Shown in pieces: positions 1-64,000 of a DNA stretch of 64,000 bases; the stretch's first letter is position 1, and every line of letters starts with the position of its first letter. Source of the DNA: Haplodiscus bocki (Eukaryota). The notes under the pieces are model-generated. The model was not told the origin of the DNA. It made no database searches and was given only the letters and a program-made list of their open reading frames with translations. Position numbers and translations under genes: made by a program. The DNA is taken from contig OZ296652.1 of the NCBI GenBank assembly GCA_965655095.1, forward strand, positions 54,064,001-54,128,000, given 5' to 3'.

Positions 1-580
1 ATCATATTTTTTGGGAAACGGAATTTCTTAATATCTGCTATTGACTTCTATCTAGTAAAAAATGAATTTCTTTCACATTTAATCTGATGCTTAGTCATAT
101 TATTACCAGAATTGTTAAACTTCACAATTTAATGTGGTTTTTTCCATAAAGATGTGAAGTGAAATTTTTGTTTATTACAATACGTTATCATAATTTCATG
201 AAAATTACGAACGTTTTCTCATATAATGGCCATAATATGGTGCAAATTATGACTTTCATGGAATCATACATCATTATGGCTATAGAAGTCATAAATTTCA
301 CCATTTTATGGACCTTTTATGAATGTCATGACATCCATTTGACGTTATGAAACAGTATATGACCTTCATGTTTTCATATACTACCATAAATGACATTGTA
401 TGAGTTCAATGTCATTTTGATGGAGGTCACCTTGGAATTGTAGAACTAAATGAAAAAGAGGAAAAACTCGTCAACGATTCTGAAAACAAAATACGAAGGA
501 GGATGTCACAAGGATTTATTTGGAAAAGTGGCGCGAATTTTACCCTAAAGTTGTCAACTTTGATGTAATACATGTTTTAG

Positions 581-716
581 ATGTGTTGGTAAATGGAATC
601 TGAAGCTGAAAGCTGTGGTGGCATACTCCGCTCGACATGCAAAGCAAGAAGAAGCTCGCAAGTCTGCCATTCGAATCGAGCAGCATGAAGAAGAACTCGC
701 CAAATATTTCAGTTGA
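581..716 (+). other. Possible terminal exon of an upstream gene or gene relic
   Basis: gttttag| acceptor, higher GC, helical peptide CVGKWNLKLKAVVAYSARHAKQEEARKSAIRIEQHEEELAKYFS*, AATAAA at 802-807; no family recognised. Confidence 0.3.
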
Positions 717-1209
717 GACGACGACAAAATACACAACTGAACCTCTCTATGCACCTGATACAATATCGCTATCTAAATAACGGGTGTCCAAAACTAAGGA
801 AAATAAAATATGGTCTTTGTTGAAAACTACACTTAATTTATTTTCAGTTCTTTTCATACAAATACCTTATAGTTTAAAAACAACAGTTAGCAGAACGTCC
901 GGCTTCCTCAGCCATGGGTTTTGTGCGTGCAATTGAAAGTGTATTAATTCTATTTTGTTGGACGTCTAGGACCACCATTGCTACAAGTAAGTTAATTTAC
1001 TCGACAGAACTCAATGAAAAAGAAAATGCAGGTGTCAGCAACATTTTCTACTAGAAAAGACACAGCGTGAAGGGACCAACTGCTCGAAACAAAAATTGTG
1101 GAGTTTTTTTGACAATCTCATTAATTGCTATCAATTTAAAATAGGAATTTAAAACTAAAATTGAAAACACGCTTGCAATCAGATTACATGTTGAAAGCAT
1201 GTGACAAAA

Positions 1210-1426
1210 CCCAGTGCTTGGCGTGTTGGTTCTTTTGCCAAGATCTTGGATATTCTCGGTTTTCTTGCCAAGAAGTCCAAAAATTTTCTTGGATTCCTTT
1301 CCACGATCTTGAAAAATCTTGCCACATCTTGCGAAGCTTGCCAAGAATTATTTCCAAGATCTTGGCAAGAAATGTCAAAAATCCAAGAATTTTCTTTTCA
1401 AGAAAACCAAGACGCCAAGCACTGGG
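1210..1426. mobile_element. MITE with CCCAG termini (CACTA/EnSpm-like)
   Basis: 15-bp perfect TIR CCCAGTGCTTGGCGT, AA on both flanks, internal TCTTG(G/C)CAAGA palindromic subrepeats. Confidence 0.8.
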
Positions 1427-1699
1427 AAGTGAAAAGCGGGTCACATGGTTGTTTGCCCAAGATTTCAAATTTTTCGTTGTATTATGCAATCATATGGGAA
1501 AAATTGCGCTCAGTCGGCTGAGTTTCTTCTTTCTCCAGATTTTTACCATGACTTGCATAACATACTAAAAGTAGACTTCGTTTGATCTCACATATCTGGT
1601 TGCTGCTACTGTGGTGGTTAGTGGCGATGGCAAAGTTCACTACTACCATTTGGCTCTAAGATAGGCTGTAGGTACAATCAGAATTTTTGAAACGACTTT

Positions 1700-2960
1700 T
1701 GCATTTTCAACAACTCTCACCAGAAAAACAATTACTACCCAACAGAAAGTTTCATTTTCGGTTTTCAAAGTCTCTTATGCCAACTCTCCGAATTTGAACT
1801 TTTTAGAAATATTTTGACTATTCTGAATTGCCTGTAAAATCTCTCCGATGTTTTTTGAGAGAACCAAATAAAAACAGACACACAAATTTAAAAGTGTTTC
1901 TGATTTTTATTATTTTCCGCCTATATTTATAATATGCATGGAAAATCATCCACTCAAAACGCTGAAATCTAACGTTTTTCTTACGTTTTTGAAAATTGAT
2001 AATGCGCGACTTGACTCTAGTATCCGGTTCTGAGTTTGAAAATTTTTTATCACCAAATTTTAGCAAGTTTACCGTAGAATGCCACTGAAAAAGTAGAATT
2101 TCTCGAAGCCTACACAATTTAGGTTTTTTGAGAAATTTTTTTTCGAAAGAAAAATTGAATTTCCTCAAAATCGCATGAGGTGGCAAATTTGCGGTCGAAT
2201 GACAATCAATAATAACATTTCTTAAAATTGTCTTTTCCACCTTAATTGTGAGGTTTTTGATCGAAAAATTAGAAAATTTTCAAATTTGGGAAAAGTAGAA
2301 AATATAAAGAAGGTCATTTTTTGAAAAAAAAAAAACGTTTTCATCCTTTTAAAAGGCATCTTTATCAAAAGTGAAGAGCAGAAAAAACGCGGGTGATGGC
2401 CGGCCGTCTTGTTGCTATTACATAAAAATTTTCTTTTTTATGAAAACCATTTTCAACTTTTCAGTGTAAAAGACAAGGACTTCTCTGCAGTATTTTTTCT
2501 GCTCTTTGTACCGGTCTCATATATTTCAGTTACGCCTAACCTCTTTTTAAAAAGCATTCCATTTTATTTTGAATAAATTAAAATGCATTGTTTGAATTGA
2601 AGGTGTAACGGTCAAAGCTGACATATCCAGTCGGAACCGGAAAACTATTATTTTTTGCCATATTTCAATACTGTTGGAAAATCATATCAACGTGTGCGTG
2701 TTTAACGTTTACTTGCCAATTGCATGAAAATCGCCAATTGCGCACGTTCTGTCTCCGAATTTTTTTTACCGGCAAAAAGATATCATACCTGTTTTAGAAA
2801 TTAAATAAAAGAGTAGCACTTCCTTAAACCTTTTTATTGTCCAAACTTTGTGTTCTTTTGACGAAAATGGAGAACTCAGAATTCGGGAGAAGGTGAAAAG
2901 CTTGCTGTAGAAGACATGAAGGTTATACTCTTCAAAAAAACGTTTCTAAAAGCTGCAGGG
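1700..2960 (+). repeat. Two adjacent copies/fragments of the same dispersed repeat family
   Basis: Terminus GGCCGGCCGTCTTGTT at ~2398-2413; 2690-2950 aligns by eye with 14295-14690; left boundary approximate. Confidence 0.6.
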
Positions 2961-5589
2961 TCAACTTTATCATGGTCGAAGCCAAGCTAAAATTTTGTTA
3001 TCCGACGAAAAACCGGATTTCAAAATGTTCCCTGTGTAAGTTTTTTCTCACTTTACCATCACATATTTTCTTAATGCCGTCTCTTGCAGCAAAATAGTGG
3101 AATCGGTTGTCCATTTAACGAAATTGTAGAACGTGCTAACAGTTTGTGGATTGTTCACCTCAATTAAAGGTTCTTTTCAGATTGTTTTAGAAGAAAAACT
3201 TTACAAATGAAATTTTTCTCCGGCCTAAACCGAACTGAAGAGAAACAATGAAATCCGGTCACCTTTTATGGCCAGACTGCGATTACGTTAGACCTCTAAT
3301 TTGAAAATGAAGCAATTATAGCGTTCACATACAGTGGATTGTTGTAGAATAATGAAATCCTAAACTTAGCAAAAAAGAACTAACAAACAGAATCACCCCA
3401 AAACGCACTTCTAAAATTGCCTCTTTTAACAACAAACAAACCAAAGCCCTTAAAGTTACGCTTAAAAAATTCACAAGTACAAACTCCATTCAAAATTTTC
3501 AGAGCGCGCACTCAATTCTCCTCAATTGGAAACACAAATTTTGAAAAAAGTTTCTTACCACCTGCAACTTTTCTACACATACAATTTTGCATCACATACA
3601 AATTTGAGATCAGACAAAAAGTTTTCGGTCAAAAAGAAAACAGTTGCATGAAACTAAAATCACTGTATGTATTAGAGCTCTGTAGGGTACCCTTCCTTTA
3701 AGTATTCTTTATGAGAACGAACAACTGTACAATAACTTTCAGAGCAGTTTCCCTTAAAATCAATTATCTTATTGTTCAACACAATTTCCTTCAGAATTTT
3801 TGGAGAAATTCCCTCCAGAGTAAAGCATTCGAGAGAACAAACAATGTTTGGTGTTGGGTTAAATGCGAGGGTTTTTTGTCCGGCAATTTTTCAGGCAATT
3901 TTTGCTGTTTGCTAGCAGTGCACAGTGAGTAGCATTTTGAGTTTGTCACTTTCTGGTGACCATGCACCAAACTGCTTGAAAGTTGTCACATAGAGCAGTT
4001 AAATACAGTTTGTGTGCACAGTAGAAGTTATCACAAATGACAACTTCCATTTTTATGGCAAGTCATCAGAACTGCGAGTTGGGCACCACTTTTACGCTCG
4101 GAACGTGAAAACAATAACAATAGAAGGTTATCAATTTTTGCTCCAATAAACAACGCTACTTCATGTATTTGGATACAATGCTGAAAGTTTTCTAACAAAA
4201 AAGTCAAAACGCCTAAATAGAATATAGAATCGCACAAAAAAGCCTTAATCGGAGACAACAAGTACAGGAAGAAATAACCCAGCTAAAAGAATCACTTCAA
4301 AATTTGGACCGAAATAAGACAGTAGATGAAGTGCGTTTATGTTTCTGTGCTGATTCTGGTCCTTTTTTAGTGCGTGCTAAACTATTCAATGATCTCACTA
4401 AACAGTTGTCTGACCATAGTAACAAATAGTTGCCTTTCGAACAACACTTTGAAACTCCCTCAACAAAAAAGAATCGTAATACTTGGCCAAATCATAGAAT
4501 TCATGCAGAATCAGATATATACAAACCTCATGGTCGAGAAATTTGAATTCAAATCCGCTGTAGAACGAAAGAAACACAGGCTATATGCTAAGAAAGAAGA
4601 GAATTTAAGGTAATCGATTCCGTGAGAGAAACTTTAACTGACAATATACGCGAAAGTTTTCAGTAGTATTAACACGAAGGTTTGTATGATACCTTCCCAA
4701 AAATTGATCTTGTTTGGGCACAAAATGTAATATTCACAGATGAACACGTTATAGAGAAATTGGGATGTTTTATCGGTACCAGCGTTGGTGAAAAAGATGT
4801 ATCATATTTGACACCCTATACCAGACACAACATAAGTGAAACCTTTTAGGCTGACCAGTAAAAGTATATAGCTATTATTCGACACTGATTCAAATTTAAA
4901 AACGACGAAATTTACTTTAAACTTCTGTCTGAAGCGTAAATGTTTTAAACCGAAGGAAATGTTTTTTACCTCACATAACCCCGATGGCAAAAATTTGGAG
5001 GAAGTGTTACATAAATAATTAATGGAAGTCAAATGCTTCAATATTTATCGATAAATCCTCATTTTTTTGAGTTAACTTTTTGAAGAAGAACAAAAAAACC
5101 TAAATGTTGCTACAAGAAATATGGTCTAATAAGTTGTGTTTTGAACACAGCTGACGCTCTATTAATTGTTGAAGCACCATACATCAACGTTAGCTTTTAA
5201 GTAGTTGGTTTTGGCTGGATAGTGTTTTCAATAGCAGCCACAGTTTTTTCCACAAACAGAATTGAAAATTTCCACGAACAGCATTTGGGTAAAGCTTCGG
5301 TCTTAACCCAAACCAGTGGTATTAAAAAATATTGTTTCAAAAACCCTAGAGGAGTTTAGAAAGTTATCTTTCAGATACTTGGACAAAAACCAATTAGTTG
5401 AACTAGAGTATAAAAATCTTTCTAGCTCAACTCTGAAGTGTACAAAAAAGAAAAGTAGCGTGGAAGTGTCATGTTAGGGAGCAACCATTTTTTCTCAATC
5501 GAACGAAGAAGATGTTTTGTTTAAAACAGAACATTCTCTCCACGATGAAAATTAAAGGTTTAAGTAAAAATAATCTCTAAAAGTATACT

Positions 5590-6056
5590 AGTAAAAATTT
5601 TGACTTCACATCAGAACCAGCAATATCAATTTAGAAATTTTGAACAGTTCTAACATTATGATTGAATAAATTGATGACATCACTATCATCTCCTATGACT
5701 GAAGGAAAATCAAATTAGAGTTGTGATGAATGACAAAAATCCACATCAACAAGTCTTCCTTTAGTACAAGGTAGATCAATCAGACTTTGATTAGAATCAA
5801 GTGCATCATCAAACAAAACGACGTATTTCTAAGATTCAATCAATTCTTTCACTTCTTTTGAGAAGATTGAAATTGAGATATCCTGAAAGAGTTCTAAATA
5901 CAGAGAACTTTTTCCAAAATGTTCTCCCTATTTTTTAAAAGATTTAATCATAATCCGTACTTATTTATCAGGATATATTGATTTTTTTAGTTTTTTAGGG
6001 ATTAAATGTGATACAATGCAGCGACAAGGTCCAACAACCAGGGTCCTGTTAAACAT
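5590..6056 (-). mobile_element. Decayed Polinton/adintovirus A32-like packaging ATPase
   Basis: Minus strand reads MFNRTLVVGPCRCIVSHLI (eroded Walker A) and KYVVLFDDALDSNQSLIDLPCTKGRLVDVDFCHSSQL*FDFP...INLFN...DIAGSD (Walker B, GR[H] and SQ motifs). Confidence 0.7.
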
Positions 6057-8984
6057 TTCAACAATTCTTCTTTGGAGGGAACATCTTTTTTTCCGGAGGA
6101 AGATCAGGAAATTCAAACAACGGGTCTCTTCCGGATTTGAAAAAACTTTTTTGTGTTACCACCTTTAACAGGCATTTCTCTGGTAGAATCACCAGAGTTA
6201 TGAATAACTTTTTGATTGCATTTGTATGAGGAAATTCTGTTAAAAAATAAACTCATTTTTCCGGCAAAATAAAATTCAATTTTTACATTTTTTTTAAATA
6301 AAAAATGCAATGTTTGGAGCTGCTGCATACCTTACCACTTTTGTTGTAAATACGAAACAGTCCTGAAATTTCTGATGCGAAGCGTTCAAAACACACCATG
6401 TTACTTTCGGGTTTCTGACGAATTGTATAAAAGCTCAGTTTTCCGAAGTTTTAAATGTACTCATTTGTTTAGTAAAATTAGATTTAGTACGAAAATATAT
6501 TGAACCTAAATGGTGGTACCAAGTAATGTTTTTTTTTGGAAATTACTCAACCCAAGTAGCTTTAAATGGTTTAGTCTTTTTCAGGAACAATTTAGAGCAT
6601 ATTCTTCGAAAAGAAACTAAAAATTTTCTCAAAATGATTGAGAAGTTGTATTTTTACTTCCTGCTTTGTGCCGTATTATTTCTATTGCATTAATGCTGAA
6701 TGGGGGTCCCTTTCATAGGTAAATTTGTTTTTAATCTTTAAAAAAAGAAGAGGAAAACATGAATTAGTGAGAAAAGTGGGAGAAAAGGGTGAGAAAATCT
6801 TTCACATATTTGTGTTTATTGAACGTTTTACATTTTTTTCCAACAAAATCAGTGATAAGTTCTTCTAATCACGGTTTAAAAATTTCAGTTCAATCTTGCG
6901 ATTAACTCCGTCTGAGATTTCTTTCGCTTTTGACGCATTTACTTTCATCATTCTTTGTAAAAATTAAACAACAGAGTTGAAAGCTCTTGTGTGGGGAGTA
7001 GTTTCCATAATCGGGTCTGACATGTGTTACAAAAAAATTCAATTTTCAAAAAAAATTGTATCTTCAGTGAAAGAGGTTGTGTCCATTTCTGTAAATTCAG
7101 TTGTGTCAAAGGAAATTTTCTGCGATTTTTTTGCTGGGAAAGGTTTTATCATAATCTTCATTTAGTGTTTCAAAACTTTTATCCCATGAATCCGGTTTAA
7201 CGATTTCAATTTCATTTTGATTTCTGAAAAGTTACAACTTATCTAGAATACTTTTTTCTCTTAAACTTTGCTTGAAAATTTTTTTCGAAAAGTCAACCGG
7301 GTTTATTTAGTGTTAAGTGACTACGGATAAAATTTCGCGGACTGTTCAAAATTTTTTCTAGCATGTCATGTTGAGCCAAATAATAAAGTTGTACGTTTCT
7401 TTGCCCATGATTTTCAAGGGAACTGTTCTGGATTTTGTTTCAACCAGATAAAAACGACTGCGTCCTCCTTTGTAATTGTTCAATCGGAGGTTTTGTCGAT
7501 TTCAGTTTTTCCAAGCTGTGCAAAATTCAACAAACTCACCCGGGGCCACTCGGGTCGCCACCAAATGCTGTAAAACACGTCTTTAGTGTTGTCCAATAGT
7601 GTGTTAGGAAAAAAATTTAATCATATCACCTCCACAAAACAATGAAAACAAATGCTTCTTGTTGTCTGTAATCTTAGATTTCGCAGAAGCTTCTCTGATG
7701 AAAGGAAGGAATTTCATTGTGACTGAACCAAAAACAATTACATTGTATATATCTTTTTAATCATTTTTCTTTCCGTGCCGTTATTACATTACCTTAGGAA
7801 ACATAATTAAATGCAGTGCAATGAATAAAAGTTTGATTGTTTCGTTCCAATCAACTCACTCATTTCAGTTGTCAGGTGTTTCCTGACTTTTAACTTTGAC
7901 AGTTCATCCATTTGTGAATGGACAGAAGGACATTTACCTAAGAATTTTCCCTCAGTTGACAAAACTTTCAAAGAGTGAATATCATAATTCATTTTAAGGA
8001 TGAATGTTTGTCCATCGACCTGATTGATAATTTTTCTAGATGTAAGCAAACAAAAGGTTGCAAAATTGGTTATACTCATTTAGACACAAATCCGCGTGGG
8101 AAAAACCCATAAAAGATAAACAAGGAATATATATCAGAGAAACCTTTAAAACTGTGTTCACCAAATGCACAGCAGGAAAAATTTGGTCGGATAGAGTTAA
8201 GAAAAATTCAGAAAATAATTCTGAAAAAGTGAACAAATTGAATTGTTTCCTGCGCAGTGTGATATTAAAGCTTTTTTGAGGAATGTCCCGAGAGAGCAGA
8301 ACTCTTTTGGATCTAATGGAAGTGTCAATTTCCATAGAAGGAAAAAGAAACGGAATGGCTTTTTGTGGAACTGCTCTAAATAGGTACAAAAAAGAAAATG
8401 CATAGTACAAACACGAAGATTTCTGCTGAATAATTAAAATGAAGGAAATCTCTTCAATCGGTTTTTCCTCATTAGGAAGGTCCTCAAACGGAAAGCATTA
8501 AAAGATATTACCTCACAAATGGGAAAGGAGTTATTTCACACCCTGAAATAAATTTTAGAATACAGATCCTGACAAACCCATTTTTTGCAGCAAACGTTTT
8601 TTCAACAAATTGGTATAAACAATCAGGAAACCCATTTAGCTAGTAATATATGCACTGGCGTTTGTACAGGCTGAAAAAATTCTAGCAAATATTAATGAAC
8701 AAGAAAATTTTGATGGTATTTTTCATTTTGATTCAAACAAAAAAATACCAAGAAATTGGTATAATGTTGATCATTTCCAGAAAATTGGATTTCATGGAAC
8801 ACTTTTTCCAGAATGTTTTTGGTTTTTAAATTCAACAGTTCTTACCTTTCTTTTGAGAGGGGTTTTTACGTCGATTGGGATTTTTTTATCTAAACGTAAT
8901 TTGTCTCATAAGTTCCGATGTTTTTCATTTATTAGTTTATGATTTTCGAGAGTGAAAATTTAGCGCCGTTACTGTAAATCTTTT

Positions 8985-9200
8985 TTTTGAACAAAGAAAA
9001 AGCATATAAGCAGTCTGATGCGCAAAATCTATCACGTAGCAAAGTTTGATATCTGAACATAATCGTATTCCAAACAGTTTTTGTAGTTTGATTTATTGTA
9101 ACCTGGGGTTATCGACATCTGTTAGAATCAAAATAGTAGTGGTCTGTGTATGAAAGCCAATGTGTTCGGTTTTCTGGTTGTGAATTCACTTTTCCTGGAT
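8985..9200 (-). mobile_element. Decayed Polinton/adintovirus adenain-type cysteine protease
   Basis: Minus strand reads GKVNSQPENRTHWLSYTDHYYFDSNRCR*P...YQTLLRDRFCASDCLYAF (THW, YFDS, Q..C catalytic motifs) with one stop. Confidence 0.7.
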
Positions 9201-10169
9201 TTCGTAGGATGTGGGTATCAAGCATAAACCTTGGTGCGAATGTTCCTAGCTCATCCAGTGTTTGGAGTTTTCTATACATGGTATAACTCCGTTTAATTTG
9301 TGTTCACTTAGAAATTCTTTGAAGGTTTTCGTACTAACAATCAGAAAAGCTTTTTTGTTTTTGTTTTCATAAACGAAGAAGGAAAATTAGAACTAAAAAT
9401 TGTTTTAAGTGATAACCTTTTGTGTGAGCAAAATTTGTAGTAACTTTTAGGGTTTTCTATCGGAAGGGAAAAATTTGAAAGATGCACATTTGCGTGTGAT
9501 GAAAACTTGCTTTTAGAGATCGTGTTACCAGTTGACAGGACTTCAGCGCGCACTGTAAAATTTTTCGGAAAGGATTGTTTTCATGTAAAATATTATTTAC
9601 GAATCCTTTCATAGGTTTCGTGGTGTTTTTTGTTCAAAGTAGGCTCTTTTTTAAATGGGTTTTGGAATATCTTTGATGTCTTTAAGTGCTGTGATTTTTC
9701 AATTTGCCAATTTGTTGTTTTCTAATTTTTTTAAAAAAAAAACCCACTCTTTTAAAAGTATCAGAGCTAAACTTTACTGGTATGCTCCTCAAAGTGAAAT
9801 CCTCAGAAAGAATTGTTACTTGATGCTTCAAAAGCTACAGTGCAACACCGTTGATTGAAGACACTTTCAGTTCTGAATGGACCAGGAACATTTGAGGTGC
9901 TGTTCTTCGAAAAAGGCAAAAAGCATGAGAAAATTACAAATTTTGGAGAAAAATTGTAGAACGTGGTTCTCGGTCGCACTTTGAAAATTGCTGTCGATGG
10001 GACACGGAAAATGTCCATCGAACATAAAATTATTCAGTTCTGGAGAGAAACCGAATATTGACAATGAAAAATCTCCAGTGAGACTTTTTCCGAAAACCCC
10101 GAGAGGGTAGCCATAGAGAAGTTTTTGTTCGAAAAGAGTCAAAAGAAGAACAAAAATTTGACTTTGTGG

Positions 10170-11050
10170 TATTTCCTGGCTATCACGTTTTCAGAAAGGG
10201 AACAAAGTAAGAGATTGTTCAATATAGACGTTATCTGACACCTGAATGTTTAAATTCGTCGATTCAAAACTCGATAGAAAAGTTCAAAGTTGTAGTTATT
10301 GAGAAGGACGAATGTGACTATCGAGGTATGTCTGGAGTAATATCGCTTTGGCAACTTTTGGCCAATCAAGAATAAAACTTCGATGCAAAGATCAAGTTTC
10401 CCGAAAACAAGAAACCAATATTCCGTCTCAGTTAAAAATATTATCGATTGATATTTTGATGGAAAAATGAGGTAGGTAGAGCTGAATAAAGATGAATCTT
10501 AATATCGAGGCATGAGGCGACTTAAAACGCTTTCTGGAATTTTTCGTCTATCAAGACTCCACTGCTTGGATGGAAATCCATGTCACGGAAAAAACTGAAC
10601 CTGCAGCCCCAGTGAAAGATGAGTATGAAACTCGAAATGAATTAACAACTTCTTGTTATTAGCACGCTATTAGCACTTATTGAATTTTCTGGACTATCAA
10701 GGTTCCGAAACAAGGAACAAACTCGATTTTTTTCACTGTAGTACCCGTGTACAATTAGAAAACTTTCCACGCAGACATATATGAAAAAATTGAACCTAGT
10801 TTTTTTGGAAGATAGTGAGTTGCAACTTCAAGAAACTCAATGCCAATTGCTCAATTGCTCTTTCTTTTATTGCCCCTAGAAGGAACTCACAGAACGGTAT
10901 TATCTTCGATCAGCAATTTTTCTGAAGTATAATCATTTTTGTGATCCTGGAGAAACTAGGAGAGCGTAGAACACTGCAACCAAAAATTTCTGAAGACAAA
11001 CTAGATAGTAACTCTCATAGTTGAACGTTTTATCAGACTTCCAAATTTTT
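10170..11050. repeat. Degenerate tandem array related to 16740-18720
   Basis: Same motif near 10175, 10358, 10545, 10688. Confidence 0.55.
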
Positions 11051-11239
11051 TTTTTCGGTTTTTTAATAAAGACAATTTTGAGAAACATCGATTTGTTTCA
11101 ATTACGTTGAGAAACATGTGAAATTCGGGGAAAAAGTCCACTTTTCAAAAAGCGCTAAAAATTCTCCGGAAACCTCTGCCTTCCGCTATTAAAAAAAACA
11201 AAAATATATAACAGAGTTTTGAGAAAATTTTTTAATAAT

Positions 11240-11450
11240 TATGGTCAGTAGCAGGATTCGAACCCCCTACATGTGGGCTACCTGACCTCAGTGCTACCCC
11301 ACATATGTATCATGCAAGTCACCAAGGTTCTGCAGACATTCCGTTCGTCATGGGCAAAATCAGGAAAAGGAAAAAAACTCCGACTACTGAAATGATTTTT
11401 TTCCTTTCGAAAAATGTTTTTGACGAAAAATAAAAATCTGTCTGAAGGCT
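11240..11450 (-). repeat. Dispersed repeat with tRNA-like B box (SINE-like)
   Basis: GGTTCGAATCC on the minus strand at 11254-11264; the ~200 bp block is homologous to 19030-19235. Confidence 0.6.
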
Positions 11451-14229
11451 TGCCTAAAAACGATAAAATTAGGCACTTAAATCCGAACTTTGGCTTTTTT
11501 CATCCCTCCCCACACCACAGACGATTTTTTTTCATCAAGTTTTCGATTTAAATTTTTTATATTGGAATTTTTTAGGCACCATTATTCGACATTTTTTCAA
11601 AGCAAAATAAAAGAAACGTGAAAATCTTATTATTATCTATTCGAAATTTCATTTAACTGACACTTTGGCAACAAGTATGGAAGAAAAGATCCCAAGTTGT
11701 TTAATGCTATATGTTGAAATGAGGATTTTTGAAGAATGTTCCATTATCACGTCATTAAGAGTGAAGAGTCCGACAACAGGCTCATTTAGAATTGATTTGC
11801 CTTGGACAGAACTGCAAAAATTATTGCATTTGCAGCCACAAATGCCACCATAGCTTCCAAACTTCTGAAAGTGCGACAATTTTTGCTGTTTTGTATAAAC
11901 TGGAAAGTTTATCGAGTACCGCTTTTGTTTGTTTCCTTTTTTGCCGAAAAAGAAAAAATACATTCTGAAAAATTTGGAAATTTGACTTTCACCATAGTGT
12001 TCAGAGTACAAAAGAGTAACAGTTTGACTTTTCTGGAACTACGAGAATGTTCCTGAAAAAAATGGAGAACTTTTCCGAAAATCAAAATATCCCAAAACGC
12101 AAAAAAGTCCATTACGATTTTGCACCGCCTACGGTTGCTCTCGGCATGTTTTTCCCGGTTACAAGTCAAAATCTCCTATGTTAAAATTTCCTCACTCATA
12201 ATCTCCGAGGTCTAAATCCCTGAAGTCAAAATTTTTAAATTATCTTTAAATCAAGACACGTGAACATAATTAAGTTCATTGGTGAACTAATCGCTAATCG
12301 CACCTTATTAAGAAATTTGTTTAAAGATTACACCAGTGAATTGTCAACCGAGCTTTTCTATTTTACTACAGTCAATTTGTAGAAATATCATCAACAACCA
12401 TAAAATGTTCTGAGAAGTTGTACATAGGAAAATGTCTCAAATTTTTGCGTAGATTTCGTTGGATTTCATTTGAAAATTTTCTGATAAGTTCTGCAAATTG
12501 CCTACGACTGGTAGCGTGAACAACAATAAAACTGTGGGTTTCGATTTTTTAAGCAATTTCAACATTTTTTTGCCATTTGATTTCTTATATGTTCTTGTAA
12601 TCCTCCCTTCGCCCATTTTCAAATTTTTCGACTCAAAAAAATTAAAAGAGCATATGACAAAAAGTTCATAAAAACCCTGTGCATATACAAATTTTCGTTC
12701 AAAAAGTGAATACCAAAAATTTTAGGGATGCGGCTTTGCTAACACTGACATTTTTGGAAAATTTTTGAACGCCATTGATACTGAAAATACCCCAGCCCAA
12801 GTACAGAAGTGTTTTTGAAATGAACAAATACCAAGAATTGGTAGAAGATCTCAAGGATGACCTTGGTTATAGCATTTGGTAAGCAACCTCATATATGCCG
12901 TTGATAGGAGTATCTAAACAAAGCAATCGCTGAATTACTGGCGATTAATTTCGTTTTTTCATTCCTTTTTGGTGTAATTATCTCCGCCAATTATGGATTA
13001 ACATTAAAAAGGATGAATGATTACACAACGAGCCAACTAGAGTCCAAGTAAGTAAAAATCATCTAAAATATTATGATAGTGAGATTTTTCTTTTTCTTGT
13101 TTTGCCCACGACAAGCAAACTTTCGATATTTGGCTTGAATAGCAAAATTATTTGAACCAAAATATCAGTCGGCTTTTGCACTAATGGATAATGACCAACA
13201 GAAAAAATTAATGAACTCCAGCTACGACGAAGGTCCGGGTTTGAGCCCCACTAAATGCAGACAGTTTTTTCAGTTGTTTAAGAGCTTTAGTACCTTTTAC
13301 TTGGAAAACTAATTTTTCGATCTCATTGAATTCTATTGTCCACTTTTAGGAAAACTTTTTGCAAGTTTTAAGAAAAAATGTATTTTTCAATTTTGTTGCA
13401 AGCGACTTTCTAGGAAGAAAAAACCTTAAAATTTTTCCGGAAAGTTTTCAAATTTCTGCCAAAATTTGTTTCCATGGCTTCATTTTGAGAATTGACCAAC
13501 AATTTTGACTAACAAGCTAATGCTTGAGCTTTGAGCTGTTGTGAGGGATTTTAAACACAATTTTAACGAGGTGGGCCTGAATGGAAATATCAGAAAAATT
13601 TCGACAACTTCCGGTTAAATTTTTTCAAAAAATTGCTGTTCTGGAATATTTTTGAAGATATTCGAAAAATTTTCAATATATCTGTTCTTGTGCCGCTGGC
13701 AACAAATATACTGAAGTAAAATAACGCAGCCATTTTTTTTTGAAATTAGAGATTGAAAACGAAAATCGACGTTGCAGTTAATTTTTCATCATGAAACTAG
13801 AAACGAGAACACATTTTTCCATTCAGAATTCATTCTGCAACATCATTTTTACCAATTTCGGAAAGAAAATAAGCAATTGAAATGCTTGACCGTGCAGCAT
13901 TCAAAAAACAAATCGGGACTTTTTCACTACAAAAAAATCAAGAATTATCCGCCGAAATTTTTGAAAAAAAATATCAAATGAACTCTCTATAAACAAGTCT
14001 AGCATCAACGGAGAACAATTTGATAAAAAGATCAGCAAAATGTTTGTATTTTTTCTCAATCAGCATCTCTACATGGTTCAATTTACCTCGAAGGTGAATG
14101 AAAAGTTTCGAGAAATTAATGCCCGGACAAGTTACCTCATGTATTTCAAATCTTGCTGGATATAGAGGCTATTAGTTTATCCCTATATCCAAAAATCATA
14201 GCTTCAAGTTTCCAAATTCCACTGTTGCA

Positions 14230-14727
14230 TTATTTTTTCTCCAGTATGAAATCGCAGTGCTCTGTCTTTTGTTATTTTCTGCCACATTTCATTTGGTGCG
14301 TGCATTTTTTTCAATGTTACTTGCCAAATGCACGAAAATAGCTATTGTGCACTTTCTGTCTCCGATTTTTTTTACCAATAAAAAGCAGCAAATTTACCGT
14401 ATAATGTGACTGAAACAGTAACATTTCTAAAAAAAAGAAAAGTAGGGTCTTCTGTAAAAGAAGTTAATTTTTTCCAGAGAAACCCGATTTTTCAAAAATG
14501 GATAAAGATATCATACTCTTTGTAGAAATCGTGTAAAATAGTAACACTTCTTTAAGCCTCTTAATTGTCGAAAATTTGTGTTCTTTTGAAAAAAGTAGAA
14601 AAATTCAAAATTCATCAGAAGGTAAAAAATTTGCTGTAGAAAACATAAAAGGGTTATTTTTTGAAAAAAAAGATTTCTTCTAAAGGATCAAAGGCCGAAA
14701 ATACCTGAGGTAGCCGGCCGTCTTGTT
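14230..14727 (+). repeat. Dispersed repeat family ending (T/G)AGCCGGCCGTCTTGTT
   Basis: Clear similarity to 2640-2960 and to the reverse complement of ~31220-31320; same terminus at ~2398-2413 and ~45783-45801. Confidence 0.75.
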
Positions 14728-16739
14728 TCTCTTGATGGAAGCAAAAAATAACTAGATTATCAGCAAACAAAAAATATACGGCATCAGTCGAGACAATCTG
14801 CAGTGCACCAAACGGACCTAAGAGTTTGGGCCTATGAATAGCGCGCTTGAAGAGTGTCAACATTCCATTGGAAATTCCAACAGTTGATCCACTTGGAGTC
14901 CTGAACTGGAGATGAACGAACTAACAAATTAATATGAAGGCAGCAAAATACGACCGGAGATGTTATGGAACTACACCAGCAGCGTTTCTCGCTAAAGAGA
15001 AAATTTAACGTTACTGTTTTTGCAATTGTTAAAAAGGCAGGTACTTTGGCATTAACTGACCCCACTGGCTATCAAATGTGCTGGGTGTCAAACATGCCAG
15101 AAACTTCAAAAACGAAGAGCAATATCATTATTGCTGCCCAGGAACATCGACAATCGACATTTAACGTTCCTTCGTCATTGTCTGCAGAAACTGCTTCCTA
15201 GTAAAGGAAGTTGTCAAAAATATTGAAAGCGTTCGACCATCGATGAAGCATTGTACGTAAAACAAGTCCAACATTGAATCAGTTGCCCGTGGAAGCTCTA
15301 TCACGGCTCTTTCATGATGCCAAAGTGTGGTACTTGGGTACCAAGGATTTAAATTTTACCTTCCCGATACCAGTAGAATGATCAGCTCCTTACATGCAGC
15401 CTTTTTGTTGCTATTGATCAGCGTGCTAAAATGACTTGTTTGGTTACTGTTCTACTATTTTCTCACGCATACACTTTTATTAGAATGCAATACATAATAT
15501 CTGCAATAGTTCGTTTCCAAGAGGGTTGGAATGAAGGAATGTAATTTCTTCGAGCTGGACTCGACTTCGAAGTCAAATCCTGTCCACTAGTTTAGTAGGA
15601 AGTCACCAATTTGCACCTACCAAAATGGCGACACTTGCCTCAACTGAGAAATCCCAATAAACAAACCACCTGGTATCTTCTAAAAGAAACAGGGGCAAAT
15701 TGTTATACCGGTTTAATTTTTTTGAGATCTCCTTCGTTTCGCAGCAGAAATGAGCAAATTTTTATGCCCTTCAAAAGACAACAACTTGTTTAACTGGTAA
15801 GAATGACCCGGACCAAGAAAGAGTACAGTGTACTTCGAAGTTTTGCAAATCTAAACGTACTTTACTGGGCAACAAATAAGCCCTTCTGTATACGAAAATG
15901 GCCAGAAATTTGGAGCAAAATAAATCTGAGAATGTTTCAAATTATTCAATTTAAGAGCTTTTTCGGGATAATTTTGACCTTTCCATCAAAGCAATTTTTC
16001 GCCGACATTTTTTAGAACGTACAGAAATATTTTGGGGCTTCGCAATCTTTGTGGAATTTTTTTTCTTGCGAAATTTTTCTAAACAAGACATATAAAAAGA
16101 TTTTTAAACCAAAAGTCTACAAAACGCCCTTTACCACCGGGATGTTGTATGCCACTCATTTTGGTTAAAAATGCGTTAAAACCTTTCCCCGCCATTTTAG
16201 TCCTTTGCCGCTCTGTTGACCAAGCAACTGAGGATTTTACTTGACGTATCGGTGCGCGAATTTGGAAAATTTCATGTAAAAAATGCGGAATGATGAATGG
16301 CTAACTTTTTGGTGGATTCCGAAATGACATCAAACCATTAAACATAAAATTGAATGAACAAAGTCCCACTAAACATAAAAGTTGAATCTCGTACAAACAA
16401 AATGTTCTAATTGGCTAAAATTTACCTGCATACTATCCGTTAACTTTGGGATAACATATTAAGCGCATGTCTTTACAATAAACGGACAATGCCGAGATCC
16501 CGAAGGTATTAATTTTAATGCCGATAATACTGTAAACCCCTTTGCGGTGATAACAAGCACAATGATACCCATTGATAATCGTCATTGATAATTTTATCTC
16601 TAATGAGACTATTTTATAATTTACTTTCAGTGTTCTTATGTCATTTGGTACCTATGCCAAGTTCCTTCCATTTGAAAAAAGGGCGGAAAATAAAACGAGG
16701 ATGAGTTGGAATTTCGAAAAACGTCCGAATTAAAATCAA

Positions 16740-18720
16740 TTTTGCCATTTCTGGCCTATCAAGATTCCAATTCCGATGTAGAAATCATAATTTGATATAC
16801 TTAGAAATAAAGAGTCTGCTTCAGGTATAAAGCTATCAATAATGACACCTGATTGACACTTGATGGAGAAAAATGAAAAAGGTAAGGTTGAAGAAGTAGA
16901 AGTTTGAATACGGAGTTGTGTAAAGCCTAAAAGCATTTTCTGGCAAGTCTGGTCCATCAAGATTCCAAAGAGGGGTACAAATTCAGCGATTTCTTAATCA
17001 AGTTCTGTAACTTAAGTAGGAAGCATGGATTGAAGATTTGAAGGAAGACATCATGTCAGTAGTTATGGGGAAACCCGGGTTAGAAAATCGAGAAGACTCC
17101 ATATTGATAAATCATTCTTGACCTTTTTGGACTTTCAGAAGTCAGTCGTATGGAACGGAAAAGATAATTAATGCCCCTAAAAATCTTCAAAAGCGAAAAC
17201 CCTTTGATTGCGACCTTGATGAAAGAAATAAATCTGTAGTTGGGGTCAAAGATGACTTTGCGCGCCGAGATAAATCAAAAGTATTAGCATAACTTAGAAT
17301 TTTTGGACTATTAAGAGTGTGATTCAAAACAGAAATCAATGGTTTGATTTTCCAATAGATTTTCATGAATTTCAAGCCTCTGGTTACGAAGAATTAGGAG
17401 TATCAATATCGAGATGGGACATTACAATAAGGAATATTTAGAAAATCGGAAGGTCAGTATTCTGAAGCCAGGAGCAAATTCGACAAAACTACCATCGGGA
17501 TTGTTCTTAAACTAAAAAAATTTTTTCGTTGAGAATTTGATGGAAAAAATGGAACTTGTAGTTATCAGTGACAGAGGATGATGAGTTTGAATGTCGTGAA
17601 AACTTTTGAAAAAGATGTTTTTTTGGAATTGTCGGACTATCAGGAATCTGATGCAACGGATGAAATCAATGGTTTTCACCTCAGTACTCCTCTACATGTG
17701 TTATGTTTTAGACTGGGTCAATGATGAAGGAATCCGAACTTGTAGTGGCTGAGCAACACAATTTTGAAAATTAGGCAATATGAAAAAGTAGCATTTCTTG
17801 GAGAATTTGGACTATCCAGACACTGATGCGCAAAACGCGAATCGATAAATTTCCCATCTGGATGATATTGACAACTCGAATGTTTTTGATGCCGACCTTG
17901 ATCGAAGAGGAAGCCTGTGTTTTTAGTGAAATATGAGTTAGAATGTCGAGAATTATTAAAATCAAAATGAGTTTTTTTGGAAAATTTGGACTATCAGTAA
18001 ACTGATACAAGAGAGAAAAAAATGAGTTTTTAGTTGGTTATACGTCTGTAAGTGCTGCCTTTTCAATTCAGATTTTGATGGCGGGAATCGAACTGGTGTT
18101 GGCTGAGAATTAAAAGTTTGAATCTCGTGCAAAACCATAATAAATGGCACTTTTTTGAATGCCTGGACTGTTACGAATCGGATGCATGTATAAAAAATGT
18201 TTGTTTAGCCAATCGTTTTCCTCTAACAGAAAGTGTTCGATCGAGATTTGTTTGGAGGTGTCAAACTGAGAGGTAAGAGTTTTTGTAGCGGAACAAATCA
18301 GTAATGCTAAACACTTCTTAAACTTCCTGACTGTCGAGATTATGATGGAAGGACCAAATTTATAAGTTTTTCATCTAATTTTTCCTCCAGAAAGGCCAAG
18401 CATTCCATTAAGACCTTGATGGAATGAATGAAGCTCGTAGTTGTCGAGAAATAAGTGTTTATATATCGAAAAAATCATTAGAAAGTAATTTTATATTTTT
18501 TTGACTGTCAAGATTCTAATGCAAGGAACAAAATTGATACTTTTCACAGGAAAAAATTCGTGACGAAAGGAAACTATCACATCGAAAGTCGATTACAAAT
18601 TCAAACTTTTAGCTTTGCAGAAAATTGTGTTTTAAAATCAAGGAAGTTCAATACTAATCGGTCTTTTTGGCATTAGCTCAATCACAGGACGATATGATGC
18701 AGCAGATATCCATTCGTAAA
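16740..18720. repeat. Degenerate ~175-bp tandem array
   Basis: Motif TT(T/C)TGGACTATCAAGATTCTGATGC recurs near 16750, 16945, 17125, 17300, 17630, 17805, 17985, 18160, 18325, 18500. Confidence 0.7.
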
Positions 18721-19029
18721 AAATTCACTTCATGCCTCTGAATGACTTAGGATATAGAATAAACTATTACAAAAAACTGGAAAAAATTGTAGAACCAGTT
18801 AATATAACTTTTGAACTTTTTTTAGGCTTTCCAGGAAAATCGAAATTTTCTTCTTAAAATTTCAAAAATTACGGAAAAAAGCCATTTGTTTCATTTGCAT
18901 CGGAAAAGGGGTAATTTTTGAAAGAAGAACCCATTTGCCCAAAAACCCTAAGTTTTTGTCAGAAAATCCCTATTATTTCTTTTTACAAAATAAGAACGTG
19001 TTAACGAGTATCTAAAGAGAGGTAGAACG

Positions 19030-19235
19030 ATGGTTGATTGCGGGATTCGAACACGCCACCTCCGGTGTCTAATCGCAACGACACCCGATATATGTCTTAT
19101 ACACGACACCAACTCTGCAGACTTGACCTCTGCGCTTCATGGACAATTTGGTGAAAAGGAAAAAAGCCTACTACTGAATTGAAAACTTTCCTTTCGAAAA
19201 AATTTTTTGGACGGAAAAAAAACAAAAAACAATTT
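19030..19235 (-). repeat. Second copy of the B-box-containing dispersed repeat
   Basis: ggattcgaac...ctgcagac...gaaaaggaaaaaa...ctactgaa...tcctttcgaaaaa is shared with 11240-11450. Confidence 0.6.
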
Positions 19236-19299
19236 AAGCAAGTTAAATTTAAGTAATCACACCGGCGTGACTGGGAGAGTGAGTAAACTTGCAAACAGA

Positions 19300-19921
19300 C
19301 CGTGTCGACAGCCATGGTCAAACATGACGATCATGCTATAATATGGTATGATCATGGTGGGTTCTTTTTCGCCATGGTGTCATCTTGGCAAGGTCATGGC
19401 ATGGTCATTATGAATTTATGCATGATCATGGGATGGTCGTCATGGAAAATGGCATGATCATGCCATGGTGACCATGTGAATTATTATAACGTAATCCGGA
19501 CGCTACTTTTTTGATTGATAGCCAGGTGGAAATCCGTTACTGTTTAACGCCGAATATTTGAACGAAACCATTAGAAACTACCCAGAAGATGGTTAACTAA
19601 AATAAATATCGTTCCCAAAAAAACGAAAAACTGTAATATGTTGAAACTATTGTTCAGTAAAAATTTGTTGCCTGGTTCATCACAAAAAAAACTCTCTTTC
19701 TGGAGTGTTCCTCGTTACATTTTGCTAAAATGGCAGTTCGGAGACGTAATTTCTCCTAAAGCCATTCAAGTGGCTCATACAATGGTAAATGGAAGCAATT
19801 ATCTGACAAAATATTGACAAAAGATCGATTTTTTCCCCGAAAAAAAACGCGAAAAGCATAATGATTTTACCATGATCATGGCAAAATCATGGCATGGCGG
19901 CCATGTTTCGTCTAGCCGGGG
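19300..19921. mobile_element. MITE-like element with CATG-rich subterminal repeats
   Basis: Dense CATG/CATGATCATG arrays at 19310-19480 and 19858-19910, ending in ...CTAGCCGGG. Confidence 0.5.
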
Positions 19922-20102
19922 AAGAAGAGAAACCATAATTCGACTGCTGAAGATCGAAGAATTTGTTAGTTCTGTTAAAAATGCGAAAAACTCGGCAACC
20001 AATATGCTTCTTTGCTTATTCACACGCAAAATTGAAGCCTACAATATCAGAAAAATTATTCTGTCTCTGAATATTTCGTCTAGGAAAACTCCTCTAAGTA
20101 AT

Positions 20103-20144
20103 GAAGAAGAAGAAGAAGAAGAAGAAGAAGAAGAAGAAGAAGAA
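20103..20144. repeat. (GAA)14 microsatellite
   Basis: Perfect trinucleotide run. Confidence 0.98.
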
Positions 20145-20639
20145 GATAAAGAAAGACACTGATTTGATATTTGTCCAGGCAAGGAACCTGAAAAATGTAA
20201 AACGTTATCACAATTATCGGTTGTACCCAACGTAATATTTCTGCATGTTGAAATTAATTTCTTACGGTAACAGACATATCATTCGCATTTGAATATTTTG
20301 AATTGTCAACAGGTTAGGCTCAAGTCTTTTTCGGTATTTTTTTGTTAGGGCACGCACTTTACGGAGTTTAAGCTGCAAGATTTCCACTGTTATTTTGAAA
20401 TCACACTAATGCTGTACGAGCAAAGACTAATTTGTTTTATTATACGCCTCTGTTATTTTATTTTCGAGTATTTGTTTCCTCTTATTGCATCTCAATTGCT
20501 TTTATTGTCTTCTGGTGAAAGAAGCAAAGCTGTTCCTGATAATGGCCGTGTTTGTATGTATCTCAAAACTGAGTTTAAGTGCTCTCGTGCTGTGTTTTAG
20601 TTGCATATTCGGAAACTTGAAAGATTTGTTGAAAGAGGC

Positions 20640-21440
20640 TATTTGACCTCTGAGTAGTCGGCTAAGGTAATTAAGGCATGAGTGCTGCAGGAGATTTTCA
20701 AATGAGATGATCTGATGTTCTGTTTTCAGGTCAGATGTTCTTTCTATTTTTTTTTCGAAAAAAGGCAGTTTTGATACCCCAATGATTCTGCCTGTCTAGA
20801 GAGTTGACCTGTGTTTCGCATAAACCTGTAAACAACAAGATACAAGAGTTTTGAAAAGTATTAGTCGCGTTGTTGAGGGAAAGCTTTTCCTGATTTGGTG
20901 CAAGGTGCGGATAGAATTGGCCATGTTCCTAAGCGTTGTTTTGATTTGCGATTGAGATGACATATCGCAGTTCATGCCTATTCCCAAGTATTTCTTAGAT
21001 TTGCTGTCGTGAAGCGTTTCCTCTCCTAATTTAATTGATGTTTTGAAGTTTCCGGGGTTGGCGGTTTTGCTGAATAATATGAATTCTGTTTTCAATGCAT
21101 TCAGTTGCAATTTATTCTCTTAGAAATAACAGCATAGACGTTCAGTTTGTGTTTCTATGGCTTCACTTGAAGTGAAAGGGTTTTTATCTGCCGGGAAAAT
21201 CTGCCTTTCTTGGGCGTATTGAGTTTCTTGATTGTTTGGATTACCATAATTGGTCATATCCTTGACCTACAATAAGAAAAGAGGGGCCCAATTATTGTTA
21301 CTTGAGGCACTCCTTGCTTGAGATTAAGCCAGTTTGATTTGGTCCCATTGACAAATACATATTGAATTCTGTTCGTTAGGAAATCTTTAATGAATGGATG
21401 GCGTTCATACTAAAACCTCTGTCTTCCAGTTTTTACACAT
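20640..21440 (-). mobile_element. 5'-truncated non-LTR (CR1/L2-like) reverse transcriptase relic
   Basis: FIKDFLTNRIQYVFVNGTKSNWLNLKQGVPQ...IGPL, a degenerate YADD-like segment, then LQLNALKTEFI...KKYLG; multiple disruptions. Confidence 0.85.
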
Positions 21441-22451
21441 TCCAGTTATTGTGTTCATACTAAAACCTCTGTGTTCCAGTTATTGATGTTGTACATTATT
21501 TTTTTGTTGACATGTACTGAGGAGTTTTTGGTAGAACGAGTTTTGCGGAAGCCGAAATAACAAGGTTACAGTATTTTTTTCTGTTCAAGGTAATCAGTCA
21601 TTTGCTTCTAAATTTATTTGTTCCAGAAAATCATTTTTTGAGTGAATGTTTTGGAGTTATACGTTGTTGTAAACACTCGAAGAACTTCTGTCATGTTTAA
21701 AACTCCCGCAAATCTAAAAAAAATGACTTGATGGTTCTAGTTAGGGTGATTGAACTGGAAAGGGAGGCAAAAACGAAGTTTAAAATACTCTGGGTGCAAT
21801 TTTTCAACCTTTTTTTAGGCAATACTCCATGATAGAATTGATACTGCAATTGAAATTAGTTGGTTTGCAAAAGTTTCAGACGTATAAATTAAGATCTTCT
21901 TTTCAAAATGTTTTAAATTATCTTTTTTTTTGGGAATAACGGCTGTTTTGTGCTTCAATTAGCTAGATTTTTCCCAAAAAAGCAAAAATACTGCTTAAAT
22001 GCTATGTTGTGCCAAATTTATCTTTTTATCACTCAATTACTTCAGTGCAAATATTTCTTCTACCTGTAAAGAATTGAAAAAAAAACAAATCTGTAGATAT
22101 TTTTCCAATATTTTACTATCTTTATTTTTGTATCTTTTTTATTGGGAATCGGCAATTCAGCGACAATTGTTAAAAAATTCCGGCTTTGCAACTTCTTGAT
22201 TTCAAATATTTTAAACGGTTACTTCCCATTCCCAAGAAGACTTTGAACTTAAATATACGTTTTCGGTTTTTACTAACTTTGTGTGCTTCATGCCACGAAG
22301 AAACATGGGTGCATTTATTTTGAAAACTAACGAGCTGTCTATGGACTTAAATACCATTTCTCTTAAAATGAAAGATCTACGCAATATCATTGTCCGCATA
22401 CTATTTTACATTTTCCTGATCCAGACTTGAATGAGTATGTTTTTGTTTCAG

Positions 22452-22741
22452 CGAATAGCCTTTGCCCATCGACAATTACCTACTGGCTTGTCTGGTGGCC
22501 CAAGTCTTCCATTCAAATCCAGGGGCCATATTGAAGACACCTTATTACACCTTCATGCACGACGAAATTGTAGAAGATATATTCACCAAGTTCTGTGCTG
22601 TTCAATGTACCAATGCCATTATTCCGCTGGAAAAGAAACCGTGAATATTGTTGGTACTAGAACCAAAAAGCCACGCAGATCTATCATGGGTTTATTCATA
22701 CAATTGTTTTTCCGGAAAATCAAGTCCCGAAGTTGCAGATG
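22452..22741 (+). pseudogene. First coding exon: signal-peptide-like segment plus PAN/apple-like Cys motif
   Basis: Acceptor tttcag at 22451, donor g|gtaag at 22742. The frame from TTG 22462 reads (L)PIDNYLLACLVAQVFHSNPGA...FCAVQCTNAIIPLEKKP*ILLVL...YSYNCFSG...VAD and joins the next exon in phase 1 (G|AG = Glu). There is no in-frame ATG; TTG sits where a start is expected. Confidence 0.6.
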
Positions 22742-22907
22742 GTAAGTTTATTATAGAACTAGATCGTAAAAATTATTCGAATCTCACTTAGAATATCTTT
22801 ATCCTCGCCAAGTTTGAATTTTTTAACAGAAAATAATGAATTGGCGAACTCTTGAAATGCAAAATTTTTCATCATTATTTTTTTTGTGATTCTAAAATTA
22901 AATTTAG

Positions 22908-23132
22908 AGCCTGCTAAAGCTAACTTTGCGATCCGTTTTTCATACTTGTTTACGTCAAGATATGTTCGTTTGAAAGCATCGGATGTAATTTGTGATTCAC
23001 CAGGTGATTCAATATGGCCGATGTACGCCCGGATTTCTACCTTTGCTGTTTACCCTACACAAGAGAACCAGCTCTTTCGGGTGTATACTGAAACAGAAGA
23101 TGCAGATCACGGGATCACAAAGGCTGATAATG
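22908..23132 (+). pseudogene. Exon 2 of the Ig/LU gene
   Basis: aatttag| acceptor, |gttagc donor, open phase 1-1 exon EPAKANFAIRF...GITKADN. Confidence 0.7.
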
Positions 23133-23543
23133 GTTAGCAACAATTTTTGACTCATTGGTTTCTTGCGCTAGAGATTGAGAGCTCGAATCCAAGTTGCGTA
23201 TTCTTTGATGTTCTTCTCTCCTTTCTGCGATGATTTGTCTGGCAAGTGTTGACGAAGCGCAGCCTCGCTTTCATGCGAAAAACTGAAGTGCAAGTCTTAT
23301 CTTTCAAATATTTGATTTCATATTTTACTAATAATTATCATTACGAACTTTGATTTTTCTTGTTGCAAGTTTTTGTTTCTTTGGAGACTTGATTTAAAAA
23401 TTTGGTTGTTGAAGTGCATCCCTCTAACAATATTTGAAGAAGCTTCTTATCAAACCCGATTGGTTGCTGGTGGTATTTGATGTACACAATATCTAGAATC
23501 ATGCTAGTAAGAATCTCCATGAAGCTAGTTGAGATTTTTTCAG

Positions 23544-23804
23544 ATGATGTTCCACCAAATGCCAATGTGAGAATGGAATCATGCCGGGAAAATCCTTCGC
23601 TGTGTGGAGTTGAAAATGTTAGTTGACTATGACTTTGCTAGGTTTGCACAATTGTTCCTAAATTGAGTGACAAATTTGTTTGCAGGTACTCTGCGATTTT
23701 GCCAGGTATAATAATGCTTCTTCCTTTTCCTTGAGTAATTCGACTTCTTTACTGAAATTCGTGATTATTTCTAGGTTTCCCGGCCAATGTTTCGTGCGGA
23801 ACGG
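23544..23804 (+). pseudogene. Three small exons (74, 20, 30 nt) encoding most of an EGF-like domain
   Basis: Exons 23544-23617, 23686-23705 and 23775-23804 are separated by 68- and 69-nt GT-AG introns. Spliced product SCRENPSLCGVENVLCDFARFPGQC[+1 T]SCGTG joins TLSAYSEC of the next exon to give a 6-Cys EGF pattern. Confidence 0.65.
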
Positions 23805-24199
23805 GTAAGTTACTTTTGCAATGTCTATTTATCAAAAGAATGTAGCTTCTATGATATCTTTGAAATCAAAGTATATTAATTGCAATTTTGTACTAAACAG
23901 CCAGCTGTCGATCAAAGTTGCGGATACGCGAATACAATAAAAAATGACAGAGATTCTAGAATTACCTAGGATTTCTTTTTGTTGTTGGGGAAAAACGAAA
24001 ACCATTGTTTTGAAATACATTCAAAGCAATTTCCATCGTTACCTAACACATGGGAACTTTTGACAAACTCTTTGAGAAAAAAGAGAACAGTATATTTTTG
24101 TTTCCACAAGGGACGGAGATCCGATGCTGGTAACAAATAATTGGCTTGAAAAGTTGATTGTAAGTAGCTTTTGTTTCGTTCAATTTTTTCACGAGTCAA

Positions 24200-24520
24200 A
24201 CTGTCACAACTTGGGCATGCCGTTTGCACTGTTCCAGAGGAGTCTAACATACAATGGATATTTTGTTCCCAAGAAGGCAGAAGGTGCAGAAGCTGAAGGA
24301 ATCTTGACACTGAGAGGCTCAATTGATGGGGACATAACTCAGAGCACTCTAACTGTAGCAGTAATTCCTACAACTGAATCTCAGCTAGAGGGACTAGCAA
24401 CGAGTTTGAAGGACTCGTTGGATGGTCGCAGAAGTTTGATCAGCCCGCTTGTGAAGAAATAAATGTTTGTCAAGTGTCAACAAAAATGGAACCTTTCACC
24501 TTTCCCTGGGCCATATGACA
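24200..24520 (+). mobile_element. Degraded Ty3/Gypsy RT-connection fragment inside an intron
   Basis: ORF 24124 contains GMPF-ALFQR, YNGY, PTTESQL-EGLA...LISPLVKK, resembling MPFGL..FQR / YLGH / PTT..L..FLGL...PL..L. It lies between two phase-linked EGF exons. Confidence 0.5.
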
Positions 24521-24687
24521 AAAATACAAACACTTCAGAAAATTTATTTGTCTCAAAACCTCGAAATTTTACAAAATAAGATTACTAACTTTCGATTTCT
24601 TTGATTCTATTTTACGCGAAAAATTCATGTGGTTTTTCAGAGTTGTCCTCTGTGATCAATTCAATAGATGTTGTTTCTTGGGTTTAG

Positions 24688-25634
24688 GCACTTTGTCAGC
24701 CTACTCTGAATGCTGAGGAATTCATCCTTTTCGCCTGTCTTTACAATCCAGTGATCCTCAGTCTTTCATTCTCTGTCCTGTTACAAATAAAACCTCCGGT
24801 GATGTCCCCACGATAAGCCTTCAAAGCAAAACTATCGAAATTGACCTTGAATCCATGTACCCCCATTCAATCTCCTGTCAGTTCACTTGCGTAAAAATGG
24901 TCCCTATTCATATTGAGTTCTACCTAGATGGAGTGAAACAAGTTGAGTTTGATGTCCTGCCTGGGGGTAGAACGATGCCCAGAAGTTTTTGGCAAATAGG
25001 CGATGATGTTGATGATCCGGGGCGAATCAAAGTACAGTATGCCTGAGAAACAGAAGAGGTTGCGTATTGATGTTTCTTCAATTCTTCGAAAAACTACCAT
25101 AGTTTTGAAAAACGTAATAGCGAACAGTAATAAAAAAACTAAGTAGTTTAATTTCCATTAGCTTCAGTGGAGAAATAAAACCTTTAGTTTTTTGAAGAGG
25201 GACTTGAAATTCTCGAATGTTTAGATTTTGTTCTGCTAATTCACAACATTGGCATCCAGATGGACAATCATTTACATTGATAATTTATCGATTGTTACAA
25301 AAAATTCACTCAACATTTTTTATCAGTGTCCTATTTGCTTACTTTTCTTGCTTGCAGGACTTCAGCTGTACAATCACTGCTTCATACAAAAAAGTTTCTA
25401 AAGAAGAAGCGTCAGTTTATCTGGGACGAATGGTAGCTAGTTCATACACTCATTCCATGAACTACCGAGCAACTAGTTCACCTGCAATGATGATCCAAAT
25501 GGCTCCTCAACTGCATCTCAGACTTAATGGTCCTAAGTACCAGGAAGTCACTTACCTGGACGGAACCTTCAGTCTCAATTGCAAATTTCAGACGGGAATA
25601 CGAAATGGCAGCAAATATACTCATGCTTTCAAAA
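24688..25634 (+). pseudogene. Two exons (24688-25058, 25358-25634): end of EGF, first Ig domain, start of second
   Basis: ISCQF...IEFYLDG...IKVQYA*ETEE|DFSCTIT across a phase-0 junction, then FSLNCKF. In-frame TGA at 24714 and 25044. Confidence 0.8.
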
Positions 25635-28329
25635 GTTAGTCCTGCTTATTTTTCTACTTTAAATTCTTGATTGCCATATAATTTTTTTCGTCCACGTCCG
25701 TTTATACTCTCTGTAGGAAAAAGCACAAAAGTAAGCGTTTTGCTGTCTTCTATAATCTTCCGCCCTTATTTATATCATGGAAGGAAAATAATCCTCTCGC
25801 TTCGTTTCTTACGTAAACTTGCCAATTACGAGGCAAATTTCTTACCACTAAATTGTAGTAAATTGACCACAGAATTCAACTTGAATCGAACTTTTTGCAA
25901 AAACACGTCCTTTTGACCAAAAATCGATTAAAACAAACAATCATTTTTCCAATGAGAGGCTTGAAATTTTACCGCAGAATCATCATGATAACTATTTTTC
26001 GGAATAAGGTGTTTTTAAAACAAAAATTTGGATTTGTTGAGGAAAATATTTTCAAACGTTCGCTTTCCTTTGTTTCTTTCAACGCTTTTCGCCTTTCTAC
26101 CAATTTTGGGTTGTGGAAAATATCCCGATTCTTGACGGGCAACTGTTTTTATTGTTTTTTTTTAAAAAAAATAGGCAAATGCTACTTGAGATTTATGTAT
26201 GAATGTGGAGGGGAACAATTTTGTTCCCCTCCACATTCATACATAAATCTCGAGGTTGCAGGATCAGTGAAGATACAGTGGGTGACCGCAAGTTTGGATC
26301 AATATAGATTAAAAAAGCGAGAAACTTTCCTTATTTCCATAAAAATTGCAGTTTTCAGAAAAAAGTTTCAGTGACTAAAATTTCACAAAATTTCACGGCG
26401 AATATCAAGATGTCTCTCTTCTGGTAATCTCTTTTTTTTTGGTCTGAGTTTTTTGCGCACTCCATTTTTTCACGTTCATTGAATGTTGAAATTCAATTCG
26501 ACAGAGAAATGTTCAGTCAATTTTAACCATATAGGGCACCCAATATCAATATTTCAATTATTGAAGTCTTCCAGATTTTTCAATCTTGAAAATTTTTGTG
26601 GAAATAGCTCGTCAGCAACGGTTCGGCAGAACATTTTTCTTTGTGAAAATTCAATCTTTGATCTAAACGAATTTAATTTTCTTCATGTCTCAATGAAACA
26701 TTTTGCGCAAAACGTGTTAATATTGAAAAAACTGAAGAAGACTTGATTATTTGAATTTATGATATTCATTGCCCTCTATGTTTAGTTGATTGAGTTTTTC
26801 TCTGTTAAAATTCAAAATTGACTGAGAATGACAAAAATTGAGTGATCGAATAAGTCGGACCAAAACAAAAAGATTTCGAAAATGAAACATTTTGAGATTC
26901 CTAGTATAACTTCATGAAACTTTTGCCGCAAAACATTTTTCCGAATCAACTTTTATACGAAAATAATTACAATCTCTTGTTTTCATGAGTGCACTTTAAC
27001 CGATCCACATTTCCGTTCACTCATGGTATCTCCGTCAGTCCAAAAAGGTATATCTAAGCTTTCCGCATATTACAGCATCAGGACGCAAACAGAAATGTGT
27101 TCACGATTCCGGGGAAAAGGGAACACATAATACGGAAGTTTTGAAAACTCAAGTTTCTTGTCATTATTAGCCATACTAGTAATTTTTAGATGGCGTTTTC
27201 CTAAAGTAAAAAGGACGACTATTGCAGTGAAAAAAATAGCTATTTTTTTCCTGCGACATCAGACTAACTTTAAATTGGATCATTTTTGACAAAAATGTTC
27301 AAATAGGAGGTTCTGTTGCTACGACTTTTTACCATACCATCTAAAACTTCTTCAATCGAAAAAAAGTTTGTGATACTCTGGATACACTGGAAAAAATTTT
27401 TGCGATACCCCATCTCTTTTACCAAATTCTTCTGAAAACATGAATAACAAAAAGTCTCCAACTTCGTGATAGCCCCTGCTTTTGCATGTAATGGAAAAAT
27501 TTCCAAAAATGCCAGCACCACAAACTTCTACGGAATTATTTTTTTGATAATAACAAAAATTTTTCAGAAGGTGAGTTCGTAAAATTTTAACTACAATTTT
27601 CATGTCGGCGCTTAAGTCAAAGGATCACAAGCTTGACTTACAATGTTTTTTGATCCGAGAATCCGAAAACATTGATATAAAAACATTTTGAAGAAAACTT
27701 TAAGTTCTTCCGAAGGGCAACTTACATCAAACTAGAATGTTAGTTTTTGGCGAAAAGCACCCATATGACGTGACCGGTTATTAGTCTGACCAAAAATGGA
27801 AAAAATACACTCGTGTCAAAAAACATTTTTTTTGTCCTTCCTTTAACTACGCCTTTTGTAATTATCATAGCAAAACGTGTTAAATCGCCCTGGACGGCCA
27901 CAAAAACGTTCAGTATTAGCATAGTAAAAACTTCAAACACTTCCTTTACGTCAAAAAAAATTATTTACGTAGAATGTTAACCGAGAATTAAGTAAGTTGA
28001 CAACCTTTTCAAAAAATCTGATTTTCAGGTAATCAAGAGAATTGCTTAGTTCCATATCAAAATTCTCACAGGCATTTGTGGCTGACTGATATACAATTTG
28101 CACCAATTTTCGTCTTCCCTCGTGATAATGCAGTAAATTGTAACCGAATTGTAACTGATTTAGAAAAAACTGTTCTTTAAAAAAACCTCTTTGTCAAAAA
28201 TAGGGAAATACTTGCATGAAGTTGAAATCTAATTTCTTTATCGAAGTTTTACAGTATTTTCATTCACTTACTCCTTCCGCCTTTGGTATCCAGACTTTAA
28301 GTCAAAGTATACTGCAGTAAAATGATCAA

Positions 28330-29500
28330 ATTCAAACTTTGTTCAAAACATCAAAAACTTGATTGGCCGAAAATGCTAAAAAGTGTTTTGATCAACGGTT
28401 CTGCGCAATTTTCGAGCTCAGTTTTTGCAATAAACACATTCTGGAATTGATCTATCAATATTCCAATCAACACTTTTCCTTTTTCTAGGAGCATTGACTG
28501 ATAAATATTTCAATGTTTGCAGCTTTCATTGGACTTTTGATTGGCCCAAAATGCCAAAATTGCTTTTAGTATTGGCTTTTCGCGATTATCAAACTTGATT
28601 TTCACCTGAAGTACAGGCTTGAGTATCTCCATCAAAACCCGAATCAGCAAATTTCTTAATGTGAAAGTTTTTCCGAATCAACCACCAGTGATTTTGCATC
28701 AGAATTCTGAAAGCCTGAAAATGGCAATAGTGGCTGATATTTTCCAATTTGAGTGATAACACAACTGAATTTTCGCCATGACTACCGGCTGGACTAAATT
28801 TGTCAAGGTGCCAACCAATGTTTTTCTTCCTGGTAGATATTTTTATAAGAACTATTACCAACTTTGCGTCTTGCGTCGGAATTCTCGAAGCACATAGGTG
28901 TCATAATATGCTGTTAGTGTTGACTTTCACTTAAAATCGAACTCTTTTTTTGACATTTTTTTTCTTCCAACAAGGTGCCAATCAACAGTTTCTCATTTTT
29001 AGAAGTAGTTTTTTCACTGCCATCGCCACCTTTCGGTCTTTCATCAGAAATTTAGTGGAAAGAAAATGCCAGGATGTGCATTTAGTAAGGATTTCTGCGA
29101 AAAATAAATTCAATTTAGACCACATCTCTAGGATGGATTACATCTATCAAGGCCATTATCATCAGTTTGATACCTTTGGGAGCAGTTTCAGGTGAACCTT
29201 CATCGATTTTGCTTCTTGCGTCGGAATCCTCTCAGGCTGAAAGTGCCAAAAGATATTATTACCTTTAATTTTCCGCGACAGTGAAACCCAATTTTTGCCT
29301 AAAATACCGGCTTGTTTATATCAAAGAAAATCCCAGTCACCAGTTGTCTGCTTTTAGAATCACTGTCAGTTAAACCGGTGTCACCATTTTTGCGTCGTAA
29401 ATTGATGTCCTCATAGGCCGAGAATGCCAAAGTTTCCTATCAGAACTTTAGTTTAGCGATACTAAACTTAAATTGAATTTCTTTCTTGAAAAAATCGGGG
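28330..29500. repeat. Degenerate ~175-bp tandem array (second family) within the 5.8 kb intron
   Basis: GGCCGAAAATGCCAAA-like motif near 28365, 28543, 28714, 29235, 29417; TTGCGTCGGAAT at ~28870 and ~29216. Confidence 0.6.
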
Positions 29501-31411
29501 GAAAATTGTGATGCAATGATTGTGAAACACCAAAAATTGACCGTTCATAGCTTTTTGTTCGTGAACTACTCAAATTAGTTTAGCACTTGCTTTCGAGCGT
29601 GATTGCAGAATCGTACTTGATTTTTTCTCCGTTCGCAAGTACACAAAGTGAGGTGGGACAGTCTAAGGAGCTGGGTTTTTTCCTGGGTGTGACTGCGTCA
29701 AAGTACACTCGTTTAAGTATACGGAAGTGAAGTCAATCATTCTGTTATTGAGCTGCAAAAATTAGAGTTTTCAAACTATCTCTAATCCACATCAACTTCC
29801 CAAATTCGTACAATAAGAAATGACCCGCAGCTTCTAGGAAACACTGGGCTGGTCAGATCCCTATTTGAGCGTTTATAGTGTAATTAAGGTTCCTTTGCAT
29901 AATTTTCACTTCCTTTTATCATCCTGTAAACTCCAGTAAATCTAACAAGCCGTGAAATTTTTCGATACTTTCTCTTGTATTTAGGTAGATTGCTTTTTGT
30001 CCGCCCGACTGATCTTCTTAGCTGTGAAGCACAAGGAAATTCGCCTTGTTTCAAAATCTTCGATTCTTTTTGAGTTGCTATCTTTGCGTTGATTTTGTTG
30101 TTTCACTCTAGAAAGTCAGTTAGACAGTCAGTGTCCGTAAAATGGACCTCTCAGAGGGCTTTAGGCACATTTTTGTGGCAAATAGTAGAGAGGAAGCAAT
30201 AGTCGTGCAGCGGGGCGACGATAGAGGGTGTAACGAGTCTTGAACTGCGGCAAAAGAGTTCTGCCGTTTCATTTTTTGCTCAACCTAGTTTTCTGTCATT
30301 TTCCTCACACTAATATTTTTGGTATGATATCACTGATTTATCCACAGGCCCACATCATTAGTCAAAGTGCTCGAAAGATTTTCCTTCCCAAAAAAAAACA
30401 GAAATTAGTTTTCAATAGCAAAATGTGAAAAAAAATAGTTCAACAAATTTTGTGTTAGAGTGTTTTCATTTTTGTTTTTTTTTTGTAGATCATCATTTTG
30501 TTTAGTTTGCTCATTTTCGGGCTTCTTTTATTGGTATGCAATTTGCTATTACTCGCGACAGCAAAAAGGCTAACTTTTGTTGCTGTCCGCTCTATGTTGA
30601 TCGTATTTCTAAATATATATAATTGTTATATTATCATTTATAGAGAAACAAACACTTCTTCTGCAGTGATGCTTCAAACATGTCATTAATTGACACGTTC
30701 CATGAGGAAATTCCTTTCCGTGACATTTGCAATTGGAGGCATAGAAAAAGTAGATGCATTCATTTTACTAGTATTTGATTTTTTTCTTGTGATGTCAGTA
30801 GAGGTGGTGGTCAGACGTGGTAGACTGTTGCAGATGAATATCAAGACGCCCGGCTACCACTGGATTTTTCTGACCTTTAATTTTGTTTAATATGCGTTTT
30901 AGGTAGAAAAAAAGCATTATACACCAAAATTGCTGTTTTCTTTATTTTAGAAAAGTTTTATTTTCGAAAACTTTTCTAATAAAAAAAACTTTAAATTTCG
31001 ATAGAAAAAAAGGCATTATTTAGATTTATCAACCTTTTATACGCATTCTGCAACAAATTTGCTACTTTATATAATTTGAAATTTTTTCGTAAAAATCCAT
31101 TTTTTTCAAAAACCATAAAATTTGGTTGGAAAAAGGCGTTCTGTAGATATATTACTATTTTAGGCGCATGCTAGGACACATTCGTTGTAATTTGCTGCTA
31201 AAAAATTTAGAGTTAAAAATAGTGCAATTTGCCTGAGTTGTGCAATTGGCAAGTAAACGTAAAAACGCACGCAGCCAAAGAAAGATTTTCCTTTCATTTT
31301 ATAAATATGGCAGAAGATAATAAATCAAAAGTTTCCTAACCAAAAATAGGCTCTTAAATGGTTGTGAGTTGTGCATGTTGAAAGTTATAAAGTGATTCTT
31401 TATGGTTGAAG

Positions 31412-31901
31412 GTTTACAAGTTTCCTGGACCAACCCTTCGGAAAAGATTTTGATGAACTGTCGACTGAATCAGGAGATTTCGAACGACCACGCTACTAAC
31501 GAAATGGCCCGGTTCTCAGGTGTTTCGCCTTGTGGGGTTGTTGAAACAGATGAAGGAGCATCTTTGACTTTTATCGACCAAGATACCACACTTTTCCAAC
31601 GAGGGATCTATACTTGTTCTGTTAATGACCGTGCCTTGCAAAGTATTACGAAGACACTCAACGTCTCTGTTGTCAAATTTCCGACAATTCCAGAGGGCGA
31701 AGAAATTAGTTTTATAAACGTGCATTCGGTTGTGAAAACGTTCCAAAGAGGTTGGTCTCATCTTTCGACTGAATCTCTCGAACTGAAGTGGACACTTTTT
31801 GTTGCAGCTGCTAATAGTACTGCTAACATTCTTACCCGCAAACTTCTTGTCCGCGGGTGCAACCTCGAGAGTGCCCTCCGAAACCAATGTTCGCAAAATA
31901 A
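31412..31901 (+). pseudogene. Exon completing Ig domain 2
   Basis: Phase-1 join A|GT gives SLQVSWTNP...GASLTF...RGIYTCSV...TLNVSVV; donor gtaag at 31902. Confidence 0.85.
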
Positions 31902-32500
31902 GTAAGAAGTTTGTTCTGTCAAGGAATTCAATTATGTCGCTGATTTTCGCAAATGAGTTCTAGTATTTTTTGAATGATCAGTGTAATATTTCTATTACGT
32001 TCACTCTCCTCTGCCGATAAACGTTTCTTTTCTCTGATAGCGCACGGTGGGTGCCGAATAAGCATATACTGCTTTTCATTCGCGTTTCGACAAGAATCAG
32101 TGGTTTAGCATTGGCGGAATAATGGCAGAAATAACCAGGGCAGGCCAAAGATTAAATAGCTCAAACCTACTTTGATCATTTTTTGTTCTTTTCATCACCA
32201 GAGCGTCTTTTCTTTTTATGCGTGACCGTCTACTTCTACCACTACTTCTGTGAGCTAAGCTAATGAAACGCTCGATGCACAACGGTGGCGAGTTGAATAA
32301 GATTCTAAACATTGCTATCCGAACTTCAGGTTTTTCACGGCACTTGTATCAAAACAAAGCTTGCGAAAACATTATTTCTGAGTGTAGTCTTTATGATACA
32401 TTTTAGACTGTGCCAGGAGGTCAATTTTATGAAAGAAAATGCAGAAATATTTTATTATTGAAGACAAATGGACTATAAGGGTGATTTTCAACTGTTTTAG

Positions 32501-32857
32501 CACTGAAGTTTTGGCTACTTGTGTGCTGAGCTCAGGAGGAAATTCTTGTAGTGGTTACGTATATTATGAAAACAAACAGCATGAAGCAGAACAAAGTATT
32601 CACATTCAAAGAGTTTTTTATTTGAAGAGTATCCAACTCGGATGTTAGCTTAGAATCAACTACAATAAGTTCAGCTCTTGGAATAAACGTCGAGCCTCTC
32701 CTACGCACGTTCATCCTTCGAGGAATTCGAGAAGTTTTCATCTTTGTGCAGTATGTTGAAGACACGTCGGTGGAATCAAACTACGCTGGATATATGTTTC
32801 AGTCGGTGGGATGTGTATTAGAGAATGACCACGTCCAAATTACAGGAACTAAATCAA
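32501..32857 (+). pseudogene. Probable internal exon with a +1 frameshift near 32625
   Basis: ttttag| acceptor is phase 2, matching the previous exon; |gtacgc donor is phase 1, matching the next. The reading switches frame mid-exon (TEVLATCVLSSGG... to RVSNSDVSLES...QITGTKS). Confidence 0.5.
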
Positions 32858-34505
32858 GTACGCTACTCTTCATTTACCATTTTTCTGCATTCTGTATTAG
32901 AAAATACTCATTGCCAAAATTATTGAATGCTGCACGTTTTTCATCAGGAAACGACTGTACGTTGTCTTTCCCTCTTTATGTATTTTCAGTTCGCGTATTT
33001 TAGATCAATGAAAAAGGGTTTCACTGCTACTGAGGATTTGTTTTTGAAGCCTTGGAAATTGACGAACTTCGAAAATTCTGTGCAACTATAGGCAAAACGG
33101 ACAAGTATGGATCACTGAGGGTGATTATCGTAATGGAACGAGGGTGAGTTCTGATAGGAGTCAGTTCTGTTGTTTCCGATATTCTCACTAGAACTAGTGG
33201 AGGCTAAGTTACTTCCATTAGTTAAAACGCGCAGAGCCTGTCCAATTGGGCTAGAGTTGAATCAATCGCATCCTAAACTCTAGCTTCGACTGACTCGTGT
33301 GTGACTTCATCATTTCTGTCATTACTTTTTTGTTCCATTTCAGAAATATGAGGAGTTATCTGGTCTGTTAACTCGTCAGTGCTATCAGTTGTCTGTCAAC
33401 TAACCTAGCTGTTCATTCACGGATTGGAAAAATTTGAGATTTAAGACTGAAATATTTGATAGGTGAAAAGGGCTGTACAAATTCAATGATTTAGATTAAC
33501 GACGTTTTACGAAAGTTGTGTGGTTCATCAGAGTAACGTTGTAGTGGTGTAATGACAGTATCACTTTAGCAAAAGTTATCAATAGAGTCTCCTAATTGCA
33601 ATAACATGAGTGAAGCATTTAAGTCACGTGACTTGTACAATGTTTTCTAATAGCTGTCACTTTCACAAATGTCAGTCATATCTTCGAATGTGCAATACAT
33701 TCCCACCAGAGTGACTGCATTATGGTATAAATCATAAACATTGAACTATCAGATATAAATGCATTCAATTCTCGGTGATGTCTACTATCAGTCACCGTGG
33801 ACTGATTCTTTACTTGCACTTTTTGTTAAACGCTGTATTTGAGTCGCACGAGTATGGGATCAACCAAGTGAGTGTTTTTGCACTATAATAAACGTTGATG
33901 CTCTATGTACTGTATGATGAGTGTATACGGTCCTCCATTTGTTTAATTTTGTTTTGTAGTAGTGGTCGATTGTATTTTTACTACGCCTAAATGATTTACA
34001 CAATAGATCATTCATCAATGAAGTAACTCTATCCTTTGGTGAGTTTTTGACGCTGCTGTATATTGGTCGAGTAACGTGTGTATGAAGTCATTCAGTAAAT
34101 ATTTTGTTGAGAGGTGTGACGTCAGCACTGCTTACAGCACTGTAAATGACACGTGTATAACATCATTTCCAATAATAATTTAAGCATTCACGTTCAAATT
34201 GAAAGAGCAGGAACGATATGCCATAGTGACATTGATATCAAATCATATAAAGCTGAACATTTATAACATATAAAAGGTGACAACAGACTGCATAAGGGCT
34301 TCATAATAGGACATACGCTAGTTGCATAAATAGGTTTTTAAAGTTAGTATTTCCATCATTCGAGCTTGACAGTGGTCTTCAAGACTTGATACCTTTCGCA
34401 CATGAAAGGCTCAAAAGCTTCAGAATTTTTTTGGTAACCATAATTTTCTTGATAACTCTATTGTGTGTAATCGAAGCTTATGGAAACCAAAGAAATTGAT
34501 TTTTT

Positions 34506-34719
34506 TTTCATGACACCACTTGGATATACAAACATAAAATGCTTTCAAACCACAAGTGGTTATTTATAGACCGCAGGTTCTCTTATGTTGAAGCACGGAA
34601 AAGAAAAGGGGTTTCATGACACCACTTGGATATACAAACATAAAATGATTTCAAACCACAAGTGGTTATTTATAGACTGCAGGTTCTCTTATGATGAAGC
34701 ACGGAAAAGAAAAGGGGTT
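34506..34719. repeat. Tandem duplication, 2 x 106 bp
   Basis: CATGACACCACTTGG...GAAAAGGGGTT repeated with period 106 and three substitutions. Confidence 0.95.
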
Positions 34720-35577
34720 GCGTGTGGCGAGTGAAAGTCAGTTTCTTAGGGCTTGGAGCCGTAGCGAGCATGCACTAATCTCAACGTTGTTTTGCTTTTT
34801 TGATTGCCTATTTTGTGGCATGTTTCGGCAAGTCTAATTTCCAACTTTCATGTTTCCGTACATAGGTTTAATATCGGAGTGGATTTTTTGTAGGTAATTC
34901 GGCAAGGTTATCAGTGATGTTTTCCGAAGAAAGTTTTCCGCATGATGGTCTTTTTTACCAAAAACAATTTCGGAGTAAGAATCTAGTACTTTACTGTAGT
35001 ACGTTGAGCCTATACACTACCAGTACTGAGGTTTAATGCTTCCCATTCAAAATGACTGCGATTTGAGGAATCTGGTCTTTTGGACGGATTATGTTTTTAC
35101 GAACCTGGTTTCCACAAAAATACAGTTTACAATAATGACCAGTTGGTCAAATCGAGAATTTCTCTAAAAGTGGATAGAATTGATGTGAGCTCTCTAATCT
35201 TAGTGAGCTCTCTAATCTTACGAAATAGTCGCCCTGGTGGTCGAACGCTTTTATATCAAAAGCTCCAGCCAAGAACACACTTCAAGCAAAAGACATGTAT
35301 ACTCGCAGCAAAAAGTAATACAAAATGGTCGCTCCCGATTTCCACCCAGTGAAACCGCATATGATGAGGGTTTTTTTACAATCTGAAATCAGTGACCCTA
35401 TACTGAACTTAATTGAAGGTTTGGAAAAAATTGATTTAGGAAACCACTGGGAAACATTTTGAAAATGAGATTATTGAATTAGCTATAGCGCTGTTAATGA
35501 ACTTAACTCATTGAATTGATTATCCAATGGGAGGGTATTTTTTAGATGCACATGATTTTCAAATTTATCTGTTGCAG

Positions 35578-35787
35578 ATGCAGGCTGGGTGGAGTTGCCA
35601 TCAGAGTGTGACGAAGTGCTGAGTTACTGCATTGATGCTGCAACTCCTCGAAAGTGGTACATTTACGAAGGGACAAGTTCCGTCAAAATGAATATCCACG
35701 CCAACTGTTCAACGTACACACAGAAAGTTGTTGCTTGGACCAATGACATGCGGGCTTCTGGTTTTTGTACTGCTGTACAGGTCTCAA
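35578..35787 (+). pseudogene. Exon encoding the first half of a CD2/SLAM-like V domain
   Basis: ttgcag| acceptor, |gtgag donor, phase 1-1; VLSYC...RKWYIY; continues as NASLEF...FEGIYRL in the next exon. Confidence 0.75.
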
Positions 35788-36228
35788 GTGAGATGACTGT
35801 CTTTTTGATCAAATTAAATTTGACCCGGTTAAACAATATTTTCTTCAAATTTATAAAAATGATGAATTCGATTGCCAAGCACTTTTTGTCAAACGGTGAA
35901 AAGTCGGCATGCTTTTTAAAAATTACCTAGAAATAGAGAGATCATTTATGAAGAACACTAACAAAGGAATAGTGGTCATTCCGCAGAATAAAGTTTTGTT
36001 ACCCTGCTCAATCTTTGTCAGCTGATTCAGGCTCTGGCATCCCTGTGATAAATTCTAATTAGAGCAAGTTGAAACAATTTGAGTTGTTTACTCCTACCAA
36101 TGAAGAAGATTACAAGTTTTGTCATCTAATCCAGAGTGCTGCCAAAGTCTTATAATGAATTGTTTCAATTTTTTGAAAATCAAAAGTGTTATTTCTGTTC
36201 AAAAAGGACTGAGTAAGTGATGTTTCAG

Positions 36229-38029
36229 ATGACGTTTCTAGCAATTGTATCTTCAAGGTACACGAAAACGCCTCATTAGAGTTTCTACATCCTACAGATG
36301 ACCGGTTCGAAGGTATCTACAGACTTGACCTTTCTAGTAACTGTGTTGACATACCAGACCAAAGTGTTGCTAGCTTAATTTTTTCTGTTCATATTCTGGT
36401 AGTTAAATCTCCGACCATCTCCAATCCTGTGAATGACATCATCGGGCGCGAAGACCAAAATGCAGTTCTCAACTGTCCTTTCACGGGTGGTCTTCGAATG
36501 TACGGTTTTGAAACGTACAAGTTTGAGCTTAGCACGCCCGCAGGATTGAAACTTTGGTATGATGGTGGCACTGACGATCAAGCGTGTAAATATGAGGAGG
36601 ATTCGACTGGGATTCCTTCAGGACTCGAGCCTTTGCCTCTGATAAATCTTGGCATATCTGAAGACTCGTTGTTGGACATTACAAATGATCAAGTATCCAG
36701 TGATATTTTGACTAAACAAGTTTCATTTTCTGTTAAAACCTCAAAAATTGGATCGGCGTCCAATGGTTTGAATGTTGTGACGTGCAAAGTAACTGATCCG
36801 GAAGGCGGGACTGCTGAAAAAGAGCTTCAGGTCCGAATTGTTGATGAAGCTTATCTGTATATGTAGCTTTTGGAAACAGAAATTAACATTTACAAAAACT
36901 CACAAAGCACTCTGACAGTTGGTTGCTGGTACTTTGGCTTCTCTTCAACGTCTCAGCAGAACATGAAACTGCAAAAAGACGGAGCTATTTTGGCGAATTG
37001 GTTTGTGATAGGATCAGACAATTTACAAAACCCGGTGGGGATAGCACTCTCAAACACCCAGGGAAGGTGTGAAATACAATTTACTAATGTAAATCCGAGT
37101 ATTACGGGACATTACATTATCTCACTTTATACAATAATGGACGAATCTTCCTCGGATACTGTGACCGATTCTGAAATATCTGAAATCCAATTCCACGTGA
37201 ATCTTTTCAGCACTATAGAAGTTCATCAACTCGAGCAAATCTCAGCTACGGAAAGAATACCGATAACTTTGTTTTGTTCATTTACTGGAGCGAATCCAAG
37301 AACCAACAAACTTGTAGAGTGGCGCAAATGTCCGGCAAAAAATCAAGAATGCGATACACTTCTTTACCGAATTAATACATACGCTGAAAGTTTTGATGGA
37401 ACTCTTTTTCACAATATGCGAGCATATGTGTCAAAATCTAACCTTATGTCAAATCACAAATCTCCTCTTGATATTTTCGCAAAAGAATTGACTGATTTGG
37501 GGTATTATGAATGCACAGTTTGGGACATGGATACTTATGGCAATAAAATTATGCAAACCGATGAGAACAGAAATATCTTTTTACTACAAGTCATCCCGTT
37601 TCGTCCGTACATCAAAAATATTTCACCTGAAGTGTTAACTTTGTCTCCTCAAACCCCGCGGAGCCAAAAAATATCTTGTGTTTTTGAGATGAGTTGAGGT
37701 TATTATGACTTTTTACCAGTGGTCAAGTGGAAGCTGGGATCCGGGCACACAATTTTGAGTTACCCCCTAAATGCAACATGTGATTCTTTTAATGAATCGG
37801 TTGTATATGGCATTAGTTCTGAATTAGAGCATTTCTCCCCGAAGCAATTCGGCGTAACTTGTACCAATTACGCAAGCTCAGTTCTTGCGATGACGTCATA
37901 CTTGGAGCTGGGAACACAAAACTATATCTGCCAACTACAAAATGACACTGATGTTAGTTTACACCGCCTGAGGTTACCTTTCAAACATCTCCATGAATGG
38001 GCGGATTTCTTGTGTTACAATCCCCCACT
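36229..38029 (+). pseudogene. 1.8 kb exon with about 4.5 tandem Ig domains, interrupted by in-frame TAG and TGA
   Basis: ORFs 36429, 36870 and 37719 share one frame, separated only by TAG 36864 and TGA 37695. Motifs: AVLNC..LWY..VVTC; TVGC..NWF..GHYI; TLFC..VEWRK..DLGYYEC; ISC..VKWK..NYIC. Confidence 0.9.
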
Positions 38030-39580
38030 GGAATAACGACAACTGATATCTGGCGAAATTTCATATCCGGTGAAAAATGATATCAAATTGAAAAATGGTC
38101 AACTCATACCAGGCGACAACTGATGTCAATTTGGTATCAATAAAATTTGCGCATTTTCTTCCACGCAGTTTTAGTGACATCAAAAATCTCACTGTCAATG
38201 AATATTGAAATCTTACTTGCTATCATGTTGACATTAATCTCAGCAGCTGAATAGCTGATTAGGTTTAGAAACGGCCAGCATGTACGGTTGAATTTGTGTA
38301 TCAGCAATACAGCAAAGTTGTAATTAAAAAAGGGAGTGAAGTGTACATGTGGGTCATTGAGGAAAAAGAATTAATTTCAAAGTGTCAAACAAGCATTAAT
38401 TCCAATACCAAAATCCATAAAAACGGATATTTTCCACGTGCTTCCTCGGAAAAATAAAGGAATGGTTACTAAAGAATTTTAACAGGCGCAGCACCAGTGT
38501 CTAATTGTTGCTCGTGGAAAACTGTCACGGAAAAAATTTAACACACTCATTCGATATTTTTTTTGAGACGAGCGGTGAAATTTTTGGGAGAGGGGAAGTA
38601 ACAAGTGCGTTTTTAGGAAACAGTTAAGATGGCTCAAAAAGATCATGATTTCAATTTTTTGTACATGTTGAATGTACTTTCCAGAGTAAACAAAGAGCTC
38701 ACCAACGAAACTTTTGCCAATCAACGTGCTTATACTAAAATCAAACATCTCATTTTTCTTTGAAACAATTTTGTTTTACTGATTTTTTTCCAAATCACTG
38801 CCCAACAATTGTTACATGAAATGTTTGTATACTGCATTGATGTGATCAGTCAAATGATTCATGAAACAAAGAAACTTCAGACATTTTGCATTTAGTATCT
38901 TAAAAGTTATCATTGCTAGATTGAAAAATTGTCCTTTCCGGCTCACTAATAATATTTGTCACACCACTGGCACGTTAACAGTTAATCCGTTATTTCTTCA
39001 TAAATGATGCAGAAAAGAATCTTTAACGACTTCAGCTGAGAAGGGCAGTAAAATTGGAAAGATGTATGCTACCCGCAAAATAACTGCATTTGCATCCTAA
39101 AACTTGGAAAATTTCAATAATTTATTGCCTTTCATATTTCGCAAGTAACTTTTAAAACCACGCCTAATTTTGAAAAGTTCGTCAAAAAACTGCGAGTCTA
39201 AAATCATTCACAAAGTGCTTTATAACACACAAACTTGTACAAAAATTTTATGTTACGTTCTCCAGGGTGTTGATTGCTGATAAAACTTTTCAAAAGATTT
39301 CTGAAGCGTTTTTTGAAATTATTCAGCTGCTGAAATCAATTTTAATATATAAACAGTGAAAACTCAAAATATTTAAAATTGCATATCAAATAAGATAATT
39401 GATGCTTAGTTGACATCAATTAAACTGCGTTGTACAAAACTCGCTGATTTGATTGATGCAAACTTGATATCAGTTGTCACTTGATTCGAGTTGACGCTTG
39501 GGATAAGTTGTCGCTTTTCCAACTGGATATCAATTGTCACCTTATATGTGTTGTCTCCTGATGTCATTTGTCGCCGTACG
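38030..39580. mobile_element. Non-autonomous TIR DNA transposon inserted in a coding exon
   Basis: Imperfect ~150-170 bp inverted termini (38030-38185 vs 39408-39580) with CGACAACTGATATC subrepeats; flanking direct repeat CCCCCACT at 38022-38029 and 39581-39588. Confidence 0.8.
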
Positions 39581-39921
39581 CCCCCACTTGTAGTAACGAA
39601 CATTGTACCCACATTTAGCGGTACTTCAGTGAATTCTCACTCCAATACCTTAGAGTTAAGCCATTACCCCGATTATTATCTTAGGAATCCATTATTGCGT
39701 GTGGGGTTGTAAATTCCAGGGAATGACAGATAAAATGTGAAAGCTAAGTATAGTCTCGGGTGCTATGGTAGCTCAGTCTATGATATTTTTACCCGGCTTT
39801 TCTCAGTATTATGGAGGCTTATCTTACAACTTTAATCATTTCCTATATTTTTTTCCAGAATTAATCATTTTTGAAATTTAGTTTTAAAATGACTAAATGA
39901 ACTGTTTTTTATCTTGCGTAG

Positions 39922-40070
39922 GTGTGGGATTGGCAAGTTTCAAGCTTTGAGCAATTGTGCGTTGATACTTCGATCTCTCTGGTTCAAGTGCGCCGAGGAA
40001 GAACTGAAACTTTGAGATGTTCTTATTCTACAGCCAAAGCTGTAGTGGAAATCGTCTGTTGGCGTTTGAG
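39922..40070 (+). pseudogene. Exon starting an Ig V-set domain (not in ORF track)
   Basis: gcgtag| acceptor, |gtagt donor; reads VWDWQ...VQVRRGRTETLRCSYSTAKAVVEIVCWRL; phase-2 continuation at 40166 (RTSVLLST...EYSDFLRG). Confidence 0.75.
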
Positions 40071-43000
40071 GTAGTAATTTTGTTCTTGCTTCTTTTTCAC
40101 AAGAATCAGATCGTGATCAGTGTTAAACTGATTTAAAGTTTTAAGCTTAAAGTTCTATTGCTCAGAACATCTGTACTTCTTAGCACGATGAGCATAAAAC
40201 TGCTAACTGGCGATGAATTCAAAGAATACTCCGATTTTCTTAGAGGCTGGAATAGTGTACTGATATCAAAAACGATAAAGATCATACTCCTAAAAATGAT
40301 GTGGTGACCCGTTCACCTTTAAATTTAACCCTTGGTTTTTAATTTTTTCATCTCGATCTTGACGGTTGACCTGAGCAAGTTACGTTCTTCGCTTCTTTTG
40401 AGAATTGGAAATACTCAAATGAATTCCTAACTCCTTCTAATTCTTCCACAGAATTTAGGTTTTGTCATCTGTTGTCTGGTTGTTTATCCGCTCCACTGTA
40501 AAATTATGAAGTCAAGTCAGATAGTGGTTAAGGGTGATGGTGAAACCTCAGCGCGGTTCAGTAACAAAAAAGCGGAGAAGTCGGCGCTGCAAACATTTGT
40601 AGGGGAACTTTTGACATTTTGATTAATTTTGGTTTGTCGGAAAATTTCATTATTGTTAGAAAAATTTGTCTTACTATGCCTAAAAATCGTATAAAATTAC
40701 ACACTACCGTGATAATTCTGTCCAAAAACTTTTTGATATTTCTTTTTTGTACAAACTTAGGTATACGTGAACGGGAGGTATAACGTTTCATTTTCAGAAA
40801 TTGAGGAAAAAGTTTCATAAAAGTTTTGATCACGCATTTAAGGGGGCTGATAAACGCCGCCTGAATTTCTTAAGGCTGTGTTAATTCTGTTACGTGAACA
40901 ATATCAGAAAACATGAAACTTTGAGTTTTCACTGTTTGGGCAATGAATAAATAGAGCACCTAAAGCTTGAATATTTCACTTGCTTGTTTTTAGTTGGAGC
41001 CGAATTCCTAGATTCTTGGCTAATAAATCGCGCTACATTGAAATATTATGAAAAAAGATTATCAAACCGGGAATTTCCAAGCAATTACATTCGTCAGTTC
41101 GAAGGTATTAAAAATGAAAAGAAACAAAGGGCCCCTGCAATGGGTTGGCTTGTTTCACGCTCCGATTAAAAAGGGTAAAGATTGACTGAAAACAATCACC
41201 CTGATTTAGAAAGCAGTTTTGTTCAGTGTTGGTTGACGGAAATCAGAGCTGTTTCAAGAAATAAACGCTGATTTCTTATGATCTAAAAATTGTTTTTGAG
41301 TGCTGATGAAAGCTGAATCAGCGCTGTCTACAGATTTCCATGTAACGTAGAGGGCTGAGTCAGTGCTGAAGCAGTGCTCGCAATCGCTATCATGTTTTTT
41401 CCAGAGCTAATCAACTCTTAGTTCTCTGAGATTTAAATCCAGAAAAAATCTCGCATCTTTAAAGGTACATATTTTTTTCGGTTTTCATACTTCATTTTCT
41501 TCCATTTTGCTCTTAAACCTGATAACTGGCCCAAATTTGGGTTTTTTTTGTCATATCCATTAGTTTTATTCCAGCACGTATAGTCTCTTAACACTTGGAG
41601 ACAATTATTTTTGTGCCGCGGTTCTTTTTCATTTTTTTTTCGTTTGCCGTGTTGTTGTTTCTAAGTTAAATTTATCCTAACTTGTGTCCTAATTTTTGTC
41701 TTTTTCAGCATATTTAGCATCTCATATTTCGTGAACATTTCAGAACTCATGAAACGGTTCCGTTGCAATTTTTTGTGAAAAAACTTGTACCAAATGTTAA
41801 CGTCAATAGCTATTTTCAGGTTGCAAAAGAAATATTGAGCATTTAGGGTAATTTCACTGTTCTTTAGTTCAGTTTTCACACTTCTTTAGGTTGATTTTTT
41901 TTGTTCAGTATCAATATTTTGTCACCTAGTTGATGCAATTTTCTGATTTTTGCAGAAACGCGCCAAATCTCTAATCAACCTCATAGTAATTTTTTTTGTG
42001 TTATGGCAATTTTGATACGTTTTTTGAGGAGAAAAATTGAAAGCTGGGCAAATTTTGGCTTCTTTGGCGATAATGGTCAAAATAAAAAAGTTTTTGGCCC
42101 ATAGGGCTCCCAGTCACGTAAACTTTGTGTACACTTAATTTTGTGTACACATAGACTCCAGTCTATGACATACTAAAGTTTAGTTGTCTTGCCAAAATTT
42201 TTCGATAGGTTTTCGAAAGAAACATGAAAATTGAGGTTTTTTGGGTACTTTCATGATTTTTTTCTAAATCAGTTCTGTTACTCTTGGACCTATGTCTCCA
42301 AATCACCTGCATTTTGCAAATGCATCACAAAGATACTCCAATAAATTTTTATCACATACAAATTGTTGATTGCGGTCCAAAATATTTCTGCAATGGTTTT
42401 TTTGCGGAAGAAATTTAAAAATCTGCAAGTTTACAAAGACATAGCGGGAAGACTCTAATACAATCAGCAATGAGTCACACACTACAATAATTTGCGCTCC
42501 GAATTACATTCGATAGGTTTTTTGCGCAAGGAGCTTGAAAATCAACAATTTCTTGGCTAATTTAAGGATGTATGTCATATCCGAAGTCCTGCTTACTGTT
42601 ACATAGTTCTTCAAATGACCCAAATATTGCATAAAAAAAGTGTCACCAATCAATCTTATGCAAAGTTTTCGCTGTGGTCCAACAAAAATTTGCGCTGGTT
42701 TTTTGTGCGGTAAAAGATTTTATGAAATGATTACTTTTTGAGAGTTTCCTTCACAAAAAAATTCCTGATGGCCTATTTGTTCTTCGAACCCATTGGAACG
42801 CTAAAGATTGTATTATAAAAGCACGCAGGTGCACGTGATTAAAGTTGGTGCCAATCCCAAATACTTTGCGCTATGTTTGTAATGATTTCTTCGATGTCTG
42901 CGAAAAATCTCATTCTGACGTTCTTTTTTTTTCGGTAATGGCTAAATTGCTGCAATTTTGCTCATATAGAATAAAGACTGACTGTGTAAGCGTGGGGTGT

Positions 43001-43545
43001 TGATGTTGCCCGAAAGTGGTTGATGTTGAAGTATACTTGCCACCTTTTTTGACCAAAATTACAAAAGAAGATTCTATTTTTAGGATAAAAATTGTTCAGA
43101 TCATGATTTTTTTATTTCACTAATTGTTCGAACAGAAAAAATGGGGTGTTCTTATTTGTTTTTGTTTAAAAGTGTGAACCTAAGCTTCTTAGTGTCTATG
43201 TTTTTAGCATTTTTAAAATTTGGAGTTTGGAGTTTGCATTTTGGAGTTTGCGTTTTGATATGGTTTATGGAAATCGAAAAATGCAGACAAATCTGCAAAA
43301 AGAAACATTAAGCTCGGAAACTAAAAAGTCCGAGTTTTCTTTTGGTTGAAAACTATTGTTTGTCTCTGAGCTCCCGGAGACAGAAAATATCACGGGGCAA
43401 GGTTGCCTAATGTTCGTTTTCATTCAGTACTCCACCATTTTTGTTAGTTCTCAAAAGGCTTATCAAGTTTCTTCAAAGTTTGAAATGAATATATGACAAA
43501 ATATTCTGAAACGGTAGTCTAAAACTGTTTGTCTTCATATTTCAG

Positions 43546-43970
43546 GCTAAATTTGTTGAACTCAAAGTACATGAATGGGTAGGAATAGCTTGAGGCTCAA
43601 ATTTTTGAGCATTAATGGAAACAGCGTTTCAGAAAAACTGTGGACGATGATGATGAAATCATTTTCGCCTACATTGCAAATGCCGATCAAGACCACCTGT
43701 TCGAGTTTGGTTACGTCATCGATTCCACAAGGATTGCAGTTGCACGGCTTTCCCAGGATGCAAGTTTCACGTTGCGAGATGTTACCTTAGAAGACTCAGC
43801 TATGTATAGATGTGTAGTTTACGAAGTAGAGAGTGAAAGATATCAAGTGTACGATTTCAAAGATATTTATCTGCAGGAGGGAGTGTGCAACTTTGGTCAA
43901 TCTAAAGCAGCTTCAGGTTGAGGAAATTTTGGACACTGCTCAGACCAAGGAACTTGCTTTTGTAAAATGG
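43546..43970 (+). pseudogene. Exon with last Ig V domain and start of a tenascin-type EGF
   Basis: AKFVELKVHEWVGIA*GSN[+1]FEH*WKQ...DASFTLRDVTLEDSAMYRCVV...GVCNFGQSKAASG*GNFGHCSDQGTCFCK. Confidence 0.85.
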
Positions 43971-44959
43971 TTGGTTGTTTTCATCCAAAGTTGAATTGCA
44001 CGAGAACACTGGCAGTTTATAAATGATTGGATCTGACAAGATATCAGCAAATATCTTAAAGAATATAGCGCTCCAGGAAAAACACCTAAAAGTTGAAAAC
44101 AAAAAATAGTAGTGTCTATTTATTAAATTTATCCCAGTACAAAATATCACAAAAGAGTTCAAGTAAAACTCAGAAGTAGTTTTCGAAGTTCTCAATATGT
44201 TCAATGAAGATCATAAAAATCTCTTTTCGATGGGCATTAATGTGCCAATAAGTACCTGTAATACCAGGGTTGAGCGCCAATTGATAAAAAGTTATTCTAT
44301 GATGCTCACATCGATGAAATTGATTTCCATCGATTCTCCATCGATTAGAATTGACTATATTTGCATGTGCCCAAAAACCAATCAGAATGCAATATTCTTT
44401 CTCGTTATTTCTTTAACTTTTAATAACGTAGTTCCGAATATAAAATCACTGAAAAATTAAGATTTTTGGCTGAAATTGTCGACTAACATTAGGTCTATTT
44501 TGCATTTTAGGCCAAATGAAATGTAAACACGCGTTTTTGTTGCCTCTTGAACAGCATCATGATTTAGGTGGTAGACATTTACAATTTTTATAGGTTGGCT
44601 GCATCCGAAAGTTTTACAAGTACTTATTACAAAAAATTGCAAAAACTCAGTTTTTACACTACTACGGTGTTCCAAAAGTGCCATCTTGTTGCAAAAGAAC
44701 ATCGCATTGATCCAAAGTGCGATCTTATTACTATGGAAATGTCGTAGAGAATCCATCCCGAGGATGAAACCCTGAGATTCAATAATCCATCGAAAGAAAT
44801 CAATGATTTTTACAGCTTTTGTCTGTGAGATTTCTCAGTTTTACTTATGCAATGAAGCCTTTTGGTGTTGTTGACTGGCCCACAAGTTAAAAATTCGAGG
44901 GAGTGCTTCCTTGAGAGTAAAAATTTGGAAAAGAATAATTATCATAAATCGATTTAAAT

Positions 44960-46119
44960 GGCTCTACGACAATTCGGACCAAAGACGAATTCGGACCGAA
45001 AACCAGATTCGGACCAAAGACAAATTCGGACCCAATTTTGAAATTCGGCCCAAATTATTTCGCTAAATAACTTAATTACTTAATTATATTATAAGCCTAA
45101 CTCAATTTATTTTTTGAAAGCATACCAATTTTGCAAACAGTTCTGATATAAATTAACCGGGCGGCATTAACTTTATTCTTTGGGGGCGGTAGATATCGCA
45201 GTAAATATCCCAAAAGCTAGACCTCCAGAGTAACTTTTGAAGCAACAAACTGAGAACGGCCAGAATCGGTCCTGTCCGTAAGTCTCAAAAGACTCGTCGA
45301 GGATTTTTTGTCTTACATAAAGTTTCTGAGAAGTTTTTTGATATTGCAAAGGGGGTATGACGATGTTGAGGATTAGTATTTTCCGCCCATAGTTTAACAT
45401 AGAAGAAAAATAATTCACTCGCCACATGCGTTCTTTTATGTAAAATTGTCAACTGCACGTTTCTGGAAAGTTTTTCTACGTGGGAAGATGTAACAAAAAT
45501 TCTGTGGAATCCATTTTTTTAAAATGTACTTCTAACGAAATTTTTGTCTTGAATGCATTTTGGCAAAATTGGAAAAAGTTAGAGAATAGGATCTTCTCAG
45601 GGCAATTTCGCGAAATTTTAACTTTGAAAAATTAATGTGCATTTGCTTCGAAACGCTTTTCCGGACGCAATTTTGCTGTTTCCAAAATCTTTCTAATTAG
45701 AAATTTTTAGTTTCCAAATAGAATCCCTTGGTCCCTCTAAAATGCACTTTTAACAAAGTCAGAAGAAAACGAAGATCCGTGCGGTAGCCAGGCATCTCGT
45801 TTTAATTTGTCTTTAACGCATTTTGACACAAAAATGGAAAACGGAAATTTTTGGTAGATTTCAAGGGATTGCGAAATGCCAAAGTTCTGAAACTTGCAAG
45901 ATCAAATTTCCTGTGTAATATTTTTATTCGTATTCGTTCACACTTCTAATTGGTTCTAATTGGCGATAATTACTATTATGAGCCACGATTGTGGAAGATT
46001 TTATAAACGCTGCTAATTACCACTAATTAGAGGTAATTAAAATTTTGGGCCCAATTTGTGTTTGGTCCGAATCTGTCTCTGGTCCGAATTTGGTATTTGG
46101 TCCGAATTGTCGCATCACC
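44960..46119. mobile_element. Mutator-like non-autonomous element with 9-bp TSD
   Basis: TIRs GGCTCTACGACAATTCGGACCAAA / GGTGATGCGACAATTCGGACCAAA (reverse complement), ATTCGGACC subrepeats, TSD GATTTAAAT at 44951-44959 and 46120-46128. Confidence 0.9.
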
Positions 46120-46304
46120 GATTTAAATTGATTGTGCATCCATTTCAATGGCAAGAAAATTGCCATTGAAAATCAATCTCAAATCGATTCTTCATCAATT
46201 CAGATTGACGGCGAAAAGATTTTTTATCCAATAATATCAATGAGAGTTAAACTCGGGATCCATGAGTGGGGTGAGAGTTAAACTCGGGAACCTTTCCTTT
46301 GAAG

Positions 46305-46634
46305 GTTTCTCTTGGGACAACAAAGTCGGCCTTTGCGTCAGTTGCAAAGCAGATCCAACTATTTGTCCCAGTTCAGCAAAATGCTTGTACGACAGTGAGA
46401 TGAAAAAACACACGTGTTTTTGTGAACGTGGAGAAACATGTTATCACGTGATCATAAATGTGTTCAGTGCTCCTCGGATTCAGACTGCGCTGGTCAAGGA
46501 AATGTTTGTCTTTTACTCTACGGTGGAAGCAGAAAATGTTTCCAAGATTGTACAAGCGATGCTGACTGTAACCAGGGCCAGACGAAGAAAATCTGCGCAA
46601 AGCCACCTAGACTGAGCAATTCGTCTGATATCCG
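46305..46634 (+). pseudogene. Cys-rich exon (EGF/EB-like repeats) with a -1 frameshift at ~46434
   Basis: GFSWDNKVGLCVSCKADPTICPSSAKC...TCFCERGE switches frame to MLSRDHKCVQCSSDSDC...CFQDCTSDADC...KIC; one extra A in the AAA run restores continuity. Confidence 0.8.
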
Positions 46635-47127
46635 GTGATTTTCCGCTTTTCAAGAAAATGAAATTATCTACTTAACTAAACTAAAGGAGTTACCTCAGAA
46701 ATCTTGAGTTTTGAAGCAATTGCCATCTCCTAGGGAGTAGCTTGGAATATAATGTTTGTCTCATGACCCTACAGCGACCCTCAGAGATAAATGATGACAT
46801 TCTTGTTGAAAATTACTTTTTTCACTTGTGGTTGGCGCGTTACAAAAAGTACGTAAACAATGACTTTCTGTAGCGTTCACTGCTGTACTTTTTGGGTGAA
46901 ATCTTACTACAAATTAGAGCAACTTTGGCCATTAGTGACTTGATCTAGCATGGTTTTACTGTTTTGGAGAAGTTTCAAAATTGGATATCAAGTTATTAAA
47001 GTTTGACTAGAGTTACAATTTTATCGGTATCCAGTAGAGCGAGGAATGAACTGACAATTCTTCAAGTCCCCGTTTTGGTTTTGTTTTTTTTCTTGTGTTT
47101 TTGCTTCTGAACAAATTTTGTTCTTGG

Positions 47128-47596
47128 AGTGTGTTCTTGCATGGGCAACTTCTTAGAAGACGCAGATGGGACTTGTTATCCGAGGGCTTTGCTCATTTCC
47201 TGTTTCGTTTGCGTCAACGACGAACCTGATTGTGCCATGCAACAGAATTCATTTGCAAGTTATTTCGAAACATGTCCAGAACCAACGCAAGTGTGTGACA
47301 CTCAAATGCATGCATTCAACAGCTCTATTAAAGGAGACAGTGTAGACCTATCACAAGCGACTATCACCTACAATCGATCTTGTTCTGAAAAAATGCAAAG
47401 AACATGTAATTTCAAGTCTGGTCAATGCTACTACAAAGAAGATCAACTGTTGTGTGTCCAATGCTGCTTGCGCAACTTTTGCAATGACAACCTAATCACG
47501 GAAACCCATGCCTCTTCTTGGATTCAGAGTTCAGTCCAGAAATATGAAAGCGGCCCTACAATTATTTCATTGCTAATTTTTTGGACTTTCAAGTAA
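47128..47596 (+). pseudogene. Terminal exon: end of EGF, Ly6/uPAR (three-finger) domain, GPI signal
   Basis: CSCMGNF...GTC, then SCFVC...C...C...C...RSC...C...C...CVQCCLRNFCN (typical LU CxxC...CC-x4-CN ends), Ser-rich omega region and hydrophobic tail IISLLIFWTF, stop TAA. The phase-correct acceptor reads ttcttgg rather than ttcttag. Confidence 0.85.
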
Positions 47597-50199
47597 CTTT
47601 GCTGTTGATAAATTATCAAAGCAAGCTATGGACAGTGATATACATGAAATTTCATTATTCGGCTCGTAAGGGCAATCAAAGTCAGTAATTCAGGCCGGAT
47701 GGAAACGGTCAACGGTAATTGTGACCACACTTGAGGGTACGGAGTTTCCGTGGTCTGCAAAAATCCCTATGGCCGTGCCTACCTTGTGCAAATAGATTTT
47801 GATACTTAGAGATCCGTTTTCAGTTCGTCCAAGTCTATTTTGTGTAGTCTTCATAATAGCAAATTCTTCTATACGATGAACTTTCAAAGAAATCAACAGA
47901 AAGTGAAAAAATGACAAAAAAATCCAATTTCCTAATGTCTGAATGTGCTTTTTGTCTTCATGGAATGAGCTCAAAACATACCGCAAACGTAACATACTTT
48001 TTTTGAATCAACTCCACTTTTGAAACAAAAAATCCCAGAATTCATATAATGCCCCGTCACATATTTTGAGCAGTAGTCAGTGCCGTCTTCGACGTTCAGA
48101 TTATGTTGTCATTTTTTCCCTCTTTTGTTTGAGCTTCGCATCATTCTATCTGCTGTATTTACCATTGTCCCCCAGAGCGGTTGAGTTTTTCTAAATCAGA
48201 GACGACTCAGAACAGGATCAAAAGCAAGTCATTCAAAACATTTTTGATAGTTTTAAGCCCTCGAATTAATTTTGATTAAATTTTAGCTTCTTCACCCGTT
48301 TCAGTAAATAATCTGTGAAAAATTGAGGCTGAAACGTCATCTAATTCTTTATTCACAGTAAAAATAATATCGACGTTATGATCCTTGAGCTTAATATTAT
48401 GAGTCTTCAGTGAGTCAGACTGTAATTATTTTCCCCTCATATTTCATATATGGAAAGAAAATTATTCATTCAACAGTCAGGTTTTTCTCTTTACACAAAA
48501 TTTGCCAATTGTACCACTCTGCCTCATGCCGCTTTTCTACCAAATTTTAACATAATTGCTGCAAAATTCCACAAGAGTGATACTTCAGAAACACGTTTTC
48601 ATGTTAGGTTTTTTTTCAGAAAAGCTCAAAATTATATTAAAAGGAAAAAAACAGTAAAAATGCCGGAAAAAGCATAATAAAAGGTATTTTTCCACCAAAA
48701 CGTATTTTTTGAAGGGAAATTCAAAGTTTTTCAAAGAAAAGTCAATTTTTCTTTCCCCCGAAACGCTCACGAAAAACATTTTTTTATTCGTGAGCAAACG
48801 CTCACGAACATGTTCAGCATTTGCTTACAACCCTTCCAAAAAGTACAGCCGCTATTATTCTTTTCATTTGCTTTATATGGACAATAATGCCATCCACCGA
48901 AACAATAGTATAAACTCCCGAATTAATAACGTCATCTGAGGTCATGTGTATAATGACATTATGAAAACCGATTACTTCAAAGTCAAGTGATTGATCACGT
49001 GACTTGACGTCTTTTTTCCAGCCAATTTTGCGCTATTCTCATCCTGGTTGGCTTGTGAAAGAACGAAATTCAGTTTATATAGCGGAAGAATTTCACCTAA
49101 GTGCGCCTGGTCTCCTCTAGCTCAGATCAGATGTCAAGTCACCCGTAATTTCATTCTAACCCTTTTCCGACAAAAAGGGATTGAACTCAGTGCAGTGCTT
49201 TTGAGCAGTATCAGTTAGTCAAAGAATGCATTCGCCTATCTTTTTCTTCTAACTTTCCTTTTTGGTGATATTTTTCGGGCTCATTTTTAATTTTTTGCAT
49301 TGATGTAAACTAGATAATTCGGTAACCAAGCTTAATCCCTAATTTGTAAAACAGTAAAATAACTAAAGTAAACGTAAATCCTTCCTCTAACTATCGCTTT
49401 TGGTCAGATTTTGATTCTGGCAATTTTTCCTTCCCTCTCAATTGAAGGAATTAAAACTTTTCTTTCGAGATTGTCCTAGCCACGAGCGGACGAAAAAGAC
49501 ATAGCAATCTTGCTGGTCTGAGAAAAGTATAGAACTGGTCTTAGCTACTGCGGATCTGATGGCTCCACCTTAAAACAGTCTTTGCTTAAAGCAGACAGCC
49601 TAAGCAATTCCGCAGGCATAAAATAACCGCAGCAATTTTGTCGATGAAATACCCATTTGTCTAGACTTGTCCTTAGTTGACAAATTAGTCTGAACCAGAG
49701 ATTAATACAAGTATAAATCCTTGAATTTAACTTACGATCTATTTTCCTGATAATAATGTTTATTTAGACGTCTTTGTGTTCGTAATTTCCATAACGTTTT
49801 TTCGTTTTTATATTTTACCATTTCGCTTGTAAACCAAAGGTTGATATTGTCGTAACTTTTAATTTAGGTTTTTAAAAAAATCTGATTTCTACACTTGATT
49901 TGCCTAATACGTAATAGCCTTTCGTTTCGAACTAACGCCTGAGACGACCTTTGTTGAAATGTGGGAAGGCAACTGTCGCACAATTGAAATGGGAGATTTA
50001 TCTTAAGTTTTAGGTATATTTTCTAGCTTGAAATATAGTGGTTTTTGAGACCTTCCACTTTTACTTCCAACAACCCCATCACTCAAAATTCACAGCATGT
50101 ACTCCAGTAGGTTAAAAAAACAACACGTTGCTAAATTTTTCATTTGAGTTCTCATTGGAAGTTGTTTTACTTGATTTTATGAGGTGAATTACATTGTAC

Positions 50200-51010
50200 A
50201 GGTTTTCGCCGGGAAGAGTTGCACACGGATCCACATTGGTCATTGTTGATTCATGTAGGGTAATCAAGTTGTCGAAATCTGAAGTAGGTCAAAAAATTCA
50301 GTTGGCTAAAAAGTCGTCTGTTTCTTGACAACTATTCTGGTACATCGTAGTACCGAGAACAAACGTGCGTTAGCTGATATTAACTATTTCTGCTCTTGGA
50401 AATTTCTTCAAAAAAATGGATGACTTTGAAGTGTTCAATTCTTGCAGAAAAGATTGAACTTGCTGACGCAAAAGTGAGATTTGATTGACGGGCCTAGAAC
50501 AAATAATTGTTCTGAACAATTCGTCATCTATTCAGCCCTAATTAATATATGAATTCTTGAAAGTGGCTGTTCGCGTAGTCACATTGCGACTTTTTCGAAT
50601 TTTGAAACATCATCAACGGATTCAGATGCATTTATAGACGGCGGCGACGTGGATAATGGGGCATTTTTCTCAGTGAACGAACTAGAAAGTCTCAAGATCT
50701 TGGAAATTGCGAAGTCACGGTGATAAGCAAGTAGGGAGGGATCTAAAACTTTTGATTGGAATATCACAACGCCTTTTTCAGCTTTATCGGTACACCAAAA
50801 ATTTTATTTAATTTTGCTAAAAAATCATTAGTAATTGTTGAAAATACAAGATGTTCCTCGAATACTTTTTCAAAGTGTTCCTGTGGTAACCGGGATGAGA
50901 AATTTATTAACGCATGGCAGTTTCGCACAGGTCGTCAAACACCTCGTGTCATCGTTCGAGAGCAAAAGCTTACTTGGGCTAACAACAATCATGTGTTAAC
51001 GCATACTTGT
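50200..51010 (-). mobile_element. Possible heavily decayed LTR integrase
   Basis: Fragments VIFQSKVLDPSLLAYH and EQPLSRIHI in integrase-like order; very eroded. Confidence 0.25.
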
Positions 51011-52039
51011 TCCCTTTTTTACGTCATTTCACTTCATGTTTTCAATTTTAATGGGAATTTTTTCCGAGTAGTCAGAAATTTTTCTAACTAAGCTGTTTGG
51101 CAGATTGTGAGTTCTCAATTTGAATTCTGCATAGCAGGTCAACTGGTGAAGTTAAATGCGTGAAAAAATTTCAATGAAAATTACCCAGCATGGTGGAAAC
51201 AAAGCTACCAGGAAATAATTAATCCAGATGAAATGCGTTCAAACTCTGGACCATGCTCATTTGCCGCTTTTTCAAAACGGCACGCTAAGCTGATAATGAG
51301 CGCGTCTGTTTTCATGTTTTTTTAATGTGCAGTGAATATGAATATGCTGTGTAAATACAGTTTTGTTGACAAATCGTTTTTGTCATTTCGATTGGGTTAC
51401 ATGCATTTAAAACCCAATCAAAAAAACCCAATTCCATAAAACATTTATTATTTACATTCTGCGTGAAATTTCTACACTCTTGAACTTTAACGGAGCGCCA
51501 ATTTCCAAATGATATTGTTGATTTTTGTTCATCATGACCTCTTCCACATTGTAATATTTCGTTTGGATTACTAATTTATTTCGACCAAAAATAGCAATAT
51601 ACATGGTTGATTGAAAATTGTAAATTTTAAGTACTGAGTAGGTGCCATTTGATGGTACAACCCCAAAGAAACGAATTGAATCTTCAAGTAATAAATTGCT
51701 ATCAATTATTCATAAATTTATATTGCAGCCCCTTGATTTTCATAAATTGACGTTGCTTTGAAAATGTTATTTGACATTCGAAAACGTGTACAGCCTAGTT
51801 ATGGAATACTACCAACATATAAAAACCTACTAAATCTTCAAAGCGTACAATTTTTTTACTTTGGCTGGAATACAATATAATAATGTATTTCGCAAAGAAT
51901 GGTTTTTAGCATTTTAGTTAGAGTTTCTACATGTTAGTCACTTAGAATTCATCAAATTTAACGAGTTGCATTATTTTATTTTTATATACACTATAGTTCA
52001 ATTTATACTCAATTTTGATAAAAAAAGACAAAAATAAAG

Positions 52040-53179
52040 ATGTCAGAGAAAGAAAGAGACGATGACGTGGATTCTCTTGAGACGCCTGTTTCCGGTCCAG
52101 AAAGTGGTGTCCCGCAAGGTTCTGTAGATGGTCCCAAACTGAACGACACAGATGAAGTCCATTCCTCCAACAGCGAAAGGGATGAACGAGACATGGAATC
52201 AAACTCGATGAGTCTTTGGACTTTCAACGCTGCTGGAGCAATATCCCCACCTTTTTCGGGCTCCTCGTCTTTCGCAGATGAATCCCAACATTCGGAATCC
52301 TCGATGAACGTCTTTGACCTCAACATTCTTGTGTGTGGTAAATCGGGCAATGGTAAAAGCACGGTTGGAAACTTTTTAATTGGATATGAAAAGTTTCTGA
52401 CTGGATTTTTGGGCACAAATTTGAACGAACCTCTGCACTGTGAAATTGGGGAAGCAAAAATGAAGTTCAAAAGTGCTGGAATTGGAACAATGCGGCTCAT
52501 TGACACCCCTGGTTTGTTCGATTTCGAGTCAGACCCTTTGGAGACTTTGTCCACTATGGGCCAAGTTGTGTACAGCTTACCTGGAGGCCTTCATGCATTC
52601 ATATTTGTGTTACCCTACAACGAAACACTCACAGATGACGATGGAAAAGTTTTGGGCGAAATGAGTGAATTCTTCAGTCGCAGTATGATGAAATATACCT
52701 TCTTCCTTCTAAATTCTTACCGTTCTGACATCTCACCTCCCGACAACTTAGCGGAAACGCAGCCTAATCCGATCCAAAGAGCCATTTCAAAATCGACGCA
52801 AAAAGTTTGGCTGGTTAATCCGATGGAAACATGTGAAGAGAAGAGACAAGACATGAGGAGGTCTATTTTGAGTGATATTATTGAAAACCTGAACAAAGTT
52901 GGCAAGCCTTATGACTCAGCACAACTCACAAGTTACCATGCCCGTAAACAAGAGCAAGAGAAGTTACTCAAATGCGAACGGGACCTGAACCAACTGAAAC
53001 TGTATGGAGACAATGAATTATCTCGACTGCGCAAGGAGAATGAGATGCGGGCTGAATTGATGACCCGAATTGAGTTTGAGTCTTTCAATGATACAGGAAT
53101 CGGAAGAAAAGTGTTCATCGAAGTGGAAAAAGAATGTAATCGAAGACAGTTCACTGATTCAACCTGTCCGGTGCAGTAA
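52040..53179 (+). CDS. AIG1/GIMAP-family GTPase with acidic N-terminal extension, coiled coil and C-terminal CaaX box
   Basis: Intact 379-aa single-exon ORF. LNILVCGKSGNGKSTVGN (G1), LIDTPG (G3), PGGLHAFIFVL (AIG1 conserved box), charged helical C-terminus ending CPVQ; AATAAA downstream. Confidence 0.92.
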   Translation: MSEKERDDDVDSLETPVSGPESGVPQGSVDGPKLNDTDEVHSSNSERDERDMESNSMSLWTFNAAGAISPPFSGSSSFADESQHSESSMNVFDLNILVCGKSGNGKSTVGNFLIGYEKFLTGFLGTNLNEPLHCEIGEAKMKFKSAGIGTMRLIDTPGLFDFESDPLETLSTMGQVVYSLPGGLHAFIFVLPYNETLTDDDGKVLGEMSEFFSRSMMKYTFFLLNSYRSDISPPDNLAETQPNPIQRAISKSTQKVWLVNPMETCEEKRQDMRRSILSDIIENLNKVGKPYDSAQLTSYHARKQEQEKLLKCERDLNQLKLYGDNELSRLRKENEMRAELMTRIEFESFNDTGIGRKVFIEVEKECNRRQFTDSTCPVQ

Positions 53180-53215
53180 ACGCATCAAAATGACGTCATT
53201 TATAATGCGCAAGTG

Positions 53216-53221
53216 AATAAA
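53216..53221 (+). promoter_or_regulatory. Polyadenylation signal of the GIMAP-like gene
   Basis: AATAAA starting 37 nt after the stop, followed by T-rich sequence. Confidence 0.55.
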
Positions 53222-53370
53222 TTTGTTTAGATGAATATCGAATCTCAGTTTATTTTAGTTACGAAATTTTTATATTCTTCATACAATATGCAAGTTTAGC
53301 GGTAGTGGTCTAACCAAAAGAAACATTCGGTAGGCTAACTATATAAGCAGAACTTAGCAGACTACCAAAT

Positions 53371-53443
53371 AGGACTGTAGTTTAATTGGGAAAGCATTCG
53401 GTCTGCAGATTTGAAGGTGTGGGTTCAAGTCCTGCCAGTCCTA
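53371..53443 (+). tRNA. tRNA-Cys(GCA)-like sequence (pseudo-tRNA or SINE head)
   Basis: Acceptor AGGACTG/CAGTCCT, D arm GTTT/AAGC, anticodon loop CT-GCA-GA, T arm GTGGG-TTCAAGT-CCTGC. The anticodon stem is weak (G.U, G.U, U.U) with one extra base. Confidence 0.6.
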
Positions 53444-55739
53444 TATGTTTGCTGTGTCTGCTTTGAAGTTAGTCCAGTAAAGAACCAGAGACTTTGTCAA
53501 ATTAATTAAAAAATTGTTCATTAGCAAAACTACAGTAGTGTCAGAAAAGAAAGGAACCTTTAATTGTGAATTAATACTGGAACGCTACATATACTTGCGT
53601 AATACTCGAAAACAACTGAAAATCACAAATTATGTTCGAAACAAGAGTTTCTTAGAATTTTATCTAGTTTACAATGGTGTTTGTTTGAAACTTCTACAGT
53701 AGTGTTTGAAAAGAACGGAGCTAAAGAGCCAATAGGATCTCGTTATTTGCTCTCAATTCGCAATCTCATTAGTTAATATTTGCCAATTTTGGTAATCTCT
53801 GTCGTTTTTTTCGAAATTTGACCAACTTTGAAAAAACTTTTCCGAAAAAATATGTACCACAAAAATTCCCCAGAATTTCTTGAATCCTATGATATATTTT
53901 GATTGCCGAATATAAATAGAATTCGCAAATTTTCCCCAGAATTTTCATCTTTAACACTTTCTTCACAACTTCGAATTTTCAGAAGAAATTGCAAAAAGTA
54001 AAAGTCTAATTTTAACATCCTATTTTAATACATTGATTTTCAAATTTAATAGATTCAAGATAAGTTTTCAAGTAGTTTTTGAAAACTTTTCCGCCGACTG
54101 ATGATACCAGCTGTTGCAGAGACATCAGAGGCATCTATTGATCAAATAAAATTCCATAATAATTTTTTTAACGTTACGAAATTCTCAAAAGAATGAAAAA
54201 TTTGGCCAAAAACGCATTGTCTAGTTTCTGCTCTATTCGTTGCAAATTTTTCAGACGAACACCATTATAATCTCCTGAAAATTCTAAGAATATTTTGTTT
54301 CTGGAACTTTTGTCCAAAATGATTATTCCCGGAGTTATTCGTGCTTAAAGTTAACTTATGCATTAAAGTTGTCGCATTAAAATCACTACTGTAGCTCGCA
54401 TTTCTTGACTGCGCTAAAAACTAAAGATTCTGTGGCTAAACATGATTTTAAGTTTTCTTCTTTTTCGCTAGCTCGTTAATGCACTGAGAGTGGAAATGTA
54501 AATGCTCCAATTAACCTACAAATTTGAATTGAATAATCGAATTGTTCACTGAAAAGTGTTAACTGAATAACCGTCAAGAAACAACATGCATTTTGAGGAT
54601 ACTGACGGATTGAAACTTGAGCCTAATTAGTTTTTTAGCTCTGAAATACAAACTGAAACTATTATTCAAGATGCACCGCGAAAAAAAACATTGTTGTCGG
54701 TTTTCCAGAAAAATTGAGCAATTGTTTCTAAGAAAAAGAATTCGAGGATTTCAAAACCTTCACCAATAATTCAAAAATGAACTCAAGGGCCATCATTGCT
54801 TAGCAATGCTGTGGAGAGATGGTGTATACGAGTACGACACTTAGTAACTCCTTGGACGGATATTAAAAGAAATGCCCAAAAGGCTATATTGGAGTGTTCT
54901 ACGTTCCTCGTGGAAACTCTAAAAGATGAGAAAACGATTGCTTCGGAAGACTTCTCGAAGATATAGTTTAACTAGAACGAGCGATAACAAACTATCATTA
55001 TTGGATTTTCTTTGATAGGGCAAACTTGTGGCACGGTTTCATAGAGCTACAAACTGTGCCAAAATTATTATTCAATCGTATGCAGAAAGACCAAAAAGCG
55101 AGCTCAGTCGGGGCTTTACTGTTCGACTTGTGTGAACCAACCGATTCGGTTTTACTGACTGGCTGCTTCATCCGCAGCGGTACGATCATTGAAAGCATAC
55201 CGATAATGATCGCATTGGTAAAAGTGTAGATTATTTAGTTGGAGGCAACTCATTTGTTGATGAGATTCTCGAACTTGAATTAAGAAATTCTATACTAAGT
55301 TTTCCAATGCACACCATATCATACACTGCAATTCCTTGCACTCCCCGCAGTCTACATAAGGACGTTCAATCGCAAGCGAAAAACGTTGGTATGATCAATA
55401 CATCGAGCTGAAATTTGCTGAGGCCTCGTTTGGTTCTGATGTACCAATTTTGGAAACAAAGATGCATTGAAAAAGCTCATACATTTTTTAAATCAAGAAA
55501 CCGACCATGAATTTTGACGTGTGATTTTTAAAGCGCGCGAGATGGCATCAGCTTTGAAACTGAGGGAACCAAAAAAGACGTAGAAGTTGGTGTGAAACTG
55601 ATAGCGTAGTAACCAGAACAAAATATCGAAAAACCTGTGGAAACAGCAGAACCGATCATACAAGAAAAGTTACCTTGACATTTTTTTAAGCAAGTTAATT
55701 GATTTAAGTTTCAACAAAAATGTGCTGAGCCTCGGAACC

Positions 55740-56727
55740 GAAAAATTGAAAAGATTATCAGTCATTGTTGAAGTCCGCTCAGGATCCAAAACTATTCTAG
55801 ACGTGAAAACAGCAAAATACATTTGAACAATTGCAGCAATTTGACTTTTTACTTCCTTACTATGATGAAAACTACGACTTTTCACTTTTCCAGAAATTTT
55901 TGTAGTCACTTTATTTTTCATCATTCAACTGTTCACTGACTTATTCAAAGTTATTTTGTAAAACAAAATTGTACGAGAAGGTTCGGCGACGTCTCATTGA
56001 GGCGTTTTTTTTCGAGAAAGAATTACATTTGATACAAATTTCTACAGAAGATAACCGTTGATAAATTGCATTCGAAAGGTTCTGGGATCATGACAAATTG
56101 GCTGCAGGCGTTTTCTGACTTATTTGGCAATGTAGATCTAGAACAACCCAGTTTTACAAAAAACTTTGCCTGCGAAGACCATTTTTTTATATTGTGGATT
56201 ACAGTTTCTTTCCCCGAGAACGGTAAATAATTTTTTACACCGCTCATTGACTACGAAAAAGTCATGAATTTAGTTGATTGTTCACATGCTTGGAGAAAAC
56301 ATCTGGTACATGAAACGGTAAGATTTTGCGAGTAATTGCGAACATCTATTCCACAACTGAAGCATGTGTGAGAATTGGCAGAAGCCTTACCGATTATTTC
56401 AATTATCAAGTTTGTGTGAGACAGGAAGTTGTTTTTTCAACAGTACTCTCCACAATCCTACTGAATGTTCTCGAAACGTACTTGAAAAAACAATGCAGAA
56501 GTTTCATTTTTCTGACAAATTGAAGAAGTCAGTGAACAGTTGAATGATGAAAAATAAAGTAACTCTAAGAACTTCTGGAAATGTGAAAAGTCGTAGTTTT
56601 CATCTTAGGAAAGGAGTAAAAAATCAAATTGCTGCAATTGTTCAAATGTATTCGCTGTTCTTACGTCTAGAATGGTTTTGGATCCTCAACAGACTTCAAC
56701 AAAAATCGATAATCTTTTTAATTTTAC
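55740..56727. repeat. Inverted repeat, ~210-bp arms around a ~570-bp spacer
   Basis: 55740-55947 is the approximate reverse complement of 56520-56727; ORFs 55924(-) and 56544(+) give near-identical translations (MMKNKVT...KSRSFH...QIAAIVQMY). Confidence 0.85.
56240..56500 (+). mobile_element. Non-LTR RT fragment
   Basis: IDYEK..., then RVIANIYSTTEACVRIGRSLTDYFNYQVCVRQEVVFSTVLSTILLN (the GVRQG..LSP.LF region). Confidence 0.75.
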
Positions 56728-59295
56728 TAGGAACCCTGGTGGATATGAATCAAAGACGCCAATTTGACTGTTTGTTTTCTTATATGCAGACGTGGCAGTC
56801 TTATTAACTAAATTGAGAAAGAATAGCAAATAGCTCTTGAGACAGTGTCTAGATTTTTTTCCACAATACAGCCTGCTGAATAATTGCTCCAAGACAAAAT
56901 ATATGATCTTTGCAAAATGTAAAGTTCACAAACGGGTAATGTCAATTGAAAAGCTGTTTTTTCAAAAGTCATTTTGAAACAAAACAACAGATTTCTACTG
57001 ACAAGGCAAAAAAAGTCGCTACAGTGAGAAATATTATTCAGCGTCATGGCTGAAAGGGAAAATGATGACCTAGTTATAAAAACCAGACTGCTCTTCTGGT
57101 CATTCACACAAATGGATGTGAAGTTTGGAGGTACAAAAACATGGAGCGGATCGAGATGTTCTTTTGAAAATTTTTGAAGAACAGGAAAAAAATTAACCAA
57201 GCCGATAGTGTACGCAGAAAATAGAATGCTAGAAATTCGCTTCGGTACATGGTCTTTTATGATCCAATTTGGGTAGACACTTAGTAACTCAACCGACATG
57301 TACTCAGCATTTCCTCATAGATGTTTAAAAAGCAGCGACACGACGGAAACCCATTGGAAACCGTTCGTGAAGTCATTGCTATATAAAGTTGAAGAACTTC
57401 AAGGACCTTCGATTCCACTTGTAAGGACTATGAAACTTGCTATGAAAATGGCTATAAAAGTTGCAAAGGAGCCGGATAAAATTAAGCAAGTGCTTCCAGG
57501 AATTAGAAACTAGCTACAGAAGCCTGCCAAAAAAGTGGTTTCTGAAAACTTACATTGAGATTAAAGAACTTGCACGACATTCTGTTGAACAGAAGGGATG
57601 TGCTATGAGTTTTTCAAAGGTAAATTTAAAATGTATAATGACGTTGTTATAAAGGAAGCAAACCAACAACAAAGTCCATTTTTAAAATATCCTACACCAT
57701 CGTTTAGTGAGTTCCTCTAAGACAATCCATCTTTCAAGAACGAGTTTTGCCTGAACAGTGGAGCATTTTGTCAATTCAATCAGGTCTTTACTCAGAGAAC
57801 TTGATTGCTCTATCTTAAAGGATCGTAGTTACATAGACATCGTCCATCACCTCTCTCAGGTAAGAGATTCTCTGTTAGGATATAGTTTGTATGTTAGGCA
57901 AACTTGGATTCCACTTTCCTCTTACACTTCACAAAAATTGAATTGCTTCTTTTAAAACAATTTAACTACCAAGTGGTTTATGCCTTTAACAGTTCAATTT
58001 CACTCGAAAAATTTAGATGGAAGAATTTTGAATACATTTACATCAGTAGCTTGGCACAAAAAAATTTTGCCTTGATAAGCTGAGTGTGAGACTTGTGAGA
58101 AGAATTACATAAATTTTTTAGGAACTTCACAGCAAAATTGGGTTCTCCCGAAGAAGATTGTGAGAGAGTGAAAGCAAACCTGAATAATTTCAATGATCTT
58201 GAAAGACTAACTTGCGTCATGCACTGGATTGTTCTTGAATCACTTTTCGGATAATATTGAGTTAGTCTGAAAAACTGCAAATTTCACTGCAAACTGAGTA
58301 ATAAATCTTTTTCTTTGAATAGAGTAAACGTTATCAAGCTCCTTTAGATGAACCTGTGATGGTTGTTGAAAGTCATCACAAATTGTGTGAAGTTGATAAA
58401 TATTTACAACCTGAAAATCTTTCTAATACTGACAGGATTCTAAAGTAAACTGGTTAAAAAGAGGAAAAAAATTCAATCAACGTTTTTGAAAATCTTAAAA
58501 CAAATGCTTTTGACAAACGTGAAGCAGTATGATGTTTTAATGAAAAAACTTGGCAACCCGACGCTCTCCAAATTGGAAATTTGTGTCCGGTGTGATAACT
58601 TTGGAAGTATGCTAAATTATAAAAAAGATTATCTACCCATAAAACAATTGTAGTACTGCTCTCATTTCTTCTAAGAAAATAAAATAAAAATTTGTTTTCC
58701 ATACTTTTTTCAAGGAATAACTTTATTTTTGAAGAAAACGGAGGAAAAAAATCCTCAAAGGAAGAAAAAAGAACTTTTGTTTGAAAAAAATATTTTATGA
58801 GTCGTAAAACACAATCAGGAGAAGTTGAAAAGCTCTAATCTAAAATGACGTTTTTAGAAAGGCGATAGAAACTTTTCAGGGGATGGATAAAGGAAAAAAA
58901 ATGAGACACAATAAATTTAGATTAATGGGGCGAAAACCAGAATTAAGTAATCCAATCTTGTAGAAAAGAACTTTTATGACTTTCGTATCAATTACACCTA
59001 GATTTGAAAAAGTAAAAGGAGATCATTGATGACATATATCAGTTCGCAACTAAAAAAATCTGTTCAATTTTTTTTGGGAAAGGCTGCTCGTTTTTTGATA
59101 AATGTTTAATTGATTCTGTTTGCAATGATTTTTGAAAAACGAGTTTTCGAAGTTTCGATAGAGTTTAAACAAACTTTGCATCTGCGGAGAACAAAATTCA
59201 CTCTTTCATCAGCAACCTACGAGAAGTCAATTCGAACCACCAGAAGCGTTCTCGGCTATCTATTGAAATATGCAAAACTTTCAAAGAAACTAAGG

Positions 59296-59801
59296 GGAGA
59301 CAGGAATAAGATCTAATGGAATAAGATCTAATCGGCAAATTGAAACAAGATCTAATGTACTAAATGTTCCACAATAGGACATCTTACTTTTCAAGAAAAG
59401 CAAAATGAACGACCAAAATCAACTATCTCTTGAAATTTATCAATATCAATGAATTCTTTTAAATGCATTGAACACAAAAATGTCAGGATATCATAAATTG
59501 GAATAAGATCTAATGGAATAAGATTCAAAGGAAGTCATCTCGAGAATCAGAACTTTTACGCCTGCCCTCTATTTCCTCAAAATTTGCCATTGCTACCTGG
59601 AAAACTCACGAAAATCACAAATTCCGATTTTTCAAGGATAAATTAGAAGTTATTCCACGTAAGACCTTATTCCATTTTAGATCTTATTCCATTAGATCTT
59701 ATTCCAATTCAGATCTTATTCCAACACTGTGCAACTGAGCATGTCAAAATTTTAGATCTTATTCCAGTAGATCTTATTCTTTAGATCTTATTCCAACCTC
59801 C
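59296..59801. mobile_element. Foldback/MITE with GGAATAAGATCTAA subrepeats
   Basis: Several direct copies on the left and reverse-complement copies (TTAGATCTTATTCC) on the right; GGAG..GGAATAAG termini; no clear TSD. Confidence 0.75.
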
Positions 59802-62800
59802 ACATCATAACAAGTATTATGATGAAAGGTTAATTTCGGAAAAATGAATCATGACTTATCGCAAAAGTTTCGGTTATTCGAATTTTTGATAAGTCAGAAA
59901 GATCGAAAACTTCAAAAAATTCAGTAAAAATTGTTGTCAGTTTGCAAAATTTCGGTAGATTTTTGTCTTTAAGGCCAAAAGTAGTACCAATTTCCCCCAA
60001 ATTTCGCAACTATTGAGTTTACAGAGAAAATTTATTCATCTCAGAAATCGACCAATCACTAGGCTCCATTTGGCACTTTCCGCAAAAAAGTAGTCCCAAA
60101 AGAACAATCATCTACGTTTTTTTTGCAAAAATCAAAAAATTATATAATACTTTTCGATCATATTTTTTGTTTGCACTGGTGCCTGACCTATTGTTGTTGC
60201 CGAAAAATTTTCTACATTCAAAAATTTTCTCAGTTTGACGAATTTGTTTCGGATTTTGCACTGCATCGAAGATTTATAACTGAGTCAACAAATACATGTA
60301 GTAGCCCGGAAACTTGGAAAATTTCGCAGACAAATGTAATTACAATTTTGCAAAGAACAATGAAAACCCCCGCGAAATTGTGTAAATCTCATGAAAGAAA
60401 CTTATTAAATATCAAGGCCACAGATAAATTTCCGTCCTTGAACAATTGTGTATTATTTTTCTAAAATCATGCAAATAGTTTAAGGTATTTTGTAAAATCA
60501 TGTAAAGTTTCAAATGCAAGAAGACTAGGGTTGTAAAAAATAAAATAAAAAAGTGTCAGCAAAAAACCAACTTTAAGAATTTTCTCGCGCCCTACTAGAC
60601 TCCAAAGAGTACATAAGGAAAAAAGTTAAAAAAAAGAAGCATCAACTTTTCTGACTTGAAAACTGAATTCAGACAGATCTATGAAACCAAAGTTTCATCC
60701 AAGAAAACTTCTAGCGTAGACCAAGAACATGCGAACTGCGTATGCTAATCAAACACTGAACTGTAACACATACATGGAGCTTCTGAAAAAACTTTACAGC
60801 CACAACTTGGAACTTTTTCATTTGCAGTATCAGCATTAGTAACAGAAGGCAAATCCAATCACTCAATCCTAATCGTTAGATTTCTCTCCAGATGAAATGC
60901 CTTTTTGTTATTACAGCTGAAAATTGATTTAGAAGTTGTTTTTTTTTTAAATTTTGCTAGCTCATCACCACAGTACGACTCTCTGTTGTGTTCAAGGAAC
61001 ACTTCACTAACAGAAGAGGCTCCTTCTACTGAAACTTGTATACTACCGAAAAACGTTTCTAAAGCAACAAGTATCTATCTTACTCAGACTGTCAGCATTA
61101 GTCTTTATTCTGCCAGGGGATGGTGCTTCTTCCAGATCTGAAATTCTGAGCTCACTCTTATTTTGATGTGCGGGAAAGAACTATAGGTCAGAATTGCAGT
61201 TGTAAAATGTTTAACCAGATTGAATTAAAGTGCTGAAACTATACAGAAAGAAAGTTGGTAATGGTTAAGGCTACGATGAGTTTACAAAGTCTGCAGAGAA
61301 GCATGGACATAAACGCCCGGTTGACATTTGGTTAAAAAGAACAATGAAGGTAAATGTTTTCCCTGTAATGAGTCCAAAATCATCAAAAAACTTTTATTTG
61401 TAATTGAAGCTTCTCGATTCGGCATTTTGGGAAAACTGCCAATGTCGACAAAGTCAATGATTACTCGAAAAAAATGGCCAAGCTCTCAGAAAATTAGCTC
61501 CATCAGTTTTGCTATTGGAAAACAAATGTACACGAGAAACAGGGTATTCATAACGTTCAACAAGAAATGTCAAAAAGCCGTTGAACCATTTACAAAATTG
61601 TGGAAGACATAGATGAAAATTTATCTTGTCGTAATAAAATAACAATATGAAGTCAGGTTTCTGAATTGACATTTTTTTCAAACTTTCATCCTAAAAAAAC
61701 TAGAGTTGTTTCTATAAGAGGTTATACAATTGATCCATTTTCATTCAAAGAATTGGTCTTTTTCTTCAATTCTGAGCCTAGAAGTCATTTTCGTTTTATT
61801 TTTTATAGAGGTTCAACAAACTGGAATACTTTTAAATTCATTGGCATTAAAAGATGCAAAGTTTTGTTAATCTGAAGTTGTTGAAAATGTTAGGAAAGGT
61901 TTTCAGATCGAGATCTTCTAGATATGATAAAAAAAAGTTAATCAAAAACAGAGAACAAAAATTTTGTCAAAAAATCCTATTTCACCTCGGCTTCATTTTG
62001 GTAAAATGTAAGTAGTTGTCAGAAAATCAACAAAATGAGCAATGGAAATTTTTTTTTCTAGAATGTATTGTTCTGCCACAGCAGTTCATTAGAAGTGCTT
62101 CTGACCGTCACGACGAAATAAAAAAAAGTCAATTTACGGCTCAACAAAACGATTAAACTACTTGAAAAAATCAACGTAAAAATAGATAATTTGTATTTCA
62201 TAAATATACGTTTCATGCAATTAGCAAAAAAAGTTTGAGCAACCCTTTTTGCCACATAATCAGTGATAAACCTAAATTAGACTGAGATGATTTTTCCAAA
62301 GTTACGTTTAGAGAAGTAGCTTCTGCTGTACTTCAAGCGGCTGAATTTGATAGATTTGCAGAAACAACTGGTATAACAATAGTTAATTTAAGTCCTCTTG
62401 ATTTTATCAAGGAGTGCGTTTTCAGAACGAGTAGGCGAAAACATATGAGAAGAAGGATCATGATCCTAAAAACATTTTTTGTACAAACAACTGTCTTCTG
62501 TTACAAAAACAGAATAGTTAAAAATTGGAGTTGACTGTAATCTGAACAAATTTTAAACTGATTTTTGCAGTATAAAAAACGGACATCATCTAGGATAAAG
62601 TCTCCCAAGAAATTTTTCGAAAGCTTCTTGTATTTTGCTCGGCACCTAGTGCATACAAGATTTGGAGTTCGATTTGAATAACTCTGAGGAAAAAATTTGA
62701 AACAATTGTAATAAGTCGGGTCCTTGAATTCGTTCTAAAAACTGATATAATGATAGTTGGTTTGTACTAGACTACACTCCAAGAATAGGGGATCATTTCT

Positions 62801-64000
62801 ATTGTCTGAGCATGTTCTCTAAAGGGCACCACTTGAAGTGAGCTGAGTCTATTAGTTTGTTTTTGTAGAAATTGCTGCGGCACAGACTATTTGGAATTTC
62901 TAGTTGGGGTATAAAGTGGTATGGAGGTTACTGTCTATTTCACCGTAGCGTTTCTGCCAAGCAACAAACAGAGTGACGAAACTGCAAAGAGAGACAGTTT
63001 CCACGAATCAGCAATCACTTCTGCTCATTGAATTGTTGGAACGGAGGAATCTTCAGATGCTGGTACTTTAATGTTTTAGAGTAATGATAACAGTTCACTA
63101 GCGTCGTGGAGAGATTGTTTTTACTTCAGATGAATGACTTCGGATATTTTTCGCTCACGTTTCACATCGGATGCAGGTTTTGGAGTTTGTAAGATTAACT
63201 TCCTTTATTTTCATTGAATATGGTTTATATGTTTCGGGCAATCGACGCCAGAAGGAGTATTTTTTTCCGAAATATAAAAAAATTTTCAGAAGCTATTAGG
63301 TTTTCAGTGAAAGGATCTGCTCCTCCGATTACGAGCTGGTTGATAACTATTCCATTAGTGATGGACAACAGCAGGTTGGTTTTTTGTTACTGCTCACAGA
63401 GACGCTCGGTATGTTTCTGAAAGTATTTTTTTTTCAGAAGTAATTGTCTTTCGTAGAAGCGTCATCACCATCTGTTGACATTGTTGCTGATACGAAGAGT
63501 GTAAACTTCCAGTCACTGGACTTTGAACTAAAAAGTTAGCATACTCGCATAGTTGCTATGAATAGAGATACGCAACATAAAGTAGACTTATTACTAAAAC
63601 ACGAATACTTGAGAAAAAGGTAGCTTTTATTCTGCATTCAAAAGAAAAAACTGTTTATCTTCCTGGATTATTTTGTTTATTTTCCAGATCCCTTTTTCTC
63701 TTTCATTATGTTTTTACTTTTTTGGTCTTCGAACGAAATAAAGGCTAGTGTAGTCATATCATATTTTTCTTCGTTATGCTTTTGTTATCTCAAAAAAGTG
63801 TTTACACTTTTTTCATGTGTTAGATTATGCTTTGAATTTTTAGGTTCTTCATTTTCTAATAAAATCATCTCAACAAACTTGGCTATGCCCTCCAGTTATG
63901 AAATATCATTTTCTTTAGATGATACGCTAATTTAAGGATAGGAAAAGGTTATCACTTTTATTATACCGAACTGACCAAAATCAATACGTTTAGTTGTCTC

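What the first reader, a model, noticed from the sequence alone, without database searches (positions are those of the whole stretch)
22452..47596. Hidden ~2,000-aa mosaic receptor: PAN-like + EGF + >=9 Ig + EGF/Cys-rich + Ly6/uPAR + GPI
Seen: scattered ORF fragments join through phase-compatible GT-AG junctions into one gene, with Ig and EGF motifs completed across introns, ending in a three-finger LU domain and GPI signal. Established: LU domains usually occur alone or in tandem in small GPI proteins (Ly6, CD59, uPAR, Drosophila Quiver/Sleepless), and Ig-EGF combinations usually lack LU. Inference: I do not recognise this domain combination from any characterised protein. It could represent a lineage-specific adhesion, allorecognition or symbiont-recognition family, with intact paralogues likely elsewhere in the genome.
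Basis: partly seen in the sequence, partly recalled or inferred. Interest (0 to 1): 0.85.

Follow-up and report, generated by a model that had tools for sequence, protein, structure and literature searches.

The report
Decayed multi-Ig/EGF/Ly6 surface-protein gene
The scattered exons are real, and in a related species they join into an intact 1,790-residue secreted or surface protein with immunoglobulin, EGF-like and a terminal Ly6/uPAR-like domain. In this genome the gene is a decaying pseudogene with six premature stops, three frameshifts and one lost splice site.

Summary
The + strand of window 23.5-47.6 kb carries 16-17 exons. All of them are conserved, in the same order, in a syntenic locus of a related species (ENA ERZ25074608). 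There they splice through GT-AG introns only into one open 5,373-nt CDS of 1,790 aa. That protein has a signal-peptide-like start, a long beta-rich region, two Pfam-significant V-set Ig domains, EGF-like and Cys-rich modules, and a C-terminal 12-Cys Ly6/uPAR-type motif ending CC-x4-CN.

The window copy is dead. Read with the orthologue's exon boundaries it has six in-frame stops (24460, 24714, 25044, 36864, 37695, 43919). It has frameshifting length changes in exons C, K and L and a lost acceptor (AG to GG) before the LU exon. It has no start codon or signal peptide at the homologous place.

A second haplotype (ERZ26859043, about 2% divergent) shares four lesions and adds four of its own. dN/dS between the two haplotypes is 0.70, against 0.26 between the two intact orthologue copies. 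Genomic reads confirm the 42-48 kb sequence.

Not supported or not shown: the PAN-like start, nine or more Ig domains, the GPI signal, intact paralogues. LU plus 1-3 Ig architectures were already reported in molluscs and arthropods (PMC13719153).

The parts
22452..22750 (+).
   Evidence: No Pfam hit at E<=1. No conservation in 16 kb of orthologous upstream sequence.
22970..23132 (+). Homologue of the orthologue's first coding exon (Z2). The 3' part is conserved (PMYARIST...). There is no ATG or signal peptide in the window. The 5' limit is uncertain.
   Evidence: tblastn E 0.006, colinear. Alignment and donor AATG|GT are conserved. The orthologue has ATG plus MRCYGFVKDIFLLVVVPVTFCATA.
23544..23617 (+). 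Exon A (Cys-rich, C-x6-C)
   Evidence: AG/GT sites, weak conservation with E 0.008, same phase as the orthologue.
23686..23705 (+). Exon A2, a 20-nt micro-exon (VLCDFA)
   Evidence: The orthologue has a 20-nt exon, VQCDFV, at the homologous place with AG/GT sites.
23775..23804 (+). Exon B, a 30-nt micro-exon (FPGQCFVRNG)
   Evidence: 88% nt and 91% aa identity to the orthologue.
24111..24159 (+). Exon B2
   Evidence: Conserved WLEKLI, with donor and acceptor aligned.
24238..24473 (+). Exon C. LESION: a 4-nt insertion creates TAA at 24460-62 and a +1 frameshift before the conserved donor.
24688..25058 (+). Exon D. LESIONS: TGA 24714-16 (orthologue has TGC, Cys) and TGA 25044-46 (orthologue has AGG). 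The second depends on the donor chosen.
25358..25634 (+). Exon E (first half of an Ig-like domain, ...LNC...); open
   Evidence: 58% aa identity, sites conserved.
31412..31901 (+). Exon F (VSW...YTC completes the Ig-like domain); open in the window. 230 nt (31498-31727) are deleted in the other haplotype, L002.
   Evidence: (Ig_2 E 0.01).
32501..32550 (+). Exon G1
   Evidence: The donor is shifted 1 nt, compensated at G2.
32630..32857 (+). Exon G2
35578..35787 (+). Exon H (Cys-rich)
36229..37952 (+). Exon I, 1,724 nt, several Ig-like domains. LESIONS: TAG 36864-66 (orthologue has CGC; L002 has CAG) and TGA 37695-97 (orthologue has AAA; shared with L002).
   Evidence: V-set scores 22.4 bits in the window and 31.3 bits in the orthologue.
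39922..40070 (+). Exon J (first half of a V-set Ig domain, ...LRCSY...CWRLR)
43633..43969 (+). Exon K (second half of the V-set Ig domain plus the start of EGF). LESIONS: TGA 43919-21 at an EGF cysteine (orthologue has TGC, L005 has TGT), and a 1-nt deletion at about 43966 that shifts the donor phase (shared with L005).
   Evidence: The sequence is confirmed by DNA contigs.
44960..46119 (.). High-copy MITE-like element inserted in the K-L intron; absent from the other haplotype
46305..46634 (+). Exon L (EGF-like and Cys-rich). LESION: net -13 nt at about 46430 causes a frameshift (shared with L005 and with sample S2).
47128..47596 (+). Exon N: CxC...C half-motif, LU-type 12-Cys domain (CFVC...CC-x4-CN), short hydrophobic tail, stop at 47594-96. 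LESION: the acceptor AG is GG at 47126-27. The only AG nearby puts the exon out of frame (shared with L005 and S2).

Best explanation
The locus is a unitary pseudogene: the decaying remnant of a lineage-restricted gene for a large extracellular protein. The ancestral gene survives intact in a related species. It has 17 exons and encodes about 1,790 aa. The order of parts is an N-terminal signal peptide, a long beta-rich region with at least two bona fide V-set Ig domains and probably several more Ig-like ones, one canonical EGF plus further EGF-like/Cys-rich modules, and a C-terminal Ly6/uPAR-type three-finger-like module. It has no transmembrane segment.

The orthologue's product is most likely a secreted or lipid-anchored cell-surface binding or adhesion protein; this is inference from its domain content. 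In the lineage of the window, selection on the gene was relaxed before the two sampled haplotypes split. Both haplotypes now carry shared and private stops, frameshifts, deletions and a broken splice acceptor, so no full-length protein can be made.
For: Shown.
- Colinear conservation of every exon with the syntenic locus L001/L004. That locus also holds the same downstream AIG1 GTPase gene.
- The orthologue's 17 exons all have AG/GT sites and give one 5,373-nt ORF with a single terminal stop and a signal-like N-terminus.
- A second orthologue copy, L006, is also intact over exons G1-N. Its pN/pS against L001 is 0.26.
- With homologous boundaries the window has stops at 24460, 24714, 25044, 36864, 37695 and 43919. 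Exon lengths differ from the orthologue by non-multiples of 3 in C, K and L. The N acceptor is GG.
- Haplotype L002/L005 is 2-3% divergent. It shares TGA 37695, the K 1-nt deletion, the L frameshift and the N acceptor loss. It adds a 230-nt deletion in F, a 2-nt deletion in I, a 61-nt deletion in K and a 4-nt insertion in N.
- Window versus L002 gives 17 synonymous and 42 nonsynonymous changes, ratio 0.70. This is compatible with neutrality (p 0.21) and rejects 0.26 (p 3e-4).
- Genomic contigs of run X1 match 43039-44985 and 46098-47999 without a single difference. A second sample's contigs carry the L frameshift and the N acceptor lesion.
- The shortest introns of the gene are 69-79 nt, so the 27-36-nt intervals around the exon I stops cannot be introns.
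- Domain evidence: V-set above Pfam's cut-off twice in the orthologue, QVR (LU clan) at E 0.056 over the full model length, EGF_3 at E 0.051. The LU cysteine pattern matched 0 of 200,000 shuffles. All ten best family-annotated Atlas neighbours of the last exon are LU families, at scores of only 0.78-0.81.
Against: - No RNA data could be obtained for either species, so the orthologue's splicing and expression are inferred from phase and ORF logic only.
- Lesions in exons C and D (24460, 24714, 25044) rest on the single assembly. No second haplotype or reads were laid there.
- The stop at 25044 could be skipped by an upstream GT in the same phase that both species share.
- Exons E-J are lesion-free apart from exon I's two stops, so a truncated or non-coding transcript cannot be excluded.
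- Both AlphaFold runs failed (pLDDT 32 and 34). The Ig count and the three-finger fold are therefore not structurally verified.
- The function of the intact protein is untested.
Confidence: 0.85

Rival explanations
1. The window gene is still functional, using lineage-specific splice sites or isoforms that bypass the lesions, or making a shorter protein from the intact middle exons.
For: 15 of 16 acceptors and all donors are still canonical. Exons E, F, G1, G2, H and J are open. One donor/acceptor shift at G1/G2 is compensated. The stop at 25044 can be avoided by an in-phase GT four codons upstream.
Against: The two stops inside the 1.7-kb exon I cannot be spliced out: that would need 27-36-nt introns, and the gene's shortest are 69-79 nt. 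There is no start codon or signal peptide at the homologous exon. dN/dS is 0.70 between haplotypes, and the other haplotype has independent large deletions.
Confidence: 0.07
2. The lesions are artefacts, or null alleles of one individual. An intact allele or paralogue exists in this species.
For: TAG 36864 and TGA 43919 are private to the window haplotype. The species' full genome could not be searched with tblastn.
Against: - Four lesions are shared by two haplotypes from different assemblies and, for two of them, by a second sample.
- DNA contigs reproduce the window exactly.
- Depth over exons K, L and N equals single-copy flanks, so there is no copy at 90% identity or more.
- Protein searches with exon I, exon K and the LU exon found no further ORF in the same-species assembly ERZ26859043.
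Confidence: 0.06
3. The LU exon is a separate small Ly6-type gene lying downstream of an Ig/EGF gene, not the last exon of it.
For: Typical LU genes are small three-exon genes (PMC6600238). No transcript evidence is available.
Against: - In the orthologue the L donor (2 extra nt) and N acceptor (1 nt) complete a codon, and the frame stays open from the ATG to the stop after the LU domain.
- Exon L has no stop before its donor.
- Exon N starts in the middle of a cysteine motif (VCTC...), with no ATG or signal peptide of its own. It lies only 320 nt (orthologue) to 493 nt (window) downstream of exon L.
- The LU domain is in one exon entered in phase 2. That is unlike stand-alone LU genes, which have two exons and phase-1 introns.
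Confidence: 0.05

Closest known systems
Invertebrate three-finger (Ly6/uPAR) proteins with added Ig-like domains (molluscs, arthropods; Acta Naturae 2026, PMC13719153)
   Same: LU-type domain combined with Ig-like domains in one predicted extracellular protein; found by genome mining; lineage-restricted.
   Different: Those have one to three Ig-like domains and no EGF modules are mentioned. Here the orthologue is about 1,790 aa with a much longer Ig-like region plus EGF-like/Cys-rich modules, and the LU module is the last domain. No sequence similarity to any database protein was detectable.
Classical GPI-anchored LU proteins (CD59, Ly6, uPAR, C4.4A, Drosophila Quiver/Sleepless)
   Same: Cysteine pattern C-x2-C ... 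CC-x4-CN with Asn after the last Cys. The N-terminal C-x2-C-x6-C and C-terminal CC-x4-CN spacings match those I recall for CD59 (from memory, not checked here). There is a weak full-length Pfam QVR match and a C-terminal hydrophobic tail.
   Different: 12 Cys rather than 10. The domain is encoded by a single exon entered in phase 2, instead of two exons flanked by phase-1 introns (PMC6600238). It is appended to a giant non-LU protein. The GPI signal is doubtful in the intact orthologue.
Large IgSF cell-adhesion molecules, some GPI-anchored (own knowledge: contactins, NCAM-120, Dscam-like proteins)
   Same: Signal peptide, tandem Ig-type domains, no cytoplasmic signalling domain; plausible adhesion or recognition role.
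   Different: No FN3 repeats were detected. The Ig-like domains are too divergent for Pfam apart from two. The membrane-proximal part is EGF plus LU. No homology was detected.
TGF-beta/activin receptor ectodomains, GPIHBP1, SP-10 (LU in a non-LU context; PMC6600238)
   Same: Examples of an LU fold embedded in a heterologous protein.
   Different: Those have a single LU at the N-terminus of a kinase receptor, or next to an acidic or other short region. None has Ig or EGF arrays.

Membership tests
Immunoglobulin superfamily (V-set, PF07686) | Profile match above Pfam's gathering score | tested here: met
   Orthologue exon I scores 31.3 bits and exon K 28.9 bits (cut-off 26). The window copies score 22.4 and 21.7 bits, below the cut-off. 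The two domains resemble each other in hhalign, E 2e-4 over 109 columns.
Immunoglobulin superfamily | Nine or more Ig domains, as claimed | tested here: inconclusive
   Besides the two V-set domains, about three segments show C...W...Y-x-C by eye. The other segments give no Pfam or internal hhalign signal. The AlphaFold model of exon I was unusable, pLDDT 34.
EGF-like domain | Six cysteines with C-x-C spacing; profile match | tested here: inconclusive
   One canonical six-Cys pattern spans the K/L exons in the orthologue. Pfam EGF_3 reaches only E 0.051, 14 bits against a cut-off of 28.5. In the window one of its cysteine codons is TGA (43919).
Ly6/uPAR (LU) domain | 60-90 residues with 10 plesiotypic cysteines, and an Asn directly after the last Cys that is not glycosylated (PMC6600238) | tested here: met
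   A 95-residue stretch with 12 Cys (10 plus one extra pair) ends in CC-x4-CN followed by D. It is present in the window and the orthologue. The pattern matched 0 of 200,000 shuffles and occurs once in the six-frame window. The length is slightly above 90.
Ly6/uPAR (LU) domain | Significant profile or sequence match to known LU families | tested here: not met
   Pfam QVR reaches E 0.056, 14.9 bits against a cut-off of 27.3, though over the whole model, 1-86 of 86. There is no hit for the window copy. The PDB profile search found no LU chain. Atlas neighbours are all LU families, but at 0.78-0.81, lead level only.
Ly6/uPAR (LU) domain | Three-finger fold | tested here: inconclusive
   AlphaFold2 on a 4-sequence alignment gave pLDDT 31.7. 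No fold search was run on it.
Ly6/uPAR (LU) domain | Gene structure: LU encoded by two exons flanked by phase-1 introns (PMC6600238) | tested here: not met
   The whole LU motif lies in the single last exon N. It is entered with two nucleotides carried over from exon L.
GPI-anchored protein | Small omega-site residues, a polar spacer, then 10-20 hydrophobic residues at the very C-terminus | tested here: inconclusive
   The window tail is ...SGPTIISLLIFWTFK, with 10-11 hydrophobic residues. The orthologue tail is ...LPVFLILRYFATQWNQNDFEF, with 7 hydrophobic residues followed by a polar end. No GPI predictor was available.
PAN/apple domain | Profile match or conserved cysteine core at the N-terminus | tested here: not met
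   No Pfam hit at E<=1 in any frame of 22367-23134. The region is not conserved in the orthologous locus.
Unitary (non-processed) pseudogene | Intron-containing copy at the syntenic place of an intact orthologue, with disabling mutations and relaxed constraint | tested here: met
   Synteny and exon-by-exon colinearity. Six stops, three frameshifts and one lost acceptor. Shared and private lesions in two haplotypes. dN/dS 0.70 against 0.26.

The most novel reading that the evidence does not exclude
The intact orthologue (ERZ25074608 ctg185713 and ctg181010) represents an undescribed class of giant IgSF proteins. In it, a Ly6/uPAR three-finger module, captured as a single terminal exon, sits after EGF modules as the membrane-proximal or lipid-anchoring end of a long Ig array. 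The gene evolves fast (dN about five times that of its neighbour) and has recently been lost in the window's lineage. That pattern is typical of recognition, immune or gamete-interaction genes.
Probability: 0.4. Interest if true: 0.5.

Novelty: new variant of a known kind. Interest (0 to 1): 0.33.

Why it matters
For this genome the result is a correction: there is no hidden 2,000-aa receptor here, only its wreck, and it should be annotated as a pseudogene. The comparison does uncover an intact, previously unannotated gene in a related species. That gene fuses an Ig array, EGF modules and an LU-type module. This extends the recently noted Ig+LU architectures of invertebrates and is a further case of the LU 'proto-module' placed in a heterologous protein by exon shuffling. 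The pair, intact in one lineage and freshly decayed with datable shared and private lesions in the other, is a clean small example of lineage-specific gene loss in a fast-evolving surface protein. No function is known and no experiment has been done, so interest is moderate.

Tried and rejected
1. RNA evidence. The look-up of sequencing runs returned only four genomic DNA runs. Read laying showed continuous exon and intron coverage and no splice joints.
2. AlphaFold2 of the LU exon (pLDDT 31.7) and of exon I (pLDDT 33.7). The alignments were too shallow, so the models were discarded and no fold search was run.
3. Profile search of the LU exon against PDB sequences. It returned only a chance NKG2-D match.
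4. Internal-repeat detection. tblastn of the exons against the window found nothing. hhalign between ten segments gave only the two V-set domains as a pair.
5. Tiny introns (27-36 nt) around the two exon I stops. Rejected because the gene's shortest introns are 69-79 nt and the orthologue reads straight through with Arg and Lys.
6. A supposed loss of the exon K acceptor. This was my own misreading, corrected: TTTCAG|A is intact.
7. PAN-like N-terminus. No support.
8. Earlier scan notes. None were near this place, and the genome-wide hits concerned EGF genes in Polintons, which are unrelated.
9. Taxon of the genome. It could not be determined with the tools; the Atlas neighbours of the AIG1 gene are spread over phyla.


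Full report
**Setting.** The window is AT-rich (about 35% G+C) animal-type DNA with introns, transposon fragments and no assembly gaps. Stop-free + strand segments between 23.5 and 47.6 kb look like exons. Pfam sees only sub-threshold V-set matches in two of them and nothing for the last, Cys-rich one.

**Finding relatives.**
- A full HMMER scan of 1.84 billion representative proteins with the longest open piece (36867-37694) returned three true hits only. One is a 617-aa ORF, P0001, at 49% identity. The other two are short ORFs at 84-94% identity.
- Their contigs were fetched.
- L001/L003/L004 are one 670-kb contig of ENA ERZ25074608. I merged them into a 35-kb locus, called ORTH below.
- L006 is a second contig of the same sample, 95-99% identical to ORTH.
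- L002/L005 are one 231-kb contig of ERZ26859043. It is 90-98% identical to the window at the nucleotide level, about 2% divergent in exon I. This is most simply another haplotype or individual of the window's species.

**The exons are real and form one gene in the orthologue.**
- Every candidate exon of the window has a colinear counterpart in ORTH at 48-68% amino-acid identity. Introns do not align at all.
- The next gene downstream, a single-exon AIG1-type GTPase, is shared at 88% identity.
- Aligning the exon borders shows acceptors and donors at homologous positions and in the same phases.
- Joining the 14 ORTH exons B to N gives one uninterrupted 1,686-codon frame.
- Three upstream exons were added, including a conserved 20-nt micro-exon found in both species and a first exon with ATG.
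- The final model has 17 exons, all GT-AG, and a CDS of 5,373 nt = 1,790 aa with a single terminal stop.
- The N-terminus is signal-peptide-like (MRCYGFVKDIFLLVVVPVTFCATA). There is no internal hydrophobic segment.
- The second copy, L006, is also intact over exons G1-N. It differs at 26 of 1,186 residues and its pN/pS against L001 is 0.26.
The Ig exons and the LU exon are phase-linked in one open frame. Exon N begins in mid-motif without its own start.

**Domain content.**
- In the orthologue, V-set passes Pfam's cut-off in exon I (31.3 bits) and in exon K (28.9 bits).
- Ig_2 (E 0.01), EGF_3 (E 0.051) and QVR, a Ly6 family (E 0.056, full model length), are sub-threshold.
- The domain encoded by J and K is indeed completed across an intron.
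- One canonical six-Cys EGF pattern spans K/L.
- The last exon matches an LU pattern: C-x2-C ... CC-x4-CN, Asn not glycosylatable, 12 Cys in 95 residues. The pattern occurs once in the six-frame window and in 0 of 200,000 shuffles. It fits the published definition of the LU signature (PMC6600238).
- Atlas neighbours of the last exon are all LU families, but only at lead level. Atlas neighbours of exon I are Ig families.
- I could not verify folds. Both AlphaFold jobs gave pLDDT near 32-34. A PDB profile search and internal hhalign comparisons added nothing beyond the two V-set domains.
- So at least two Ig domains are certain and about five are likely. Nine or more is unproven.
- The PAN-like start (22452-22750) has no Pfam support and no conservation.
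- The C-terminal tail is short and differs between the species, so GPI anchoring is open.

**The window copy is broken.** With orthologue-equivalent boundaries it shows the following.
- A 4-nt insertion makes TAA at 24460 and a +1 shift at the end of exon C.
- TGA at 24714 replaces a Cys codon, and TGA at 25044 replaces an Arg codon, both in exon D. The second is avoidable if an upstream in-phase GT is the real donor.
- TAG at 36864 and TGA at 37695 lie in the 1.7-kb exon I, where the orthologue has Arg and Lys.
- TGA at 43919 replaces an EGF cysteine, and a 1-nt deletion shifts the exon K donor phase.
- A net 13-nt loss frameshifts exon L near 46430.
- The exon N acceptor AG is GG, and the only AG nearby is out of frame.
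- There is no ATG or signal peptide at the homologue of the first exon.
- One apparent donor/acceptor shift at G1/G2 is compensated and is not a lesion.

**The lesions are not artefacts.**
- The four public runs turned out to be genomic DNA: they give continuous coverage of introns and no splice joints.
- Contigs of run X1 match 43039-44985 and 46098-47999 with no difference.
- A second sample (X3) has the same sequence at the L frameshift, the K 1-nt deletion and the N acceptor. For TGA 43919 the X3 contig shows four differences, of which only three are listed. That stop is therefore likely, but not proven, in the second sample.
- The independently assembled haplotype L002/L005 shares TGA 37695, the K deletion, the L frameshift and the N acceptor loss.
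- L002/L005 lacks the window's TAG 36864 (it has CAG) and TGA 43919 (it has TGT).
- L002/L005 has its own damage: 230 nt deleted from exon F, 2 nt from exon I, 61 nt from exon K, and 4 nt inserted in exon N.
- Contig breaks at 43774 and 43834 in three runs fit heterozygosity for the 61-nt deletion. This is inference.

**Selection.**
- Between the window and L002, 17 synonymous and 42 nonsynonymous changes give a ratio of 0.70. This is compatible with neutrality (p 0.21) and incompatible with the 0.26 seen between the intact copies (p 3e-4).
- Window versus ORTH is saturated at synonymous sites (pS 0.73), with pN 0.275. The gene was therefore constrained for most of its history.
- It evolves about five times faster at nonsynonymous sites than the AIG1 neighbour, dN 0.34 against 0.07.

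**No intact paralogue was seen.**
- Searches of 5.8 billion proteins with exon I, the LU exon and exon K found only the loci already described.
- Read depth over exons K, L and N equals that of single-copy flanks.
- No conserved antisense or intronic gene lies in the region.

**Comparison with what is known.**
- LU domains are mostly solitary or tandem, and have been called a 'proto-module' (PMC6600238).
- A 2026 survey of invertebrate genomes lists LU proteins with one to three Ig-like domains in molluscs and arthropods (PMC13719153). The Ig+LU combination is therefore not unprecedented.
- The much larger Ig/EGF/LU arrangement and the single-exon LU module are a new variant.

**Verdict.** What sits in the window is a recently decayed unitary pseudogene of a lineage-restricted Ig/EGF/LU surface-protein gene.

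Noticed in passing
window 44960-46119: A 1.16-kb element with 76-nt terminal inverted repeats made of 17-nt subrepeats. Its word depth is 10^4-10^5, against about 12-30 for the flanks, in all four DNA runs. It is absent from the other haplotype (L005). This looks like a very high-copy MITE-like transposon that is polymorphic for insertion in the K-L intron.
   Followed up: partly
window 52022-53176: A single-exon AIG1/GIMAP-type GTPase ORF (379 aa from the ATG at 52040). It is 88% identical to the syntenic gene in L001 and L006 and strongly constrained (dN 0.069).
   Followed up: partly
window 32550/32630 versus ORTH (L001 8910/8989): At the G1/G2 junction the window's donor lies 1 nt upstream of the orthologue's site and its acceptor 2 nt downstream, at a tandem AGAG acceptor. 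The two shifts compensate each other, so the frame is kept.
   Followed up: yes
L004 10001-12480; L005 1724-7231: A Copia-type (RVT_2/rve) retroelement sits in the orthologue's intron between the 20-nt micro-exon and exon B. The other haplotype of the window's species has a 5.5-kb insertion between window 43074 and 43147.
   Followed up: no
window 20505-21119 (- strand): Reverse-transcriptase-like ORF fragments of a non-LTR retrotransposon lie just upstream of the gene. A (GAA)14 microsatellite lies at 20103-20146.
   Followed up: no
window 34506-34719: A 106-nt unit is duplicated in tandem (97% identity) inside the G2-H intron.
   Followed up: no
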